Source of the DNA: an uncultured delta proteobacterium
Lineage (GTDB): Bacteria; Desulfobacterota; Binatia; UBA9968
Direction: 5' to 3'
Length of the DNA: 64,000 bases
NCBI GenBank assembly: GCA_963816145.1
Contig: CAWFJP010000029.1
Span: 96,001 to 160,000 of the forward strand
Shown here: one piece after another, positions 1-64,000 of the stretch
Numbering within the stretch: position 1 is the stretch's first letter
Layout of the letters: each line of letters starts with the position of its first letter
Position numbers and translations under genes: made by a program
The notes under the pieces: model-generated
The model's input: the letters and a program-made list of their open reading frames with translations, nothing else
Told to the model about the DNA's origin: nothing
Databases searched by the model: none

Positions 1-366
1 CCGGCGGTGATGCGCCGGGTCGGCCAGGAGATCGCCGCCGATTTAAAAAAGGATGGTGTCGACGGCGTTTTACTGGTGGCCACGTGAGGCACCTGCAGTC
101 GCAGCGGCGCTGTGATTAGCAAAGAACTCGACAGGGCGGGACTTCCGGTGTCGATGATTACTGCGATGTATCCGGTGGCGGAGCAAGTGGGTGCGAGCCG
201 CATCGTCAAGGCGGTGGCGATTCCCCACCCCTGCGGCGATCCGAGCCTGCCGGCGGAACTGGACGCCCAGTTGCGCCGGGAGATTGTTGCGACGGCGCTC
301 AAGGCGCTTGAGGCCAAAGTCGAATCGTCGACGGTGTTTACGCCGAAGATTGCGGCGAGCGCGTGA
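1..366 (+). CDS. grdB: Glycine/sarcosine/betaine reductase selenoprotein B-like subunit, 3' part (in-frame UGA 85-87 = Sec)
   Basis: Frame 1 is open from base 1: PAVMRRVGQEIAADLKKDGVDGVLLVAT-U-GTCSRSGAVISKELDRAGLPV...GASRIVKAVAIPHPCGDP. This matches the GrdB C-terminal pattern DGVD..TUGTC...RIV..AIPHP. The ORF track shows only the part after the UGA (112..366). Confidence 0.88.
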
Positions 367-368
367 TT

Positions 369-404
369 GGATTATCTCCCGCAAAGACGCAAAGGTCGCA
401 AAGT
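369..404. repeat. Single arm of CRCRAAGx3 repeat (CGCAAAG subtype)
   Basis: GGATTATCTCCCGCAAAGACGCAAAGGTCGCAAAGT, nearly identical to 31349-31384. Confidence 0.8.
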
Positions 405-420
405 AGGGAACGAAACAGTT

Positions 421-499
421 CACCACGAAGGCACGAAGGACACGAAGGCATCGAAGCAATAATTGTTCCGACCTTCGTGCTCTTCGTGCCTTCGTGGTG
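421..499. repeat. Inverted doublet of CRCRAAGx3 repeat (CACGAAG subtype), REPIN/MITE-like
   Basis: CACCACGAAGGCACGAAGGACACGAAGG (421-448) and CCTTCGTGCTCTTCGTGCCTTCGTGGTG (472-499). Confidence 0.88.
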
Positions 500-598
500 G
501 AAAATTTTGGTGCCCTTTAGCACAGAGTCCTGAAGTTAGAAAAAATGCGCTACTCAGTGTCATCATGAATATCAATTCGGTTCTGTGTCCGATTAATC

Positions 599-1903
599 AT
601 GCGTCTTGAACTCGCGGAGTTTCCGGTGGCGAGCATCAAGCTCGCTGATCGCTTTCATTATGCTGCCGGCCAGTTGACCGTTCACCAATCTGAAATCGAG
701 CAGGCGGTTTTGCAGGAGAGCCGCATCGAAGCGGCTTGGCTCGATGTGGTCTCGCCCGGGGACAAGGTTCGGATCACCGGCATCCGCGACGTCGTCGAAC
801 CGCGCGTCAAAGTGAGCGGCGCGGGCCAAGTTTTTTCCGGCGTCCTCGGGCCGGTGGCGCCGGTGGGGGAGGGGCGAACCCATCGACTGTCAGGCATGGC
901 GGTTTTCGTTACGGCGGAGTATGAGGGCACGGTGCGCGCTGGGCTCGGCGTGCAGCGCAGTGCGATTCTCGACATGTGGGGCGACGGCGCGGCGGCGACG
1001 CCGTTCAGCGCGCTCAACGGTTTGGTGTTGAACCTGCGCTTAGCGAAGGGCTTATCCGAACTAACTGCCCATACGATCATTCAACGCGCGGCGTTTGAAA
1101 CCGCCAAACGGTTGGCGGAAGTCACCATCGGATTGATTCCCGCGCAAGTCGAATTCTTCGAGTTAGGCGGCGCCGACGCTGCGTTGCCGAGAGTGTTGCT
1201 GATTCAAGGCTGTTTGACCGACGCCGGCAACCCGCATTCAGGTGTCGGCTACTTCGGTTTGCCGATCCGCGACTCGCTGGCGACCACGGTCCACCCCAAT
1301 GAATTTCTCGACGGCGCGTTCAGCATGTACGCCACCCGCTGCCTGGCATATTTCCCGGTGACCTGGGATTGGCAGAATCATCCGTTGCTGCTCGGCCTCT
1401 ACCGCGAGCACCGGCGCAGCGTCAATTTCTTGGGCGTCGTCCTGGCGCGTATCGCCTTCGACACTTTTCACGGCAAGGAAGTGATTGCTCAGAACACGGC
1501 GCAACTGGCGACGATGCTTGGCGCGGAAGCGGCGCTGGTGTCTTGGATCGGTTCAGGAAACGCTTTTGTCGACGTCATGCTGACGCTGCGCGCTTTCGAG
1601 CGGCGCGGCATCAAGACCAACTTGGTAACGTACGAATACGGCGGCAAGGACGGCGTCGACTCGCCGCTGTTATTCTACACGCCGGAAGCGAGCGCCATCA
1701 CCAGCACCGGCAGCCGCGACCGTTGGATCGACCTGCCGCGGGCGGAAAAGATCGTCGGACCGTACGACGAGATCAAAGTGTTGAATTATCCGGGGGCGCC
1801 GCTCACACCGGCCGCGGGCCCTTTTACCCTCGATGCCCGCGACATGATTCTCGGCGGCGTCGATTACTGGGGGCGCGCCGGCTGGAACTGCGCGGCGTTT
1901 TGA
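599..1903 (+). CDS. Glycine/sarcosine/betaine reductase component B proprotein-like (GrdE/PrdA family), copy 1
   Basis: N-terminal MRLEL..., PGDKVRITGIRDVVEPRVK, VGEGRTHRLSG, HPNEFLDGA, GNAFVDVM, EYGGKDG motifs typical of the GrdE family; adjacent to grdB. Confidence 0.85.
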   Translation: MRLELAEFPVASIKLADRFHYAAGQLTVHQSEIEQAVLQESRIEAAWLDVVSPGDKVRITGIRDVVEPRVKVSGAGQVFSGVLGPVAPVGEGRTHRLSGMAVFVTAEYEGTVRAGLGVQRSAILDMWGDGAAATPFSALNGLVLNLRLAKGLSELTAHTIIQRAAFETAKRLAEVTIGLIPAQVEFFELGGADAALPRVLLIQGCLTDAGNPHSGVGYFGLPIRDSLATTVHPNEFLDGAFSMYATRCLAYFPVTWDWQNHPLLLGLYREHRRSVNFLGVVLARIAFDTFHGKEVIAQNTAQLATMLGAEAALVSWIGSGNAFVDVMLTLRAFERRGIKTNLVTYEYGGKDGVDSPLLFYTPEASAITSTGSRDRWIDLPRAEKIVGPYDEIKVLNYPGAPLTPAAGPFTLDARDMILGGVDYWGRAGWNCAAF

Positions 1904-1917
1904 TGTGATGGGAGAAA

Positions 1918-2919
1918 TTGATGAGTAGACTGACGGTAGTTTTGGCGACGCAATTGGTGATTTTTCTAACAACCTCGGGATTCGCCGCTGCGGCCGCGCC
2001 GGCAAGCAAAATTGTCATCGCCTACGCCTCGCTTAACGAGCGCGGCGCCGGCGCCTTGCTGGTGGCGCGCGATCAGGGTTTCTTTCGCAAGTACGATCTC
2101 GATGTCAATCTGATCTACATGCGCAACGCCGCCGTGGCGTTGTCCGCGTTATCGGCGGGCGAGGCGCAGTTCTATTCTGGTTCGGCAAACGGATCGGTGC
2201 TCGGGGCCATTGCCAACGGTCTCGACCTGGCTTTCATCGCCGGCTTGGCGAATAAACTCAATGGCACCATGGTGGCGTCGCCGGCGATTCAGTCACCGGC
2301 GGATTTGAAGGGCAAGAATATCGGTATTCAGAGCATCGGCGGCGGCATTTGGATGATCACGCAGCTCGTGCTCGAGCACTGGGGCCTCGAGCCCAAGCGG
2401 GACGGCATCAACCTGCGCATTGTCGGCGACGAATCGGTGATGGTGCAGTCCTTGATGTTGGGCAGCATCGACGCCACCTACGCCGGTTATGCTTATGCGA
2501 CCATGCTCAAAAAGCAGGGATTCCGCGTCCTCGCTGATTTGACCAAACTCGGCGTGCCGTTCCAGAGCACGGCGATTTTGGCGCGGCGCAGTTACCTGAG
2601 CGGCAACTCTGCCACCGCCGAGAAGGTGATCCGCGCTTTGGTCGATGCGATCACGTTCATTCAGCGCCCCGCCAACAAAGCCGCCGTGGTCGCGACCCTG
2701 ACAAAAAATCTCCAAATCGTCCGGCCCGAAGACGCAGAGGAAGGCTATGAGGTGATACGTAATGTTTACGAGCGGCGGGTGTTCCCCAACGTCGAAGGGA
2801 TCAACAACGCAATCCGCCTGCTCGGCCTCGCCAATGAAAAGATCCGCCAGCTCAAGGCGGCTAATATGGTCGATGATTCAATCGTTCGAAAGTTGGAGAG
2901 GGATGGGCTGTTTCAATAA
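1918..2919 (+). CDS. ABC transporter substrate-binding protein, NitT/TauT (NMT1-like)
   Basis: Signal peptide, GFFRKYDLDV, DLKGKNIG, C-terminal VDDSIVRKLERDG. Confidence 0.85.
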   Translation: MMSRLTVVLATQLVIFLTTSGFAAAAAPASKIVIAYASLNERGAGALLVARDQGFFRKYDLDVNLIYMRNAAVALSALSAGEAQFYSGSANGSVLGAIANGLDLAFIAGLANKLNGTMVASPAIQSPADLKGKNIGIQSIGGGIWMITQLVLEHWGLEPKRDGINLRIVGDESVMVQSLMLGSIDATYAGYAYATMLKKQGFRVLADLTKLGVPFQSTAILARRSYLSGNSATAEKVIRALVDAITFIQRPANKAAVVATLTKNLQIVRPEDAEEGYEVIRNVYERRVFPNVEGINNAIRLLGLANEKIRQLKAANMVDDSIVRKLERDGLFQ

Positions 2920-2925
2920 ATAATA

Positions 2926-2961
2926 GGTTCCAGGTGTTCCAAATGTTCCAATGGTTCCAGA
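2926..2961. repeat. Intergenic 9-mer tandem repeat (NGTTCCANN x4)
   Basis: GGTTCCAGG TGTTCCAAA TGTTCCAAT GGTTCCAGA; related array at 29886-29925. Confidence 0.7.
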
Positions 2962-3017
2962 GTCGTCGGATGGTTTGAGATCCGCGATATCCGCCGTTTC
3001 TAACATCAATTATATCC

Positions 3018-4325
3018 ATGAAACTTACGTTGGCTGATTTTCCGGTGCGGCAGATTCGTCTTGGTAACACCTATGATTACCAGGACGGTCTGTTGGAAGT
3101 TGACCGCGAGGATTTGGTTCGGCTGGTATCGCAAGATGGGCGCATCGGCTCGGCGCGCGTCGAGGTTGTCAATCCGGGTGAGCCGGCGCGGATTACCGGT
3201 ATACGCGACGTGATCGAGCCGCGGGTTAAGATCGACAGCGCGGCGCAGGTGTTTCCCGGCGTGATCGGTCCGGTGCTGACGGTCGGCGATGGCGTGACCC
3301 ATCGGCTTTCCGGCATGGCGGTGCTGGCGACGGCCGCCTACGAAGGAACCATTCGCGCCGGCACCGGCGTGCAGCGCAGCGCATTGCTCGACATGTGGGG
3401 GGCGGGCGCCGCGGCTTCGCGCTTCAGCGCGCTGCGCCATCTGGTCTTGATCCTGGAGATTCGTTCCGGCCTGGGCGAACTGGCGGCGCACCAGGCGATT
3501 CAACTGGCGGCGTTTCGAGTTGCTTGCAAGCTCGCCGAAACAACCAACGGGTTGGCCCCGGCGCATACTCAGGTTTTCGCGACAGCGAACAGCAATGACT
3601 CCCGGCCGCGGGTAGCGCTGATTCAAGGCTGCATCACCCAAGCGCAACAGCCCCATGCCGGCGTGAGTTATTACGGCCTGCCGATCCGCGAGTCCTTGCC
3701 GACGGCGCTCGACGCCAATGAATTACTCGACGGCGCGATGACCATGAACACGACCCGCGGCATCGGTTATTATCCGACGACATGGGATTGGCAGAATCAT
3801 CCGCTGGCGCTGGCCCTACACCGTCAGCAGACGGCCGGCAATGTCGATTTCGCCGGCGTCATTTTGGAACGCATCTCTTACGAGACCCATCACGCCAAAG
3901 AAGTCGTTGCCCACAACGCGGCGCGCCTGGCGCATAGTCTCGGCGCCGACGCCGTGCTGCTCACCTGGCTCGGCTCGGGCAACGCTTTTGTCGAGATGAT
4001 GTTGACGATCCGGGCGTGCGAGCGACTGGGCATTAAAACTACCCTGGTGACCTACGAATATGGCGGCAAGGACGGCGTCGATTCGCCGCTACTATTTTAT
4101 GCCGAGGAGGCGGACGCCGTGGTCAGCACCGGCAGCCGCGACCGCTGGATCGAATTGCCGGCGGCGGAAAAGGTTATCGGACCTTATCGGGATATTCGTG
4201 TTTTGACCTACCCCGGCGCGCCGACGACGCCGGCCTCGGGTGCGTTAACCCTCGATGCCCGCGACATGATCATCGGCGGCGTCGATAACTGGGGCGGCGG
4301 AAGTTGGGCCTGCAAACTTTATTAA
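3018..4325 (+). CDS. GrdE/PrdA-family reductase component B proprotein-like, copy 2
   Basis: Colinear with 599..1903; shared blocks RITGIRDV.EPRVK, TWDWQNHPL, VTYEYGGKDGVDSPLLFY, STGSRDRWI, TLDARDMI.GGVD.WG. Confidence 0.85.
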   Translation: MKLTLADFPVRQIRLGNTYDYQDGLLEVDREDLVRLVSQDGRIGSARVEVVNPGEPARITGIRDVIEPRVKIDSAAQVFPGVIGPVLTVGDGVTHRLSGMAVLATAAYEGTIRAGTGVQRSALLDMWGAGAAASRFSALRHLVLILEIRSGLGELAAHQAIQLAAFRVACKLAETTNGLAPAHTQVFATANSNDSRPRVALIQGCITQAQQPHAGVSYYGLPIRESLPTALDANELLDGAMTMNTTRGIGYYPTTWDWQNHPLALALHRQQTAGNVDFAGVILERISYETHHAKEVVAHNAARLAHSLGADAVLLTWLGSGNAFVEMMLTIRACERLGIKTTLVTYEYGGKDGVDSPLLFYAEEADAVVSTGSRDRWIELPAAEKVIGPYRDIRVLTYPGAPTTPASGALTLDARDMIIGGVDNWGGGSWACKLY

Positions 4326-4341
4326 TCTTCGGGAGGAATGC

Positions 4342-5046
4342 GTGGCAGAGAAATCGAAGCAGATCATTCCCATCGGCGGCGGGGGGTTCTACCGCGATCC
4401 GGAAAATCTCGAGCTAGAGAAGTACGTGATTCGGCAAAGCGGCGCTGACAATGCGCGGGTCTGCTTCATTCCGACGGCGAGCGGCGAGCCGGATCATTAT
4501 GTCGCGAGTTTTTATGCGGCATTCTTAAAGCTCGGCTGTCAGCCTTCGGTGCTGACATTTTTCAAACGCACGCCTGAGTTGCGCTCGTTTCTGCTCAATC
4601 AGGATGTGATTTACGTCGGCGGCGGCAATACCAAGAGTCTGATCGCCGTGTGGCGCGATTGGGGTGTCATCGAAATACTCCGCGAGGCTTGGGAGTCGGG
4701 GATCGTGCTTACCGGTGTGAGCGCCGGTGCGATCTGCTGGTTCGAACAAGGGTTGACCGATTCGTTCTGCGATGGGTTGCGCGCGCTCGATTGCCTCGGC
4801 TTTCTCCCCGGCAGTTGCTGTCCCCATTACGACGGCGAAGTCCAGCGCCGGCCATCCCTGCACAAGCTTCTCGCCGCCGGTGACATAGCCGCCGGCGTGG
4901 CCATCGAAGATTGGACCGGGGTGCATTTTATCGGCGATGCCATCCACAAGGTCATCGCGTCGAAACGCGGCGCGCGCGCCTACAGCATGCGTGTGGCGCA
5001 TGGCTCGGTGCAGGAAGTGCCACTACCGGTAGAGTACCTGGGTTAA
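4342..5046 (+). CDS. Peptidase E / S51 family (class I glutamine amidotransferase-like)
   Basis: IPTASGE, IYVGGGNT, GVSAGAICWF nucleophile elbow, CPHY. Confidence 0.85.
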   Translation: MAEKSKQIIPIGGGGFYRDPENLELEKYVIRQSGADNARVCFIPTASGEPDHYVASFYAAFLKLGCQPSVLTFFKRTPELRSFLLNQDVIYVGGGNTKSLIAVWRDWGVIEILREAWESGIVLTGVSAGAICWFEQGLTDSFCDGLRALDCLGFLPGSCCPHYDGEVQRRPSLHKLLAAGDIAAGVAIEDWTGVHFIGDAIHKVIASKRGARAYSMRVAHGSVQEVPLPVEYLG

Positions 5047-5060
5047 TGCGTCGCCGCTAA

Positions 5061-5109
5061 ATCACCAAGAATAGTAACCTGCGCGGCGCAATTTCTTAGT
5101 TTTGCGAAA
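5061..5109. promoter_or_regulatory. Putative paired enhancer (UAS) palindromes for a sigma-54 activator
   Basis: TTTCTTA-GTTT-TGCGAAA at 5092 and weak ATCACCA-AGAA-TAGTAAC 31 bp upstream at 5061. Confidence 0.5.
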
Positions 5110-5158
5110 GTTTTTCCACGTTGGGGCGCACGTGCGGGCGCTTATATTCCTGTAACCG

Positions 5159-5174
5159 TGGCACCTCGCTTGCT
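5159..5174 (+). promoter_or_regulatory. Sigma-54 (-24/-12) promoter of CBS gene
   Basis: TGGCAC-CTCGC-TTGCT, full consensus. Confidence 0.8.
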
Positions 5175-5221
5175 GTTTTTTTATTGTAATTGTGGCCGTT
5201 GTGAGGGTCGTTAAAAACTAT

Positions 5222-5354
5222 GTAGTGGTTCAGTTAGACCGAGATCTCTCACTTCGTTCGAGATGACAAATCGACTTTTCTGCTGTCATTTCGAGCGCAG
5301 CGAGAAATCCTTCTCAGGGTGAAGACATGTGACCGTCTTGAACTGAACCATTAC
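5222..5354. mobile_element. Nested palindromic MITE-like element in the CBS gene leader
   Basis: Outer IR GTAGTGGTTCAGTT (5222-5235) / AACTGAACCATTAC (5341-5354), 13/14 match. Inner IR GAGATCTCTCACTTCGTTCGAGATGACA / TGTCATTTCGAGCGCAGCGAGAAATCC. Confidence 0.7.
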
Positions 5355-5370
5355 CTAAAACTATGGAGGA

Positions 5371-5820
5371 GTGCTTGTGAAGTCACCGAAGAAAATGCCT
5401 ATCGTTGGGGCGGTTATGACATCGTTTCCTTACTTTGTCGACAGCGCTGATCCGGTCGGCCGTCTTGAAAAGATGATGGATGATCGCGGCATCCGCCATC
5501 TGCCGGTTCAAGAAAAGGGCAAACTGGTCGGCATAGTCTCAGAGCGCGATTTGCACCATCGGCTGCCGCGCAGGGCGCCGCCGGAAGAGAAAGCGCGGCT
5601 GCGCGCTCGCGACATCATGGTGACAAACCCTTACGTCGTCGGTTTCAACACGCCGTTGAACGAAGTGGTGTCGCAAATCGCGAAGCGCCATATCGGTTCG
5701 GCGATCGTCACCCGCAAGGGCAAGCTCGCCGGCATCCTTTCAGCCATGGATGTCTGCCGCATTTTCGCCGAATATTTGGATAATCAATTCGGGGTTATTT
5801 CTGGTAGCGACGCGGCGTGA
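5371..5820 (+). CDS. CBS domain pair protein
   Basis: IRHLPV..GKLVGIVSERDL, RDIM, IGSAIV..GKLAGILS; RBS GGAGGA before GTG. Confidence 0.88.
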   Translation: MLVKSPKKMPIVGAVMTSFPYFVDSADPVGRLEKMMDDRGIRHLPVQEKGKLVGIVSERDLHHRLPRRAPPEEKARLRARDIMVTNPYVVGFNTPLNEVVSQIAKRHIGSAIVTRKGKLAGILSAMDVCRIFAEYLDNQFGVISGSDAA

Positions 5821-6206
5821 AGCTTTGACCACCGGGGCGGAGCGGATTTGTTTAGGTTGAGCGGAAAGCACAGGACCAGTGTCAATTAAATTGTTGGCCT
5901 GATCTCACTCGTTGGGATATTGGCGTGCAGGGGTTTCGCTTCCTGTTGCCCTCAAAGGTTCAAATCGCCGGCGCGCTGGTCATTTGCCGGCCATCTCGAT
6001 CGATTTCAGAGTGGTGCACTCGAAGGATATCTCGATTTGCAACGCAATGCGCTCGTCTGTGGAACGCGAGAAAGAGAAATTGAGCGCGTTCAAAATACCT
6101 TGGGACCTTGTGGGTTAACTGGCGTACCGGCAGGCCGAACCGCAGAGTATCGTCCAACGCTGCGACAACTTCCACATCATCTCGCGATCGAGCAGTTGGT
6201 AATTCG

Positions 6207-6488
6207 CTAAGGCTTAGTTGCGTGATACACGAAGTCGGGAAACAAACCAAAGAGGAAAATTAGCACGAAGGCCAATGGCACTAGAGCGATGGCGTAGATG
6301 AGGGTTTTTTCGTGTTTCAAATGCATGTAGTTGCGCGCGACCAACAGCGCTTTGATCACAGCGACGGTAAAGATCAGCATCAGCGCTTCGGCCTTCGGCA
6401 AGACGACGCTTGCGCCGACCGAGACGATGACGAGCGCCATCAGCCAGTACCAGATCACAAGAGTTTGACGGGTTTGGGCATTGCTCAT
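6207..6488 (-). CDS. Cytochrome c oxidase subunit IV family protein
   Basis: Three TM helices, KALLVARNYMHLKHE; last gene of the cox operon. Confidence 0.85.
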   Translation of the reverse strand: MSNAQTRQTLVIWYWLMALVIVSVGASVVLPKAEALMLIFTVAVIKALLVARNYMHLKHEKTLIYAIALVPLAFVLIFLFGLFPDFVYHATKP

Positions 6489-6500
6489 GTGGGTCTCCGA

Positions 6501-7076
6501 TCAAGCCAGATAGAGAAGTGGAAAGAGAAAGATCCAGACGATGTCGACAAAATGCCAGTACAAGCCAGCCAATTCGACTCGGTGGATGTGGTGCGCCAAG
6601 GTCCCCTTGGTGGCCTGGATCCACAGCACTAAGTTGATGATAATCCCGGCCACGACATGGAGGCCGTGCAATCCGGTCATGGCGTAATAAAATGACCAAA
6701 ACATCCCTGAGCTCGGTAAGAAGCCGTGGCTGATCTCGGTGCTGTACTCAAAAGCCTTCATACCGAGAAAACCGAGACCGAGCACGACCGTTAGACCTAA
6801 GAAATTAGCCGCGCGTTTGAAATCTCGATCTTGCGCCGCGCCATGGGCCATCACGACGGTCATGCTGCTGGTGAGCAAGATAAACGTATTGATGAGCGCA
6901 ATATTGAAGTTCAAATGGTGCGACGCTTCGGTCCAACCCGTGCTGCCGAGCCGCATCACGATGTAGGCAACCAAAATAGCGCCAAACGTCGGGATCTCCG
7001 AAGCAAGAAACCACCAAGTGCCGACTTTGCCGTAAGGCTCGGTCGGAATATCGAACGTCGTTGTGTTTGTCGTCAA
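6501..7076 (-). CDS. coxC: Cytochrome c oxidase subunit III
   Basis: WWFLASE, NTFILLTSS, TGLHGLHV, GLYWHFVDIVWIFLFPLLYL. Confidence 0.93.
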   Translation of the reverse strand: MTTNTTTFDIPTEPYGKVGTWWFLASEIPTFGAILVAYIVMRLGSTGWTEASHHLNFNIALINTFILLTSSMTVVMAHGAAQDRDFKRAANFLGLTVVLGLGFLGMKAFEYSTEISHGFLPSSGMFWSFYYAMTGLHGLHVVAGIIINLVLWIQATKGTLAHHIHRVELAGLYWHFVDIVWIFLFPLLYLA

Positions 7077-7134
7077 AGTCTATCCTCCCAAGGACGTTTG
7101 AAATGCGTATGCCATCGTTGCGGTCGGCCTTTGT

Positions 7135-8847
7135 TCAATGAAGCGCCGCTTTTGCGCCGTCTCCCACATCCAGATTCTGCGGTAACCAGTCTTCTTTTTG
7201 ACCCGGCAGGCTGTATTCGTAAGCCCCCCGATACACCACTGGTATCGCGTCGAAGTTCTCGTGCGGTGGTGGTGAGCTGGTGCTCCACTCCAAGGTGTTG
7301 GCCTGCCAAGGATTGGCCGGAGCTACTTTACCGGCGAACAGGCTCCAGAAGAAATTGATAACAAAGACGATTTGCGAACAGATCAATAAGATCGCCATCA
7401 ACGTAATGAAGATGTTCAACGGTTCCACCGGTTTCAAAAAATCATACTGGGTCGGATTGGCGATGCGCCGCATCATTCCACCCAGGCCGACCAGATGCAT
7501 GGGACCGAAGATGAGATTGAAAAAGGCGAAGGTGAGCCAGAAGTGAATCTTGCCCAAAGTCTCGTTCATCATCCGGCCAAACATCTTGGGAAACCAGAAG
7601 TAAAGGGCGCCAAAGCCGGCGAAAAAAACATTGCTGATCAGCGTGTAATGAAAATGGGCGACGACAAAGTACGTGTCATGAATATAAATATCCACCGCCG
7701 CCGAACCGTTAAAAATTCCAGTCAGGCCGCCGAAGATGAAAACTCCCAAAGTGCCGATGGCGAAAAGCATCGGCGTGGTGAAGACCATCGAAGAACCCCA
7801 GAGCGTGGCGACGATCGAAAAAATGACCAAAGCGAAGGGCACAGAGATGATGATGGTCGTGATGCTGAAGGGCATCGCCAAGCGCGGGTCCATGCCGCTG
7901 ACGTACTGATGATGCGCCCAGACCAGGAAACTCAGGAATCCAGAAATGATCGAAGCGTAGATGATCGGCCGGTACGCGAATATCGGCTTGCGCGCAAACA
8001 CCGAGATGATTTCCAAAGTGATGCCCAAACCGGGAAGCAGGATGACGTAGACCTCGGGGTGGCCGAAGAACCAAAACAAATGTTGCCAAAGCAGCGGATC
8101 GCCGCCAGCGTCGGGAGCGTAAAATGTCGTGCCTAAGTTGCGATCCATCAGGAGCAAAATCGCGCCGGCGATTGTCGGTCCTACTGAAAGCATAAACACG
8201 ACCGCCGCGATCAATTGCATCCAGACGAGCATCGGCATGCGCATCAGGGTCATGCCGGGCGCGCGCATGTTAATGGCCGTCGTCAAAAAATTAATGCCGC
8301 CGAGCAAGAACGAGGCAAACTCCAGGGCGAGGGCGAGCAGCCAGAGATCCACGCCATAGCCGCCACCGGTATATTCATTCTTAGCCGACAGGGGAGGGTA
8401 GCCGGTCCAACCGGCGGCGGCGGCACCGCCAGGCACAAAAAACGACGTAAACAGCACCACCGAAGCTAGAGCGAAAATCCACACCGAGAGCATGTTCAGA
8501 CGCGGGAAAGCCATGTCGCGGGCACCGACCATTAGCGGCAGCAGAAAATTGCCAAAGGCGGCGAGCAGGAGCGGCATGGCAACAAAGAAAACCATGATCG
8601 TGCCATGCATGGTCACAAGCGTATTGTACACGTTGGGTTCGATATAGCCCCAACCGAAAGCTTCAGTGTCGGGATGGGCGATCTGCCAGCGAATTAAGTA
8701 CGCCGAGCCGGCACCCAAAAGCGCCCAAAATAACGACAGGCTCAAGTACTGCTTGGCGATGACCTTGTGATCGGTCGAGAAAACGTAGCGGCTGACGAAA
8801 CTTCGATTGTCACTATGGGAGTGGTGATCTGTCGCTATCTCATTCAC
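7135..8847 (-). CDS. coxA: Cytochrome c oxidase subunit I (A1-type)
   Basis: STDHK, TMHGTIM, FWFFGHPEVY, VWAHH, VVAHFHY, GMMRR. Probable GTG start at 8847 after GAGGT RBS (ORF-track start 9036 overlaps coxB). Confidence 0.95.
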   Translation of the reverse strand: MNEIATDHHSHSDNRSFVSRYVFSTDHKVIAKQYLSLSLFWALLGAGSAYLIRWQIAHPDTEAFGWGYIEPNVYNTLVTMHGTIMVFFVAMPLLLAAFGNFLLPLMVGARDMAFPRLNMLSVWIFALASVVLFTSFFVPGGAAAAGWTGYPPLSAKNEYTGGGYGVDLWLLALALEFASFLLGGINFLTTAINMRAPGMTLMRMPMLVWMQLIAAVVFMLSVGPTIAGAILLLMDRNLGTTFYAPDAGGDPLLWQHLFWFFGHPEVYVILLPGLGITLEIISVFARKPIFAYRPIIYASIISGFLSFLVWAHHQYVSGMDPRLAMPFSITTIIISVPFALVIFSIVATLWGSSMVFTTPMLFAIGTLGVFIFGGLTGIFNGSAAVDIYIHDTYFVVAHFHYTLISNVFFAGFGALYFWFPKMFGRMMNETLGKIHFWLTFAFFNLIFGPMHLVGLGGMMRRIANPTQYDFLKPVEPLNIFITLMAILLICSQIVFVINFFWSLFAGKVAPANPWQANTLEWSTSSPPPHENFDAIPVVYRGAYEYSLPGQKEDWLPQNLDVGDGAKAALH

Positions 8848-8882
8848 GTTTTTTACCTCTATGTCCTTCTTCAATATTTTAC

Positions 8883-9560
8883 CTAAGCTCCCGAACCGGT
8901 CGATTTTTCTTGATACCATTTCTGATACTCGTCCGGCGGGTGAACGACCAAGAGCCCCTTCATTCCTGAATGGCCGAAGCCGCAAAGTTCCGCACAGGGA
9001 ATCTCGAACTGCCCGATCTTGGTGGCCTCGAACCATACCGGAATACGTCGCCCCGGCATGGCGTCTTGCTTGAGGCGAAAATGCGGCAGAAAAAAGCTGT
9101 GGATCACATCCTTGGACATCAAGATGACCTGGATCGGTTTGCCGACCGGAACATGCAGTTCGTTGTCGGTCTTGATGTCGTCGTCCGTGTCAAACTTCCC
9201 ATCCGCTCCGGGGTAGACAAATTCCCAGTTGAACTGTTTGCCGATTCCGTGCACGACGAAATCGGTAGGCGGGCGTTGCAGTTTAACCTTGGCCCAGACG
9301 TCGGCACTGCGAATGTCAATGAATAAGTCGAGCACGACCACGATCGCCATCGGCACGAGAACCCAAGCCAGTTGCGCCCAGGTATCGCCCGCGGCGTAAA
9401 CTGCCTTCTGCCCGGGTTTGCGTCGATAACGAAAGACAAAGTAAAGAATCAGTCCTTCAGTGAGAAAAAACCAAATGGTGACGATGTAGAAAATGAACCA
9501 GAAGATGCCGTCTACATCGGCGCCGAAGGTCGAGACATTTTCAGGAAACCAGCTTTGCAT
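8883..9560 (-). CDS. coxB: Cytochrome c oxidase subunit II (CuA, no cytochrome c extension)
   Basis: Two TM helices, DVIHSF, CAELCGFGHSGM. Confidence 0.93.
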   Translation of the reverse strand: MQSWFPENVSTFGADVDGIFWFIFYIVTIWFFLTEGLILYFVFRYRRKPGQKAVYAAGDTWAQLAWVLVPMAIVVVLDLFIDIRSADVWAKVKLQRPPTDFVVHGIGKQFNWEFVYPGADGKFDTDDDIKTDNELHVPVGKPIQVILMSKDVIHSFFLPHFRLKQDAMPGRRIPVWFEATKIGQFEIPCAELCGFGHSGMKGLLVVHPPDEYQKWYQEKSTGSGA

Positions 9561-9707
9561 TCAAACCTCTCACTTTCCCGAAGTGTTTTTTGAATCGCGT
9601 TTAGTTAGAAATCGATCCCCAAATACGGCCGCACCGAGAAATGGTCCGCGCTGATTCGATTGAGCTCTTCACTGCAACATATCAATGCATTGTCCTTAGC
9701 TTGATGA

Positions 9708-9721
9708 TTGATTCACGTCAC
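9708..9721. promoter_or_regulatory. Possible FNR/CRP-family site upstream of cox operon
   Basis: TTGAT-TCAC-GTCAC; an extended -10-like TGaTATGTT lies on the minus strand at 9676-9684. Confidence 0.4.
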
Positions 9722-9752
9722 GCTGAGTTCAGCCATGAGATCCAAGCCATCT

Positions 9753-10799
9753 CTAAGCCGCGGCGCCTTCTTCGAGGTAAAGTCCGAAGGCGCGCAAAAC
9801 CGGCTCGTCATGCAGCGAGAATAAGATCGCTTCGTCCTGCGACGACGCGTTGGCGTGGCTGTGCCAGCTCCAGAGCGGCACAACGAAACTATCGCCTTGC
9901 TGCCATTCCAAGGTCGTGCCGTCGACCTTGGTCGTGCCGCGGCCGCGAAAAACATGGTAGATGCTGGTGCTGCGATGACGGTGACTTTGGGTCCGCTCGC
10001 CGGGCCGGAACATTTGGATGCGGCAGAGCAGCGTCGGGAAGGTCGGGCCGCCCGTCAAAGGGTCGACATAGTCCAAAGCGACGCCGTCGTAGGGATCGGG
10101 AACTTTCTCGGCGAGCTGTTGCAGGGCTGCGTAGGTATCCGACCAGCGGTAGTGTAACGGCGCAACCAACCGTTGCGCGGCTTGGCCGGCCGGGCGCATC
10201 ATGCCGTAGAGCGACGGATGGATTGTTCCTTCTTTAACTCGCAGCCGCTCTTCATGCCGGCGCTCGACGGAAACGACCTGCAATGCTTCGATCAACGGCA
10301 CATCGAGGCCATCGGCCCAGATCATCGCTTCGCTGCCTTGATTTTCATGCTCGTGCCAGGCCCACTGCGGTGTGCGGATCAAGTCGCCGGGCTGCATGAC
10401 CATTTTCTCGCCTTCGACATTGGTGAACGCCCCTTTGCCCTGGAGGACAAAGCGGAAGGCGGTCATGGTATGACGGTGCGCCGGCGCGACTTCTCCGGGT
10501 TGAATCAACTGAAAGCCGAATAGCATCGTGTGCGCGGTCAACTTCCGATCGTTAAGCCCGGGATTGACCAAACGGATATAGCGCCGTTCGGCGGTACCAG
10601 GGCCGATACCGATGATATCGCGCGCCCGTTGCAGCGAGTCGTAAACATCGGCCCATTTCCACAGATGGGGTTTGACTTTGGTTTTGGGCTCGCCGGTGCG
10701 ATCTTCGTTGCTCACGTTCCACAGGCCGGATAGCCACTTGGCATCCAGCGCACGGTCGAGATCTCGGCGAGCGTCCATCGCGGCCGCTTCTTGAGGCAT
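9753..10799 (-). CDS. Gentisate 1,2-dioxygenase-like bicupin ring-cleavage dioxygenase
   Basis: PHLWKW, AERR..LVNPGL, PGEVAPAHRH, TPQWAWHEH, DGLDVPL, second cupin HRH...VPLWSWHSH. Confidence 0.88.
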   Translation of the reverse strand: MPQEAAAMDARRDLDRALDAKWLSGLWNVSNEDRTGEPKTKVKPHLWKWADVYDSLQRARDIIGIGPGTAERRYIRLVNPGLNDRKLTAHTMLFGFQLIQPGEVAPAHRHTMTAFRFVLQGKGAFTNVEGEKMVMQPGDLIRTPQWAWHEHENQGSEAMIWADGLDVPLIEALQVVSVERRHEERLRVKEGTIHPSLYGMMRPAGQAAQRLVAPLHYRWSDTYAALQQLAEKVPDPYDGVALDYVDPLTGGPTFPTLLCRIQMFRPGERTQSHRHRSTSIYHVFRGRGTTKVDGTTLEWQQGDSFVVPLWSWHSHANASSQDEAILFSLHDEPVLRAFGLYLEEGAAA

Positions 10800-10896
10800 T
10801 GTGCGCTTCCTTTACACCAGCTGAAAAGTTGATACCTGCGAGCTTCACGGCGGCGCAATCGATGAACGCGTCGCCGTGAAGGCCTTGACGGAAAGG

Positions 10897-12012
10897 TTAG
10901 GCGTTGCCCGCGCCCGCCGACATCCAGTTGCCGCTCTTGAAGATTGGTGCCAAGATTTTGCGATCAGCCGGGCCCGGCAAGACCTCTTCGAGATGTTTCT
11001 TATACTCGGCCTCGGACAACGGATTGCCTTCGACGCTGAACATCTTGCCCTCGTAGTCGCCGATCTGGCGGTTAAACTTCATGTCCGGCGCCTGTAGTTT
11101 GGGGCTGCCTTCGGGAATCAGCCGATTCAATCCCTCGATGATTTCGCAGTCTTCTTTATAGTAAAGATTGCGCGCTTCCTCGTTCAAGCGGTCGAGATCT
11201 TTTGGCGGTTCCTTGGCGGTGGCTTCGTCGAACCGTCCCTTGAAACCCCAGCGATAGAAGCGAGCGGCGGCAGTCGAGTGATCTTTGCCGAACAGATCGT
11301 AGCCGGTTGAAAGCCACTTATTGAGGTATTTTTGCAGGATCGGGATCGGCACTTTGCCGGCTTTGACGATTCTCGACAGACCGGTCTGACCGGTGAACAA
11401 ATGAAAGGCTTCTTCTTTCAGCATCGGCCCCATGCTGCGCGACAACGGCGCGAAGCTCGAATGATGCAGCATCGTGAGTTGATACTTGCCATCCCGGTCG
11501 ATGAAGCAAGTGTAGGTGACGAAGTCGATGAAATCGTCAACGTTCCTATTGAAAGCGCCAAGCAGCCGGGAATTGTCATAAGCGTGGCGCTCGAGCAGCT
11601 TGCGCGCTTCGAGTTTGCCGGAATCGCCGAAATTGGAAATCAGCACATGGCACATCTGCCAGCCATGGCGCTGCTCTTCGCGCATGACCCGAATCAGACA
11701 CTGGCGATCGTAGTCGCTGGGCGCGCTGTTGATCAGTTTGCGCTGCTGTTCGGAAGAGCCGAATTCGGTATCGCCTTGATAGAAAATCAAATGCAGCAAG
11801 GAATCGCGCATGTCCTGCGTCGGCATGTCGAGGATCTTCTCGAACTTTTTGCGCCCTTTGAACTCGCCGAACTCGATGGTTGGACTGGTGCCCTCATCGT
11901 AGATCGCGTCGAACTTGTAATCCTTGACCAGCTCGGGATCGAAGCCGATATCCTTTTGCCACTTATAAAATAGGTCCTTCCAGTCATCGAAATTGGTGAT
12001 GCGCTCCGCCAT
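10897..12012 (-). CDS. BoxB/PaaA-family diiron aryl-CoA oxygenase (short form)
   Basis: QGDTEFGSSEQQ, APSDYD, EEQRH, RLLGAFN, DRDGKYQL, EEAFH diiron ligands as in BoxB. Confidence 0.85.
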   Translation of the reverse strand: MAERITNFDDWKDLFYKWQKDIGFDPELVKDYKFDAIYDEGTSPTIEFGEFKGRKKFEKILDMPTQDMRDSLLHLIFYQGDTEFGSSEQQRKLINSAPSDYDRQCLIRVMREEQRHGWQMCHVLISNFGDSGKLEARKLLERHAYDNSRLLGAFNRNVDDFIDFVTYTCFIDRDGKYQLTMLHHSSFAPLSRSMGPMLKEEAFHLFTGQTGLSRIVKAGKVPIPILQKYLNKWLSTGYDLFGKDHSTAAARFYRWGFKGRFDEATAKEPPKDLDRLNEEARNLYYKEDCEIIEGLNRLIPEGSPKLQAPDMKFNRQIGDYEGKMFSVEGNPLSEAEYKKHLEEVLPGPADRKILAPIFKSGNWMSAGAGNA

Positions 12013-12083
12013 GATTCCTCCTCAGTGAATTTTAGATTGTTTCGCACTGTAAAGGTGTGTCAGTGCAATTGTGCAGAACTCTT

Positions 12084-12099
12084 CGCAAGGCGGATGCCA
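12084..12099 (-). promoter_or_regulatory. Sigma-54 promoter of the boxB-like/dioxygenase unit
   Basis: Minus strand reads TGGCAT-CCGCC-TTGCG, ~70 bp upstream of the ATG at 12012. Confidence 0.8.
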
Positions 12100-12159
12100 G
12101 ATCTCAGCCTATGGGATCCCCCACAGTAATGGAGGTTTTTCGGACGCTCGTTCGGAAAA

Positions 12160-12208
12160 TTTCTTATCGATTGGAAACGGCGCGCAAATACTTCTCACAA
12201 TTAAGAAA
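12160..12208. promoter_or_regulatory. Paired enhancer (UAS) palindromes
   Basis: TTTCTTA-TCGA-TTGGAAA (12160) and CTTCTCA-CAAT-TAAGAAA (12191), offset 31 bp. Confidence 0.65.
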
Positions 12209-12351
12209 GCGTCATTTGTTTGCGCTACTGCCGCAACGCGCGACGTTGTCGCAGCGAATTGCAATTGGGACTGAGAGACTACGTGTCGAAGCCCTGCGCC
12301 GGGTATCGCCGACGCAAGGTGAATGGGGCGCTGGCTTCGACAAAGGCGATT

Positions 12352-12741
12352 CTAAAGATCGTAGATTGGCGTGTGAATCGCGACATGCTCGCCTTGAGCG
12401 ATGGCGCTGACGATGTCGGCGCGGCTGACGATGCCGACGATAGCGCCTTCCGTCATTACCGGAAGGCGCTTAATCGCGTGGGCGGTCATCAAGCGGGCGA
12501 TTTCCTCCACCGAGGTCTCTTCGCTTACACTGATGACGCTTTTGCTCATGATGGATTTGACGTCTTTGCCTTTCTTGCCGACGATATCGGCTTCGGAAAC
12601 GACGCCGACGATCTTGCCGTTCTTGCCGGCCACCGGCGCGCCGCTGATCTGATTCTTGATGAGAGTCATGGCTAGGTTTTTCACGCTCATGGTCGGGCTG
12701 ACGGTGATGATGTCTCGGGTCATGATATCTTTGGCGTTCAT
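12352..12741 (-). CDS. CBS domain pair protein
   Basis: AKDIMT, ISGAPV..GKIVGVVSEADI, IKRLPV..IVGIVSRADI. Confidence 0.9.
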   Translation of the reverse strand: MNAKDIMTRDIITVSPTMSVKNLAMTLIKNQISGAPVAGKNGKIVGVVSEADIVGKKGKDVKSIMSKSVISVSEETSVEEIARLMTAHAIKRLPVMTEGAIVGIVSRADIVSAIAQGEHVAIHTPIYDL

Positions 12742-12755
12742 GGTTTTGCTCCTTG

Positions 12756-13769
12756 TTAAAGTCCCTTAGTCACCATCAGTTTCGCCAAATCGGCGACCCG
12801 ACAGCTGTAACCCCATTCATTATCGTACCAACTTAGAACTTTGGCCATCTTACCTTCAAGGACCACGGTGGAAAGTCCGTCGACGATGGACGACACGGGA
12901 TTGCCGCGGAAATCGCTGGATACCAGCGGCTCGTCGCAAAAGGCGAGGATGCCGTTCATCTTGCCTTCGGCGCTTTCTTTTAGCGCTGCATTGATCGCTT
13001 CGACCGACGCGGCCTTTTTGAGATCGACGACTAGGTCGACCACGGAAACCGTTGAGGTCGGGACACGCAGAGAAAGGCCGTGCAGTTTGCCTTTTAATTC
13101 CGGCATGACCAAGCCGATGGCTTTGGCCGCTCCCGTGCTCGTCGGCACGATGTTCATCGCTGCGGCGCGGGCGCGGCGCAGGTCTTTGTGCATTAGGTCG
13201 AGTATTCTCTGGTCGTTGGTGTAAGCATGGATGGTGGTCATCAGCCCGCGCTCGATGCCGAAGGCGTCATGTAACACTTTTGCCACTGGCGCCAGACAAT
13301 TGGTCGTGCACGAAGCGTTGGAGACGATATGATGCTTGCGCGGATTGTAGGCGCCATCGTTCACCCCCAACACGAGCGTGATGTCTTCATTGGTCGCTGG
13401 TGCGGTGATGATGGCTTTCATGGCGCCGGCATCCAGATGAGCACGAACTTGCGCCCCGTCGGTGAAAACTCCGGTGGCTTCAATGACGATGTCGACGCCG
13501 AGCTGTTTCCACGGCAGGCGGGCGGGTTCTTTCTGACTGAGCACGGCGATCGACTGGCCGTCGATCTTCATGACGCCGTCACCGCTTTCGACTTTACCGG
13601 GGTAAATGCCGTAGGTCGTGTCGTAGCGAAACAAGTGGGCGTTGGTTTTCAAATCCGCCATGTCGTTGATCGCGACGACGGACAGTTCATTCTTACAGCG
13701 CTCGAGCAGGGTGCGCAGCACCAACCGGCCAATCCGGCCAAATCCATTGATTGCGACTTTGGTTGTCAT
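12756..13769 (-). CDS. gap: Type I glyceraldehyde-3-phosphate dehydrogenase
   Basis: [32 protein letters not shown]. Confidence 0.97.
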
Positions 13770-13780
13770 CGGTGCTCCTG

Positions 13781-15100
13781 TTAGTTACAGCCCCGTAAAT
13801 CGGTGGTCAAATATTGATAGCGGTCGCGAAACTGCTCCGCCGAGCAGAAATGCTGCCCCGATGTCGCGGCCTGGGCCAATTGCCGGAGCTTCTCGTCATC
13901 TCTAAAATCTTCTTTTTCCAGGCGGATCATGTATTCCCGCGCGACCCGGTACGACGGTGAATAAATGTCGACTGAACGAACCCGCGTTTTCCCGGTCTTA
14001 GGGTCGAGTAGACCGGGGAAGTCGAGGTATTCGAGTCGGCCATCGACCAGACAAACCAGGGCCCCGTCGAGCTTGGCTACGGCTGCGCTTGGGTTGAGCA
14101 GAAATTCCACAGCGCCGTATCCGAGCGTGCGGACATAGTCGCAATCGAAGGCGACCGGTGCCGCCGAGCGTAGCTCGTAGCCGATATTCTTGTGGATAAC
14201 CGCAGCGGTGGCGCCGCGGCTAACAAAACGGTGCTCGATAAGTGTTTTCAAAATATAAGCGAGGTCGACTTCGGCGAGGCGCAGGTGGCCGTAGCTATCG
14301 TGGACGATCTGCACACCGTCGATATTTTTGAGTTCGTCGATCGGCATATGCTCGAGCAATCCTTCGGCGATCACGGCGACGCCGTCCGACCGATTCCATA
14401 AAGCTTTGCGTTTGAGCATCGCGCCTTCGAGAATGTCGCACACGGTGGCAACGCGAATCGCTCCGGGAAACTCTTCCGGGATGAGTGTGACGGTGGCGCC
14501 GGTGGACTTGCCGATGCCGAGGGCGAGGTGACCCACTGAACGGCCCATCACGACGACGAAATACCAGCGGCCGGTGGTGCGCGAGTCTTCCATCAGATTT
14601 TGCACCAGATCGCTGCCCAGCTGGCGCGCGGTCTCAAAGCCAAAGGTTGGGGTCGCGCCCGGTAGTGGCAAATCGTTGTCGATGGTCTTGGGTACATGGC
14701 AAACCCGGATGCGACCCTGCGCCTCTCTGGCCACTTCGCTGGCCGCAAACATGGTATCGTCGCCCCCGATGGTTGCGAGATAGCCGACGCCGAGCCGGTC
14801 CAGGGTCTCGACGACATGTCGTAAATCGTTCGGCTTTTTCGTCGGATTGGCGCGCGAGGTATTCAAGATCGAACCGCCCTGGAAGTGGACCCTGGACACA
14901 TCGGCATGGTCCAGTTCGCGCACATGATTGGCGTCAGCCTGCATGAGCCAGTGAAAGCCTTCGTAGATGCCGATCACTTTGCGGGCGCGAGTGCGCGCTT
15001 CCAGCGTAATCGCGCTGATGACGCCGTTGATCCCGGGTGCCGGACCTCCGCCGACAAGAATTCCGAGATTAGTCTTGGAAGAGTGACTGTTGTTCGCCAT
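13781..15100 (-). CDS. pfp: Pyrophosphate-dependent phosphofructokinase
   Basis: [15 protein letters not shown] (Asp typical of PPi use), [17 protein letters not shown]. Probable start ATG 15100. Confidence 0.88.
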
Positions 15101-15181
15101 GATGATATCAAAATGTAGCGATTTCTGTGCCGGTGCAAGTCTCAATCAAGACTGGGTGAGCGGAGGTGATCAGGTTCATCA

Positions 15182-15230
15182 TTTCGCATATCTGCGAAAT
15201 TTTTTGCTTTTGATTCTTGGCAGCGCGAAC
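15182..15230. promoter_or_regulatory. Paired enhancer (UAS) palindromes
   Basis: Perfect TTTCGCA-TATC-TGCGAAA (15182) and ATTCTTG-GCAG-CGCGAAC (15213), offset 31 bp. Confidence 0.68.
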
Positions 15231-15278
15231 TTTTTGCGTCGCGGCTCATGCCGTACATGGATTCACGCAGCACTTTTG

Positions 15279-15294
15279 TGGCATAGACATTGCG
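15279..15294 (+). promoter_or_regulatory. Sigma-54 promoter of ferritin-like genes
   Basis: TGGCAT-AGACA-TTGCG. Confidence 0.8.
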
Positions 15295-15380
15295 CAAGCT
15301 AAAGTATAGATACGAGGATCGTTGTTACAGGAGTGGGGAATTAAACGCGTCGCGGGCAAGCTTAGGAAGGAGAAAAATTT

Positions 15381-15887
15381 ATGGAAGAGATCTCTGATGT
15401 CAATATGATGTTCGATTTGCTGAGGACTCCGGGACAGATTTCGCCGATTGAACGTTTGCTCAACGAGTTTGAAGCCCATGAAAATAAGGAGGAGAAAGCG
15501 CTCGAGTATTACAAGCAAGTGCTCGGTGAAATGCCCAACCCGGCGACTCGCTTTTTACTTCAGCTGATCATTTCAGATGAAGAGAAGCATCGTGCGGTGA
15601 TCCATGCGATGGTCGCAACCTTGAAAGGAAGCCTCACTTGGACCAAGCCGGCGGGCAGTTTAGAAGGGGGCGCTGACTCGGGGGCGGTAGACGGCAAACT
15701 ACTTGAAGTGACTGAAGAGTTTATCCGGATTGAAAAAGAGGGTATCAAGGATTACAAGACCTTGATTGGCGAGAGCGCTGATTACTATCACGGCCTATTC
15801 AAAGTCCTGATGGATTCGATGATTCGCGATTCGGAAAAGCATATCGAGCTGCTTGAATTTCTCAGAGGGAGTCTCAAAACCGCATGA
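15381..15887 (+). CDS. Ferritin-like (rubrerythrin-type four-helix) protein
   Basis: E..A..YY / DEEKH and E..GI..Y / DSEKH duplicated diiron-type motifs; RBS AAGGAG. Confidence 0.75.
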   Translation: MEEISDVNMMFDLLRTPGQISPIERLLNEFEAHENKEEKALEYYKQVLGEMPNPATRFLLQLIISDEEKHRAVIHAMVATLKGSLTWTKPAGSLEGGADSGAVDGKLLEVTEEFIRIEKEGIKDYKTLIGESADYYHGLFKVLMDSMIRDSEKHIELLEFLRGSLKTA

Positions 15888-16387
15888 TACCCGAAGAGCC
15901 GTTCGATTCTCTATTGGCCTTTGCCGAGATCGAACGGCTCGTTGCCAGGATTTACTTCCGTTTCTCGCATCTGTTTCTTGCCGATCCGGCGCTGCGCGAT
16001 TTCTGGTGGGAGATGGCCAGGGAGGAGGAGCAACATGCTTGCATTCTGCAGGCTTGCCGGGCGGTGATCGAAAACTATGAAGAGGAGCGCTTGGACCCAA
16101 CGGTCAGCCAAGACCGCGCCGACCGGCTGCGCCAATGGCTAGATGCCTTCCTCGCCCAGGGCACGGCGGCGTTGACCGTAGAAGAGTCGTTTCGGATCGC
16201 CCTTGAGATTGAAAGTTCAGAAATCGACGCGATCTATGGCAAACTGATTCATCTGGGCGGCGAACAGATCGCCCGGACCATGGAAAACTTGGGCGTGCCC
16301 GCCGCCATTCAAAGGCAGAAGTTGAAGTCCGCGCTGCGCCGCTTCTGCGATAATCCAGAGCTGCTTCAAGCGGCAGAAAGGCTATAA
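15884..16387 (+). CDS. Ferritin-like protein
   Basis: IERLVARIY, MAREEEQHA, ALEIESSE; ATGA overlap with the upstream gene. Confidence 0.7.
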   Translation: MIPEEPFDSLLAFAEIERLVARIYFRFSHLFLADPALRDFWWEMAREEEQHACILQACRAVIENYEEERLDPTVSQDRADRLRQWLDAFLAQGTAALTVEESFRIALEIESSEIDAIYGKLIHLGGEQIARTMENLGVPAAIQRQKLKSALRRFCDNPELLQAAERL

Positions 16388-16454
16388 GCAAGGCCATTGG
16401 CTTGCGCTTTAAATCGCCAAGGCTCGCCCTGTCCTGGGACGCCGCCAACTTTGT

Positions 16455-17399
<945 letters not shown>

Positions 17400-17448
17400 T
17401 TTCCTAGATTCTGCAATGGCTCTCCGCAAGGCTCCTATTCCTAGGAAG
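17400..17448. promoter_or_regulatory. Paired enhancer (UAS) palindromes
   Basis: TTTCCTA-GATT-CTGCAAT (17400) and GCTCCTA-TTCC-TAGGAAG (17431), offset 31 bp. Confidence 0.5.
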
Positions 17449-17511
17449 ATTTTTCTCCCGGGTCTAGCAAATTCATGTGAAATCCCGTGTCTGAGGGCGA
17501 TTTGGCTCGGC

Positions 17512-17527
17512 TGGTCTCATTCTTGCC
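17512..17527 (+). promoter_or_regulatory. Probable sigma-54 promoter
   Basis: TGGTCT-CATTC-TTGCC retains GG-N10-GC. Confidence 0.55.
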
Positions 17528-17584
17528 TTTTCTCAAGTTGAGGGAGTTCACGCTCGTTATGATTGTGACGGGTCCAAGTGAGTC

Positions 17585-19306
17585 ATGCCTGTCGTTGGTA
17601 CACGACTTCTGATCGACCTGCAGGCCAATTCTGTAAACTCCCGGCGACCCGTCGAAATAGCGGATCCAATCCTATGGGTCACACGGAGAGATATAGATAG
17701 TATGACGCATGGACGCGGCGGGGACGGCATGATGCCCGCTCCCGCGGAACTGGTTACAATGTCGGACGCCCAAGAGTCGCTCGTTCAAGCGATGCTCGAC
17801 CCGCAGTTCTATCCCAAACCGCCGGATACGGTGACCCATAAAGAGACCCATATCTCCCATCTTTTCTTCGCCGGAGAGCTGGTCTTCAAGTTGAAGAAAC
17901 CGGTGCGCTATTCGTTCCTCGATTATTCGACCCTTGAGAAACGGCGTGTCTACTATCAGGAAGAGCTGCGCCTCAACCGGCGTTTAGCTCCGTCGGTCTA
18001 CATCGGTGTCATGCCGATAACCTTTGACGATCTGGGCTGGCGGATCGGCGGTTGGGCCGAGCCGGCGGAGTATGTTCTGGTGATGCGTCGGCTGCCGGAA
18101 AAACGCATGCTGCCGTTTCTGCTCGACACCGGCCAGGTGACAGCGGCGATGATGCGCGAGCTGGCAGAGTTGCTGGCCCACTTCCACCAAGGCGCGGAGC
18201 GGGTCAGGGCTGTCGACCCTGCGCAATACCCGGCGCTGGTTCGGCGCCAATGGTGCGACAACATCGCCGATCTCAACCCCTTCTTGGGTAAAGCCATCGA
18301 CGTGGAAGACTTCCGCGCCGTCGACCAATTCGCCATGGGTTTCATTGAATCCCATGGCGAACTCTTTGCCCGGCGCGCCGCACAAGGTTGGCTGCGCGAC
18401 GTCCATGGGGATCTTCACGCCGAGCATGTCTGTTTCGCTCCAGAGGGGATTCAAGTTTTCGACTGTGTCGAGTTTGAGCCGAAGTTCCGCCGCTGCGATC
18501 TGGCCTCGGAAATCGCCTTCTTGGCGATGGATATTGAGGCGCGCGGTAATGGCGACTTGGTCGAGCCGTTTCTCAGGCGCTATGGTGAACTGCTCCAAGA
18601 CAACGATTTCAGAAAACTTTTGCCGTTTTGGAAATGTTACCGCGCGATGGTGCGCGCAAAAGTTTATGCGTTGCGCGGTAGCGCGGGCTTTGCCACCGCG
18701 CAGGGCTATCTGCGTTATGCGGCGAGGCTCACCTGGGAGCCGCTGCAGCCTTTTTTGATCCTGGTCAGTGGATTTAGCGGCAGCGGCAAGTCGACAGTGG
18801 CGAAAGCGCTAAGCGAACGACTCGGGGTCTCGAGTATCAATTCCGATGTAGTCCGTAAGGCCCTGGCGGGAAAAGTGGGGCGCCAGACTGAGGGATATCT
18901 TGAGGGGATTTATAGCGCGACCATGAGCGAGAAGACCTACGCAAAAATGGCGCGTGATAGCGAAAAGTTAATCGCCCGCGGCCAGGGTGTGATTTTGGAC
19001 GCGACTTTTACCCAGCGCGCCCAACGGCGGCGGATGGTTCGATTGGCGGCAAAACATCATGTGCCGATGTTGCTGATCCATTGTTCAGTTGCCGAGGAGA
19101 TAATTCACCAGCGTTTGATCCAACGAGCGGCCCAAGGGCTCGACGTGTCGGATGGTCGTTGGGAAATCTACCTCCACCAAAAGGACACCTTTGAAGCGCT
19201 TGACGAGGTTGATCCTGGAGCTTGTCTTGAGCTGCGCACGGACGCGGACGTCGACAGGTTAGCTGCCACCTGCGAAAAGTTCTTGCGCGAGCGAATCGTG
19301 CGGTAA
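17585..19306 (+). CDS. Bifunctional aminoglycoside-phosphotransferase-like / AAA_33 P-loop kinase protein (Rv2004c-like); true start may be downstream (~17730-17759)
   Basis: ETHIS, KLKKPV..FLDYST, ELRLNRRLAP, HGDLH, FDCVEF, then GFSGSGKST and ILDATF. Confidence 0.88.
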   Translation: MPVVGTRLLIDLQANSVNSRRPVEIADPILWVTRRDIDSMTHGRGGDGMMPAPAELVTMSDAQESLVQAMLDPQFYPKPPDTVTHKETHISHLFFAGELVFKLKKPVRYSFLDYSTLEKRRVYYQEELRLNRRLAPSVYIGVMPITFDDLGWRIGGWAEPAEYVLVMRRLPEKRMLPFLLDTGQVTAAMMRELAELLAHFHQGAERVRAVDPAQYPALVRRQWCDNIADLNPFLGKAIDVEDFRAVDQFAMGFIESHGELFARRAAQGWLRDVHGDLHAEHVCFAPEGIQVFDCVEFEPKFRRCDLASEIAFLAMDIEARGNGDLVEPFLRRYGELLQDNDFRKLLPFWKCYRAMVRAKVYALRGSAGFATAQGYLRYAARLTWEPLQPFLILVSGFSGSGKSTVAKALSERLGVSSINSDVVRKALAGKVGRQTEGYLEGIYSATMSEKTYAKMARDSEKLIARGQGVILDATFTQRAQRRRMVRLAAKHHVPMLLIHCSVAEEIIHQRLIQRAAQGLDVSDGRWEIYLHQKDTFEALDEVDPGACLELRTDADVDRLAATCEKFLRERIVR

Positions 19307-19353
19307 AGCGAGTTTAATAGGGTTTTGAGGGTTTTTGCTTGGGACACCGTTTA

Positions 19354-19402
19354 TTTTTCATTCCTGGGATTTCAGCCCTAATCTATTCTCATCGGTGACA
19401 AA
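19354..19402. promoter_or_regulatory. Paired enhancer (UAS) palindromes
   Basis: TTTTTCA-TTCC-TGGGATT (19354) and ATTCTCA-TCGG-TGACAAA (19385), offset 31 bp. Confidence 0.6.
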
Positions 19403-19439
19403 AAATATTCATTTAGCCTGGTAAGCCGACTTACATTGC

Positions 19440-19455
19440 TGGCATGCTAGTTGCG
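19440..19455 (+). promoter_or_regulatory. Sigma-54 promoter of USP genes
   Basis: TGGCAT-GCTAG-TTGCG. Confidence 0.8.
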
Positions 19456-19488
19456 CTATTAGCTAACTGAGAGAGGTCCGCAAAGGAG

Positions 19489-20397
19489 ATGGGTATGTTT
19501 TCCAAGTTACTGATACCGCTGGATGGGTCCAAGACTGCCGAGAAGGTATTGCCATTTGCGCGTATCTTGGCCACGACATTCAAACTGCCCATTGAACTCT
19601 TGGAAGTCGTCGATATCGCTGCGGCGACGGCGCATATAGCTGCCGATAAGGCGCGTTATCTGGATCGGATCATCGCTGAGGGCGAAAGTGCGAGCCGCGA
19701 GCACTTGGACGAAATCGCCGCGACATTTACCGGTCTTAATGTCACTTGCAAGGTCGAGCGGGGCCGGCCCGCTGACCTGATCATCGAACGAGCTGAGGCG
19801 GAAAAGGGCACGTTGATCGCCATGGCTACCCATGGCCGCTCGGGAATTAACCGCTGGATGATGGGTAGTGTGGCAGAAAAAGTCCTGCGCGGCACGAAGG
19901 TGCCGTTATTCCTGGTGCGCGCTGGTGACGAGGCGGCGGTAGCCCGGACGGTCGATTTCAAGTCCATCGTGGTCCCGCTCGACGGTTCCGAGCTAGCGGC
20001 ATCGGTGTTGGTGACCGTCAGTGAAATCGCCAAAATGCTCGATATCGAGATCGTTCTCTGCCGCGCCTATGAACTCGCGGCGACGGCTTACTATGGCAGT
20101 GAAGACTATCTGCCCAAGTACGACGAAATGCTCCGTGAGCTAAAGGAAGACGTGGAAGACTATCTCAAGAAGAAAGTCGAGGGGTTGAAGGCCGGTGGCT
20201 TAGCCAAGGTGTCGTGGGTTGCGCTGGAAGGTTCCGGCGCTGAGGCGATTGTCCGCTACGCCAATGCGCGTCCTGATGTGCTCATCGCGATGTGCACCCA
20301 CGGCCGGTCCGGCGTGAGCCGTTGGACGCTTGGTAGCGTGACTGAGAAAGTAGTGCGCCACTCTGATGAACCGGTGCTGGTGTTGCATGCCGGTTGA
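19489..20397 (+). CDS. Tandem universal stress protein
   Basis: Two domains, each with PLDGS and THGRSG...GSV.EKV.R. Confidence 0.93.
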   Translation: MGMFSKLLIPLDGSKTAEKVLPFARILATTFKLPIELLEVVDIAAATAHIAADKARYLDRIIAEGESASREHLDEIAATFTGLNVTCKVERGRPADLIIERAEAEKGTLIAMATHGRSGINRWMMGSVAEKVLRGTKVPLFLVRAGDEAAVARTVDFKSIVVPLDGSELAASVLVTVSEIAKMLDIEIVLCRAYELAATAYYGSEDYLPKYDEMLRELKEDVEDYLKKKVEGLKAGGLAKVSWVALEGSGAEAIVRYANARPDVLIAMCTHGRSGVSRWTLGSVTEKVVRHSDEPVLVLHAG

Positions 20398-20449
20398 ACA
20401 GAGCCGGAGCCCAGGTGAGAGAAATAACGCCGCTCGCAAGGAGGTTTTT

Positions 20450-20920
20450 ATGAGCAAGATAAGAAAGATATTGGCACCGACTGATTACTCCGATTTGTCG
20501 ATCACCGGTTTACGGCATGCCTTCGAGGATGCCCACGAGACCGGCGCCGAGTTGATCGTGCTGCATGTCATTGACATGGGCGATGACTGGTTTGGTACAC
20601 CCAAGAATTTCGCGCCGGTGCGCACTTTGCTGGCTGAGCAGCAAGAGTTTCTCGATAAGTTTCTAAGAGAGAATTTCGCTGAGTTCATGAATGTGGTCGA
20701 AGTGCGTCAGAAAGTCGAACTGGGCACGGCCTACGCAAACATCGCCGCCATGGCCGAGCGCGAAGCCGTTGACGTTGTAATGATGTCGACCCATGGGCGC
20801 ACCGGGCTGGATCACGTCCTGCTCGGCAGCGTTACCGAGAAGGTGATTGCCCATGCGCATTGTCCGGTGCTGGCGATTCCGGCGCCGAAGCGGCACGACA
20901 CGGTGCCTAAGGCGGCGTGA
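20450..20920 (+). CDS. Universal stress protein
   Basis: KILAPTDYS, THGRTGLDHVLLGSVTEKVI..CPVL; ATG 20450 after AAGGAGG. Confidence 0.92.
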   Translation: MSKIRKILAPTDYSDLSITGLRHAFEDAHETGAELIVLHVIDMGDDWFGTPKNFAPVRTLLAEQQEFLDKFLRENFAEFMNVVEVRQKVELGTAYANIAAMAEREAVDVVMMSTHGRTGLDHVLLGSVTEKVIAHAHCPVLAIPAPKRHDTVPKAA

Positions 20921-20950
20921 GGCGTCGAGTAACTCGGCCGGGTGGTTAAG

Positions 20951-21555
20951 TCACTTCATGCCGCCGCTTAGGAGAACTGCGCTGAGCGAGATGCCGACGG
21001 CGACATTGTGACCGTCGAGGGCGCTGTCCGTGCCTCGCGCCACCGATCGGTAGAGGAACGCGAGCAGCACCATGAGCAGTTGGCCGATGAGAAACCACAG
21101 GATGGCCGTGGTCAAACCGTTCTCCCAATCGTAGAATGCACCGCCAATCACGTAGGCGCTGGCCATGTAGGTGGCGCCTTCGATGAGCGCCACGGCGACA
21201 TTTTCCCCTGCACGACCTCGCGGTTGTTGCTAAAGTGATAAAGGATGAACCAGTCATTCAAAAACCGCGAGATATAAATCAGCACGATTGCCAAAATCGC
21301 CTGGAGCGTAAAATCCGCTGCTCCCGAGTCGTCCTGGCCGCGGTCAAAGATCCCAAACAATGAAAAAACCACGGCGATGGCGAACAGAGTGTAGCGCAGC
21401 CCCAATGCCGGATTGTCGCGCCGCAGCAATTCGTTGATCGGGTCATAGCCTTCGAGCTTGCCGGTCAACCAGAGAAACCCCGCCAAGCAGATCAACAAGA
21501 GCAAGACGCCGGCGGCGAGCGAGAGCGGACCGATCAGGACGCTATGCCATTCCAT
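20951..21555 (-). pseudogene. DUF350-type membrane protein, frameshifted near 21200 (possibly sequencing error)
   Basis: YDPINELLRRDNPALG...NNREVVQGK continues in another frame as NVAVALIEGATY...HNVAVGIS; the shift is in a GGGGAAAA run. Confidence 0.65.
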
Positions 21556-21657
21556 TTCGTTCTCCCGGGTTGCGCGTACCATGGCCGAAGTGTAACTTCG
21601 CTCGAAAGTATCATGGTGGAAAAAGCGCTGTAAAGCGTTGGAAGGAGAGTCGCGCGC

Positions 21658-23031
21658 GTGGAGTCCTATTCACAATTGATCGGTAAATTCGCCGCTGGCT
21701 TGAAGCTGGTCGATATGCCACCTGCGGTCGTCGAGAAAGCCAAGTTAGTTTTTCTCGATACCCTCGGTGTCGCACTGGCATCGTCGACCATGGATTTTGG
21801 CGCGATGGTCACTAAGGTGGCCCAGAAGCTCGGCGGCGCGGCCGATAGCTTGATCATCGGTTCGCCGGACCGGGTGGCCGCGGCCAATGCGGTGATCGCC
21901 AATGGCACTCTAGCCCATGGTTTGGACTACGATGATACCTTGGAAGAGGCGATCGTCCACACCGGCTCGTGCGCGTGGATGACCGCCTTCGCGGTGGCGG
22001 AAGAAACCGCCGCGAGCGGGCGAGCGCTTTTGGAGGCCGCCATCGTCGGCACCGAGGTGCTGTGTAAGATTGGTCTTGTTGCGCCGGGAAAGTTTCATGC
22101 CCGCGGTTTTCATCCGACGGCGATCTGTTCGACTTTCGGCGCAGCGGCGGCGGCGGGCCGGCTCTACGGATTGAGCCCTGCACAATGGATCGACGCCTTT
22201 GGTCTATGCGGCAGCCAGAGCTCGGGAATCATCGAATATTTGGCCGACGGCACATGGACCAAGCGCTTGCATCCCGGATGGTCTTCTCATGGCGGCGTCA
22301 TTGCGGCGCTGCTGGCCAAAGAAGGTTTTCGCGGTCCGGCAAAAGTCTTCGAAGGCATCAACGGTTTCTTTCCGTCGTTCGGCGGCAAGAACGATTACCA
22401 CTATGAGAAAATCGCCGAGCTTGGCAAGATCTGGGAGATCCCCAGGCTGACGTTCAAGTCTTATCCCTGCGGTTCGATCTCCCATCCCTACATGGATTGC
22501 GCCCTCAAGATTAAGCAGAAGCATGCTCCGGCGCCGGCGCGGATCAAAGAAGTCGTGTGTCGCACGGCCGAAGGGCCGGTGCATCGTCTGTGGGAACCGT
22601 TGGCGGACAAGCAGACGCCGATCAGCTCCTACGGTGCCAAGTTCAGCTTGCCCTACAGTATCGCGGTCATGCTGGTCCGTGGCCGAGCCGGCTTGGAGGA
22701 GTTTACCGACCAAGCGATTCGCGACACCGAAGTCTTACAGCTAGCCGCAAAAGTTCGTTACCAACTCGATGCGAGCATCGATTACCCGCGCCATTTTTCC
22801 GGCCATGTCAAAGTTTATCTCGATGACGGCACCCTGCTCGAAGAAAATCAGCCGCACCCGCGCGGCGGTTTTGAAGACCCCTTGCCGCCGTCTGACATCG
22901 AGGCAAAGTTTCGCACCAACGCTAAACTCGCGTTGCCGATGAACCAAGTGGAACAAGTTCTTGACGCCGTGCAGCATTTGGAACAGCTGCCTTCGACGCG
23001 GGGGCTAAGCGATCTGTTGATGCCATCATGA
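21658..23031 (+). CDS. MmgE/PrpD family protein
   Basis: NGTLAHGLDYDD, GFHPT, KRLHPG, KSYPCG, AKFSLPY. Confidence 0.92.
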   Translation: MESYSQLIGKFAAGLKLVDMPPAVVEKAKLVFLDTLGVALASSTMDFGAMVTKVAQKLGGAADSLIIGSPDRVAAANAVIANGTLAHGLDYDDTLEEAIVHTGSCAWMTAFAVAEETAASGRALLEAAIVGTEVLCKIGLVAPGKFHARGFHPTAICSTFGAAAAAGRLYGLSPAQWIDAFGLCGSQSSGIIEYLADGTWTKRLHPGWSSHGGVIAALLAKEGFRGPAKVFEGINGFFPSFGGKNDYHYEKIAELGKIWEIPRLTFKSYPCGSISHPYMDCALKIKQKHAPAPARIKEVVCRTAEGPVHRLWEPLADKQTPISSYGAKFSLPYSIAVMLVRGRAGLEEFTDQAIRDTEVLQLAAKVRYQLDASIDYPRHFSGHVKVYLDDGTLLEENQPHPRGGFEDPLPPSDIEAKFRTNAKLALPMNQVEQVLDAVQHLEQLPSTRGLSDLLMPS

Positions 23032-23055
23032 TGGTATTCATGGCAGCGTCCGGCG

Positions 23056-23727
23056 GTGAAACTTGTGCGGGCCCATACCAGACAATCCATCTTTCGCACG
23101 GCGAGTTACGCCTTATTGCTGATCGGTTCGATTGCTTGCGGCGGCGGCAGCTTTAATAACCTGCGTAATCTCGGTTCGACGAGAGAGGCGATCGTCGGTT
23201 TGGGCGACAGTTTGACCGAAGGTGTCGGTGCCAATCCGGGCGAAGACTATCCTGCGGTCCTGTTGCGCGAACTAGCCTTTCCGGTGGTCAATCGAGGCAG
23301 ACGCAGCGACACCACGGCAGACGCACTGGCGCGCTTACCCGAAGTCCTGGAACGCGATCCGCGCCTGGTGATTGTCTTATTGGGCGGCAACGACTTTTTG
23401 CGCCAGGTGCCGCGCCGCGAGACTAAAAAGAATTTGGCAGAGGTCGTGCGGCGCTTGCAGGACCATGGCGCGATGGTGGCGATCGCCGGGATGCGACTCG
23501 GGCTCTTTACCGATGAATTCAGCCCGATCTACAAAGAGTCGGCCGAGCAATTTGGCGCCTACTATATTCCCCAGGTGATGCAAGGAATCCTTAGCGATCC
23601 CCAACTCAAAAGCGATCCAATCCATCCCAACGCTGCGGGGTATCGCTTGCTCGGACAACCTATCGCCGAGAAGCTCAAGTCGCTACTGCGCGAGGCAGAT
23701 CGCTTGACCGGGCGGCGCGGCGCTTAG
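23056..23727 (+). CDS. SGNH/GDSL hydrolase (arylesterase/TesA-like lipoprotein)
   Basis: GDSLT, LGGND, DPIHPN. Confidence 0.88.
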   Translation: MKLVRAHTRQSIFRTASYALLLIGSIACGGGSFNNLRNLGSTREAIVGLGDSLTEGVGANPGEDYPAVLLRELAFPVVNRGRRSDTTADALARLPEVLERDPRLVIVLLGGNDFLRQVPRRETKKNLAEVVRRLQDHGAMVAIAGMRLGLFTDEFSPIYKESAEQFGAYYIPQVMQGILSDPQLKSDPIHPNAAGYRLLGQPIAEKLKSLLREADRLTGRRGA

Positions 23728-24616
23728 TCAGGTAATAGACAGCCACGCCGGTCACAAGGATCGCTGCCCAAGTAACTATGCCGCTGACGATTTTTGGATC
23801 GTTGGCGCCGAACAGCCATCCTAGTTGATCGCGTTTGAAGTCGCCGAATACTCGCAGAGTTTTTAATCCGAACACCCAGCCAGCGTGCAATCCAATGGCG
23901 AGAAACAAATTGCCGGAACGGTCCACGGCAAACGACAGAACCGCGCCGACCAGGAATAATCCGATGAGGCCGGGCACCATAGGCAGCGGGTCAAGAAACG
24001 GCGTGAAGGTATAAACCAAATGACGGAATCCGGCGCTGGGCTCCAGTTGGTCGAGGTAATAGGGCTCGCCCGGTTTGACGAAATGCACAGCTGTATAGAA
24101 TAGGTTGGCCAAGAGATAGGCGCGGCAATTATAGCCATGGGCACGCAGCCCCATGAACAGGATGCCACGAAAAAATAGCTCCTCCAGTGCGCCGGCAAAA
24201 ACTCCGGCAGCCGCGGCACTAGTGATGCGTGACAAGGTGAGGGATCCGCTGAGACGAAAAAATGGCGTAAAGACTTCGGCGACTGTCATTGCGGTGATGA
24301 TCAAGAGAATGGAGGCTGCCGCCAGTCCCAACCCTGCGGTGAAATCTTGTCGCGCCGTGGCGCCGCCGACTTGAAGCAGCTCTCTCAGTTGTGCGGTCAT
24401 TAGTGCGCGGCGATTAACAAGAAATAGCAGGACACCGGAAAGCATGAAGGCGCGATCGAAGGTGCGATGAAACGGAATCCGCTGTGGCATCAAAGCCGGC
24501 CACTGGGTCATGAACCAGTCGGCGCCCAGAGACAAGACTGGACTGATGACACAAGCGAGGGCCAGGGCGATCGCCAGGAAGAGCAGCAGTCGTTGATGCG
24601 GTTGCCACGATTTCAT
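23675..24616 (-). CDS. CPBP (CAAX/Abi) intramembrane metalloprotease
   Basis: EELFFRG, YTAVH, IGLHAGW; multiple TM segments; probable start 24616. Confidence 0.85.
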   Translation of the reverse strand: MKSWQPHQRLLLFLAIALALACVISPVLSLGADWFMTQWPALMPQRIPFHRTFDRAFMLSGVLLFLVNRRALMTAQLRELLQVGGATARQDFTAGLGLAAASILLIITAMTVAEVFTPFFRLSGSLTLSRITSAAAAGVFAGALEELFFRGILFMGLRAHGYNCRAYLLANLFYTAVHFVKPGEPYYLDQLEPSAGFRHLVYTFTPFLDPLPMVPGLIGLFLVGAVLSFAVDRSGNLFLAIGLHAGWVFGLKTLRVFGDFKRDQLGWLFGANDPKIVSGIVTWAAILVTGVAVYYLTKRRAARSSDLPRAVAT

Positions 24617-24648
24617 GAACTTCTGAACTATGTTATAGCGACGGATCG

Positions 24649-25386
24649 ATGGCAAGCAACGACAGCAAAAAACTGTCCGGCAAAGTTGCGTTGATCACCG
24701 GCGGCAGCCGCGGCATTGGCCGTGCGATCGCCGGTGCCTACGCCGATCAGGGCGCCGAAGTATTTATCTGCGGGCGTAACCCTCGCGACCTCACGCGTGC
24801 GATCGAGGAGATTCGCCTTGCCGGCGGGGTAATCGACGGCACCAGCGGCGATATCGCTGAGCCTGCCGATGTGCAGCGCATTGTCCAACAGGCGGTTGCG
24901 CGATTCGGCACCATTGACGTATTGGTGAACAACGCCAGCTTGCTCGGACCACGAGTAACCATTGCCACTTATGAATTTGCCGCTTGGCGGGAGGTCATGG
25001 GCACCAATCTCAATGGGTTATTCCTGGTGACCCGTGAGGTGCTGCCGATCATGTTGGCGCGGCGTTCCGGTGCAATCATCAATCTCACCTCGGGGGTGGG
25101 ACGGGTCGGCAAAGCCCGGTGGGGCGCCTACGCGGTCTCGAAAGCGGCGTTGGAGGGCTTCACGCAGGTGCTTGCCGATGAAGTGCGTGCGGAGGGGATC
25201 CGGGTAAATTCAGTCAATCCAGCGGCAACCAGAACTAAAATGCGGGCCGAAGCTTATCCCGCGGAAGACCCAATGACGCTGCCTACCCCAGAGTCGATTA
25301 TGCCGATCTTTGTTTATCTGGCTTCGGACGAGTCCGCCGAAGTTTCCGGTCAGGCGTTGAACGCGCGGGAGTGGCTCGTTAAATGA
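24649..25386 (+). CDS. Short-chain dehydrogenase/reductase (YciK-like)
   Basis: TGGSRGIG, NNAS, YAVSK, NPAATRTKMRAEAYPAED. Confidence 0.9.
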   Translation: MASNDSKKLSGKVALITGGSRGIGRAIAGAYADQGAEVFICGRNPRDLTRAIEEIRLAGGVIDGTSGDIAEPADVQRIVQQAVARFGTIDVLVNNASLLGPRVTIATYEFAAWREVMGTNLNGLFLVTREVLPIMLARRSGAIINLTSGVGRVGKARWGAYAVSKAALEGFTQVLADEVRAEGIRVNSVNPAATRTKMRAEAYPAEDPMTLPTPESIMPIFVYLASDESAEVSGQALNAREWLVK

Positions 25387-25491
25387 ATTGAAGTCTCTGA
25401 AAGATTCCTGTAAAGATCGGCCACTATGCCAGGAGTACAAGGTAAAAAGACTGAAAACTCTATCTATTGGAATGCTGCCGAAGTGGCTTCG

Positions 25492-26526
25492 ATGCTGTCT
25501 GCTCGATTCAGCACCATCGTCGACCTCGCGTCTCGGCGGCGTCAATTTATTACTAAAATTTTGTTTTTTGTTTACGCTCTTTTTCTCGGCTCGGCCCAGG
25601 CCCAGGAGCTAAAAAAGATCAAGATCGGTTATCCGGCAATATCCTACAATCAAATTCACATTTGGATCGCCAAGGACGCGGGAATTTACCGGCGGCATGG
25701 GCTCGACGTCGAGGTGATTTTTTTTCGCGGCGGGCAAATGGCGACACAGGCTCTGGTCGCCGGCGATCCGCCGATCGTCAATATCGGCACCGTGGTGCCG
25801 GCCGGCCTGCAGGGCCATGACATTGTTTTGATCGCGTCGTCGGAATCGGCGTATAACTATTCAGTGGTCGCCAAACCGGCGATTACTCGGGTCGAACAGC
25901 TGAAGGGCAAGAACTTGGGCGTCAGCGGATTTGGCTCGGCGTCTCATAATGCCGCGTTGATTCTGCTGAAAAAATTCAACCTGGAAGCGGGCAAAGATGT
26001 TGCCCTGGTAGTGGCGGGCCCAACTATGGAGCGGCTAAGTGCGGTCGACGCCGGTCGCATTGACGCGACGATTCTCACGCCGTCGGAAATGCCGCGGGCG
26101 AAAAGGCAGGGTTTGATCGAAGTGTACGACATGCTGGAGCTCGGTATCGAGGTGCAGGGAAATGGCTTCGCTACTTCGCGCGGCTTTATTCGCAGCCAGC
26201 GGGAGACCGCGTTGAGCGCGCTGCGCTCCTACGTCGAGGCGATTTACTTTATCGGCAAGAATAAGGATGAGTCCAAACGCATTGCCGGCAAGTATATGCG
26301 CACCAACGAACAGGATGTGCTCGAGGCGACCTATGACTGGTTCGTCAAGCGGGTGGCCAAACGACCTTACCCGACCTTGAAAGGCATTCAGTATATCCTC
26401 GACGAGTTGGCGCCAAAGGTGCCCCAGGCCAAAACCGCCAAGCCGGAACAGTTCGTCGATCTGAGCCTATTGCAGCAGTTGGAGAAGGAAGGGTTCTTCA
26501 CCGAGATGGCGAAACGTTACCAGTAG
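25492..26526 (+). CDS. ABC substrate-binding protein, NitT/TauT family (start uncertain)
   Basis: Signal peptide ending AQA-QELKKIKIG, LKGKNLGVS, FVDLSLLQQLEKEGF. Confidence 0.85.
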   Translation: MLSARFSTIVDLASRRRQFITKILFFVYALFLGSAQAQELKKIKIGYPAISYNQIHIWIAKDAGIYRRHGLDVEVIFFRGGQMATQALVAGDPPIVNIGTVVPAGLQGHDIVLIASSESAYNYSVVAKPAITRVEQLKGKNLGVSGFGSASHNAALILLKKFNLEAGKDVALVVAGPTMERLSAVDAGRIDATILTPSEMPRAKRQGLIEVYDMLELGIEVQGNGFATSRGFIRSQRETALSALRSYVEAIYFIGKNKDESKRIAGKYMRTNEQDVLEATYDWFVKRVAKRPYPTLKGIQYILDELAPKVPQAKTAKPEQFVDLSLLQQLEKEGFFTEMAKRYQ

Positions 26527-26571
26527 CGATCACGCCAATTCACATTCTAAACCTGAACTGAGGGGGGCGGT

Positions 26572-27075
26572 ATGAATCTCAAGATCGGTCAGAAATTTCC
26601 CGACATCGAGTTGTCCGACCAGGAAAACCAGCCGGCGAAGTTGTCCGAGCTGGTCGGCAAGTTTCCCTTCGTCCTGGCGTTCTACCGCGGCTATTGGTGA
26701 GCCAAATGCCAGGTGCAGTTGCGCCAATACGTTGAATTTCAAAAGGAGCTGGCGGTGAGCTACTGCCACCTCGCCGTGTGCAGTGTCGATTCGCCGGATG
26801 TCAACGATGCGTTTCGTACCGGCTTGGGCGCGCAGTTTCCCTTCTTGAGCGACCAAGAGCGCAAGGTCGTAAAGATGCTCGACATGACCGAGACCTCCAA
26901 AAGCAGGGGAGTGACCGCCATGCCGCACACTTTCGCACTGCTGCCGGACCTGACGATTCACAACATCCACAACGGCTACTGGTATTGGGGCCGGCCGACG
27001 CTCGAAGAGTTGCGCGTCGACTTCCGCGCCATGCTGCGCAAGGTCCGCCCCGACTTCGAAGGTCCGGTGGGATAA
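26572..27075 (+). CDS. Peroxiredoxin-like (AhpC/TSA redoxin) selenoprotein, UGA 26698-26700 = Sec in UxxC
   Basis: MNLKIGQKFPDIELSDQENQPAKLSELVGKFPFVLAFYRGYW-U-AKCQVQL is in frame with ORF 26713..27075 (SVDSP, FPFLSD, NGYWYWGRP); GAGGGGG RBS before ATG 26572. Confidence 0.85.
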
Positions 27076-27135
27076 CCCGACACAAGTTCAATAGGCGCAG
27101 TTGCAAGCGGGCTTGGTTGCCGGTAAGCTTTTCTT

Positions 27136-27390
27136 ATGATTAGCCCTGAGGAAATCAAAGATACTCTAGCGAAGGCGTTGCCGGTATCGCTGGTCGAGAC
27201 CCAAGACTTGACCGGCGGCGGCGATCATTGGCAATTGATTATTGTATCGGCGGCCTTTGACGGCAAAGGTTTGCTGGAACAACATCGCATGGTCAATGAG
27301 GTGCTCAAGGAGCCGTTGGCGGACCAGCGGATTCATGCGCTGTCGCTCAAGACCTATAGTCCGGCACAATGGGAGAAGTTGGGGGCCTAA
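27136..27390 (+). CDS. bolA: BolA/IbaG family protein
   Basis: GGGDHW..IVS..F.GK..LEQHRMV..L...IHALSLKT. Confidence 0.92.
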   Translation: MISPEEIKDTLAKALPVSLVETQDLTGGGDHWQLIIVSAAFDGKGLLEQHRMVNEVLKEPLADQRIHALSLKTYSPAQWEKLGA

Positions 27391-27412
27391 TTCCAACTGG
27401 AAATAAGGAGAA

Positions 27413-27742
27413 ATGATTATGGCAGAAGATGTGATCAGCAAAATCGACGAGAAAGTTAAGAACAACAAGGTGTTTGTCTATATGAAGGGCACGCCGGATT
27501 TCCCTCAGTGCGGCTTTTCGGCGCACACCGTCGAAATTCTCAAATCCTACGGCTTCCCCTTCGCCAGCGATGACGTACTGGCCGACTCGGCTGTGCGCGA
27601 GGGTATCAAGCGCTACTCGAATTGGCCGACGATTCCGCAGGTTTACATCGACGGCAAGTTCGTCGGCGGCTGCGACATCTTGCACGAGTTGCACGAGCGC
27701 GGCGAGCTCGAACCGATGCTCAAGGCCGCTTTCTCCAAGTAA
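27413..27742 (+). CDS. grxD: Monothiol glutaredoxin (CGFS)
   Basis: MKGTPDFPQCGFS, WPTIPQVYIDGKFVGGCDI. Confidence 0.95.
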   Translation: MIMAEDVISKIDEKVKNNKVFVYMKGTPDFPQCGFSAHTVEILKSYGFPFASDDVLADSAVREGIKRYSNWPTIPQVYIDGKFVGGCDILHELHERGELEPMLKAAFSK

Positions 27743-27746
27743 GTAG

Positions 27747-27784
27747 AAAAAAAGCCCCGTATCGCTAAGATTCGGGGCTTTTTT
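27747..27784 (+). terminator. Rho-independent terminator after grxD
   Basis: AAAAAAAGCCCCG-loop-CGGGGCTTTTTT. Confidence 0.8.
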
Positions 27785-27816
27785 GCGTCTAAACGTCGAA
27801 TAGGAGGGTGAGTCAC

Positions 27817-28218
27817 ATGAGAAGTCGTCTCGCCATAGTCGGTATTGCCGTAAGTTTGGCTCTGCTCACGTCCTGTTCGTCGCTCGGCCGCTGGGGCTCG
27901 AAACACGACGTTTTTGAAACCGGATTGACGCTTTTTAACCAGGGCCGCTTCGCTGATGCGATTCCCTATCTCGAAGACGCAACCCATGACAATCCCAGGG
28001 ATGCTCAGGCCTATCTCTATCTTGGCCGCGCCTATATTAGCCAGAGCAAATGGCGCAAGGCCATACCGCCGTTACGTACCGCCTTTCGCTTGTCGCCGCG
28101 AGATGCTCAAGAGGAGATCATCAATTTGATTATCGACGCCGGGTTTGCCGCGGCGATCAACGATTTCAAACTGGGCGACATTCTCGATTCACCGCGCCGT
28201 TCCAAGGAGCTGCTATAG
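27817..28218 (+). CDS. TPR-containing lipoprotein
   Basis: Lipobox LTSC; TPR pattern G..LFNQGRFADAI..L...P.DAQAYLYLG. Confidence 0.75.
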   Translation: MRSRLAIVGIAVSLALLTSCSSLGRWGSKHDVFETGLTLFNQGRFADAIPYLEDATHDNPRDAQAYLYLGRAYISQSKWRKAIPPLRTAFRLSPRDAQEEIINLIIDAGFAAAINDFKLGDILDSPRRSKELL

Positions 28219-28269
28219 CGCTGCGGCTCGTAGCCAATCAGTTCCGCAACAACTTTAGAGGAGATCGAA

Positions 28270-28995
28270 ATGACCAAAGTGTGGTTGGCGGTATTATTTT
28301 TCCTACTGGCGGTGAATCCAGCGGCGGCACAGTTCGACAAGTTGTTAAAAGATCTTGGCGGTAATCTGCCGAGCATGGGCGGATTGAGCGATGCCAAGGT
28401 AGGTTCCGGTCTTCAAGAGGCCCTCAAGGTCGGCACCGAGAACGCCGTCACTCAGACCAGCTCGGTCGACGGATTCTTGTTGAACAAGGCGATCAAGATC
28501 CTCATGCCCAAACCGCTGCAGTCCATGGAAAAACCTCTGCGCCTGGTCGGCTACGGCCCGCAGATCGACGAGTTCGTAGTCGGCATGAACCGGGCGGCGG
28601 AAAAGGCCGTGCCGTTCGCTAAGGATATCTTCTGGGCCGCCATCGGCGAGATGACTTTCGACGATGCGCGCCAGATTCTCAATGGCGGCGATACCGCGGC
28701 GACCGATTACTTCAAAGCGAAGACATCCAAAAAGCTGCAGGCTGCGTTCAAGCCGTCGGTTACCGAGGTGATGGATCAGGTCGGCGTCAACCAGCAGTAC
28801 AATGCCCTGGTCAGCAAGTATCATGACGTGCCGTTCTCCAAGAGCATTGCCTTCGACGTAAACCAGTATGTCACCGAAAAAACCACCGACGGCATCTTCT
28901 ACGTCGTCGGCCAGGAAGAGAAAAAGATCAGAACCAATCCGGCGGCGCGGGTGACGGATCTGTTGAAGGAAGTATTCGGCAGCAGAAAAAAGTAG
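28270..28995 (+). CDS. DUF4197 family secreted protein
   Basis: [47 protein letters not shown]. Confidence 0.88.
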
Positions 28996-29019
28996 CCTTC
29001 ATCTGTATTCTCGTCAGCG

Positions 29020-29055
29020 AAAAAACGGGCGAGTGAATTATTCACTCGCCCGTTT
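29020..29055. terminator. Bidirectional terminator hairpin between convergent genes
   Basis: AAACGGGCGAGTGAAT-T-ATTCACTCGCCCGTTT. Confidence 0.8.
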
Positions 29056-29078
29056 GCGTTCTTGGGTCCGATCGCCGC

Positions 29079-29805
29079 TCAATTAGCCAACGATGCCATC
29101 AGCCTGCCGTAACCCGTCACTTCCTGTTTGACCTTCGCCATCTGCAACGCGTGCCAGATATAAGCTTGTGAGCTAGTGATCACCGGCTTGCCAAGTTCCC
29201 GTTCCAGCAAATCCACGTCGGTGATCGTCGGCCAGCGTGGGCAGGGGACGAAAACGCCGTCGGCGTCGGGCGCCGACTCGTAGAGTCGCTTGGCGATCTT
29301 ATACGCCGCATGCTCGTCCATGTCGGTGATGTCGGCATTTTTGCGAACGCCATAACCTTTGATTTTTAGCACTTTGAAGCCAGAGGCTTCGAGGAACGCT
29401 TTCATGCGCTCGTTGAGCGTGTCTTCATGCGGCGTGGCGACCACGAGCTGTTCGATACCGAGGGATTTGAGAGCTCGGATCTCGCCGGTGATGCCTGGAG
29501 ATACCGGCACACCGTACTTGTCGCTCAAGCCGCTTGCCCATCTCGATGTCGCTGCCGTAACCCAACTTGGTGAACAGCGGCGAACCGCCGATGATCACCG
29601 AATCGCACTTGTTGTCGACCAGGTCTGCCGCCGCTTCTTCGATGCGCTGCAGCTGCCGCTCCAAGTCGGCGTCGACCAATTGGCGGATCGTGCCGGTGCT
29701 GTTGAGCATCATAAAGCCCGCGGGCATCATCTGATAGAATTCATAGACTAATGTGTCGCCGCGCGACGGCGCGACATGGCCGATTCTCACTCTCCATCCG
29801 TACAT
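29079..29805 (-). CDS. Maleate isomerase / arylmalonate decarboxylase family protein, +1 frameshift near 29527 (likely sequencing error)
   Basis: MYGWRVRIGHVAPS...IIGGSP...MGKRL joins SDKYGVPV...VATPH...DGVFVPCP...LERELGKPVITS in the next frame. Confidence 0.8.
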
Positions 29806-29885
29806 CTCTTACCTCCTCACTACCAATTGTACTATGTTCGAAATTATCAACCTTGTTCGATCTGTTTTAGTGGCTTGCTAGTTTT

Positions 29886-29925
29886 CGTTCCAATCGTTTC
29901 AGCCGTTCAAAATGGTCCAATCGTT
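29886..29925. repeat. Intergenic 9-mer tandem repeat (CGTTCCAAT-like)
   Basis: CGTTCCAAT CGTTTCAGC CGTTCAAAA TGGTCCAAT CGTT. Confidence 0.55.
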
Positions 29926-29951
29926 GGGGAAAAAATACATACTCGGAATCT

Positions 29952-30701
29952 TCACCAGTTCAGCCAGGCGCCATTTACGTGAATGGTTTGGCCGGTGATG
30001 TAATCGTTCTCGTCCTGGACCAAGAAGTTCGCCGCGCTGGCGATGTTTTCCGGTTTGCCGGCGTGGCCCATGGGGATCTGCGCTTCTGCGGCGGCCCAGG
30101 CTTCGTCCGAGTAGTGGCCGCGCACGGCGGGGGTGGTGATCCGTCCCGGCGCGATGGCGTTGATGTTGAGGCCGTCTTTGACATGTTCCAGCGCGATAGA
30201 TTTTGTAAAAACCGCGACGCCGGCTTTGGCGGCGGCGTAGCTCGATCTCGTGGCGTTGCCGGCGAATCCATAAATCGACGAGATGCTGACGATCTTGCCG
30301 TACTTGGCTTTGAGCATCGTCGGCAGGACCGCCTGAGAGCACAGAAACACGGATTTTAAATTCATATTGACGATCCGGTCCCAGTCTTCGGCGCTCATAT
30401 CGACAACGTTTTTGCGCTGCGCGCCGCCGGCGACGTTGACCAAGATATCGATCTTGCCCCAGCGGTCGAGGGTGGCTTTGACCATCGCCTGCACGGAGTT
30501 TTTGTTGGTCACGTCGCTGGTGATGGCCATGGCGTCGGTGCCGCGGTCGGCGACTTCTTTGACGCGCGCATGAGCCGCCTCCGGGTTGATATCGGCGACC
30601 GCCAGCTTGGCGCCTTCTCGGGCGAAGCGTTGCACGATGGCGCCGCCGATGCCGCCTCCGCCGCCGGTGACGATGGCTACTTTGTTATCGATATTTCCCA
30701 T
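29952..30701 (-). CDS. SDR family oxidoreductase (FabG-like)
   Basis: TGGGGGIG, NVAG, YAAAK, ITGQTIHVNG. Confidence 0.92.
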   Translation of the reverse strand: MGNIDNKVAIVTGGGGGIGGAIVQRFAREGAKLAVADINPEAAHARVKEVADRGTDAMAITSDVTNKNSVQAMVKATLDRWGKIDILVNVAGGAQRKNVVDMSAEDWDRIVNMNLKSVFLCSQAVLPTMLKAKYGKIVSISSIYGFAGNATRSSYAAAKAGVAVFTKSIALEHVKDGLNINAIAPGRITTPAVRGHYSDEAWAAAEAQIPMGHAGKPENIASAANFLVQDENDYITGQTIHVNGAWLNW

Positions 30702-31302
30702 GAGATTCCCTCCGTCGTTGGTTGTCTCCTTTCGAAAGGTAGTTAAACAGTTCGTCGAGATCTTGGATGCGTTGTACTTTGGGATGAGCGAAGGACTGAT
30801 TGTACGGCCGGTGCGGCATCATGACGACCGCTTCGGTTTGAGTCGCCACGTCCTCGCAGTTTTCATGGCGGTCGTCGACGAAGAGTTCGACGTTCATTTG
30901 CTTGACCAGCTGAGACTTCAAGTCCTGGGTGAAGTGAACCACCGGATCGTCGACGCCATGGCGGCGCAGCCACTCGCAGGTCACATGGTTGATATCGTAA
31001 GTGTCGCGCACCCAACGGTGGGTGATAAAGACGACTTCATGATCGCGGCTTATTTCGTTGAGCGACTGCCACTGCTCCGCTGACGGCAGCGGCGTGAGCA
31101 CGCGCCAGAACTCTGGATCGTAGGAAGCGTCGACCATGCAGTCGTAAATAATTTCCTTGGTCAAAAACGGATGATGTTGAAAGTTGGGATCGGTGATCGA
31201 CACGGGATCGATGGACGGGCCACCGACGCGCCGTTCGAGCACTTGCAAAAACGGCGTGACAAAATCCGCCAGTACACCGTCGATATCCAAGCCAATCTTC
31301 AT
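30685..31302 (-). CDS. HAD-superfamily 5'(3')-nucleotidase-like protein
   Basis: IGLDIDGVLADF, FITHR, FVDD, PYNQ. Confidence 0.8.
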   Translation of the reverse strand: MKIGLDIDGVLADFVTPFLQVLERRVGGPSIDPVSITDPNFQHHPFLTKEIIYDCMVDASYDPEFWRVLTPLPSAEQWQSLNEISRDHEVVFITHRWVRDTYDINHVTCEWLRRHGVDDPVVHFTQDLKSQLVKQMNVELFVDDRHENCEDVATQTEAVVMMPHRPYNQSFAHPKVQRIQDLDELFNYLSKGDNQRRRESHGKYR

Positions 31303-31348
31303 CGAGCCACAATCTAGGCAAAATGGTTGAATGCGTCAACCGCAGCTC

Positions 31349-31473
31349 GGATTATCTCGCGCAAAGACGCAAAGGGCGCAAAGTTCGGGGAAAACTGTTT
31401 AGACGAATTTGCTAGCCTTAATGTCTTTCGGTTTTGAATTTAGCGTCTTTGCGCCTTTGCCGGAGAACAATCC
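31349..31473. repeat. Inverted doublet of CRCRAAGx3 repeat (CGCAAAG subtype)
   Basis: GGATTATCTCGCGCAAAGACGCAAAGGGCGCAAAGT (31349-31384) and ATTTAGCGTCTTTGCGCCTTTGCCGGAGAACAATCC (31438-31473). Confidence 0.8.
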
Positions 31474-31624
31474 GAATCCGATGGTCATCCAATTCACAAG
31501 CAATATGGTCGCTCCGCTCGTGCCCAGTGCGATTAGATTCGTTTGACTGCCGGCGACAGACTTGGGTAATCTCCAGGGTGAGCCGGCTAAGCGGCCAGAA
31601 ATGCCAATTCATAGGAGGAAAAAA

Positions 31625-31915
31625 ATGATATCGCAGATTCGCATTTACACGATCAACAAGGGTGAGATGGATAATTTTCTCAAGCACTTCAAAGAGGATA
31701 TCGTTAGCCTGCATCAAAAGATCGGCGTGCCCATCGTGGGTACCTGGGTAAACCGGCCGCAAAACGAATTCATCTGGGTCCGCAGCTACAAAGACAAGGC
31801 CGAACTCGAAGCCAAGAACAAAGAGTTTCAGGCCGCCGTCGCGGCCGCCGGAATCAAGCTCGGCGGCAACGTAGCCAAGATGGAAGTGCGCGAGGTCGAG
31901 TCCGCGTTTGCGTAG
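31625..31915 (+). CDS. NIPSNAP family protein
   Basis: MISQIRIYTINKGEMDNF...IVGTW...FIWVRSY; RBS AGGAGG. Confidence 0.8.
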   Translation: MISQIRIYTINKGEMDNFLKHFKEDIVSLHQKIGVPIVGTWVNRPQNEFIWVRSYKDKAELEAKNKEFQAAVAAAGIKLGGNVAKMEVREVESAFA

Positions 31916-32182
31916 AAGCGGGGTCGAGGCGGGTTGCTTGATTGCGAATCAAAGGAACTAGCGGATATCTAAGATTGAACTGTATTCTACATCTAACCGA
32001 TCCTGTGAGATTTGTCCGTTGCGTCGGACGGTTTAGTCGTGAAGCCCGATTGGGGCAGCTGCCTGCCACAGCTCGTGAACCCAATGTGGCATCTAGAGAT
32101 ATTTGCTCACTACTTTAGCGTTTCTGTTTTTCAATCTAAATCCGAATTGTACCGAATCGTCTGTGCCGATTCTCAAGGCGAG

Positions 32183-32474
32183 TTTCTTTCCGCAATTGCC
32201 TTTAAATTCCTGCAATTTAAAAGAGCCAAAATTTTAAGTCTACCAGTCTTGTCTTCAGGTTTCGCAACTGCCTATAACTCTAAGTAGGATGTTGTCCTAG
32301 GACAGGAATGAGGAAAATCTCCGTGAGTCGGTCGAGCGAGAATCGCATGAAGCTGCCACCTGAAGGGATGGCGAGCCGGGATAGGTGTTTCCGTTTGTCG
32401 GGCGCGTGCGAGCCGTTTCCCATTGACGATGTTGACGCAACCGTTCCGGCAGCAAACTTGCTCACAGTCAACGA
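32183..32474 (+). repeat. ~290-bp direct repeat, copy 1 (leader plus degenerate A-domain N-terminus)
   Basis: Aligns almost base for base with 41426-41718; contains ORF 32308..32487 MRKISVSRSSENRMKLPP...CFRLSGACEPFPIDDVDATVPA. Confidence 0.92.
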
Positions 32475-32626
32475 AATCAAGCCATAGCTTTAGACTGCGC
32501 CTGCCTGGATATATCTCTGCGTTGAGTTATGCTGACAGTATTCAAGATTAATAGCTTGTTTGACTCAAATCATATTGTTCTCATGAGTTGTCAAGGAGAC
32601 AGCTTATGGCTGAGCATCGGTGAAAG

Positions 32627-35600
32627 TTGCCGATGATTCGCGAGGCCGAGAGGCGTAAACTGCTTGTTGATTGGAATGACACGCAGAAAGATTATCCCAA
32701 AAACCGGTGTATCCATGAGCTCTTTGAGGCCCAGGCAGAAAAAACTCCTGACGCTATCGCCGTCTTATTCGACTGCAAACAACTAACCTACCGCGAGCTC
32801 AACACCAGGGCCAACCAATTGGCGCATTACCTGCGTGTGCTAGAAGTCGGCCCAGAGATCCTGGTTGGCGTGTTTATGGAGCGATCCCTGGAAATGATCA
32901 TAGGCATCCTCGGGATCCTCAAAGCCGGCGGGACTTATGTGCCTCTCGACCCAGCGTATCCACAGGAAAGATTGGCCTTTATGCTCGAGGATGCTCATCT
33001 TTTCGTGCTCCTCACACAACAATCCTTGGTTGCGAAACTACCGCAGCACCATGGAAGGTTGGTTTGTCTGGATGCAGATGGGCCGACGATTGACAGCTGC
33101 AGAGAGGAAAATCCAGCGGGCGAGGTTAGCGCAGAAAACCTGGCCTACCTCATCTATACCTCTGGCTCCACGGGAGTGCCGAAAGGAGTGGCCATTGAGC
33201 ATCACAGCGCCGTCACGCTCTTGCATTGGGCCATGGATGTCTTTGCGCGGGAAGAGACCAGGGGAGTACTTGCCTCCACGTCAATCTGTTTTGACCTTTC
33301 GGTTTTCGAAATATTTCTCCCATTAAGCCACGGTGGCAAGGTGATCCTGGTTGAAAACGCATTGCACCTGTCCACTTTGGATGCTGCCGCTGACGTCACT
33401 TTAATTAATACTGTGCCTTCCGCTGTCGCGGAGTTGTTGAGGAGCGGGGATCTTCCGCCATCCGTGCACACGATATGCTTGGCAGGTGAACCTCTGAGCC
33501 CGCGGCTGGTGGAGCGGATCTATGAACAGGGTACGGTTCGGCAAGTTTTCGATCTCTATGGGCCCTCCGAGGACACCACTTATTCTACGTTCGCTTTAAG
33601 ACACCCGACCGGACCGGCTACCATCGGCCGACCGATTGCAAACACACAAGTGTATATTCTGGATCACCATTTGCAGCCGGTCCCCATAGGAGTGGCCGGG
33701 GAACTGTTCATCGGCGGTGACGGCTTAGCCCGGGGTTACCTGAACAGGCCCGAGGCATCCGCCGAGAGGTTTCTGCCGAATCCCTTTAGCGACGAGCCGG
33801 GGCGAAGGTTGTATCGAACCGGTGACTCGGCTCGCTATCTGCCGGACGGTTACATTGAGTTCCTCGGACGTATCGATAACCAAGTCAAAATCCGTGGCTT
33901 CCGCATAGAGCTGGGTGAAATTGAAACTGTGCTGGAGCAACATTCTGGTGTTGGCCAAGCCGTGGTCTTAGCCTGGGGGGGCACAAGCAGCGATAAGCAA
34001 CTGGTGGCTTATGTTGTTCCGAAGCAAGCTTTCTCCCCCTCCACTTCGGAGCTGCGTGACTTTTTGGCAAATAAGTTGCCCTTTTATATGGTGCCCTCGG
34101 CCTTTGTGTCACTTGAGGCCCTACCTCTCACTCCAAACGGCAAGATAGACCGGCGCGCGCTGCCGGCGCCCGACCGGGTCAGACCCGAAACTGTTACCTT
34201 CGTACCGGTGCGAAATCCGATTGAGGAGGTCGTGGCGGGGATCTGGACCGAAGTACTGAAGCTTGAGCGGATTGGCGTTCACGACAATTTCTTCGAGTTA
34301 GGGGGCCACTCGTTACTCGCTACCCGGGTTATTTCCCGGTTGCGGCGTGCTTTCGGTACGGACTTTCCACTACGACTGTTATTTGACGCGCCGACTATAG
34401 CCGGTCTGGCCACGCTGATAGAGACCACCCCACGAAACCAAGAGGAATCGCGATTTGTTCCGCCCCTACGGCCTATTTCACGGCACGGTCCTCTTCCCCT
34501 TTCCTTTGCGCAACAGCGATTGTGGGTTTTGGATCGGTTGGAGCCAGGTAACCCAACATACAACATGCCTGCTGCGGTTCGCCTCACTGGAACTCTCGAT
34601 ATCTCTGCGCTGGATCGGAGTCTTAACGAGATCGTGCGTCGCCACGAAGGCCTGCGTACCACTTTTTCTATGGTCGAGGGCGAACCGATTCAAGTTATCG
34701 CCGCGAGCCTGACGATTGCGATGTCGCTGGTGGACTTGCAGGAGCTTCCTCCAGACAAACGGGAGCTTCGAGCCCGGCAAATGATGACCGAGGAGGCTAA
34801 AAGCCACTTCGATCTGGCTCAAGGGCCTCTCCTGCGCTCCGCCTTGATCCGGTTGGGCCCACAACATCACATTCTGCTCGTGACCATGCACCACATTGTT
34901 TCGGACGGTTGGTCCATGGGGGTGTTCTTCCACGAACTTTCGGTGCTCTATCAGGCCTACGCTTCCGGCGAAAAATCGCCGCTACCTGAACTACCGATCC
35001 AGTATAAAGACTTTGCTCTTTGGCAACGACAGTGGCTTCAAGGGGACACGCTAGCCACTCAGCTCTCCTATTGGAAGCAGCAGCTCGAGGCAGCTCCGGT
35101 GCTTGAGCTACCCGCCGATCATCCGCGATCTCCGGCGCAAACCTACCGAGGCGCAAGGCATTCCTTGGTGCTATCCAAAGCTCTGTCTGACGCACTCATG
35201 ATGTTAAGTCAGCAGGAGAACGTTACGTTGTTCATGACTTTGCTCGCGGCATTTCAGATCCTATTGCAGCGCTACACTGGGCAAAGTGACATAACTGTGG
35301 GCTCGCCAATCGCAGGCCGGCATCAAGTAGAGGTCGAGGGATTGATCGGATTTTTCCTAAACAGCTTGGTGCTGCGTGCCGATCTTTCGGATAACCCTAG
35401 TTTTCCGGACTTGTTGGCGCGGGTACGACAGATTGCTTTGGATGCTTACACGCACCAGGATCTGCCCTTTGAAAAGCTGTTGGAAGAACTGCGGCCCGAT
35501 CGCGACCTAAGCCGCACACCGTTGTTCCAGGTTTTTTTCAATATGCTTGAGTTCGGGGAAGATAAAGCGCTCAACCTACCGGGAGTGACAGCAGAACTGC

Positions 35601-37713
35601 TTGAGATTGACGAGCCGGCATCGAATTTTGACCTGACTTTGTACGCTGGGGAACGAGACGGTGCGGTTTGGTTTTCGATGGTTTATAACCGCGACTTGTT
35701 CGAGCCGGCTACGATCGGCCGGCTAATGGGTCATTATCATAATCTGCTAGAAGCTATAACGGCGAATTCACAACAGCGAATCTCGTCGCTCCCGCTCCTA
35801 AGCGAAGCTGAGCGGAATCAACTTCGCGCCCGACGCAATCTAGTCGCTCCAGCCAATTCCTTCATCGAGTTTAAGAAAGATGATATCGAGCACTCTCTTT
35901 CGGCGCGTTTTGAAAATCTGGTAAACAGCAATCCTAATCAGGTAGCCGTCAAAACCCGCAATTATCGATGGACCTACGCGGAGCTTAATCGCGCAGCCAA
36001 CCAGATAGCACAGACGATCCTGCGATCATGCGGCGGTGGAGAGCAGAGGATTGCCCTTTTGTTCGAGCACGATGCGCCAATGATTGCCGCTATTTTCGGC
36101 GCACTGAAGAGTGGAAACGCTTACGTTCCGCTAGATCTTACTCATCCCAAAGAAAGACTGGCTCATATCCTGGAAGATTCCCAGGCGACGGCTCTCCTCA
36201 CCACTCGCAGCACCGCTGGTTTTGCCAAGATGCTAACCACAGGGCCCGTGAAAGTTATTGATATAAATGAGATCGACGACGCCGTATCGACCGCTAATCT
36301 CGGCTTGCCAGTCTTGCCTGACGCACTGGCCTATGTTCTCTACACCTCAGGCTCAACGGGACAGCCCAAAGGAGTGGTGCAGAACCATCGGAATGTCTTG
36401 CATCACATAGCCAATTATACGAACGGTCTGCATCTCAACGCCGATGACAGGCTGACGCTTATTCCGTCCTATGGCTTCGATGCCGCGGTCATGGATATGT
36501 TCGGCGCCTTGTTGAACGGAGCGACCCTGTATCCGATGGACCTCAAAGAAGAAGACCCAACCGCGCTGCTCGCGCGCATAGTAGAAGAAAAGATCACCAT
36601 CTACCACTCTACGCCCACCGTCTACCGTTATCTCCTCGGCTCATTGACGGGCAAGGAGAATCTTTCGGCAATTCGTCTTGCTGTTCTTGGCGGTGAAGAA
36701 GTTCTAAAAACGGATATTGATCTCTTCCGGCGGCATTTTTCCGTTAGCACCATTTTGGTTAATGGTCTGGGACCTACCGAGTCCACGTTAGCGTTGCAGT
36801 ATTTCATCGATCACGAAACACAGGTCATTGGCAACATAGTGCCCGTAGGTTATCCGGTCGGGGACACCGAAGTTCTTTTGCTCGACGAAGCGGGCGAACA
36901 GACTGAAATCTACGGAGAAATAGGGATTAGAAGCGACCATCTGGCTCTGGGGTATTGGCGAAATCCGGAAATCACCAAGGCTGCATTCCTCCCAGATCCG
37001 GAAAGTGGAACCAAACGCATCTACCGCACTGGAGATATGGGCCGCTTACATTCCGATGGAACCATCGCCTTTACCGGACGAAAGGACTTTCAGGTAAAAA
37101 TACGCGGCGTTCGGATTGAGCCCGGAGAGATCGAGGCGACGCTGGGTCAACACCCAGGGGTGCGGGAATGTGTGATCCTGGCGCGCGAGGACATTCCGGA
37201 CGACAAACGGCTGGTGGCTTATGTCGTCCGAACCAACAGCCAGCTCCGTCAGCCCATGACTTACGCAGTTTTCTGAAGCAGAAGTTGCCCGACTATATGG
37301 TGCCTTCAGCGTTTGTGTATTTGGACGCTTTGCCGCTTACCCCCAACGGCAAGGTAGACCGCGGTGCACTCCCGGCACCCGATCAGAGCAGCGCGGCACT
37401 GGAAAAGGGCTACGTCGCGGCTCGTACGCCTGACGAGGAGAATCTTGCAAAGATCTGGGCACAAGTTCTCAAACTAAATCGCGTGGGTATTCATGACAAC
37501 TTTTTTGAACTAGGAGGCCATTCTTTGTTGGCCACGCAAGTCATGTCGCGGCTACGTGAAGCCTTCCAGGTAGAGTTCAAATTGCGCGACCTCTTTGAAC
37601 ATCCCACAGTTGCCGGGTTGGCGGAATCGCTCGAAGCGATTCGTTGGGCGTCCAATCAACCACGGCGATCGGATCTTAACACGACGACAGCGCGGGAGTC
37701 AGGCGAAATATGA
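32627..37713 (+). CDS. NRPS A-T-C-A-T, frameshift at ~37228 (likely sequencing error)
   Basis: YTSGSTG.PKG x2, GGHSL x2, HHIVSDG. LVAYVV continues as PNQQPAPSAHDLRSFLKQKLPDYMVP in ORF 37168..37713. Confidence 0.92.
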
Positions 37714-40700
37714 CGACAGCTGAATTTTTGTCCTCTCTACGGCCTCAGGGCATTCAGCTCTGGGTTGAGGGCGAGAAACTATGCTACAGCGCTCCGGCAG
37801 GTGGGTTAACACCCGACATGGCTGGAGAGCTAAGGAAGCGAAAGGCAGAAATCGTGGGGCTATTGCGTGATGCAAGCCAGATCGCCCCGCTTATATTGCC
37901 CGTCTCGCACGACGGCAACTTACCTCTTTCTTTTGCCCAGGAACGGTTGTGGTTTTTGGATCAATTTGAGCCGAACAGTTCGGTTTACAATCTTGCCAAC
38001 GGGATACGGCTTAAGGGCACGTTGCGCGTAGGCGCGCTTGAGCAGAGTCTCAACGAGATAGTGAGGCGGCACGAAGCGCTGCGGACCAGCTTTTCGATGG
38101 TGGAAGGGCAACCCATTCAGGTCATCTCCTCATCTTTCACTCGACCTTTGCCTGTTTTGGATCTGAGTAATCTTTCTGAGGCTGAGCGAGAAGCGGAAGC
38201 CCAGCGTCTTGCTGACGAGGAAAACCAACGAGCCTTCGATCTGGCCCGGGGGCCGCTTCTGCGATCCAAGCTGCTGCGGCTAGGGGATGACGATCACGTC
38301 TTGCTCGTAACCATGCATCATATTGTAACGGATGGTTGGTCGATGGGGGTGTTCTTCCGAGAGCTTTCAGTTCTCTATGAAGCTTTCTCCAATGGAAAGC
38401 CCTCGCCACTGCCGGCCTTACCGATTCAATATGCCGACTATGCAGTTTGGCAGCGCGATTGGCTCAAGGGAGAAATTTTAGAAACTCAGCTTTCCTACTG
38501 GAAGAAGCGGCTGGCAAACGTGCCCACGCTACAATTGCCCACGGATCGGCCGCGGCCAGCGGTGCAGACGTTTTCGTGGTGCAAGGCATCCTTTGGTTTT
38601 GTCTCATGACCTGACGGAGAAGCTCAGGGCCTTAAGCCGCAAAGAAAGGGTCACCCTTTTCATGGTCTTGTTGGCGGCGTTTCAGGTCTTACTGCATCGG
38701 TTAACGGGGCAAGAAGATATTGTCGTAGGCTCTCCGATAGCGGGCCGCACTCGACCTGATATTGAAGGTTTGATTGGTTTCTTTCTCAACACCTTGGTGC
38801 TGAGAACCGACCTATCGGGTAATCCGACGTTCAAGGAGCTGCTCGCGCGGGTACGTGAAGTGGCTCTGGGAGCGTATGACCATCAGGATGTGCCGTTTGA
38901 AAAACTCCTGGAAGAACTCCGGCCTGAACGAGACCTTAGCCGCACGCCGCTATTTCAAGTATTTTTTAACATGCTCAATGTCGGAGAGTCTATTGTCGAG
39001 TTGTCGGGATTGAAAGTTGAGAGGCTTTCCCACAGTGAGGTTGAATCAAAATTCGACTTGACGATGTACGTTAGAGAGCAGAATGGAGATCTCCAATTCA
39101 ATTTGGTCTACAACGCCGATCTTTTTGATATGGATCGGATGGTAGAGATGATCGGGCAATACGAACAGTTGCTTTCTGAAATTGTGGAGGACCCGACCCA
39201 AAACATCGATTACTATTCTCTTTTGACTAAGACCGCTGAAAAGCTGTTACCGAATCCCGTTGAGCCTTTAGGTTCGGTCTGGGTCGGATCTGTGCATGAG
39301 CGATTCTCTCATCTGGCAAAGCGTCGGCCCGATCAGCTCGCTATTACAGATCCCCACGACAGCTGGACTTACGAAGATCTCAACTCACGCAGTAATCAGT
39401 TGGCTCACTACTTGTTAGAGAGCGGCATCCGACGCGAAGATATCGTTGCCGTCTATGGTCACCGCAGCGCCTCGCTCGCCTGGGCGTTGCTCGGGATACT
39501 CAAAGCAGGGGCGGCTTTCTTGATTCTGGATCCTGCGTATCCGACAGCGCGCATCATCGAATATGTACGAGGTGCGAAGCCACGGGGCTTTGTTCACCTC
39601 CGCGCCGGTGGCGCTGTTTCGCATGAACTAGAGGACGTTCTCCAGGCCACGGTTCACTGTCGAGTCACATTGTCTAGTCTGTTATCATTCCGCCACGACG
39701 ACGTCCTCCATACATATTCAATGGCAGATCCGCAAATAGCGATCGATCCCGATGATCTGGCCTATGTTTCTTACACCTCCGGTTCCACGGGAGAACCGAA
39801 GGGGGTTTTGGGTCGACATGGTCCACTGTCACACTTTCTGCCCTGGCAGGCAGAGAAATTTGGTCTTAAGTCGTCCGATCACTTCAGTCTACTTTCGGGT
39901 CTTTCTCATGACCCGCTACACCGAGAGATCTTTACCGCCCTATGGGTTGGGGGAACCATCTATGTGCCCGATCCTGACATTCTAGGAGCTGCTGGTGAGC
40001 TGGCCGATTGGATGGCCAGACAACAGATCACTTTTGCTCATATGACGCCCGCCCTGGGCCGGTTTCTCACTGAAACCGCGAAGCCGCAAAGCCAATTGCC
40101 CTCACTACGACATGTGTTCTTGGTTGGAGACAAATTGACTTGGGGCGATGTTACGCGCTTGCGCAAGCTTGCCCCGGAGGTTACGTGTGTCAACTATTAC
40201 GGTTCCACCGAGACTCAGCGAGCGGTGAGTTATTATGAGATTACTGCAAGCGAAAGCAGTACAGCCGGCCAAGGAGTCGTTCCGGTAGGTCGAGGGATGC
40301 CCAATGTTCAGCTGCTGATTTTGAACACTGAGCAGAAGTTGGCCGGCCTTGGTGAAGTCAGTGAAATCTACATGCGTAGTCCCCACCTGGCGAGGGGATA
40401 CCTGAATGACGAGAGCCTAACTGAAGCCCGCTTCCTGACTAATCCGCTCACTCAGCAAGCCGGTGACAGGTTATACCGCACCGGAGACGTCGGCCGCTAT
40501 CTACGTGACGGCAGCGTGGAGATTTTGGGGAGAATCGATGGACAGGTCAAGGTTCGCGGCTTTCGTGTCGAGCTGGGGGAAATCGAGGCAGCGCTGGGTC
40601 GACACCCAGCGGTGCGGGACAGTGTGGTCGTGGTGCGGGAAGATGAACCCGACAACAAGCGGCTGGTGGCCTATATCGTCTCGAGCCTACAGCCAGCCCC

Positions 40701-41214
40701 ATCGACTAACGACTTGCGCAGTTTCCTGAAACAAAAGCTCCCCGACTACATGATGCCGTCGGGATTCATGTTTCTGGAGTCCTTGCCGCTTACTCCCAAC
40801 GGCAAGCTCGACCGTAAGTCTCTGCCGGCGCCCGATCATAGCAGACCCGAGCTAGACGATGCCTTCGCCACCCCAAGAAATCCCGCCGAGGAGTTGCTCG
40901 CTGACATCTGGGCTGAGGTTCTCAAGCTCGACAAGGTCGGCATCCATGACAACTTCTTTCACTTGGGCGGCCATTCCCTGCTGGCCACCCAGGTCGTCTC
41001 GCGCGTAAATACTGTGTTCCAGATCGATTTCCCGTTGCGCAGACTATTCGAGTGTCCGACCATTGCCGAAATGGCCGCGGTGATCACCGGAGATCAAGGG
41101 AAGATTTTAGACGAGAGCCAGTTGGCGACCATCCTCGACGAACTAGCGTCGTTGTCGGACGCTGAAGCTCAGCGGCTTGTGAGCGAAAGTAGTGCGACTA
41201 TCCCCCAAAAGTAG
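37710..41214 (+). CDS. NRPS: TubC-type N-terminal docking domain-C-A(Lys2-like)-T, frameshift at ~38572 (likely sequencing error)
   Basis: GIQLWVEGEKLCYSAP docking domain, HHIVTDG, LPTDRPRPAVQTF|RGARHPLVLS, YTSGSTGEPKG, GGHSL; ATGA overlap with the upstream NRPS. Confidence 0.92.
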
Positions 41215-41425
41215 TTTCCTCTTCGTAGTCTTTCGTCCTTGCACGATACTCTGAAAGACTCGACGAAAAGCCGCGCCACATATAAACGTGGATCGGCATC
41301 CGTGATCAGGCAAAGTCTTCCATTCCCGAACCAAAGCTTCAATCGAAGGTTGTTTGTTTATTATTTGCGCGATTTTTATTTTATCTAGATGATCCGAATA
41401 CTATGCAGGTTTATTTGGCGGCGCA

Positions 41426-41718
41426 TTTCTTACCGCAATTGCCTTCAAATTCCTGCAATTTAAAAGAGCCAAAATTTTAGGTCTATCAGTCTTGTCTTCA
41501 GGTTTCGCAATTACCTATAAGTCTAAGTAGGATGTTGTCCTACGACAGGAATGAGGAAAATCTCCGTGGGTCGGTCGAGCGAAAATCGCATGAAGCTACC
41601 ACCTGAAGAGATGGCGAGTGGGGATAAGTGTTTCCGTATGTCGGGCGCGTGCGAGCCGTTTCCCATTGACGATGTTGACGCAACCGTTCCGGCAGCGAAC
41701 CTTGCCCACAGTCAACGA
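41426..41718 (+). repeat. ~290-bp direct repeat, copy 2
   Basis: Matches 32183-32474; carries ORF 41551..41814. Confidence 0.92.
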
Positions 41719-41959
41719 CAGAATGCTGGTCAGACTCGGTTAACGCAGTTTATAACGGAAGTAGAGAATGTGTCTGAGGACGAAACTGGAAAAGCCTTGT
41801 CTCAGGAACAATAATAACGCACATGAAAAAATGACGCCCTCAAGGTCGTGCGCTCGGTTGAATGAAATCTAAACTTGCTACGGAAGGAAATCTTACAAAC
41901 TTATCAGGCTTGGCTACGATAACCAGAGGAACCCGATAGATCTACACCTATGTTTAGGA

Positions 41960-43336
41960 ATGAGGCAAGCGGTCATGATTATAGAAAATAAAGTTTATAG
42001 ACTGAAAACAACCAAGTGCGGGAACTGGCTGAACATCGTAGCGGTATTATTCGCCGCGGAGCTTGGCGGGAATACCTATCCACTGAGATTCTCGATTGTT
42101 GACGTCTGTGAGGGAGAAATTGTTATTGAATCGACCATTATCAGATTTACCTCCAACCATAAGCATGCTGACAAACTGGGGCTGATCGAGGTTTTAACCC
42201 CGAGAAGAAAGGCGTTCCAAAGCCAGCCTTTTGGTGTCGTTCAGATTGTTCCAACCGGGATCCGGTGTGAATTCGGTGGATTTGCAGGGGATGCCGGTCC
42301 CGTCACTAACCTGTTAGCGTCGACAGTGGATTTTCTCGTTACCCACCCGAACGCGGTCAATGCTTCTGAGCTAAATGAAATGGCGGAGAACGTTTTGTAT
42401 GTGGAAGGGAAAAGTTTAGACGACTTTCTGTTAGGCCATGTAGGCCTGCGCCCAGTTTTGAGTAACCGGATCGGTACGTTCGTAGACAGGACAGGTATTG
42501 ATTATATCGACTCTGTCGTGAACACCCTCAATGCGGCAAGAGCCGTAAGAGGCGTTGAATGTGACCTATACACGGTTTTGCGCGAAGAACTGAACGTCAA
42601 GATAGAGTGGTCGCGGAGCGGATGTGCAGTAGGCACGATCCTTCATCCTGAGGCTATCTTAGAAGCGGTCGAGTTCTTACTCTCCCACGGTGTTCACGCC
42701 GTGGGAGGAGTTTCCGTGATCCATGGTGTGACCAAAGAGATGTTTTCGCATCATCTGCACGGTGAGATCCCAAACCCTTCGGGTGGGATTGAGGCTATTA
42801 TCACCCACCTCATTTCCAAGATCTTTAGAATTCCCACTGCTCACGCTCCACTTCCCTATTACCAAGATCTAAAGGAAAAGAGCACTGTAAACCCGCGTGC
42901 AGCGGCTGAGTTTATTTCGACACCCCATTACTTTTGTGTGCTAAAAGGATTGGCCAGAGCTCCCCGACTCGTTCCGATTTCAAGCCTGGACAATGTCCCT
43001 GATCACCTCATCACTGTCAACAATATCGGTGCAATCATAACGCCGGCAGATTGTCTGGGCGGAATACCGGCGTTGGCGGCGGAATTTAGTGGCATTCCCT
43101 TAATAGCAGTCAGGGAAAATAAAACTCTGCTCAACGTGACAAATGAAACGATGAAGATGATGAACGTTATTGAGGTTAATTCGTACCTTGAAGCTGCCGG
43201 TGTGGTAGTGGCCTTGCGCGAAGGAATTTCTTTGGAAAGCGTTCGTCGGCCTCTTCAGCGCGCAAAGAGAATCGATATGCCTTGCCCAAAGGGTCCGCGG
43301 GCGGAAGAAGTGGAGGCGGTCATGGACAAAATTTGA
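41960..43336 (+). CDS. DUF3326 domain protein with N-terminal extension
   Basis: IVPTGIRCEFGGFAGDA, LVTHPNAVN, LYVEG..LD.F, GGIEAIITHLIS, PTAHAP, PRAAAEFI, VLKGL, IAVREN, SYLEAAG. Confidence 0.8.
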   Translation: MRQAVMIIENKVYRLKTTKCGNWLNIVAVLFAAELGGNTYPLRFSIVDVCEGEIVIESTIIRFTSNHKHADKLGLIEVLTPRRKAFQSQPFGVVQIVPTGIRCEFGGFAGDAGPVTNLLASTVDFLVTHPNAVNASELNEMAENVLYVEGKSLDDFLLGHVGLRPVLSNRIGTFVDRTGIDYIDSVVNTLNAARAVRGVECDLYTVLREELNVKIEWSRSGCAVGTILHPEAILEAVEFLLSHGVHAVGGVSVIHGVTKEMFSHHLHGEIPNPSGGIEAIITHLISKIFRIPTAHAPLPYYQDLKEKSTVNPRAAAEFISTPHYFCVLKGLARAPRLVPISSLDNVPDHLITVNNIGAIITPADCLGGIPALAAEFSGIPLIAVRENKTLLNVTNETMKMMNVIEVNSYLEAAGVVVALREGISLESVRRPLQRAKRIDMPCPKGPRAEEVEAVMDKI

Positions 43337-43390
43337 TTATTCAAAGAGATAAGAAAAACTGACCATGGCCTCCGAACCTACGTCAAACCG

Positions 43391-43861
43391 ATGCTTCACT
43401 CCTGCATCCACCCGGTGATTCAAGCCTGGGCTGAGCGCGCCCCCGCTGCCGTCGCCGTTGCTGCGCCGGGCCGTGCTCCGTTCACTTACGCTCATTTAAG
43501 TACTCACCTTGAGGACGTGGTACAAACGCTTCACACCCTGGGCATAGGCAGCAATAACCGTATCGCACTCGTGCGATCTCATGGTCCAGAGATGGTTGTA
43601 GCCTTTTTAGCCACAGCCGCAGCCGCGGCCAGCGCACCGGTTAACCCAAACTACCGAGCCATTGAATTCGACGCATCTCTCTCGGATCTTCTGGCCGCAC
43701 TACTGGTGTCGCGGATTCGCCACAAGCTGCATTTGGAATTGTCCGTACTTTCCCTCTTCGACGCGCCCACCGTAGCGGATCAGGCAATACTCGTGGAGGA
43801 GACGCTGTTGATCGAAGGACCATGGGCGTGCGGGGAAGGGCACGGGAGCGGGATGTTATAA
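43391..43861 (+). pseudogene. Internally deleted A-T (acyl-CoA ligase-carrier) relic
   Basis: The first ~100 aa are an adenylation N-terminus (..APVNPNYRAIEFDASLSDL). They are fused directly to a carrier-protein tail (LAALLVSRIR...LFDAPTVA); the A3-A10 motifs and the GGxS serine are missing. Confidence 0.8.
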
Positions 43862-43871
43862 GAAGACGAAA

Positions 43872-46800
43872 ATGCAAAACGAAACCGGGAGGCAAGCGCT
43901 TATTGAACAGCATCAACGAGCCAGGTCGACGGCAGCGCAAATAGCGGGTCGTATCCCACGTCGTGTCACGCAAGGGCCTGCGCCGCTCTCCGCCGCGCAG
44001 AAGCGACTCTGGATATTACAGCAACTGGAACCCGACAATCCGGTTTTCAACCGCCCTCTCGCGCTTCGCCTCACTGGGGAGCTAGACCCGAGTGTTCTAA
44101 CGCACAGTATTAGCGAAATCGTGCGACGGCACGAAGCTTTGCGCACCGTTTTCCCGGGCCAAGGAGGCGATCCTGTCCAAATTGTGCTCCCGCCCCGGAA
44201 ACTTACCCTGGAGATAATAGATCTTCAGCATCTTGACGAAGCGGCGCGGGAGGGAGAGGCGAAACGGATCGCTGCCGCTCAAGCACAGAAGATTTTCGTG
44301 CTGCCCGAGGGGCCGCTCATCCGGACATTGCTGCTGCGGCTGGCAAAGCAGAAGCACGTGCTGTTGTTGCTGATGCATCACATCGTGTTTGACGGATGGT
44401 CCGAGACCGTGCTTCTGCGGGAATTGGGAGTTCTATACGATGCATTCACCAGCGGTAAGGCCACGCCCCTGCCAGAGGTGCCGATCCACTATGCGGATTT
44501 TGCCGTTTGGCAGCAGGAGCGGCTCGGCGAGGAGACCTTCAAGAAACAACTGCGCTACTGGGAGCGGCAACTGGACGGGATGCCTCCTGCGCTCACGCTA
44601 CCGACGGATTACCCAAGGCAGAAAACCCTAAATTACCGAGGTGATCGACGGACTTTTGTGCTGTCCCTCGTAGTGGCCGAACAGCTTAAAGAACTCAGCC
44701 GTCGAGAGCGCGTTACGCTTTTCATGACGCTGTTCGCGACGTTCCAAATATTGCTGGGTCGCTATGCGAGGCAGGACGATGTGGTCGTAGGGGTACCGAT
44801 CGCTGGGCGGACGCACGCGGAGACGGAGGGGCTGATTGGCTGTTTCATGAACGTGCTGGTCATGCGAACGGATCTCTCCGGCGACCCAACATTCCGAGAA
44901 TTACTTGGGCGGGTTCGGGATGTCGCGTTGCAGTCCTACGCCCATCAGGAGGTGCCGTTTGAAAAAGTGGTGGAGGTGCTGCGGCCAGAGCGAGACTTAC
45001 ACCGATGGCCTTTGTTTCAGGTTATGTTCCACCTGCGTAACCTACCTAGGGTAAACTTAGTGACGGCAGGAAACGTCCACATTGAGCCGTTTCCGTTCGA
45101 CCCTGGGATGATCGGGGGACTAGATCTGAGCCTGGAAATGCAGGATCTTTCGGACGGTCTTCACTGTACCTTTAGATACGCTATCGAGTTTCAGACCGGC
45201 ACCATCGAGCGGATGGCAGAGCAATTCCGCATCCTGCTGGAGACCGTTGTGGCCGATCCAGATCGATCTATAGCCAATTTGTCGCTATTGAATGACCGGG
45301 AGCGCCACCAGTTCCTCATCGAGTGGAACGATACCAAGCGGGAGTATCTCCAAGACAAGTGCGTTCATCAACTCTTTGAAGAACAAGTAGAGCGCACGCC
45401 GGACGCTGTCGCGCTCGTCTTTCAAGACCAGCAATTAACTTACGGCGAACTCAATATTAGAGGCAACCAGTTGGCGCATTATCTGCGCAAGCTCGGCGTG
45501 GGGCCGGACGCGCTGGTTGCCATCTGCGTAGAGCGGTCTGTAGAAATGATCGTGGGCCTGCTCGGCATCCTCAAAGCCGGCGGAGCCTACGTGCCGTTGG
45601 ACCCGTCGTATCCGCGAGAGCAACTTGCTTTTATGCTCGAGGATACTCAAGTGCCAGTTCTGCTGACGCAACAATCGCTGTCAAGGGATCTTCCCCAGCA
45701 TGGGGCGCTTGTTGTGTGCCTGGACGCAGAACGGGACCGAGTTCTCGCCAATGAGAGCAAGGAGAATCCTGTCACTTGTGTCACACCCGACAACCTTGCG
45801 TACGTGATCTATACTTCAGGATCCACGGGCAGACCAAAGGGCGTGATGGCGTGTCACCGTGGGGTTTGCAATTACTTGCATTGGAGACACGACTACTTTC
45901 CACTGACGGAAGCAGATCGATTACTACAAAAAGCTTCTTTGAGTTTTGATGATTCGGTCTGGGAGTTTTTTGAGCCTCTAACGGTCGGAGCGCGATTGAT
46001 CATGGCGTTGCCCGGCGGTTATCGGGACTCTGCCTATCTTGTTCGAGTGATTGCCGAGCAGAAAATTACTGCGGTCTCGTTCGTGCCCTCGATGCTGCAA
46101 GTATTCCTACAGGAAGAGGGGGTAGAAAGATGCAACGGTTTGAGACGAGTCACGATCGGCGGCGAGGCGCTGTCGGTCGAGCTCCAGGAGCGCTATTTCG
46201 CGCGGCTGGGCGCCGAGCTCTACAACGGCTACGGACCGACTGAAGCGACCATTGCGGCGATCTTCTGGGCTTGCAAGCGCGGCGACCCTCGACGCGTTGT
46301 GCCCATCGGCCGCCCGATCGCCAACGCACAGATCTACTTATTGGACTCACATTTACAGCCAGTTCCCATCGGTATCCCAGGTGAATTGCACATTGGTGGT
46401 GTCGGTCTAGCTCGGGGCTACCTCAACAGGCCTGATCTAACGGCTGAGCGGTTTATTCCTGATCCATTCAGCGCAAAGGCTGGCGCGCGGCTGTACAAGA
46501 CCGGTGACTTAGCCCGCTATCTGCCGGACGGCAACATCGAGTTTCTCGGACGAATGGACGACCAGGTCAAAATCCGCGGCTATCGTATCGAGCTTGGAGA
46601 AATCGAGGCGATGCTCGGGCAATATCCCGCGGTTGAGAGTTCGTTGGTGGTGGTGCGAGAGGATACGCCTGGTGACAGGCGGTTAGTCGCTTACTTGGTA
46701 GCGCGGCCAGAAGCGTCGTTCAACGCTATGGAGGCGAGAAAGTATCTTAAGCAAAAATTACCTGAGTACATGATTCCTTCCGCTTTCGTGCTGTTGAATG

Positions 46801-47216
46801 AATTGCCATTAACACCCAATGGCAAGGTAGATCGCAACGCGGTGCCGATTCCCGACAAACGCCAACGAGACCAAGGAAGAATGTATCGCGAACCGCGCAC
46901 ACCGGCGGAAAAGCAGATTGAGAGAATATGGGCCGACGTATTACGGTTGGACAAAGTGAGCATCGACGATAATTTTTTTGATTTAGGCGGTCATTCGTTG
47001 CTTGCTACGCAAGTGGTGACACGGTTAAAAATGCTGTTTCCAAACGAAATAGCTCTACGTCAACTGTTCGAGTTCCCAACCATTGCGGAATTAGCGGCTG
47101 TGATCATTGATAGTCAAAGAAGGCGGCTGGGAGACGAGGAGTTGGCGAAACTTCTCGACGAAGTGGAATCGCTATCGGATGAGAAAGCACAGGGGATTGT
47201 TAGGGAAAAGTTTTGA
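43872..47216 (+). CDS. NRPS C-A-T module
   Basis: HHIVFDG, YTSGSTGRPKG, YGPTE, YKTGD, GGHSL, acidic C-terminal docking helix; no TE domain. Confidence 0.93.
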   Translation: MQNETGRQALIEQHQRARSTAAQIAGRIPRRVTQGPAPLSAAQKRLWILQQLEPDNPVFNRPLALRLTGELDPSVLTHSISEIVRRHEALRTVFPGQGGDPVQIVLPPRKLTLEIIDLQHLDEAAREGEAKRIAAAQAQKIFVLPEGPLIRTLLLRLAKQKHVLLLLMHHIVFDGWSETVLLRELGVLYDAFTSGKATPLPEVPIHYADFAVWQQERLGEETFKKQLRYWERQLDGMPPALTLPTDYPRQKTLNYRGDRRTFVLSLVVAEQLKELSRRERVTLFMTLFATFQILLGRYARQDDVVVGVPIAGRTHAETEGLIGCFMNVLVMRTDLSGDPTFRELLGRVRDVALQSYAHQEVPFEKVVEVLRPERDLHRWPLFQVMFHLRNLPRVNLVTAGNVHIEPFPFDPGMIGGLDLSLEMQDLSDGLHCTFRYAIEFQTGTIERMAEQFRILLETVVADPDRSIANLSLLNDRERHQFLIEWNDTKREYLQDKCVHQLFEEQVERTPDAVALVFQDQQLTYGELNIRGNQLAHYLRKLGVGPDALVAICVERSVEMIVGLLGILKAGGAYVPLDPSYPREQLAFMLEDTQVPVLLTQQSLSRDLPQHGALVVCLDAERDRVLANESKENPVTCVTPDNLAYVIYTSGSTGRPKGVMACHRGVCNYLHWRHDYFPLTEADRLLQKASLSFDDSVWEFFEPLTVGARLIMALPGGYRDSAYLVRVIAEQKITAVSFVPSMLQVFLQEEGVERCNGLRRVTIGGEALSVELQERYFARLGAELYNGYGPTEATIAAIFWACKRGDPRRVVPIGRPIANAQIYLLDSHLQPVPIGIPGELHIGGVGLARGYLNRPDLTAERFIPDPFSAKAGARLYKTGDLARYLPDGNIEFLGRMDDQVKIRGYRIELGEIEAMLGQYPAVESSLVVVREDTPGDRRLVAYLVARPEASFNAMEARKYLKQKLPEYMIPSAFVLLNELPLTPNGKVDRNAVPIPDKRQRDQGRMYREPRTPAEKQIERIWADVLRLDKVSIDDNFFDLGGHSLLATQVVTRLKMLFPNEIALRQLFEFPTIAELAAVIIDSQRRRLGDEELAKLLDEVESLSDEKAQGIVREKF

Positions 47217-47334
47217 TGGGACGGAAAAAAACTGATTCCGCCGGGACCAATTGCCGTCTTATGAGAAGCTTAAGCCGCTTGCTGCGAGAAAGCCCAATCG
47301 GAGTCAACGCCGCTTTCGAGCGCAAGATATTTCG

Positions 47335-47604
47335 CTATTTTCCACCGGTCAGGGATGCTTGCACTTTTTTAAATGTGTCGAGATTTTTCTGTAAGCCAGT
47401 AATATGGTCCTGCATCTCGACGATCGACGAGCCAAATTGGGCTACCGAACCGACCGGGCCACCTGCCTTGCCGGCTTGTTCCAGCAACCCGCCGATCTGG
47501 GCCTCAGCTTGCCGCTGCGTCATCGAGCCGCAAACGTAACCCAGCCCGAATACACCCAAGATCACGGCGGTCATCAATCCCCGAGAAAATTTCCTTTTTG
47601 ACAT
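47335..47604 (-). CDS. Small secreted/membrane-anchored hypothetical protein
   Basis: RBS GAGGT, N-terminal hydrophobic helix, AEA-Q cleavage-like site, coiled C-terminus. Confidence 0.7.
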   Translation of the reverse strand: MSKRKFSRGLMTAVILGVFGLGYVCGSMTQRQAEAQIGGLLEQAGKAGGPVGSVAQFGSSIVEMQDHITGLQKNLDTFKKVQASLTGGK

Positions 47605-47774
47605 AACTACCTCGTTTTGAATTTGATACTAACTAATCAGCAAAATATTGCACCGTAAAACTATTTTTGGCAACAGTGAAAGCTGCTGCGCGCCAGTTCC
47701 TGATTTGACTTGTAGTGCGGCTCGCAGCATGGTCGTTACGTGCGCAAAGAAAAACCCGGGGAGTAAGATTAGCT

Positions 47775-48788
47775 ATGCGATTCGGCATTGAGTTTGGCAG
47801 TTACCCGTCGGATTTGCCGCCGGTGGAGGTGTGTCAGCAGGTTACGGAACGGGCGCTGGTGGCGCAGAGGAATAATTTCGAAGCACTGTTTGTCGCTCAG
47901 CATTTTCTCACCGGGCCGGATGCGGCGATCTTGCAATCGATTCCGCTGTTGTCCTATTTGGCCGGGCGGGTGCCGGGGATGTATGTCGGTACTTCGATCT
48001 TTCTCTTGCCGCTACACCATCCGGTGATGGTCGCCGAGTACATGGCGACGCTCGACAATCTGTCCGGCGGCAAGCTTCTTTTCGGGGTCGGCCAGGGCTA
48101 TCGCACAAGCGAGTTCAATTCCTTTGGCATCGATTTGCGCGAGCGACGCGGCCGATTGGTCGAGAGCCTGGAGGTCATCCGCCGGCTCTGGAGGGAAGAC
48201 ATTGTGACGTTTCACGGCGAGTATTTTCATCTCGACAAAGTGTCGATGGCGCCCAAACCGCTGCAGCATCCCGGTCCGCCAATACTGCTCGGCGCAGACG
48301 CTGTCAGGACCGTCGCCAAAGTTCCCGAGGTGGCGGACCATTGGATTGCCAGCCGGCGCCACTCGAAGGCGTTCTTGCGCGAAGCGCTGCCGATCTACAA
48401 AGTTGCCCTGGAGAAGCAGGGGCGGCCGTATAAAGGGTTGTTTATTTTTCGCGACCTATGCATAGCCGACAGCTCGCGCGAAGCTGAAGAGCGTATTCGC
48501 GAAGGCTACGAGCGGCGTTATTTGCGCTATCAGCAATGGGGCCAACCCGGCGAGCGCTACGATCTCAAGTTCGATGAGTTGAAGCGCGACCGCTTGATCC
48601 TCGGCAGTCCTGCCGAAGTCGTCGAGCAGGTGATGGCCTATCACGAGGAATTCGGCGCCGAGGTGATGTGGTTCATGGTCGATTGGCCGGGCATGGACCC
48701 GCGTTTTACTCTGGAGACCATCGAGCGCTTTGGCGCGGAGGTGATCCCGCAAGTCAACCGACGAACAAAGCCCTGCCCGCTGCCGTGA
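47775..48788 (+). CDS. Luciferase-like (LLM) flavin-dependent oxidoreductase
   Basis: MRFGI, LPLHHPVMVAE..TLDNLSGG, GVGQGYR, PKPLQHPGPPI, GSPAEV, FGAEVIP. Confidence 0.9.
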   Translation: MRFGIEFGSYPSDLPPVEVCQQVTERALVAQRNNFEALFVAQHFLTGPDAAILQSIPLLSYLAGRVPGMYVGTSIFLLPLHHPVMVAEYMATLDNLSGGKLLFGVGQGYRTSEFNSFGIDLRERRGRLVESLEVIRRLWREDIVTFHGEYFHLDKVSMAPKPLQHPGPPILLGADAVRTVAKVPEVADHWIASRRHSKAFLREALPIYKVALEKQGRPYKGLFIFRDLCIADSSREAEERIREGYERRYLRYQQWGQPGERYDLKFDELKRDRLILGSPAEVVEQVMAYHEEFGAEVMWFMVDWPGMDPRFTLETIERFGAEVIPQVNRRTKPCPLP

Positions 48789-48804
48789 GGCTGCATGTTC
48801 TTTG

Positions 48805-48864
48805 GTAGGGACGACCCACTACGGTCGTTCGTCCGAAAGGGCAGACACGGGGGTCTGCTCCTAC
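48805..48864. repeat. GTAG-type REP doublet
   Basis: GTAGGGACGACC..GGTCGTTC and GGGCAGACAC..GTCTGCTCCTAC. Confidence 0.7.
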
Positions 48865-48989
48865 ATTGGCCAACGAATCACTAATATTGATGTGAATTAC
48901 TTTGCTCCGTTATTGTCAGTGCGCGACGAGCTATGATACAAAATTTGTTTTACGAAATGACCATTACGAACAGCTAAGAGGAGTTTCTC

Positions 48990-50228
48990 ATGCAACAGGA
49001 AGTTTTGGACCAAGTCGACCGCGAGCGTATCGTCGAGGTGGCGTGCAACCTCGCCAACATCGTCAGCATCACCGGCGATGAGGAAAATGTCGCCAAGTAT
49101 CTGGGCAGCGAGTTCGAAAAACTCGGCATGCAAGTTGAGTATCAATATGTCGAAGACGGGCGGCCTAACGTTATCGGCAGGCTCAAAGGCTCAGGAGGCG
49201 GCGCAACCTTGATGTTCAACGCGCATATGGATCACTTCGACGCGCCGCAGGAGACCGTGGTCGACGAGGACCGCATCTATGGCCGCGGTTTGGTCAACAT
49301 GAAGGCGGCGTTTCCCTGCTACATCGAAGCGGTATCGGCGTTGCAAAAAGCCGGCGCGACGCTCAAGGGCGATTTGATCATCTCCGGCGTAGTCGGCGAG
49401 ATCGAAAAGGCCCAGATCGGTCGCTTCCACGGCAAAGAGTATCGCGGCGCCGGCGTCGGCGCGCGCTATTTGATGGACCACGGCGTGATGGCCGATATGT
49501 GCATCATCGGCGAGCCCACCGGCTTGCAGCTGCAAATCGGCAACTCAGGTCTTCTCTGGGCGCGCGTGAGCGTCGACGGCAGAGCGACCAAATTCGTTCT
49601 CGCCGCCTGCAAGGTCGCGCAAGCGATTCAAGATTGGGAAAAGGAATACCAGCGCAAAAATCCCCACAAGTTCATGCTGCCGACGGTGCAGATCGGCGCC
49701 ATCGATGGCGGCAACGCATTCAAACCCGGCACTCGACCGACCACCGATATCTTCGTCATCGTCAAGATGCTTCCAGGTGCCGTGCCGCTGGCGATCAAGC
49801 GCGACATCGAAGCGGTGTGTGAAAAGGTGCGCAAGCGCGAACCGGATATTCTCGACATTCGCATCGAGCTTTATCTGACCACGCCCGGCTACGAGATCTC
49901 CAAGAGCGAACCTTTGGTGAAAGTCATGGAGGCCGCGCACAAGACCGTCTTCAAGTCACCGGTGCCCTATGCCAAGCCGATTCGTTACGGCATCACCAGC
50001 GACGGCTCGCGCATCGCCCAATACGGCGTGCCGGCGATCACCTACGGTCCCGGCTTCGGCACCCATCTGATCGACCCGACCGAGACCAAAGCGGGTGAGG
50101 AGTGGGATTCGCCCACCGGGGTGCGCCGCGGCGTCGGCATCTCCAATATGGTCAACTGCGCGAAAGTCTACGCCATGGCGGCGCTGGATAGTTGTAACCG
50201 GAAGAAAGAGGAAGTCGCTAAGTCGTAA
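48990..50228 (+). CDS. M20 family metallo-hydrolase (ArgE/DapE-like)
   Basis: GRPNVIG, FNAHMD, YGRGLVNMK, IIGEPT, YGPG. Confidence 0.85.
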   Translation: MQQEVLDQVDRERIVEVACNLANIVSITGDEENVAKYLGSEFEKLGMQVEYQYVEDGRPNVIGRLKGSGGGATLMFNAHMDHFDAPQETVVDEDRIYGRGLVNMKAAFPCYIEAVSALQKAGATLKGDLIISGVVGEIEKAQIGRFHGKEYRGAGVGARYLMDHGVMADMCIIGEPTGLQLQIGNSGLLWARVSVDGRATKFVLAACKVAQAIQDWEKEYQRKNPHKFMLPTVQIGAIDGGNAFKPGTRPTTDIFVIVKMLPGAVPLAIKRDIEAVCEKVRKREPDILDIRIELYLTTPGYEISKSEPLVKVMEAAHKTVFKSPVPYAKPIRYGITSDGSRIAQYGVPAITYGPGFGTHLIDPTETKAGEEWDSPTGVRRGVGISNMVNCAKVYAMAALDSCNRKKEEVAKS

Positions 50229-50325
50229 TGGATAATTGAGAATGGATAATGGAAAATGTCGGACGTTGCTCAGGTAAGTTACCTGAGTTCTTGAATTGTC
50301 CATTCTCCATTTTCCATTATCAATT
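50227..50325. repeat. Inverted doublet of 7-mer tandem repeat (AATKGAN)
   Basis: AATGGAT AATTGAG AATGGAT AATGGAA AAT ... ATTGTCC ATTCTCC ATTTTCC ATTATCA ATT. Confidence 0.8.
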
Positions 50326-50343
50326 TGTTGTGAAAGAACGACT

Positions 50344-51225
50344 ATGGATTTAACCTTTGCCCACTACCGTAATCGCTTCTGCATGTTCCGCACCTACTAC
50401 GCCTTGGCTGTGGGCAAGGTGAAGGCGGACGGTATCAATATGAAAGTCATCGAGCTGCCCGATCCGCCGAGCAAAGATCAGGAAGAAGCGCTGATTCGCG
50501 GCGACGTGCAGGCGGCGAATCTTTATCTGCCGAATTTTCTCCGGCGCAAACTGCAAGGCGCGCCGATTCTCGGTCTCGCCACGGAGTGGAAGTCGACCAT
50601 GAAAGGCAACGGGGTTTTCGTGCTCGCCGACGGGCCGGTAAAATCCCCCAAGGATCTCGAAGGCCGGCTCATCGCCACCCATCAGGGCATGCACGCGATT
50701 CACAGGTATTTGCTACGGCGCGCCTACGGGCTCGACGACGAGAAATTGCGCTGGGAAGGCTATCCCCAGGAAAAACTTCTCGGCGTGCTGCAGAGCGGCA
50801 AAGCGGACGCAGTGGTGCTGCTTGATCAGTTTTTTTTCCGCGGCGAGGTCGCGCCCGGCGTACGCTGTCTCTACACGGACGGCGAGGCCTGGCAAAAGCT
50901 CACCGGCTTCGACGAGATGATCAAGCATATGGTGGCGGCGCGCGAAGATCTGCTTCGCGACAATCCTGGCATCAAAGACCTGTTGCTGCGGGCCTTCCGC
51001 GAGTCGTTCGCTTACAGCGAAGCGCATTTAGAAGAAGTCGCCGACGTGTTCCTGTCGCGCTATGAAGGGGACCGTGAGGCCTTGCTCGCATCGGCGCGTT
51101 ATCCGCGCATCGAGTTTACCTTTACCGAGAAAGAACAAAAGCTCGCCCAACAGGAGATGGAGCTGCTTGTCGACGTCGGGCAGATCCCGCGGGCGGCGCC
51201 GATCGCGTCGTTATTTGCCGTTTAA
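50344..51225 (+). CDS. Periplasmic-binding-fold protein (NMT1/MqnA-MqnD-like), no signal peptide
   Basis: SPKDLEGRLIAT, LQSGKADAVVL, AREDLLRDNP, FRESFAY; start ATG 50344. Confidence 0.7.
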   Translation: MDLTFAHYRNRFCMFRTYYALAVGKVKADGINMKVIELPDPPSKDQEEALIRGDVQAANLYLPNFLRRKLQGAPILGLATEWKSTMKGNGVFVLADGPVKSPKDLEGRLIATHQGMHAIHRYLLRRAYGLDDEKLRWEGYPQEKLLGVLQSGKADAVVLLDQFFFRGEVAPGVRCLYTDGEAWQKLTGFDEMIKHMVAAREDLLRDNPGIKDLLLRAFRESFAYSEAHLEEVADVFLSRYEGDREALLASARYPRIEFTFTEKEQKLAQQEMELLVDVGQIPRAAPIASLFAV

Positions 51226-51234
51226 TCCGCGCCG

Positions 51235-52221
51235 ATGTTCTTTGACCTTGCGCACCGGCGAGAAAATCCCAGACGGTTAATTCGGCTTGCCGGCGCGCTA
51301 TTTCTTTTTGTTATGTTGTCGTCTTGCTCCACCGTTCCGCTTGCCGGCGACGCCGCTCGCTTGCGCCAGACCGCCGACCTGATCGAAGAGGTTAAAGCCT
51401 TCGGTAAAACTCTTGGCATCGAACCGACGGAAGCCTTGCGCCAGACTGTCCAAGACGGCGCGTCGTTGTCGATGCTCTGGTTGTGGATGCAGCGCGAAGG
51501 GACTTTGGCGCTGCGCGGGCCGGTGGACATCCACCTGGCTATCGGTCTTAACGTCGAGAAGGAAGCGCCCAAGCTGGAGCAAGTCTACCGGGTCGCTGGT
51601 TACAGCGTGTATTATCGCCAAGGCAGCGAGTTCGCCGATCCGCGTTCGGTGGCAACCGTTGGTTTCGCCGAAGAGGCGTTGGTGCGGCGCGCTAAAGTGA
51701 TCCTGCACGAAGACCTGCATGGCGATGTCAATTTCGCATTGCCGTGGGAGATCGAGGAGGCGATCGTCACTCCGCTTGGGTCCCTGGCGGTTATTGAATA
51801 CTTGCGCCACAATGGCGACGAGAAAAATCTTCAAAACGCAACCGTTTCGCTGGCTGAAGAACGTAAAGTATCGCGCGAGCTGATGGCGGTGATCGATGAA
51901 GCGCAGCGGATTTTTGCCGCGGAGAAGGTCGACGACGCCAAGCAACAGATTCTAAACAAGCTGGCGAACTATCCAAACTATCAGCGCCAGTTCGAACGCC
52001 AGACTCGCGATCAACATAGCGGCACGGTGCTCGAAGCCAAGCTCAGTCACGACTTGGCCTATTATCGTTACTTCGACGCCATCGCGGCGCTGGCAGAAAA
52101 AGCGCCGGACTTGCGAACATTGATCGAGGATCTGAAAACGCTGCCGAAGGATACCAGCCATTCAGTCTTGCAACGGTATCTGGGCGAGTTGGATGCCAAG
52201 TATTCGGCTTCAGCCAAGTAA
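51235..52221 (+). CDS. Putative zinc metallopeptidase lipoprotein
   Basis: Lipobox LSSC; ILHEDLH followed by EEAIV (HExxH...E). Confidence 0.6.
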   Translation: MFFDLAHRRENPRRLIRLAGALFLFVMLSSCSTVPLAGDAARLRQTADLIEEVKAFGKTLGIEPTEALRQTVQDGASLSMLWLWMQREGTLALRGPVDIHLAIGLNVEKEAPKLEQVYRVAGYSVYYRQGSEFADPRSVATVGFAEEALVRRAKVILHEDLHGDVNFALPWEIEEAIVTPLGSLAVIEYLRHNGDEKNLQNATVSLAEERKVSRELMAVIDEAQRIFAAEKVDDAKQQILNKLANYPNYQRQFERQTRDQHSGTVLEAKLSHDLAYYRYFDAIAALAEKAPDLRTLIEDLKTLPKDTSHSVLQRYLGELDAKYSASAK

Positions 52222-52341
52222 AGATTTTGGAGAGTGACGATTCAGGAAATCTGAGGCACTTTCTTGCTTAGGGTCTCTGTCGGGAATGGTTGAACTCCCT
52301 ACCCCATCATCTTGATGCGCTTTAAGTCACGGATGCGAGGA

Positions 52342-52480
52342 TGGATTCCGGGGTGCGCCGGAATGACGAATGAGAGAGTCGGGATCGAGTCACCGCCAAT
52401 ACAAACTCTCGGCTTCAAGCCGAAGGTTGATTGACTACGGTTGCTTTTGAGACGACATCCCTCGCGTTACTCGGGATGAC
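52342..52480. repeat. Two single arms of ...GATGAC/AATGAC-ended hairpin repeats
   Basis: TGGATTCCGGGGTGCGCCGGAATGACG (52342-52368) and GACATCCCTCGCGTTACTCGGGATGAC (52454-52480), resembling arms at 5241 and 61489. Confidence 0.5.
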
Positions 52481-52528
52481 GGTTCGGAATAGTTGCAAAA
52501 CCAATGACAAGGAATCGTTTTCAGATGC

Positions 52529-53764
52529 ATGTTTGACGCGCTGCGATCCAATACTCCGTTGCGGAGTCTCGGTGCGCTTTATGGCGGCAGTTTGCTGTCC
52601 GGCGCTTGGACCATGGTGATTCCGACCATCCCGGTGCTCGCCACGCATTTCAATGTTTCGCCCGGCGCCGCGGCGCAGATCGTCACTGCGATGGCGCTGG
52701 GCCGGTTCACCGGCACACCGATCAGCGGCGTGCTGTTGGACAAGATGGGGGTGCGCGCCGTGGTGGTCTGGGGCGCGGCGGTGGTGAGCGCGGCGGCGAT
52801 TATCGCCGCGCTAATGCCTTGGCTACCGGGACTGCTGCTGCTCTGCTTCGTAATGGGTATGGGCGATAGCATCTGGGCTTTGGGCCGTGAAGTTGCCGGC
52901 GTCGACCTGGCGCGCCTGAACCAGCGCGGCCGGGTACTGTCGACTTTGCACGGTACCCACAACGCCGGCACGGCGCTCTGTCCCTGGCTCGGCGGATTGT
53001 TGACTGAGCGTTTCGATTTCCATGCGGCGTTTCTCGTTTACGGGATGTTTGCCGCGTTATCGGTGCTGCTGGGCTTCGGTGCGCCGGTTGCCAAAGCCGA
53101 GCATCACGGTGCGCCCAAGAGTGCGGCAATTACTGGCTGGTCGCTTGCGGCCATTCGCGAACGTGTGCGTGGCTTCGGCGCACTGTTCTTGGAGATTCAT
53201 CCGGGTCTGCGCTCGACCTATATCGCTTTGGTGGTGGCGACCTGGGCGAGCCATTCTTACCGGATCACGCTGCAAAGCATGCTGCCGCTGTACGCCGGCA
53301 CCTATCTGCATTTTTCGCCCTCACAGGTTGGACTGTTATTCTCGATCTCCGGCGCGTTCGTCTTCGCCATGATTATTCCCTCGGGCATCATTATGGACAA
53401 AGTCGGCCGCAAGTGGGCGACAGTGCCGAGCACAGGATTGCCGGCGCTGGCGTTCTTGCTGATCCCGTTCACCGATAGCTTTATACAGTTGGCGATGATG
53501 TTGTCGTTGACGGGTATATGCAACGGCTTGTCGCTGGGCTCCATGTCGGTGTCGACCTTCGATGTCGTGCCGGCACACGCGCGCGGCCGTCTGCAAGCGG
53601 CGCGGCGCATGATCGCTGAAATGGGCGGCACGCTGGCACCGCTCGTCGGCGGTTACTTAGCGACACGTTTCAGTCCCGGCGTGCCATTCTGGGTGTACGT
53701 TCCGATACTGTTATTCGCCGCGGTTTATTTGGCGATGGCAGGGCGGGAGACGTTGGAACGGTAG
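52529..53764 (+). CDS. MFS transporter, copy 1
   Basis: 12 TM pattern; G.LLDKMG.R and G.IMDKVGRK motif A. Confidence 0.9.
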   Translation: MFDALRSNTPLRSLGALYGGSLLSGAWTMVIPTIPVLATHFNVSPGAAAQIVTAMALGRFTGTPISGVLLDKMGVRAVVVWGAAVVSAAAIIAALMPWLPGLLLLCFVMGMGDSIWALGREVAGVDLARLNQRGRVLSTLHGTHNAGTALCPWLGGLLTERFDFHAAFLVYGMFAALSVLLGFGAPVAKAEHHGAPKSAAITGWSLAAIRERVRGFGALFLEIHPGLRSTYIALVVATWASHSYRITLQSMLPLYAGTYLHFSPSQVGLLFSISGAFVFAMIIPSGIIMDKVGRKWATVPSTGLPALAFLLIPFTDSFIQLAMMLSLTGICNGLSLGSMSVSTFDVVPAHARGRLQAARRMIAEMGGTLAPLVGGYLATRFSPGVPFWVYVPILLFAAVYLAMAGRETLER

Positions 53765-53769
53765 AGACG

Positions 53770-53845
53770 GTGAGGGGTAAAGGGTTAGGGGTGAGGCGAC
53801 CTACCATCCTCCCGCGGCCTTACCCTTCGCCCTTTACCGCCTTAC
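53770..53845. repeat. Inverted doublet of 7-mer tandem repeat (GTNAGGG)
   Basis: GTGAGGG GTAAAGG GTTAGGG GTGAGGC ... GCCTTAC CCTTCGC CCTTTAC CGCCTTAC. Confidence 0.7.
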
Positions 53846-53893
53846 GAACCGTACGCCGTCGGGCAGTTATCTAAGTTCTACAGAAATTTGACG

Positions 53894-55132
53894 ATGGTAA
53901 ATCTGCCACAACCCACTATCACATTTCGCAGCCTCGGCGCGCTCTACGGTTGCACGTTTCTATCCGGCTCATGGGCGATGATTATTCCGACGATCCCCGT
54001 GTTGGCGCGTGATTTTGACGTGTCGGCGGGCGGCGCGGCGCAGGTGATTACAGCATTCGCCTTCGGCAAGATGACCGGTACAGTGATCGGCGGCATGTTG
54101 CTTGATCGCAAAGGCACGCGTTTCGGGTTGATCGGAGCTGCGGCCGTTGCGGCGAGCGCATCTTTTGCCGCGGTGTGGGTTTCGTGGTTTAGCTTGCTGA
54201 TCTTGGTCGGATTTATCTTGGGCGCGACCGACACGCTGGGCGCAGCGGCTCGCGAGATCGCCGCCATAGATCAGGCGGCCGCCAATCAGCGCGGTCGCAT
54301 CATCAGCAGTCTGCATGGCACTTATACCATCGGTGCGGCGTTGTGCCCATTTATCGGTGGCTGGCTGACCGAACGGTTTAGCTACAAAGCGGCGTTTTGC
54401 GCCTACGCTCTGTTCAGCCTAATTTCGATGCTGTTGGCCACGCTCGTGAGGAATTCGTCGGGTGAGATGCATCACCGATCCACTCGGGAGAGCGAAGCGA
54501 GAGGTTGGGGGCTGGGGGCGCTGAAAGACCGGATCGGCGGGCTTGCGACTCTCTACCGGGAAATTAGTCCGGATCTACGCTCGACCTATAGTACGATTGT
54601 TTTCGCCACCATGGTTAATCAATCGCAGCGCATCATTATCCAAAGCATGCTGCCGCTCTACGCTGTGCGTTATTTGCAATTGTCGCCGAGTCAAGTCGGT
54701 ATGCTGTTTACGATTTCCGGAATCGTCATATTTTCGATGATGATCCCGGCCGGATTCGTGATGGATCGAGTCGGGCGCAAGTGGTGCACGGTGCCAAGCA
54801 CGGCGGTTCCGGCGATCACTTTCGTTTTGATCCCGCTAACCCATAGCTTTCTCCAGCTGGCGATCCTGGTCGGTGTTTCCGGCGTCGCTCAAGGTTTGTC
54901 GCTTGGCTCACTCGCGACCTCCACGTACGATGTCGTCCCGGCCCATGTGCGCGGACGCCTGCAAGCGCTCCGTCGCACGGTGGCCGAGTTGGGCAGTGGA
55001 ATGGCGCCGTTGATCGGCGGCTTTTTAGCCAATACGTTTAACCCCGGCGTGCCGTTTTACACCTACGCGCCGTTGTTACTGTTGTCAGCGACATTACTCC
55101 TCGTGGTCAGCAAAGAAACTCTGGACAAGTAG
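53894..55132 (+). CDS. MFS transporter, copy 2 (tandem paralogue)
   Basis: Shares RSLGALYG, IPTIPVLA, QSMLPLYA, DVVPAH.RGRLQA.RR with the upstream gene. Confidence 0.9.
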   Translation: MVNLPQPTITFRSLGALYGCTFLSGSWAMIIPTIPVLARDFDVSAGGAAQVITAFAFGKMTGTVIGGMLLDRKGTRFGLIGAAAVAASASFAAVWVSWFSLLILVGFILGATDTLGAAAREIAAIDQAAANQRGRIISSLHGTYTIGAALCPFIGGWLTERFSYKAAFCAYALFSLISMLLATLVRNSSGEMHHRSTRESEARGWGLGALKDRIGGLATLYREISPDLRSTYSTIVFATMVNQSQRIIIQSMLPLYAVRYLQLSPSQVGMLFTISGIVIFSMMIPAGFVMDRVGRKWCTVPSTAVPAITFVLIPLTHSFLQLAILVGVSGVAQGLSLGSLATSTYDVVPAHVRGRLQALRRTVAELGSGMAPLIGGFLANTFNPGVPFYTYAPLLLLSATLLLVVSKETLDK

Positions 55133-55159
55133 CGTTCCTGGTCATGAGAAAATCCCATC

Positions 55160-55239
55160 TCACCACGAAGGCACCAAGGACACGAAGGTTTTTGATGAAT
55201 AATGTTCCAGACTTCGCGCTCTTCGTGTCTTCGTGGTGA
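55160..55239. repeat. Inverted doublet of CRCRAAGx3 repeat (CACGAAG subtype)
   Basis: TCACCACGAAGGCACCAAGGACACGAAGG ... CTTCGCGCTCTTCGTGTCTTCGTGGTGA. Confidence 0.88.
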
Positions 55240-55455
55240 AGCGGAATTTTTGTGCCGTTGGCGGATGTCTTGCATTGTTTTGACAGCCCTGGGTAAACAA
55301 GTTATGCGAACGGTACGAGGTCGCTAAGGATGGATACCGCGGAATACGAACTCTCCGGCAAGAAGATGTCAACGACTTCGAGCCTTGGCCGGAGTCGCTG
55401 GTGACGAATAAATCGCTCCTGCCTTCAACACTTTGTCCGCTTAGAAAGGCTTCTT

Positions 55456-56217
55456 ATGAAACTGGCGACCTGGAACGTAAACTCACTGAAAGTTAGACTG
55501 CCCCATGTCTTGGAATTCCTCGACCGGCATAAACCCGATGCGCTGTGTTTGCAGGAGATCAAACTCGAAGATCCAAACTTTCCCAGCGCCGATTTCAACG
55601 CCGCGGGTTACCAGGCGGTGTTCTCCGGCCAGAAGACTTACAACGGCGTGGCGATCCTATCGCCGTCGGCCGCGGCCGAAGTAAGCGTCGGCATTCCCAG
55701 CCTCGGCGATCCGCAGAAGCGGGTAATCGCGGCGACCGTGAACGGCGTCAGAGTCATCTGCGTGTATGTCCCCAACGGCGAAGCCGTCGAGTCGGATAAG
55801 TACAAATATAAACTCGACTGGCTGATGGCGCTAACTGTCTGGTTGAAACATGAACTGGCGACCTATCCTAAACTCGCGCTGTTGGGCGACTACAATATCG
55901 CGCCGGAGGATCGGGATGTTTACGATCCCAAGGCCTGGGCCGGCAAAGTGCTGTTCAGCGACCCGGAAAAAGCCGCGTTCAAAGGTCTCGTCGCTCTCGG
56001 CATGACGGATAGCTTTCGCATGTTCGACCAAGCCGATAAGTCCTACAGCTGGTGGGACTACCGCATGAACGGCTTCAAGCGCAATCTCGGCCTGCGCATC
56101 GACCACATCCTACTCTCGCCGGAATTGGCGAAGAGCTGTAAGAGCTGCGCCATCGACAAAGACTTCCGCGCCAAAGAACGCCCTTCCGATCATGCCCCTG
56201 TCATTGCAGAGATTTAG
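55456..56217 (+). CDS. xth: Exodeoxyribonuclease III
   Basis: ATWNVNS, LQEIK, YNGVAILS, YVPNG, GDYNIAP, GLRIDHIL, PSDHAPV. Confidence 0.95.
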   Translation: MKLATWNVNSLKVRLPHVLEFLDRHKPDALCLQEIKLEDPNFPSADFNAAGYQAVFSGQKTYNGVAILSPSAAAEVSVGIPSLGDPQKRVIAATVNGVRVICVYVPNGEAVESDKYKYKLDWLMALTVWLKHELATYPKLALLGDYNIAPEDRDVYDPKAWAGKVLFSDPEKAAFKGLVALGMTDSFRMFDQADKSYSWWDYRMNGFKRNLGLRIDHILLSPELAKSCKSCAIDKDFRAKERPSDHAPVIAEI

Positions 56218-56270
56218 GAATCGGAGAGTTGAACGTAAAGAACGCAAAGTGAAGAAGTTCGGATCAGAGG

Positions 56271-56767
56271 ATTAACCGCAAAAAGCGCAAAGGGCGCAAA
56301 ATGGGAATGGCAGGGAGCAAATAGTTTCAAATACATCTAAGGAAGCGGTGTCGTAGACAGTGCGAACTTTCGGATCTGGAACTTGGGTGCTCCAAAATTG
56401 AGCAATAGCGCGTGCTGCAACCTTGCTGCTCGTAGGTAGCCAAAAACCTGAGCTTCATGTTCTGCGGCTAGAGACTTTGCTGCTTTTATCTCCAAAATCA
56501 AGAAGTCTTCTACCAGGATATCGACGAAATATTCTCCCAGCAGAGTCCCGTCCTGGTCCCAAACACTTAGAGGGTATTGCTGCTTAGTCTTTATGCCCGC
56601 TTTGATAAGACGATGGGCTAAAGCGTTTTCATAAATCTTCTCAAGGTGCCCATGGCGTAGGTAAACGTGGATCTCAAATGCTAATTGGCGAATCTTGTCA
56701 CAAAGTGCATTAATCTCCCTCTGGTTCATCGTCTTATTTTGCGCTCTTTGCGCCTTTTGCGGTTAAT
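56271..56767. mobile_element. Putative minimal element: GxxExxY gene bracketed by 32-bp inverted repeats
   Basis: ATTAACCGCAAAAAGCGCAAAGGGCGCAAAAT (56271-56302) vs ATTTTGCGCTCTTTGCGCCTTTTGCGGTTAAT (56736-56767), 30/32 complementary. Confidence 0.72.
56337..56729 (-). CDS. GxxExxY protein (PD-(D/E)XK nuclease-like)
   Basis: GHLEKIY, YFVDILVE..ILEIKA, HEAQVFGYL, LLLNFG. Confidence 0.92.
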   Translation of the reverse strand: MNQREINALCDKIRQLAFEIHVYLRHGHLEKIYENALAHRLIKAGIKTKQQYPLSVWDQDGTLLGEYFVDILVEDFLILEIKAAKSLAAEHEAQVFGYLRAARLQHALLLNFGAPKFQIRKFALSTTPLP

Positions 56768-56783
56768 GCGTCTGACTTATCCC

Positions 56784-57905
56784 CTATTCGAAGCTATACA
56801 TTCGTGCGCAGTTGTCCCACAGCCATTTGCGTTTCATTTGATCGGTGAAGGGTTGCTTCAGGAACGTGTCGATGGCGTGGGGATATTTTACATCTAGGTG
56901 CGGGTAGTCGGTGGAGAAGACCATATTGTCTTCGAGGCCGTACTCAGGGATGTGTTTGGCGGTGACCTCGTCGCATTCGACGGCGCCGTAGCAATTGCGC
57001 TGGAAGTATTCCAGCGGTGTTAGTTTCAAGTCCGGATATTCCGCCACGCCAGTGGTTTCGGCATATTCGCCCATGCGCCATAAGAGCCAGGGCACCCAGG
57101 AGCAGTTGCCTTCCAGAAACGCCACTTTCAATCTGGGAAAGCGTTCCATCACGCCGCCGAAAATCATGTCGCCGCAGGCGAGCATATTCGCAAAGGGAAA
57201 GCCGAAGGTGTTGAACATAGAAAACGTCGAACAAATGTGAAAGAACGCCGGCTGCGGCAGATAAACCCGGCCGGCTTCGTGGAAGCCCACCGGCAAGTTC
57301 AACTTCTCGCACTCGGCCCAGAGCGGATCGTAATAGGGATCACTCCACTTTTTGTTATTGACGTGATTGGGCCGGATAAAGATGCCGCGGAAGCCATATT
57401 CTTTCACCGTGCGGCGGATCTCCTCGATGGCACCGCTGATGTCGTGGGGCGCGACCATGGCGATGCCGAACATGCGCTTGGAGTCGGCTTGGGCGAAGTC
57501 GTGCAGCCAATCGTTGTAAGCGCGGGCGATGGCGGTGGCGAAGTCGGGGTCCAGGCCGTCGATGCCCAGCACCGTCAACGCGCGGGTGGGAAACAGAAAG
57601 GCGATGTCGAGGCCTTCCTTGTCCATGGCCTGGAGTTGCGACACGCCGTCGAAGTTGCGCTTGCCGGCTTCGCCGTATTTCTCGTCGAAGAAGTCTTGGC
57701 GGTATTTCGCCAGGGCTGGATTTTCCGGCTTGCGCGGAATCGGCAACACTTTGCCTTCGACCTCAATGCCGAGATCGCGAAAGGCGCGGTTCAAGCCCTT
57801 GGGCGCGCGGTCGAGATATTTCCTATCGATGTAGCGTTGCCACAGATCCGCGGGCTCGAAGACATGCATGTCGGAGTCCATCGCTTTGAAACCATTCTTG
57901 GCCAT
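56784..57905 (-). CDS. Amidohydrolase_2 family protein
   Basis: DSDMHVFEP, AYNDWL, YDPLW, FGGVMERFPRLKVAFLEG, FSTDYPH, DNCARMY. Confidence 0.92.
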   Translation of the reverse strand: MAKNGFKAMDSDMHVFEPADLWQRYIDRKYLDRAPKGLNRAFRDLGIEVEGKVLPIPRKPENPALAKYRQDFFDEKYGEAGKRNFDGVSQLQAMDKEGLDIAFLFPTRALTVLGIDGLDPDFATAIARAYNDWLHDFAQADSKRMFGIAMVAPHDISGAIEEIRRTVKEYGFRGIFIRPNHVNNKKWSDPYYDPLWAECEKLNLPVGFHEAGRVYLPQPAFFHICSTFSMFNTFGFPFANMLACGDMIFGGVMERFPRLKVAFLEGNCSWVPWLLWRMGEYAETTGVAEYPDLKLTPLEYFQRNCYGAVECDEVTAKHIPEYGLEDNMVFSTDYPHLDVKYPHAIDTFLKQPFTDQMKRKWLWDNCARMYSFE

Positions 57906-57972
57906 TAACTTCTCCCTATTAGATCCTGTTTTAAGTTTCTATGTGGATATTGTGTCGGGTTCGGCTGGTCTA

Positions 57973-58054
57973 TTCACCACGAAGCGCACGAAGGACACGA
58001 AGGTCTCGAAAACGTAGTCTCCGAACTTCGTGCTCTGCGTGTCCTTCGTGGTGA
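57973..58054. repeat. Inverted doublet of CRCRAAGx3 repeat (CACGAAG subtype)
   Basis: TTCACCACGAAGCGCACGAAGGACACGAAGG ... CTTCGTGCTCTGCGTGTCCTTCGTGGTGA. Confidence 0.88.
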
Positions 58055-58085
58055 GAAGTTCTTCACGGTAAACCTAGAAATTCCA

Positions 58086-59162
58086 TCATTGCACCGGCGA
58101 CAAATATTTCAGTTCTTCTTTCATCTTGGGCGAGAGCGAAAGCACTTCGTCAACCCATTTTTCGCTCTCCTCGCCGGAAACATAGGTGATGTCGAGTTTT
58201 AGCTTATTTGCCTGGGCAAGGAAATCGCCGTCGGCCAAAGTTGATTTAAAGGCGCGCCGCAAGATTTCCAAGCGCTCTCTTGGCGTGTTCGGTGCGATGG
58301 TAAATGGTCGCGAGTACTCCATCTGCGCCATGTAGGCGCGATAGGCGCGCAGGTGGTTTTCGTCCTTGATCGCCTCGCTGACCAACGTCACGCCCTTGGC
58401 CTCGGGTTCGGGCACGCGGGCGTGGAGAATGAACGGAATCAGCCGGTCGTCGCCCTTAGCGTCGAGCAAATCTTTTTGCGTCGCCAAGATCGAATCCCAG
58501 TTGGTGCAATGACCGTCGACCTCGCGGCGCTGCAAAGCGATTTTTATTTGTGCCGTGCCCTGGTAGCCCGACACCACGGTAAATTTGCTGCCGAGACTCT
58601 TGTTCAACAACAGCGGCATGTCGATGCTATGCGAGCCGGGCCCGGTGCCGCCCATGCGCAAAGGTTTGCCGGATTTGACGATCTCGTCCATGGTCTTGGG
58701 CCCGGCGAAACCCATGATCAAACAAACCGGCACGCTCTTGCTTGGCGCGCCCAACCAACCGAACTTGCGCGCGTCGAACTTGACGTTGCGGTCACCCATG
58801 GCCTGATTGAACACTAGCGCACTGTTCCACATGGCGATGGTCAAACCGTCCGGTTTGGCAGTGTTGAAAAGATAATTCGCCGCCACCAGGCTGCCGGCGC
58901 CGGTCATGTTGTCGACGACGGTGGTCGGGTCGCCGGGAATGTATTTGCCGATGTAGCGCGCAATGGTGCGGCCGTAGGTGTCGTAGCCGCCGCCGGCCGC
59001 CTGACCGACGATGAAGCGAATGGTTTTGTCTTTGTAGAAATCTTGAGCGAATACCGGCTTATGACTTGTGTGCAGCAGGAAAGCCCCAAGCATAATCACA
59101 ACCAAAAATACCGCTTGTGCTGAAACGTCGCTTTTCAACCCGAGCTTTCCAGGTATCATCAA
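58086..59162 (-). CDS. Tripartite tricarboxylate transporter substrate-binding protein (Bug/TctC family)
   Basis: FYKDKTIRFIVG.AAGGGYD, NMTGAGSL, KPDGLTI, GYQGTA..ALQRREVDG. Confidence 0.88.
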   Translation of the reverse strand: MMIPGKLGLKSDVSAQAVFLVVIMLGAFLLHTSHKPVFAQDFYKDKTIRFIVGQAAGGGYDTYGRTIARYIGKYIPGDPTTVVDNMTGAGSLVAANYLFNTAKPDGLTIAMWNSALVFNQAMGDRNVKFDARKFGWLGAPSKSVPVCLIMGFAGPKTMDEIVKSGKPLRMGGTGPGSHSIDMPLLLNKSLGSKFTVVSGYQGTAQIKIALQRREVDGHCTNWDSILATQKDLLDAKGDDRLIPFILHARVPEPEAKGVTLVSEAIKDENHLRAYRAYMAQMEYSRPFTIAPNTPRERLEILRRAFKSTLADGDFLAQANKLKLDITYVSGEESEKWVDEVLSLSPKMKEELKYLSPVQ

Positions 59163-59523
59163 TGACCTCCATAACCGGGTCGCTATCCCGCGCGCGTCAT
59201 GAAATTCCTAAGCGAAAGATTCGGCATGATAGTTCAATCTGTTGTCACGCGAACTGGGGACAAAAAATGATCTCAAGGCTTCACTGCGATCGAGACTAGC
59301 TGAAAAGGAATGGCGATTTCAATGTCAAACTTAAACGTCACTCATTGGCAGGAGATGGATGTGTAAACCTGGTCACAACCGCCGTGGCGAAGTAGCGACT
59401 TCTATTGCCCTGAAAGTTTTAATCTGGGCGCATTCTTGTGGCATCGCCTGCCATCGTTTAGTCTTAAAGTTAAAGATTCTGAGATGCGGTTTCTTTGAAT
59501 GCCGCCGTCGGAAAGGGTTAACC

Positions 59524-60183
59524 ATGAAAGCAAGACTTGTTTCGTTTACTGCGGTTGTTCTTGCTCTGTTATTTGCGGCTTCCGCTGCCCATGCCACGAT
59601 GCAGGACGATGTCGACCGGGCATTGTCGATCTTGCAACGTTTCGAGGAGATACCCGAGACCGCGATCCCCCCGGCCGTCATGCGCGATGCCAAGGGTGTG
59701 GCGATTTTCACCATAACCAAAGCCGGCTTTGTTGTCAGCGGCAGAGGCGGAACCGGGGTTGTCCTGGCGCGCACTGAAAAGGGTTGGAGCGCTCCCTCGG
59801 CAATCGGCACCGGGGGCATCGGAGTCGGCTTTCAAGCCGGAGTGCAGGTCTCCGAGTGCGTGATTATTCTCAATACCCCGGAGGCGGTGAAAGCTTTCAC
59901 GCAAGGCAGCAATTTCACTCTTGGGGCTAACTTGAGCGCCGCGGTTGGCCCAGTTGGCCGTTCCGCCGAGGCGGCCGTAACACCCTATGCTGCGGTCTAT
60001 ACCTACAGTCGCAGTCAAGGAATCTTCGCTGGGGTTTCGTTGGAGGGTGCGGTGCTTGCGACCCGCTACGAAGCCAATGAGGAGTACTACAACAAACCGG
60101 TTTACACGGCCGATATTCTCGAGGGCAAAGTAACGCCGCCTGCAGGTGCGCAGAAACTACTGGATGCTCTGACGAAATACTAA
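59524..60183 (+). CDS. YSC84/SYLF lipid-binding domain secreted protein
   Basis: Signal peptide; KAGFVVSGRGGTGV, WSAPS, GFQAG, YSRSQGIFAGVSLEG; start ATG 59524. Confidence 0.9.
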   Translation: MKARLVSFTAVVLALLFAASAAHATMQDDVDRALSILQRFEEIPETAIPPAVMRDAKGVAIFTITKAGFVVSGRGGTGVVLARTEKGWSAPSAIGTGGIGVGFQAGVQVSECVIILNTPEAVKAFTQGSNFTLGANLSAAVGPVGRSAEAAVTPYAAVYTYSRSQGIFAGVSLEGAVLATRYEANEEYYNKPVYTADILEGKVTPPAGAQKLLDALTKY

Positions 60184-60351
60184 CCATCCTTAGATGGTGG
60201 ACGTTATCGGCGAAAAAATCGGCTCACCGTTAAGCTAATGCCGCCCGCGAGACGCGCCGCCTTGAGGTTTTGTTTCGACCCTCGATCCAAACGACGTTCT
60301 TCCCACCCCAAGCCTGCACCGGCGTAACTGCGGCAACTTGCCGCGGTTACG

Positions 60352-60861
60352 CTACTTCAGCTTGTCGGGAAACTGCACGTAAGGCTGTGGTGGAGCCTTG
60401 TCGGGCGGCACGAACTTCGGTGCCGGGCTGCCGGCAGGGCCGAGCGAGCGGATGTACTTATACATCGCGCGCACATCGGGCTCCGCCATCTGATTCAATG
60501 AGTAATACGGCATCGGCGGACGTCGCTGAATCTCTCTCGCAACCTGTACCCATTGGTCTTCTGTGATCTCTTGAAAATAAAGACGTAGGTTAGCTGGATA
60601 GGTCGTCCCCCAAGGTCCACGCCAGCCCATCAAGCCACCTGTCAGCCAATCCTTTTGCGGAGTTTTGCTGCCGTTCACTAGGAACCCCGGTGTATGGCAA
60701 TCGTTGCATCCGGAAATAGCAACGAGATAACGGCCGCGCTCGATGTCCGGCTGGGAAGCGGGTTTGGCGGTTGGTTTTGTCGGAGTTTCGCCAGCGATCG
60801 CCGAAAAAGAGAGCGCAAACCAGGCGAGTGCAACAACGGCCCGAAAGATATTACTTCCCAT
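60352..60861 (-). CDS. Periplasmic c-type cytochrome
   Basis: Signal peptide, ERGRYLV..GCNDCHTPG, GPWGTTYPANL, PPMP. Confidence 0.9.
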   Translation of the reverse strand: MGSNIFRAVVALAWFALSFSAIAGETPTKPTAKPASQPDIERGRYLVAISGCNDCHTPGFLVNGSKTPQKDWLTGGLMGWRGPWGTTYPANLRLYFQEITEDQWVQVAREIQRRPPMPYYSLNQMAEPDVRAMYKYIRSLGPAGSPAPKFVPPDKAPPQPYVQFPDKLK

Positions 60862-61124
60862 ATATGCCTCCGTTGATATTGCGACCCTGTTAGCCGCTCG
60901 GGTAATTCTAAAATACCCAAAAAGGTTTTAGCGCGATTGCTGTGAGCTTGTCCAATGCTAATTTGATTGAGCCTTTTCCGACGTTTCTTGTAAAATCGTC
61001 CAATACTAGACAGACCGTCTTTACGGCGTCGGTCTACTATGTTGTTCACGCGTCACGATGGAGCATGCCTGGCGGATAGTGGGTCATGGTATTGACCATT
61101 CGGGGATGATAGAAAGTCCTGTAC

Positions 61125-61400
61125 ATGTCCCAATACAAAAATCATCCTATTTACGGGATCGGAGTCCGTGGTGCCGGGAAAGAGTGGCATTGCCGGGGTC
61201 TGATTTTCGACCAAGATGACAAAGTGACCCAAATCATGAAACTGGAGCATGCCGAATTGACCTTCAAAACTGTCGCCAAGGCTGAGGCGCATGCGCTCCA
61301 GCTGTGTAAAACCTGGATCGACGAACAGGGAGGTGACGTTGACTCAAGCGGTCCGAGAGTCTCGGCGCCTCCGAAAGTCCTAGCTCCCGTGATCGCCTGA
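61125..61400 (+). CDS. Small hypothetical protein
   Basis: 91-aa ORF with globular composition (F.T...AEAHAL..CK.WID); no family recognised. Confidence 0.55.
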   Translation: MSQYKNHPIYGIGVRGAGKEWHCRGLIFDQDDKVTQIMKLEHAELTFKTVAKAEAHALQLCKTWIDEQGGDVDSSGPRVSAPPKVLAPVIA

Positions 61401-61429
61401 GCTATAGCGTCGATCCCCGTCGGTCTTTC

Positions 61430-61630
61430 AATCTCTGCGGGTCGATTCTCCGCAGCTTGCTGCGTGCCCTAATTCGCATTCTCAATTCCGTCATTCCCAC
61501 ATGTTTTACGCGGGAATCCAGGCGAATCAGGATCTGGACCCCCGACAAAAACATTCGGGGGTGACGAGATACGGAATCGTTCGCAGGCTGGGCTTTCGAT
61601 ACCGCGCAGCTTGCTGCTGGGTAGTTCATT
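61430..61630. mobile_element. Transposase-less palindrome-ended element (IS200/IS605-end-like) with a nested hairpin doublet
   Basis: Both ends carry CGCAGCTTGCTGC (61430-61464 and 61598-61630). Inner doublet CGTCATTCCC..GGGAATCCAG / CTGGACCCCCG..CGGGGGTGACG (61489-61566). Confidence 0.6.
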
Positions 61631-61804
61631 TTACTTCCCCTTTCATCACCGGACGTATCCCGATTTGCCCCGAAGTCGGATATTCCTGCAGAATGGATAT
61701 ACCGTCAAAAATCGTTGTGCTCGTTGTGCTGCGTGACCAGAAGCTGATTGACAGTGCTGCGTCATAAAGTATAGCTAAGTCGTTGAATGGTTGAGGAGAT
61801 TGGC

Positions 61805-62791
61805 ATGAAAATTAAGTTCGTCGGCGTCTTCGTTCTGTTGTTCTGGATCGGCTTGTTGAGCGGTCGCTCGCACGCCAAGGATCGGCTGGTGATCGGCTAT
61901 ACGGCGATCACGGGGATCAAGGCTGGGTTGTGGGTGGCGGAAGACGCCGGGATTTTCGAGACGCATAATATTCAGGCCGAGCTGCTGTTGGTCACTTCGG
62001 CGTCGAAGATGGTGCAGGCGATGCTCGGCGGTGACGTGCCGTTCGCCGCGGCGGGTGGCAATGCCGCAGTTGATGCCAACCTCTCCGGCGCGGACATGGT
62101 GATGCTCGGCGTGCTCGCCAAAGTGCCAGCCTTTTACATCATGGCGATGCCGGAGATCAAAACTATCGAAGATCTGCGCGGCAAGCCGGTGGGGGTGACG
62201 CGCTTCGGGTCGTCCACCGACTTCACCATGCGTTACTTGCTGCGCAAGCATGGCATGAATCCCGACCGCGACGTGACCATGATCCAGGCGGGCGATTTGA
62301 ACGCGGCGGCGGCGATGCTCAAGACCAAGGCGATCTTTGCGGCGCCGTTCTCAAGCCCGGCCAATCTGCGAGCCCAGGAAGCGGGCGCGCGCTCGCTGCT
62401 CAACATGGGCACCGCCGGCGTCTATTTTCCGCATGACGCCTTGATGGCGCGCCGCACGTTCATCAATAGCAATGAAGATTTTGTCCGCCGGGCGACCCGT
62501 GCGTATTCGGAGGGAGTGCATCGTCTGTTCACCGATCCGGCGGCGGGCAAGCGGGCGGTGCGCAAGTATGCGCGCACGAGCGATCCAAAAATCGTCGATG
62601 CGGTGTATCAGTACGCGATCGATTATATAGAAAAGATTCCCTACAACTCGCGTGAGGCGGTGCAGGAAGTTTTGAACCAGTCGGCGCTGCGCAATCCCAA
62701 AGCGAAGGAAGCCAAGCCTGAGAGTTTCTACGATGACAAGTACATCCGCGAATTGGACAGCCAGGGGTTTTATAAGCAGTTGTGGAAATAA
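61805..62791 (+). CDS. ABC substrate-binding protein, NitT/TauT family
   Basis: Signal peptide, DLRGKPVGVTRFGSSTDF, YDDKYIRELDSQGF. Confidence 0.88.
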   Translation: MKIKFVGVFVLLFWIGLLSGRSHAKDRLVIGYTAITGIKAGLWVAEDAGIFETHNIQAELLLVTSASKMVQAMLGGDVPFAAAGGNAAVDANLSGADMVMLGVLAKVPAFYIMAMPEIKTIEDLRGKPVGVTRFGSSTDFTMRYLLRKHGMNPDRDVTMIQAGDLNAAAAMLKTKAIFAAPFSSPANLRAQEAGARSLLNMGTAGVYFPHDALMARRTFINSNEDFVRRATRAYSEGVHRLFTDPAAGKRAVRKYARTSDPKIVDAVYQYAIDYIEKIPYNSREAVQEVLNQSALRNPKAKEAKPESFYDDKYIRELDSQGFYKQLWK

Positions 62792-62821
62792 TTGATAATG
62801 GATAATGGAGAATTGAAAATT
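62790..62821. repeat. Single arm of AATKGAN 7-mer repeat
   Basis: AATTGAT AATGGAT AATGGAG AATTGAA AATT, overlapping the stop codon as at 50227. Confidence 0.7.
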
Positions 62822-62873
62822 GGCGGAGTGGCTTTGCGATCGGCGATGACCTAGTCGTAGGAGGAGGTTGATC

Positions 62874-64000
62874 ATGAAACAGCTGATGGTGATTTTGTTA
62901 TTGTTGGTTTTATCGGCGAGTGCTGCGCTGCGTCCAGCCGATTCGGCCGAGACGCGCATTTCCATCGGCGTGACCGAGACCATGGATACCTTCAATCCTT
63001 ACGCCGACAGCGTTTCCTTGATGTACAGCGTCTGGTGCCAGGTGCTCGGCTGTCTTGGCACCTATGATTTCGACAAGGGGCAGCATGTCGGATTGGTGTT
63101 GGAGAGCTGGGAAGTCAAAGATCCCAACAACTGGCTGTTCCATGTGCGTAAGGGGCTCAAGTTTCACAACGGCACACCGGTAACGGCGCGTGACATCGTC
63201 CATTCCATGGGGCGGACTCGCAGCGACCCGCAGAGCAAGCAGACGCAAAATATTTCGGCGGTGGCGAGCGAGAAGGCGCTCAACGACTATACCGTGCAAG
63301 TGACAACCAAAATTCCGACGGCGCCGTTGCTTGATTACCTGTTCGACCGGATCATCATTACCAGTAAGGATCTCTACGACAAGTATGGTGCCGAGGTCGC
63401 CGACAAGCAGTATCCGTTCGGCGCCGGTCCGTATAAATTTCGCGAGCTGATTCCCGGACAGCGTCTGGTAATCGGCAAAGACAAATCCCACCCGATGTGG
63501 AAGCAGTATCCGCAGGCGCCCGATGAGATCGTCTTTCGCATCATGCGCGAGCCGGAGCAGCGGGTGACGGCGCTGCTCAACAACGAGATTCAAATCGCCC
63601 AGTTCGTGCCGCCGCATTTGCGCGAACGGGTCGAGCGCAGCGCCAACCACAAGATCGTCAAGTTTCACACCGCCGAGCTGATGTTTCTGGCGATGATGCC
63701 AAAGGTAAAGCCGTGGGATAACAAGCTCGTGCGCCAAGCGGTGGCCTACGCCATCGACCGCGACATGATCATCAAGACACTGCTCCGCGGCGAGGCCTCG
63801 CGCCTCGATGGCCCCATCGGCGAGGGGCAATACGGTTACGATCCCAAGCTGCAACCGAAATACACGTACAATCCGGAGAAGGCCAAAGATCTTCTGAAAC
63901 AGGCTGGCTATCCCAACGGCGTCGACGTCGAGCTGCAAACGCCGGTGGGGCGCTATACTTTGGACAAACAGGTGAGCGAAGCGATGATCCCCATGCTCAA
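62874..64000 (+). CDS. ABC substrate-binding protein family 5 (DppA/OppA-like), 3'-truncated by window edge
   Basis: RBS GGAGGAGG, MKQLMVILLLL signal peptide, RKGLKFHNGTPVTARD, GAGPYKF, VRQAVAYAIDR, YNPEKAKDLLKQAGYPNG; open to the end of the window. Confidence 0.9.
   Translation, partial: MKQLMVILLLLVLSASAALRPADSAETRISIGVTETMDTFNPYADSVSLMYSVWCQVLGCLGTYDFDKGQHVGLVLESWEVKDPNNWLFHVRKGLKFHNGTPVTARDIVHSMGRTRSDPQSKQTQNISAVASEKALNDYTVQVTTKIPTAPLLDYLFDRIIITSKDLYDKYGAEVADKQYPFGAGPYKFRELIPGQRLVIGKDKSHPMWKQYPQAPDEIVFRIMREPEQRVTALLNNEIQIAQFVPPHLRERVERSANHKIVKFHTAELMFLAMMPKVKPWDNKLVRQAVAYAIDRDMIIKTLLRGEASRLDGPIGEGQYGYDPKLQPKYTYNPEKAKDLLKQAGYPNGVDVELQTPVGRYTLDKQVSEAMIPML

What the first reader, a model, noticed from the sequence alone, without database searches (positions are those of the whole stretch)
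5061..19455. Cryptic five-promoter sigma-54 regulon with paired palindromes spaced exactly 31 bp
Seen: -24/-12 elements at 5159(+), 12099(-), 15279(+), 17512(+) and 19440(+). Upstream of each are two 18-bp imperfect palindromes of the type TTTCNCA-N4-TGNGAAA starting 31 bp apart: 5061/5092, 12160/12191, 15182/15213, 17400/17431 and 19354/19385. The 15182 copy is perfect and the 5061 copy is weak. Gaps from the proximal site to the promoter are about 49, 60, 48, 63 and 37 bp, i.e. steps of roughly one helical turn. Established: sigma-54 promoters need enhancer-binding AAA+ activators that bind tandem upstream sites. Inference: one activator co-regulates the CBS, aromatic oxygenase, ferritin-like, APH/AAA_33 and USP genes; the local gene 16455..17399 is the obvious candidate.
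Basis: partly seen in the sequence, partly recalled or inferred. Interest (0 to 1): 0.82.

Follow-up and report, generated by a model that had tools for sequence, protein, structure and literature searches.

The report
Large sigma-54 stress regulon with phased enhancers
The paired palindromes are real enhancer sites for sigma-54 promoters, but they mark a genome-wide stress or dormancy programme of at least 40 promoters, probably run by two related activator proteins, one of which seems to be held in check by a small iron-protein-like partner.

Summary

**In the window.** Four -24/-12 promoters are strong (5159, 12099-, 15279, 19440). Three have convincing paired 18-bp palindromes 31 bp apart. 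5159 has one strong site only. The 17400/17512 unit is weak.

**In the genome.** The pair TTTCGCA-N4-TGCGAAA peaks sharply at 31 bp (12 pairs against 0-2 at other spacings). Of 68 PWM pairs, 40 have a sigma-54 promoter 20-120 bp away (0.5 expected), giving 46 promoters. Site-to-promoter gaps fall in classes 28/38/48/59/69/78 bp (period about 10.4 bp).

**Targets.** USP, CBS, Hsp20, DnaK/J, FtsH, HtrA, hibernation factor, PFOR, glucan phosphorylase, Dps/KatG: a stress/dormancy set.

**The activator.**
- The local 314-aa EBP has no sensor domain. It sits in a conserved, apparently autoregulated operon with two ferritin-like proteins.
- The adjacent one (P0002) is predicted to cover its GAFTGA loop.
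- It is not the only candidate. A response-regulator EBP elsewhere (55% identical, near-identical recognition helix) also has conserved sites.
- Relatives with only one of the two EBPs keep the motif.

**Verdict.** A new variant of a known kind. No activator binding or transcription start has been measured.

The parts
5092..5109 (+). Single strong activator site TTTCTTAGTTTTGCGAAA. The claimed partner at 5061-5078 scores -0.5 and is not a site.
5159..5174 (+). Sigma-54 promoter TGGCACctcgcTTGCT, 49 bp after the site. Predicted +1 is near 5185.
   Evidence: 7/7 in the promoter score
5371..5820 (+). CBS-pair protein (149 aa), the target gene.
   Evidence: PF00571, 1.2e-22
12160..12208 (-). Activator site pair: TTTCTTAATTGTGAGAAG (12208-12191) and TTTCCAATCGATAAGAAA (12177-12160), starts 31 bp apart.
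12084..12099 (-). Sigma-54 promoter TGGCATccgccTTGCG, 60 bp after the proximal site.
6501..12012 (-). Likely operon: BoxB/PaaA-like di-iron protein (10897-12012), bicupin (9753-10799), cytochrome oxidase subunits II, I and III (6501-9560). The operon extent is inferred from gene order only.
15182..15230 (+). Activator site pair: perfect palindrome TTTCGCATATCTGCGAAA (15182-15199) and weak ATTCTTGGCAGCGCGAAC (15213-15230).
15279..15294 (+). Sigma-54 promoter TGGCATagacaTTGCG, 48 bp after the proximal site. This is the conserved autoregulatory promoter.
   Evidence: Homologous unit in 30 of 53 metagenome loci, with gap 48-50 in 29 of 30.
15381..15887 (+). P0001, 168 aa, ferritin/rubrerythrin-like with two ExxH motifs.
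   Evidence: weak Pfam, E 0.0027. Adjacent in 59 of 60 metagenome loci.
15884..16387 (+). P0002, 167 aa. All-helical, distantly ferritin-like, no Pfam family. Predicted partner (anti-activator) of the EBP.
16455..17399 (+). EBP of 314 aa: AAA+ sigma-54 interaction domain (GSFTGA at 83-88) plus Fis-type HTH, with no N-terminal sensor domain.
17400..17527 (+). Weak pair (17400/17431, PWM 3.8 + 6.0) and weak promoter TGGTCTcattcTTGCC (17512-17527). Doubtful as a separate unit.
   Evidence: Better copies sit at this position in L051 and L056.
17585..19306 (+). 573-aa protein with a C-terminal AAA_33 kinase domain (APH-like N-terminal part seen in the G003 homologue). Probably the last gene of the 15279 operon.
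19354..19402 (+). Activator site pair: TTTTTCATTCCTGGGATT and ATTCTCATCGGTGACAAA, 31 bp apart.
19440..19455 (+). Sigma-54 promoter TGGCATgctagTTGCG, 37 bp after the proximal site.
   Evidence: An identical promoter with its own pair is in G003 (L224).
19489..20920 (+). Tandem-USP protein (302 aa) and USP protein (184 aa).

Best explanation
The window holds four (perhaps five) members of a genome-wide sigma-54 regulon of at least 46 promoters.

**The promoter unit.** Each unit has an enhancer of two 18-bp palindromes (consensus TTTCGCA-N4-TGCGAAA) whose starts lie 31 +/- 1 bp apart. That is three helical turns, so two activator dimers would sit on the same DNA face. The enhancer lies a whole number of helical turns upstream of a -24/-12 promoter. 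The proximal site centre is at about -63, -73, -83, -94, -104 or -113. No IHF consensus is found between site and promoter.

**The activators (inferred).** The sites are read by a small clade of enhancer-binding proteins that share the recognition helix SLS(S/T)LYRKIE. This genome has two of them.
1. The local 314-aa EBP (16455-17399) has no sensor domain. It is transcribed from one of these promoters together with two ferritin-like proteins. The adjacent one, P0002, is predicted to bind across the GAFTGA (L1) loop and lid of the AAA+ domain. That would make it an anti-activator, possibly responsive to metal, redox state or oxygen.
2. A response-regulator EBP at C1:83001-84356 lies next to a PAS-PAS histidine kinase.

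**Proposed circuit.** The kinase pathway and the P0002-gated, self-amplifying local EBP feed into the same enhancers. Together they switch on a stress, energy-limitation or dormancy programme: USP, CBS, Hsp20, DnaK/J, FtsH, HtrA, ribosome hibernation factor, PFOR, malic enzyme, glucan phosphorylase, transhydrogenase, Dps/KatG, terminal oxidase.

**Shown here:** the motif statistics, the promoter linkage, the phasing, the conservation and the gene content.

**Inferred:** which protein binds the sites, the role of P0002, the signal and the cascade order.
For: **Motif**
- The strict pattern gives 15 genome hits at 31 and none at eight of the ten other spacings scored; spacing 32 and spacing 41 give one hit each.
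- The pattern read backwards gives 0 hits in 41 genomes.

**Promoter linkage**
- 40 of 68 pairs have a promoter scoring at least 6/7 within 20-120 bp, against 0.53 expected.
- 21 pairs have a 7/7 promoter, against 0.08 expected.
- 23 of the 107 genome-wide 7/7 promoter matches lie behind a pair.

**Phasing**
- Rayleigh R is 0.71 at 10.25-10.5 bp for n = 46. The largest null value in 5000 draws was 0.50.
- 0 of 46 linkers hold an IHF consensus.

**Gene content:** (103 ORFs).

**Conservation**
- All 14 genome loci with an EBP at least 73% identical carry pairs with promoters in the same gap classes.
- 23 of 24 genomes of the genus have strict hits. 0 of 11 in family f3 and 0 of 3 in genera g2/g4 do.

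**Local EBP**
- Pfam gives AAA+ plus HTH_8 with no N-terminal domain.
- In metagenome loci, 62 of 65 have the P0002 homologue directly before the EBP gene. 59 of 60 have P0001 in front. 30 of 53 have a pair plus promoter upstream.
- The HTH is invariant among orthologues.
- G007, G021 and G012 have only this EBP type and keep the motif, with 3, 4 and 10 strict hits.

**Paralogue**
- It is 55% identical over 312 residues. Its HTH is the closest of all EBPs in the genome.
- Its domains are REC-AAA+-HTH, with a PAS kinase next door.
- A conserved pair and a TGGCCT-N5-TTGCT promoter lie in front of its gene in three genomes.
- G003 and G004 have only this type and keep the motif, with 7 and 3 hits.
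- At the syntenic G003 locus the arrangement is PFK | pair + promoter | APH/AAA_33, without the cassette.

**P0002**
- Complex prediction scored 0.84 against a best control of 0.57. The mark was reached by 116 of 157 solved complexes and 2 of 215 mismatched pairs. The runs agree in at least 93% of contacts and the partner's pLDDT is at least 74.
- The interface covers EBP residues 64-76, 85-92 and 219-257. The counts hold only roughly, because my own alignments were used.
- P0002 has no sequence relative in the PDB.

**rpoN** is present.
Against: - No binding, TSS or expression-response data exist. RNA evidence is limited to contigs from relatives.
- The PWM used for the 68 pairs was trained on promoter-linked pairs. 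Its counts at spacing 31 are therefore partly circular.
- About 20 of the 68 pairs are expected to be background, from roughly 7 per spacing at other spacings.
- 28 of 68 pairs have no promoter by my score.
- G016 has the local EBP (85% identity) but no strict motif hit. It is 91% complete in about 710 contigs.
- Two genomes of another family (G031, G033) have 2 and 4 strict hits. Of the seven EBP C-terminal ends read to a stop in five genomes of the neighbouring families (G031, G033, G025, G029, G026), none has the SLS-LYRKIE helix.
- One complex prediction control scored 0.57.
- The ferritin-like assignment of P0002 is weak: Foldseek E at least 0.026 and TM about 0.5.
- MAG incompleteness limits every 'absent' statement.
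Confidence: 0.7

Rival explanations
1. Single-activator model. Only the local domain-less EBP binds the palindromes. The C1 response-regulator paralogue has a different target set.
For: - The autoregulatory pair plus promoter in front of the P0001-P0002-EBP operon is conserved.
- Genomes with only the local type keep the motif.
Against: - G003 and G004 have neither the local EBP nor P0002, yet keep 7 and 3 strict pairs. These include the very promoter that elsewhere drives the cassette.
- The paralogue's recognition helix is almost identical.
- The paralogue has its own conserved pair.
Confidence: 0.1
2. Only the two-component response-regulator EBP (C1) reads the enhancers. The local EBP is a passenger of the regulon with another role or another DNA target.
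For: - The motif persists without the local EBP.
- 17 of the 46 promoters lie on contig C1, around the paralogue.
Against: - G007 (98% complete), G021 (95%) and G012 (94%) have no RR-type orthologue. Their best match to it is the short EBP itself. They still carry 3, 4 and 10 strict pairs.
- The HTH of the short type is invariant across 14 orthologues and matches the paralogue's.
Confidence: 0.12
3. The palindromes are operators of a non-EBP transcription factor (a repressor or architectural protein) that merely accompanies sigma-54 promoters. The activating EBP acts from other sites or from solution.
For: No protein-DNA assignment has been measured. A few pairs lie in odd places, such as downstream of a promoter.
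Against: - The helical phasing to the -24/-12 element is strict.
- Tandem sites three turns apart are typical of EBP enhancers (textbook NtrC arrangement, recalled).
- Conserved pairs sit next to both EBP genes.
- The motif co-occurs with this EBP clade across genomes.
Confidence: 0.05

Closest known systems
PspF / PspA phage-shock system (E. coli)
   Same: - An EBP made only of an AAA+ domain and an HTH.
- Two upstream sites.
- Control in trans by a partner encoded within the regulon.
- Residue numbering of Walker A and the GAFTGA loop coincides (sequence).
   Different: - It is not a PspF equivalog: 253 bits against a cut-off of 443.55.
- The partner is not PspA-like. It has no Pfam family and a distant ferritin-like fold.
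- The regulon has dozens of promoters rather than two.
- No IHF consensus is found; psp uses IHF (recalled).
- The EBP gene itself lies in the regulated operon.
NtrC tandem enhancer at glnAp2
   Same: Two dimer sites about three helical turns apart nucleate the active oligomer upstream of a -24/-12 promoter (recalled textbook knowledge). The spacing here is 31 +/- 1 bp.
   Different: - The site sequence differs.
- The enhancers lie closer to the promoter and in quantised helical steps across a whole regulon.
- Two paralogous activators appear to share the code.
DosR (DevR) dormancy regulon of Mycobacterium tuberculosis
   Same: The gene content is strikingly parallel: several USPs, an alpha-crystallin Hsp20, CBS-pair proteins, a phosphofructokinase, ferredoxin-linked enzymes, a nitrite/formate-type transporter and a hibernation-factor-like protein. 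The DosR list is recalled; this regulon is.
   Different: - DosR is a NarL-type regulator acting at sigma-70-type promoters.
- Here the output is sigma-54 plus AAA+ activators.
- The likeness is functional only, with no homology of the regulator.
HrpR/HrpS and other paired paralogous EBPs (e.g. RedR1/RedR2; abstract of PMC10084136 seen in the listing)
   Same: Two closely related EBPs act on the same promoters. HrpS is checked by a small partner, HrpV (recalled).
   Different: - Here one paralogue is a phosphorylation-controlled response regulator and the other lacks a sensor domain.
- Either one alone co-occurs with the motif in some genomes.
- Hetero-oligomers were not tested.
Sigma-54 promoters enriched before UspA (COG0589) and CBS (COG0517) genes in Planctomycetia (PMC12316311, passages read)
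   Same: The same kinds of target genes are linked to sigma-54 in a non-proteobacterial group.
   Different: - That study reports promoter enrichment only. The passages I read name no activator, enhancer motif or phasing.
- Its supplementary tables were not read.
- The lineage is different.
Domain-less EBPs of Desulfovibrio vulgaris (PMC4641369, passages read)
   Same: 4 of 37 EBPs there lack N-terminal domains. The authors suggest partner proteins or cascades.
   Different: - The terms 'universal stress', 'CBS' and 'Hsp20' occur 0 times in that paper's main text.
- The regulons described in the passages I read are single operons or small sets.

Membership tests
Sigma-54 (-24/-12) promoter class | GG and GC doublets 10 nt apart within TGGCAC-N5-TTGCW | tested here: met
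   Four window promoters score 7/7. 17512 keeps only GG/GC plus part of the flanks.
Sigma-54 (-24/-12) promoter class | The organism encodes sigma-54 | tested here: met
   PF04552 match at C11:303484-303957, 212.6 bits, in an open frame of 505 aa.
Sigma-54 (-24/-12) promoter class | Transcription starts about 12 nt after the GC and depends on rpoN | not testable with these tools
   Only RNA contigs of relatives were available. Contigs cannot show starts.
Bacterial enhancer-binding protein (PF00158) | AAA+ sigma-54 interaction domain with a GAFTGA-type L1 loop, plus a C-terminal DNA-binding HTH | tested here: met
   PF00158 4.1e-67, AAA_lid_14 2.3e-26, HTH_8 1.4e-10. The loop reads GSFTGA at residues 83-88 and is invariant in 15 sequences.
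PspF (equivalog TIGR02974 / NF008622) | Score above NCBIfam's curated cut-off | tested here: not met
   253.2 bits against 443.55, and 216.5 against 529. No other named EBP equivalog is reached either.
PspF-like architecture (no regulatory domain, trans-acting inhibitor) | No N-terminal sensory or receiver domain | tested here: met
   The AAA+ domain starts at residue 8 of 314. Orthologues are of the same length.
PspF-like architecture (no regulatory domain, trans-acting inhibitor) | A partner protein binds the AAA+ domain and blocks activation | tested here: inconclusive
   Prediction only: score 0.84 against a best control of 0.57, with the interface over the L1 loop. Gene adjacency in 62 of 65 loci. 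No measurement.
PspA/IM30 family (the known PspF partner) | Partner homologous to PspA | tested here: not met
   P0002 has no Pfam or NCBIfam hit. Its fold is nearest to ferritins, weakly.
Ferritin-like superfamily (for P0001 and P0002) | Four-helix bundle with E / ExxH metal ligands | tested here: inconclusive
   - P0001: two ExxH motifs and weak Rubrerythrin/Ferritin hits, E 0.0027.
- P0002: invariant E17, E48, H51, E110 and E113, but only one ExxH. Foldseek E at least 0.026, TM about 0.5.
NtrC-type response-regulator EBP (the C1 paralogue) | REC + AAA+ + HTH_8 with an adjacent histidine kinase | tested here: met
   Response_reg 4.9e-29, Sigma54_activat 5.7e-69, HTH_8 1.2e-10. The neighbour is a PAS-PAS-HisKA-HATPase_c kinase.
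DosR-type dormancy regulon | NarL/LuxR-type response regulator acting at sigma-70 promoters | tested here: not met
   The regulators here are AAA+ EBPs at -24/-12 promoters. The likeness is in target gene content only.

The most novel reading that the evidence does not exclude
An uncultured soil and sediment lineage runs its dormancy or energy-starvation programme through sigma-54. This would be a functional counterpart of the mycobacterial DosR regulon, built as a two-tier activator circuit.
1. A PAS-kinase/response-regulator EBP primes the regulon.
2. A sensor-less paralogue then amplifies it.
3. A previously undescribed di-metal, ferritin-like anti-activator family (P0002) gates that paralogue. 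It would mask the GAFTGA loop until its metal centre reports oxygen, redox or iron status.

All of this would be read out through IHF-free enhancers that work only at whole helical turns.
Probability: 0.3. Interest if true: 0.82.

Novelty: new variant of a known kind. Interest (0 to 1): 0.68.

Why it matters
- **Size.** Most enhancer-binding proteins control one or a few operons. Here one enhancer code covers at least 46 promoters, about a fifth of the best sigma-54 promoter matches in the genome.
- **A natural data set for a mechanism.** It shows, across a whole regulon, that short-range activation needs the activator on the correct face of the helix.
- **Ecology.** It points to how abundant uncultured soil bacteria may enter a stress-tolerant or dormant state.
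- **A testable new partner.** It offers a candidate new class of anti-activator: a ferritin-like protein with about 1000 cluster representatives and no family name.
- **Evolution.** It is an example of two paralogous activators sharing one DNA code, each dispensable in some relatives.

Tried and rejected
- **A loose TTTC-N10-GAAA core** (up to 1 mismatch) gave no spacing peak. The inner CA/TG positions were needed.
- **RNA evidence**. Four metatranscriptome runs are held as contigs of relatives, 93-99% alike.
  - Contig ends with adapter sequence lie at 12057 and 17566, and a contig begins at 19482.
  - Two of these are 16 nt downstream of the predicted +1 of the 12099(-) and 19440 promoters.
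  - Contigs cannot show starts, strand or level, so I give this no weight either way.
- **More distant EBP homologues** (56% identity or less; 66 of the 80 loci) lack P0001/P0002. Apart from L057 they show no convincing PWM pairs, so they did not extend the system.
- **Genera g5, g2 and g3**. I read ten loci from five genomes (G031, G033, G025, G029, G026). Seven of those reads reach the protein's stop, and none of the seven shows the SLS-LYRKIE helix. The few strict hits in G031 and G033 remain unexplained.
- **Protein atlas look-up of P0002.** The service was busy at the first try. At the second it did not hold the sequence. It gave no information.
- **IHF consensus** in the linkers: 0 of 46.
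- **A weak divergent promoter for PFK** (CGGCACagaaaTCGCT, 15132-15117, minus strand) would leave only a 6-nt leader before the ATG at 15100. I did not adopt it.
- **Literature.**
  - No paper held all four terms 'sigma-54', 'universal stress protein', 'enhancer binding protein' and 'regulon'.
  - Looser searches listed no title or abstract describing this regulon or this EBP-partner pair. I read passages only from PMC12316311 and PMC4641369, and no supplements.
  - These searches cover open-access texts only.

Full report
**1. Setting**

The window is G000:C29:96001-160000 of a 7.82-Mb, 56% G+C assembly in 31 contigs. The genome encodes sigma-54 and 34 strong matches to the sigma-54 activator domain.

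The nearest public records carrying the local activator are metagenome-assembled genomes from uncultured bacteria. Their labels disagree: Thermodesulfobacteriota, Candidatus Binatia, uncultured Syntrophobacter, delta proteobacterium.

**2. The observation**

Four of the five -24/-12 elements are near-consensus: 5159, 12099 on the minus strand, 15279 and 19440. The fifth, 17512 (TGGTCT-N5-TTGCC), is weak.

Scored with a PWM:
- Three of the five pairs are convincing: 12160/12191, 15182/15213 and 19354/19385.
- 5092 is a strong single site, and its claimed partner 5061 scores below zero.
- 17400/17431 is weak.

The stated gaps to the promoters (49, 60, 48, 63, 37) are correct.

The strict two-site pattern occurs 3 times in the window against 0.01 expected from dinucleotide shuffles.

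**3. It is a genome-wide signal**

- Spacing 31 gives 12 pairs, spacing 30 gives 7 and spacing 32 gives 3.
- All other spacings give 0-2.

A stricter pattern (up to 3 mismatches) gives 15 hits at spacing 31. Of the ten other spacings scored, 30 gives 6, 32 and 41 give one each, and the remaining seven give none. Read backwards, it gives none in 41 genomes.

I then built a PWM from 31 promoter-linked seeds. It is circular for spacing 31, as noted under evidence against.
- It yields 68 clustered pairs at spacing 30-32.
- Background at other spacings suggests that about 20 of these are chance.

**4. Link to sigma-54 promoters and helical phasing**

- 40 of the 68 pairs have a promoter scoring at least 6/7 within 20-120 bp on one or both sides. 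The genome-wide density of such matches predicts 0.53.
- 21 pairs have a 7/7 promoter, against 0.08 expected.
- 23 of the genome's 107 7/7 matches lie behind a pair.

Six enhancers serve divergent promoters, which gives 46 promoters in all.

The gaps from the proximal site to the promoter cluster as follows:

| Gap (bp) | Promoters |
|---|---|
| 28-29 | 4 |
| 37-40 | 14 |
| 47-50 | 8 |
| 53 | 1 |
| 59-62 | 12 |
| 67-70 | 4 |
| 77-79 | 2 |
| 95 | 1 |

The Rayleigh statistic is 0.71 at a period of 10.25-10.5 bp. The largest value among 5000 random sets was 0.50.

With +1 taken 12 nt after the GC, the proximal site centres lie near -63, -73, -83, -94, -104 and -113. None of the 46 linkers holds an IHF consensus.

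Among promoter-linked pairs the site spacing is 31 in 28 cases, 30 in 7 and 32 in 5. Two sites three turns apart, set at whole turns from the promoter, is what a face-of-the-helix requirement for a DNA-bound AAA+ activator predicts. That requirement is established knowledge for NtrC and NifA, recalled here.

**5. What is regulated**

Pfam scans covered 103 ORFs behind the promoters outside the window and the window's own genes. They show:
- *Stress proteins:* several universal stress proteins and at least eight CBS-pair proteins.
- *Chaperones and proteases:* Hsp20, DnaK, DnaJ, FtsH and HtrA.
- *Translation and stringent-type control:* a ribosome hibernation factor fused to a cold-shock domain, and two DksA-like proteins, one with a BON domain.
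- *Oxidative-stress defence:* OsmC, and Dps with KatG and FeoA.
- *Energy and carbon metabolism:* two pyruvate:ferredoxin oxidoreductase units, malic enzyme with an acyl-CoA synthetase, two glucan phosphorylases and PntAB transhydrogenase.
- *Other enzymes and transporters:* a 2-hydroxyacyl-CoA dehydratase with its activator, a formate/nitrite transporter, a TctCBA transporter, NAPRTase and PRPP synthetase.
- *Di-iron proteins:* two BoxB/PaaA-like proteins.
- *In the window:* a terminal oxidase operon.

Seventeen of the 46 promoters lie on contig C1 and eight on contig C2. I read this set as a general stress, energy-limitation or dormancy programme. The inducing signal is unknown.

**6. Who reads the sites**

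*The local gene.* Gene 16455-17399 encodes a 314-aa EBP. Its AAA+ domain starts at residue 8, the L1 loop reads GSFTGA, and it ends in a Fis-type HTH. It reaches no named NCBIfam equivalog.

It lies behind the 15279 promoter, after two small proteins:
- P0001 has two ExxH motifs and weak rubrerythrin/ferritin hits.
- P0002 has no family.

*Conservation of the cassette.*
- In 14 genome loci with an EBP at least 73% identical, P0002 always directly precedes the EBP gene. P0001 is present in 10 of them.
- In 80 metagenome loci found with P0002:
  - 62 of the 65 with enough downstream DNA have the EBP start within 300 bp. The other three have it about 340 bp away.
  - 59 of 60 have P0001 upstream.
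  - 30 of 53 have a pair plus promoter upstream. The gap is 48-50 bp in 29 of those 30.

This conserved autoregulation argues that the local EBP uses the motif.

**7. A second candidate**

tblastn found a paralogue at C1:83001-84356 that is 55% identical over 312 residues.
- Its domains are REC-AAA+-HTH, and a PAS-PAS histidine kinase lies next to it.
- Its HTH (LSLSTLYRKIEKLGVE) is by far the closest in the genome to the local one (ISLSSLYRKIEELGIE).
- The helix SLSSLYRKIE is invariant in 12 of the 14 short-type orthologues; L051 and L056 read L in place of the final I.

In three genomes a conserved TGGCCT-N5-TTGCT element, followed about 45 bp later by a site pair, fills the kinase-regulator intergenic region. 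The pair ends about 10 bp before the regulator's start codon. A further pair plus promoter follows the gene.

**8. Natural presence/absence test**

In the genus (24 other genomes), 23 have strict motif hits. Family f3 has 0 of 11, and genera g2 and g4 have 0 of 3.

| Genomes | Local EBP + P0002 | RR-type EBP | Strict motif hits |
|---|---|---|---|
| G003, G004 | not found | present (95%, 61% identity) | 7, 3 |
| G007, G021, G012 | present | no orthologue (best match to that query is the short EBP itself) | 3, 4, 10 |

G003 is 88% complete in 40 contigs and G004 is 92% complete in 10 contigs. G007, G021 and G012 are 98%, 95% and 94% complete.

At the syntenic locus, G003 reads PFK | pair + TGGCACACTCATTGCG | APH/AAA_33 gene. 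The three-gene cassette is cleanly missing and the promoter is retained.

Other points:
- G002 and G024 looked paralogue-only, but they carry P0002 fragments at contig ends.
- G016 is a counter-example: the local EBP is present with no strict hit.

My inference is that either paralogue can serve the motif and that this genome uses both.

**9. The partner P0002**

- The family is large (1027 cluster representatives). It has no Pfam domain, and sources call it 'hypothetical' or 'rubrerythrin'.
- The alignment shows invariant E17, H29, E48, E49, H51, E110, E113, C58 and C155.
- The AlphaFold model is all-helical (pLDDT 83).
- Its best PDB matches are ferritins, symerythrin and MJ0754, but only weakly (E at least 0.026, TM about 0.5).
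- No PDB sequence relative exists.

Complex prediction with my own alignments gave a score of 0.84 against a best control of 0.57.
- This passes the mark, which 116 of 157 solved complexes and 2 of 215 mismatched pairs reached.
- The runs agree in at least 93% of contacts, and the partner's pLDDT is at least 74.
- The interface covers EBP residues 64-76, 79-80, 85-92, 95 and 219-257. That is the L1 loop that touches sigma-54, plus the lid.

The model supports binding but does not show it. If it is right, P0002 is an anti-activator in the manner of PspA, from an unrelated fold, and its conserved carboxylate/histidine residues suggest a metal-linked signal.

**10. The 17512 unit**

The pair and the promoter are both weak. 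In L051 and L056 a good pair plus promoter sits right after the EBP stop codon. In G003 the APH/AAA_33 gene is driven directly by the 15279-type promoter.

The window copy may therefore be a decayed internal promoter, with the gene mainly read through from 15279. This is inference.

**11. Comparison and novelty**

All the building blocks are known: -24/-12 promoters, tandem enhancer sites, EBPs without sensor domains that are controlled in trans, and paired paralogous EBPs.

As far as my searches reach, the following are new:
- the size and content of the regulon;
- the regulon-wide helical quantisation without IHF sites;
- the apparent sharing of one enhancer code by a response-regulator EBP and a sensor-less paralogue, each dispensable in some relatives;
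- the ferritin-like partner family.

A 2025 survey reports sigma-54 promoters enriched before UspA and CBS genes in Planctomycetia (PMC12316311, passages read). The passages I read name no activator or enhancer, and I did not read its supplements. This suggests the theme may be wider than this lineage.

I class the finding as a new variant of a known kind.

**12. Limits**

- No binding, TSS, expression or protein-interaction measurement exists.
- All 'absent' statements rest on incomplete assemblies.
- ORFs behind promoters were called by a simple heuristic.
- The RNA data were contigs from relatives and carry no weight.

Noticed in passing
G000:C1:84363-84478 (L124:6364-6478, minus strand); also L215 and L218: The response-regulator EBP gene is preceded by a conserved TGGCCT-N5-TTGCT element. 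A site pair lies about 45 bp downstream of it, inside the predicted leader, and ends about 10 bp before the start codon. This would be an enhancer placed downstream of its promoter. The arrangement is conserved in three genomes.
   Followed up: partly
L220 (G003:C3:28796-31842): In relative G003 the syntenic locus lacks the P0001-P0002-EBP cassette. The same enhancer and promoter directly precede the APH/AAA_33 gene, with PFK divergent. In that genome the response-regulator EBP lies only about 20 kb away on the same contig.
   Followed up: yes
window 15117-15132 (minus strand): A weak sigma-54-like element, CGGCACagaaaTCGCT, lies 49 bp from the 15182 site and points toward the PFK-GAPDH genes. 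It would leave only a 6-nt leader before the ATG at 15100. It is unclear whether it is used.
   Followed up: partly
window 17401-17447: An inverted repeat, TTCCTAG ... CTAGGAA, starts right after the EBP stop codon and overlaps the weak 17400/17431 'pair'. It could be a decayed enhancer or an attenuator between the EBP and APH/AAA_33 genes.
   Followed up: no
window 5185-5370: The predicted start of the 5159 promoter leaves a leader of about 186 nt before the CBS gene. The leader was not examined for RNA structure or a small ORF.
   Followed up: no
G000:C1:14-160 kb and C2:16-63 kb: 25 of the 46 regulon promoters are concentrated in two regions (17 on C1, 8 on C2). These look like stress-gene islands.
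   Followed up: partly
G031 and G033 (another family of the same order): Strict two-site matches occur there (2 and 4 hits), e.g. TTCTCAAATTTGAGAA pairs. None of the seven EBP C-terminal ends read to a stop in five genomes of the neighbouring families (G031, G033, G025, G029, G026) has the SLS-LYRKIE helix. One hit lies about 700 bp upstream of an unrelated EBP gene (G033:C214).
   Followed up: partly
G000:C11:246873-247346 (minus strand): The only paralogue of P0001 in the genome (37% identity) is itself a regulon member. It lies behind the divergent promoter pair at C11:247464/247581. The opposite side drives a 2-hydroxyacyl-CoA dehydratase operon.
   Followed up: partly
window 3018-5046: Just upstream of the finding lie a glycine/sarcosine/betaine reductase component B-like gene and a peptidase S51 (cyanophycinase-type) gene. 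They are not linked to the regulon by any site.
   Followed up: no

Follow-up and report, generated by a model that had tools for sequence, protein, structure and literature searches.

Repeats that bound a single gene and also occur without it are familiar from the REPIN/RAYT systems, in which a single-copy gene lies between inverted repeats and is accompanied by tens to hundreds of intergenic, gene-less doublets. The RAYT is an HUH/Y1 enzyme and the arms of REP are one short palindrome. The doublets have no target-site duplication, are lineage-specific to the flanked gene and vary in copy number among relatives. Two further protein families are of concern here, the GxxExxY proteins (TIGR04256/PF13366) and the four-helix-bundle proteins of the 23S rRNA intervening sequences (IVS); both are very large and, to our knowledge, neither has a known function.

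The ORF-bearing 23S rRNA IVS is found in Coxiella burnetii, Leptospira and Brucella and as the Xanthomonas-type S23p. In Coxiella the sections of PMC4990558 on this element describe a 28-bp terminal stem and three tandem heptamers ahead of the start codon, with RNase III cutting at the first repeat. IVS proteins are also treated in parts of a paper on CPR rRNA insertions (PMC11270868). Other tandem units have been described in non-coding DNA. The 'putative global regulator binding sites' of Geobacter metallireducens, classes 1-3, are opposite-strand pairs of 3-5 tandem 7-9-nt units, which are intergenic, number 8-24 pairs per class and have a variable inter-site distance, as given in the passages on these sites (PMC2700814). 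GGGNATC heptamers in Xanthomonas and Nostoc form non-coding arrays, preferably of four units, according to the abstract of PMC4692102. The literature on heptamers, hairpins and four-helix bundles yielded nothing that links GxxExxY or IVS genes to such arms, and among the published papers mentioning GxxExxY none on arm-flanked genes was found; the row for PF13366 in a table of PMC3424549 reads "Unknown ... multiple transfers".

The cassette and its protein

The cassette considered here lies within a window of 64,000 nucleotides, the whole stretch of DNA that was analysed, from an uncultured delta proteobacterium. An Exo_endo_phos (xth-like) gene lies on one side of it and an Amidohydro_2 gene on the other, the two being convergent. 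It very probably belongs to a family of single-gene elements that are bounded by hairpins and built like the ORF-bearing 23S rRNA IVS. The original prediction, made from the letters of the window, was of a GxxExxY ORF standing alone between 32-bp inverted repeats that match at 30 of 32 positions, with its ATG 6 nt from one arm, and this is what an inverted-repeat search returned (Table 1). The arms are 32 nt each, 94% complementary and separated by 433 nt, the sole ORF between them is the 130-aa GxxExxY gene, and the 5' arm, which starts at 56736, ends 6 nt ahead of the ATG at 56729. There are indeed three units per arm, all of the form CGCAAAR, and both of the mismatches between the arms fall in inter-unit spacers. 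The arm pair would score 26 on a measure for which the highest value among 411 displaced controls, taken from other loci, is 19, and a weak inverted symmetry continues ~9 nt past the arm ends, to about 56262-56776.

Table 1. Coordinates of the cassette, gene-less doublets and lone arms in the window
Feature	Position	Strand	Remarks
lone CGCAAAG-type arm	369..404	+	abuts CACGAAG doublet 421-499 directly
CACGAAG-type doublet	421..499	.	gene-less
CGCAAAG-type doublet	31349..31473	.	gene-less; inverted symmetry reaches outward to TCGGATT..TCTC word
CACGAAG-type doublet	55160..55239	.	gene-less; between MFS transporter gene and xth-like gene
older left-arm remnant	56229..56266	+	units AACGTAAAG and AACGCAAAG, then GTTCGGA; outside present cassette
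cassette 3' arm	56271..56302	-	inverted copy of 5' arm, 30/32 complementary
GxxExxY protein gene	56337..56729	-	130 aa; PF13366 and TIGR04256 profile matches
cassette 5' arm (gene's strand)	56736..56767	-	CGCAAAA, CGCAAAG, CGCAAAA; 9-nt period; outer end TTAAC
CACGAAG-type doublet	57973..58054	.	gene-less; between amidohydrolase gene and TctC-like gene

TTAA at both outer ends had been put forward as either a part of the inverted repeat or a target duplication. The first of these stands, as it lies within the inverted repeat; the second does not, since TTAA is palindromic and both sides become GGCC together in relatives. The lone arm and the partial arm that had been noted (the latter found at 56229-56249) are real, and the remnant at 56229..56266 aligns with the left cassette arm present in relatives at the xth/amidohydrolase junction. 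An insertion sequence with derived MITEs was considered for the locus and rejected, there being no target duplication and no transposase family that the 130-aa protein matches, whilst integron attC and CRISPR readings were set aside on anatomy alone (no arrays; no integrase or cas genes nearby).

It is apparent that the cassette has much in common with the ORF-bearing 23S rRNA IVS as that is described in PMC4990558. Both have a lone ORF of ~120-130 aa between terminal inverted repeats of ~28-32 nt, with a tandem heptamer arm adjoining the start codon and a poor ribosome-binding site, and in both the number of repeats varies and the ORF decays among strains; each of them has been regarded as selfish. 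Unlike the IVS, the cassette is found between protein-coding genes and not in helix 25 or 45, it is accompanied by hundreds of gene-less doublets, and its cargo is a PD-(D/E)XK protein (PF13366) where that of the IVS is an S23p/four-helix bundle (PF05635), although PF05635, the IVS protein family itself, is the cargo of eight other cassettes in this genome. The system had been put forward as a candidate undescribed one, but it is not wholly so, being preceded by the ORF-bearing IVS (PMC4990558) and the Geobacter sites (PMC2700814).

The protein itself matches the GxxExxY profile TIGR04256 (113.3 bits, cut-off 35, E 7.9e-33) and PF13366 PDDEXK_3 (103.8 bits, cut-off 22, E 9.5e-30). Within its 130 aa are the motifs G27-E30-Y33, D70, E80-x-K82 and Q94-x3-Y98, and an alignment of five paralogues has G27, E30, Y33, D70, E80, K82, Q94 and Y98 as invariant columns. 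A sequence search against solved structures gave no matches at E up to 1, but the predicted structure (pLDDT 92.6) and its Foldseek matches point to a restriction-endonuclease-like fold, the top match being Cas4 SSO0001 (E 1.6e-4, TM 0.57-0.62), with the AddAB nuclease domain, Hjc and lambda exonuclease also among the top matches. A DNA-reading domain of known type is absent from the 130-aa protein. The GxxExxY cassette genes have a dN/dS of 0.06-0.11 in 7/7 pairs with measurable dS, and the gene product is a minimal RecB/Cas4-type PD-(D/E)XK nuclease core under purifying selection.

Gene-less doublets and further cassettes in the genome

The four gene-less doublets that had been listed for the window are all present, and they share one architecture with the gene-bearing element. 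Folded as single-stranded DNA they have z values of -3.5 to -4.7. When doublets were located by word-based searches, with arm families labelled by their commonest 5-mer, the 7.8-Mb genome was found to have ~1,500 arms and a total of ~340 gene-less hairpin doublets of cassette unit words, of which 132 belong to the CACGAAG type. The core of these 132 is 72-74 nt, with units that are 96.9% complementary and spacers that are 11%, the low spacer pairing probably being a founder effect. Direct repeats are absent from them at offsets 0-6 with k 2-5. Nor were remnants of a gene found in the doublet loops when the genome was searched by tblastn with the 13 proteins (E up to 1), a search that gave six extra weak hits, the two best of which (the only ones inspected) lie in other coding sequence. 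Doublets occupy 84 tandem, 19 convergent and 9 divergent gaps, the genome having 3673, 935 and 917 of these respectively. Gene-less doublets that share a unit word form a family amplified in its own right, uniform in size and mostly between co-oriented or convergent genes.

In being dispersed in 132 copies without a target duplication, and in having a gene (C14) with arms of the same word, the CACGAAG doublets are like REPINs, whereas the cassettes carry either a nuclease or a four-helix bundle and have arms of three tandem units, which is unlike REPIN/RAYT. A direct link to a RAYT was looked for and rejected, as the genome has 7 Y1_Tnp hits and none of the 6 for which the flanks were read has tandem-unit arms; the Y1 genes are flanked by ordinary IS200-type hairpins. 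The GGGNATC heptamers also prefer co-oriented gaps and avoid divergent ones, like the doublets here, but they have been described as single G-rich quadruplex-forming arrays, and the abstract of PMC4692102 mentions no inverted pairing and no gene connected with the arrays.

All five GxxExxY genes of the genome lie in cassettes with tandem-unit arms, the unit word differing by gene, and so do 8/8 full-length genes for PF05635 "23S rRNA IVS proteins" of the four-helix-bundle type, each with unit words of their own. It had been suggested that CACGAAG and CGCAAAG subtypes go with different paralogues, which is borne out by the C14 GxxExxY gene having CACGAAG arms, the word of the window's CACGAAG doublets, and the window gene and C1 gene having CGCAAAG/CGCCAAG arms. 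The C24 GxxExxY gene has an AACGGAG-type word around it, and the class 2 unit of Geobacter, TCTCCGTS, is the complement of this word (PMC2700814, in the passages on the site classes). The same passages interpret the Geobacter sites as operators of an IHF/HU-like regulator, whereas the cassette encloses a gene; a link of those sites to an enclosed small gene was not found in these passages or in 12 of the 19 supplementary files of PMC2700814.

Inverted arm pairs 160-1500 nt apart number 65 in the genome, and the tight ones enclose only GxxExxY or PF05635 genes. As candidates for further cargo families, 15 other enclosed ORFs were scanned and dismissed, being ordinary genes or without a match and lying between two separate elements; the ordinary ones encode TPR, ferredoxin, CMD, dienelactone hydrolase, glyoxalase, hydrolase, enoyl-CoA hydratase, cyclase and response regulator proteins. 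The gene-bearing copies amount to one or two per unit word in each genome and are mostly syntenic across species, and so the form with the gene shows no recent transposition. The idea of an autonomous and non-autonomous pair run by a PD-(D/E)XK protein survives in part, in the shared architecture and the paralogue-specific words, but not in its restriction to that fold, given eight four-helix-bundle cassettes. As these PF05635 genes have the same design without a nuclease fold, a nuclease is unnecessary for the design and perhaps for its spread.

Relatives of the genus and other phyla

The junction between the xth and amidohydrolase genes proved polymorphic in relatives, as anticipated. What is new from the window is the range of alleles at this one junction, which comprise full cassettes in both orientations, a copy with an internal deletion, a foreign hairpin and a state with no element at all, along with deeply diverged cassette alleles between near-identical neighbour genes. 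The half-deleted copy, that of G002, has lost its middle and retains the two arms and the two ends of the gene. Orientation of the gene is as in this genome in G018 and G012, and opposite between the same neighbours in G019, G004, G003, G007, G021 and G009. A difference of this sort would suit an invertible DNA switch, with the arms as crossover sites and the gene flipped to toggle itself or a neighbour, yet this is very improbable. A survey of ORFs and profiles found no recombinase gene in or adjoining the cassette, the orientations are fixed interspecies differences (synonymous sites are saturated) with no mixture within an assembly, the convergent genes on either side of the cassette offer no obvious promoter for coupling, and occasional homologous exchange between 32-nt arms suffices for the flips.

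Between cassette lineages at one junction, six out of six units have switched together from CGCAAAG to CACAAAG, and unrelated word families substitute at the same junction among relatives. G003 and G004 differ by a dS of 0.198 in xth, with cassettes that have a dN of 0.277, saturated synonymous sites and different arms, and the divergence of the two alleles declines into the flanks; homologous recombination of the ordinary kind, acting in the genes to either side, could account for the swap. Cassettes of the CACGAAG clade are found at a CoA-transferase-like junction (7 genomes), at a kinase/regulator junction (G003, G044) and at a third site (G006), and G003 has a doublet at the CoA-transferase-like junction where the 7 genomes hold the cassette. 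Cassettes of one lineage occupy several genomic sites; they replace other hairpin elements at fixed intergenic positions, invert between their arms, and decay through internal deletion and to doublets. Of the relatives' loci read at its junction, those of G019 and G021 have the doublet at 57973-58054 and that of G007 has it in degenerate form, while it is missing from G004, G003, G002, G008 and G012; G018 and G014 have other sequence in its place, and the G009 locus stops short of the position. A clean empty site for this doublet was not obtained, the spacers being too divergent between relatives to place its ends.

Beyond the genus, the expectation that GxxExxY genes are generally flanked by arms is upheld not only by the five genes of this genome but across phyla, where 52 of 77 testable loci are flanked by an inverted repeat with a score of at least 14, against 5 of 411 displaced controls. 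An inverted repeat together with at least 3 periodic units occurs at 38 GxxExxY loci and in 3 controls, and at 51 of 80 loci one arm or both contain at least 2 CRCNRAG units. The flanking repeats are nearly always C-R-C-R-R-A-G units, and both this consensus and the three units per arm are kept in GxxExxY cassettes from Bacteroidota to Methanosarcinales. Cultured carriers include Stieleria tagensis, Herpetosiphon llansteffanensis and Ramlibacter sp. Leaf400. The cassette design is widespread in bacteria and is best known from the spacers of rRNA genes. A further expectation was that protein clade and repeat subtype would vary together; unit type switches 26 times on a tree of 74 proteins, as against 45-50 times in the ten shuffles listed, and judged from these sequences it tracks the tree of the GxxExxY proteins. 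The CACGAAG clade takes in this genus as well as Desulfobacterales, Planctomycetota, Syntrophobacter and Sumerlaeota records, and gene and arms are inherited and transferred jointly, across phyla too. Covariation of residue and base on the tree gave 2-4 supported independent pairs, too few for any power. Co-inheritance of a gene and its arms is to be expected from linkage alone.

Repeat abundance had also been expected to follow the presence of the gene, and does so for one of the two families. In the 31 genomes of the genus that were counted, CACGAAG arms number from 0 to 257, a reversed pattern used as control giving 0, with the cognate gene in 8 of the 13 genomes that have at least 30 arms and in 1 of the 18 with fewer (Fisher p 0.0012; 7/12 against 1/18, p 0.0025, without the unpublished G005), although these values overstate the case because related genomes are non-independent. 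Queries did not find a CACGAAG-clade gene in G019 (123 arms), G043 (58), G023 (48) or G021 (39), and G006 has two such genes and 8 arms. For the CGCNAAG family the link of arm count and gene is weak, an intact cognate gene being present in 7/15 genomes with at least 40 arms and 3/16 with fewer in a tally for which the xth/amidohydrolase clade was examined in 11/30 relatives; no intact gene was found in G021 (291 arms) or G019 (195 arms).

These counts bear on a reading in which the pairs of tandem units are binding sites, the enclosed protein is an autoregulated factor and the doublets are regulatory or architectural sites of the host. The paired sites of Geobacter, with their 3-5 tandem 7-9-nt units, have been proposed as those of a global regulator in the passages that describe them (PMC2700814), operators do look like inverted arrays of a conserved word, the 5' arm adjoins the start codon, and the protein is under purifying selection. 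Even so a regulator is improbable, for the protein keeps the full catalytic set of a nuclease and has no known DNA-reading domain, the doublets avoid divergent, promoter-bearing gaps, and both the range of arm counts within a genus and the replacement of word families at junctions fit selfish turnover better.

Possible action of the protein on its arms

The explanation preferred here joins the IVS-like, hairpin-bounded single-gene family to a protein that acts on the arms, and as a whole it has an even chance of being correct. For the GxxExxY protein to act on its own arms is, taken separately, a little below even, and for it to be the mobilising enzyme is doubtful. Each arm is built of three tandem 7-nt units with 1-2-nt spacers, and the two arms are inverted on either side of a small gene that stands alone. 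The protein may recognise the C-R-C-R-R-A-G arrays both in its own arms and in doublets of the matching word, and may cut at or near them, such that repair of the break by copying would maintain and spread both cassette and doublets, in a relation that could be homing-like or REPIN/RAYT-like with no HUH enzyme. In the transcript the arms would pair into a long stem, by analogy with the rRNA IVS and the action of RNase III on it, which may allow the insert to be tolerated in transcribed spacers. Positions 56312-56715 of the gene are covered by none of the runs of raw RNA reads found. Enzymatic mobilisation is disfavoured by the non-enzymatic four-helix-bundle cargo and by the high-copy genomes in which no cognate gene was found.

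In another reading the arms would matter only in the transcript. When the whole cassette is folded as RNA it has a terminal stem of ~40 bp (z -3.77), which might act as an insulator at the RNA level for a selfish or accessory cargo gene, the stem being removed by a host double-strand RNase, or ending or stabilising the message. The small gene, whether a four-helix bundle or a nuclease serving as defence, toxin or repair factor, would thus be harmless in transcribed spacers and would spread by host recombination and horizontal transfer, with the doublets being leftovers amplified by an unrelated host process. The occurrence of one design in two unrelated protein families is in keeping with this, as are the cutting of the Coxiella IVS at its repeats by RNase III (PMC4990558), the preference of doublets for co-oriented and convergent gaps, the arm-rich genomes in which queries found no cognate gene, and the fading of G003/G004 divergence into the flanks, as under homologous replacement. 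However, a stem needs complementarity only, yet the CRCRRAG consensus and the three units are kept from Bacteroidota to Methanosarcinales, it is the units that are conserved whilst the spacers are unpaired, and six units change together. Insulation would also leave the 132 doublets of a uniform 72-74 nt and the link of CACGAAG counts to the gene unexplained, and on balance it is a rather unlikely account of the cassette.

Returning to a protein that acts on its arms, a broader form of this idea is possible and is held only tentatively. The GxxExxY proteins would act in trans as the enzymes of a new class of mobile palindromes, one that spans phyla and has neither an HUH nor a DDE transposase, and in which a 125-aa RecB/Cas4-like nuclease would read three-word C-R-C-R-R-A-G arrays, cut, and drive the copying of the cassette and of hundreds of doublets. 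Incoming cassettes would land on resident hairpins, the four-helix-bundle proteins of the IVS would be a second arm-binding partner, and the two together might explain much of the heptamer-repeat DNA in bacteria, including the heptamers of cyanobacteria and Xanthomonas, the 'regulator sites' of Geobacter and the rRNA IVS.

With both protein families tied to one repeat architecture, each protein gains a candidate substrate in its own arms. Repeats that have been described separately, as rRNA IVS, as Geobacter "regulator sites" and as heptamer arrays, gain a candidate common origin. Elements with arms of tandem units shape intergenic DNA on a large scale, as the ~1,500 arms in 7.8 Mb of this genome illustrate.

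Hairpin-bounded cassettes in the window and its own genome

The gene lying between the xth-like and Amidohydro_2 genes matches PF13366 in a profile search (E 9.5e-30) and the GxxExxY family TIGR04256 (113 bits against a cut-off of 35). Its ATG is 6 nt inside the 5' arm of a pair of inverted repeats, each with three CGCAAAR units at a period of 9 nt, and both mismatches between the arms are confined to the inter-unit spacers. The predicted RNA fold of the cassette is closed by a terminal stem of some 40 bp (-160.6 kcal/mol, z -3.77). The gene-less inverted arm pairs (doublets) and lone arms that the original prediction had placed elsewhere in the window were all found there.

The window corresponds to C29:96001-160000 in an assembly of 7.82 Mb. 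This genome has five GxxExxY genes and, when their flanks were read, all five were bracketed by three-unit arms, each with its own unit word (CACGAAG on contig C14, CACAGAG on C5, CGCCAAG on C1, AACGGAG on C24 and CGCAAAG in the window). The inverted tandem-unit design is shared by all eight full-length genes for PF05635, the four-helix-bundle protein of 23S rRNA intervening sequences (IVS), with the words AGGCAAT, GGGTAAAGG, GAGAGTTGAG, GTTCAA (twice), GAGATAGAGAAT, a TAGTGA/TTAGGGG word and GGTTTCGGG; there are also two PF05635 fragments. No third cargo family was found inside arm pairs of this genome, and its HUH transposase genes show no association with tandem-unit arms.

Positions of cassettes and related elements (plain numbers, window; C numbers, contigs of the same genome)
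Feature	Position	Strand	Remarks
xth-like gene, Exo_endo_phos	55456-56217		convergent with Amidohydro_2 gene
Older-arm remnant	56229-56249		beyond present cassette
Cassette arm	56271-56302		32 nt; arms 94% complementary
GxxExxY ORF	56337-56729	minus	sole ORF between xth-like and Amidohydro_2 genes
Cassette arm	56736-56767		32 nt
Amidohydro_2 gene	56784-57905	minus	
CACGAAG doublet and lone arm	369-499		complete doublet directly abutted by CGCAAAG-type arm
PF05635 genes, C31	553039-553353; 434758-435075		full-length, between inverted arms
PF05635 genes, C11	340835-341149; 62976-63293; 381465-381782		full-length, between inverted arms
PF05635 gene, C30	613970-614287		full-length, between inverted arms
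PF05635 genes, C15	203427-203741; 185578-185892		full-length, between inverted arms
PF05635 fragments	C5:239686; C31:454788		one or both arms retained
Nested doublets	C24:80656-80823		AACGGAG doublet within loop of GGGTCGA doublet
Long-loop CGCAAAG doublets	C1:429876-430022; C3:414858-415011; C5:242474-242619; C14:38696-38852		examples
CACGAAG arm pairs with inserts	C18:157951-158218; C26:31623-31906		similar inserts of ~230 nt

The anatomy matches that of the Coxiella IVS in the available part of its description (PMC4990558), although the Coxiella insert lies in 23S rRNA and has four-helix-bundle cargo. Paired tandem-unit sites are given as putative regulator sites in the accessible portion of the Geobacter metallireducens genome paper (PMC2700814). 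No published link of GxxExxY genes to tandem-unit arms was found in the literature searched.

Exchange of elements at fixed junctions

The xth/amidohydrolase junction was read in 11 relatives of the genus and, as the original prediction had anticipated, alternative alleles exist. The gene is oriented as in the window in G018 and G012 and inverted in G019, G004, G003, G007, G021 and G009. In G002 an internal deletion has left the two arms and the two ends of the gene; G008 carries, with identical outer GGCC ends, a hairpin built of a different word, and G014 (locus L026) lacks any element and has a different small ORF starting ATGATTGTCGTTTCGAACCGC. The cassette genes of G019 and G018 are apparently frameshifted. 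Arm type differs between genomes, CGCAAAG or CACAAAG, with all six units switching in concert, and the outer TTAA becomes GGCC on both sides in step. This joint change, together with 132 CACGAAG doublets of the window's genome at whose ends no target duplication was detectable, marks TTAA as part of the inverted repeat and not, as in the other option first given, such a duplication. Between G003 and G004 the dS of xth is 0.198, and the cassettes have a dN of 0.277 with synonymous sites saturated.

At a CoA-transferase-like junction a CACGAAG cassette is found in seven genomes (G000, G006, G007, G009, G016, G012 and the unpublished G005, which also contributes one row to the arm and gene counts below), a CACGAAG doublet in G003, a decayed gene in G008 and an unrelated TGGAGTGA-type doublet in 13 others (L167, L170, L172, L174, L175, L177-L184), with no empty site in any genome read. 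At the kinase/response-regulator junction the cassette belongs to the CGCAAAG clade in G000, G017, G007, G018, G014, G024 and G043, to the CACGAAG clade in G003 and G044, and is of CACGGAG type in G008. Therefore, one cassette lineage occupies at least three sites and has arrived where another hairpin element was already present.

In G004 (L018) xth has lost its usual stop; the frame extends six codons and terminates at the TAA within the outer TTAA of the cassette, so that the stop codon of xth comes from the element. In several relatives xth ends ..CGCGGAGATTTAG, a CRCRRAG-like word, immediately before the CGCAAAG cassette, and the word of the TGGAGTGA-type doublet is that of the last codons of its upstream gene (..GGAGTGATCTGA). 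Such likeness could be chance, local seeding of arms or targeting of unit-like words.

Gene-less doublets and nested elements

A word-based census of the window's genome gave 1,778 tandem-unit arms, partly false matches in GC-rich coding DNA; the retained families hold 1,575, with 676 in doublets whose partner is <160 nt away, and the largest are CACGAAG, GTTCAA/GTTCCA and CGCAAAG/CGCCAAG. With up to one mismatch tolerated in each unit, the CACGAAG arms number 188 left and 182 right and form the 132 doublets, 107 of which have a core of 72-74 nt, with conservation reaching 4 nt beyond the arms (TCAC...GTGA). Arm-to-arm complementarity is 96.9% in the units and 11% in the spacers, which is probably inherited from a founder copy whose spacers were unlike each other. 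As no gene remnants were found in doublet loops of this genome, the doublets appear to have multiplied as doublets. On a crude ORF map 112 lie outside ORFs, in 84 tandem, 19 convergent and 9 divergent gaps, compared with 3673, 935 and 917 among all gaps of the genome; heptamer arrays with a like positional bias are described in the part of Rehm et al. available (PMC4692102).

In the window and on C24 alike, elements appear to have landed inside or next to ones already present (table). Some ten CGCAAAG doublets are long-looped (~90 nt), with a conserved inner module in either orientation within the loop (TGTCATTTCGACC.. plus a GACGGGC..GCCCGTCA hairpin), apparently a small second element nested there. 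The inserts on C18 and C26 start GTGTTTATGAGCATACGC.. and GTGTTGATGATTTTAGGC.., with no GxxExxY similarity and no Pfam match in the one of the two scanned. Strict 7-nt TGGAGAA arrays of at least three exact units occur at 21 sites of this genome, split 18-19 to 2-3 between the strands, and differ from cassette and doublet arms, whose period is 8-9 nt.

The GxxExxY protein and its arms

One scan gave 80 GxxExxY loci, which come from two methanogen records and, for the rest, from a wide range of bacterial phyla. Among the 77 that could be tested, 52 are flanked by an inverted repeat scoring at least 14, against 5 of 411 displaced controls (64 against 13 at a score of at least 12), thus, as in the window's genome, these genes are generally arm-flanked, as first proposed. 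The units are nearly always C-R-C-R-R-A-G variants, three per arm. The proposal that unit subtype tracks protein clade is also borne out, a tree of 74 proteins requiring 26 unit-type changes compared with 45-50 in the ten shuffles listed; in its CACGAAG clade this genus is joined by members of four other phylum-level groups. Because unit type follows the protein tree, gene and arms travel together. Linkage alone would suffice for this co-inheritance, a direct covariation test being without power.

Exact triple CACGAAG arms number 0-257 per genome across 31 genomes of the genus, with the reversed control pattern at 0 in all. A CACGAAG-clade gene (at least 72% identity plus CACGAAG arms, absence judged by single protein queries) is carried by 8 of 13 genomes with at least 30 arms against 1 of 18 with fewer (Fisher p 0.0012; 7 of 12 against 1 of 18 without G005, p 0.0025), these being related genomes and not independent. 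Of the arm-rich genomes, G008 has a CACGGAG variant gene, and the single query did not find the clade gene in G019 (123 arms), G043, G023 or G021; the reverse exception, G006, has two such genes and 8 arms. CGCNAAG arms number 0-366 per genome with a weak association with the gene, queries finding no intact cognate gene in G021 (291 arms) or G019 (195 arms; broken copy only). The expectation that repeat abundance follows GxxExxY presence thus stands for CACGAAG and is weak for CGCNAAG.

The predicted structure (pLDDT 92.6) is a minimal RecB/Cas4-type core, with Cas4 SSO0001, the AddAB and AdnAB nuclease domains, Hjc, lambda exonuclease and RecE as best structural matches. No variation occurs in the catalytic D, ExK and QxxxY columns, and dN/dS of cassette genes is 0.06-0.11 (7 pairs with measurable dS). 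Given CRCRRAG units across phyla, the fixed three units, their concerted change and a nuclease both intact and under purifying selection, the protein may act on its own arms, which on these sequence data is a serious possibility somewhat short of probable. Serious objections to calling it the transposase of the system come from the cassettes with four-helix-bundle cargo and from high-copy genomes in which no gene was found. Of the autonomous/non-autonomous pair first proposed, the architecture shared by cassette and doublets stands, and the GxxExxY protein as mobiliser is weakened by the PF05635 cassettes and by arm-rich genomes in which queries found no cognate gene. It is well supported that the window element belongs to a family of IVS-like, hairpin-bounded single-gene cassettes, with the gene-less doublets as MITE-like swarms, and equally that the cassettes swap at fixed sites, flip and decay.
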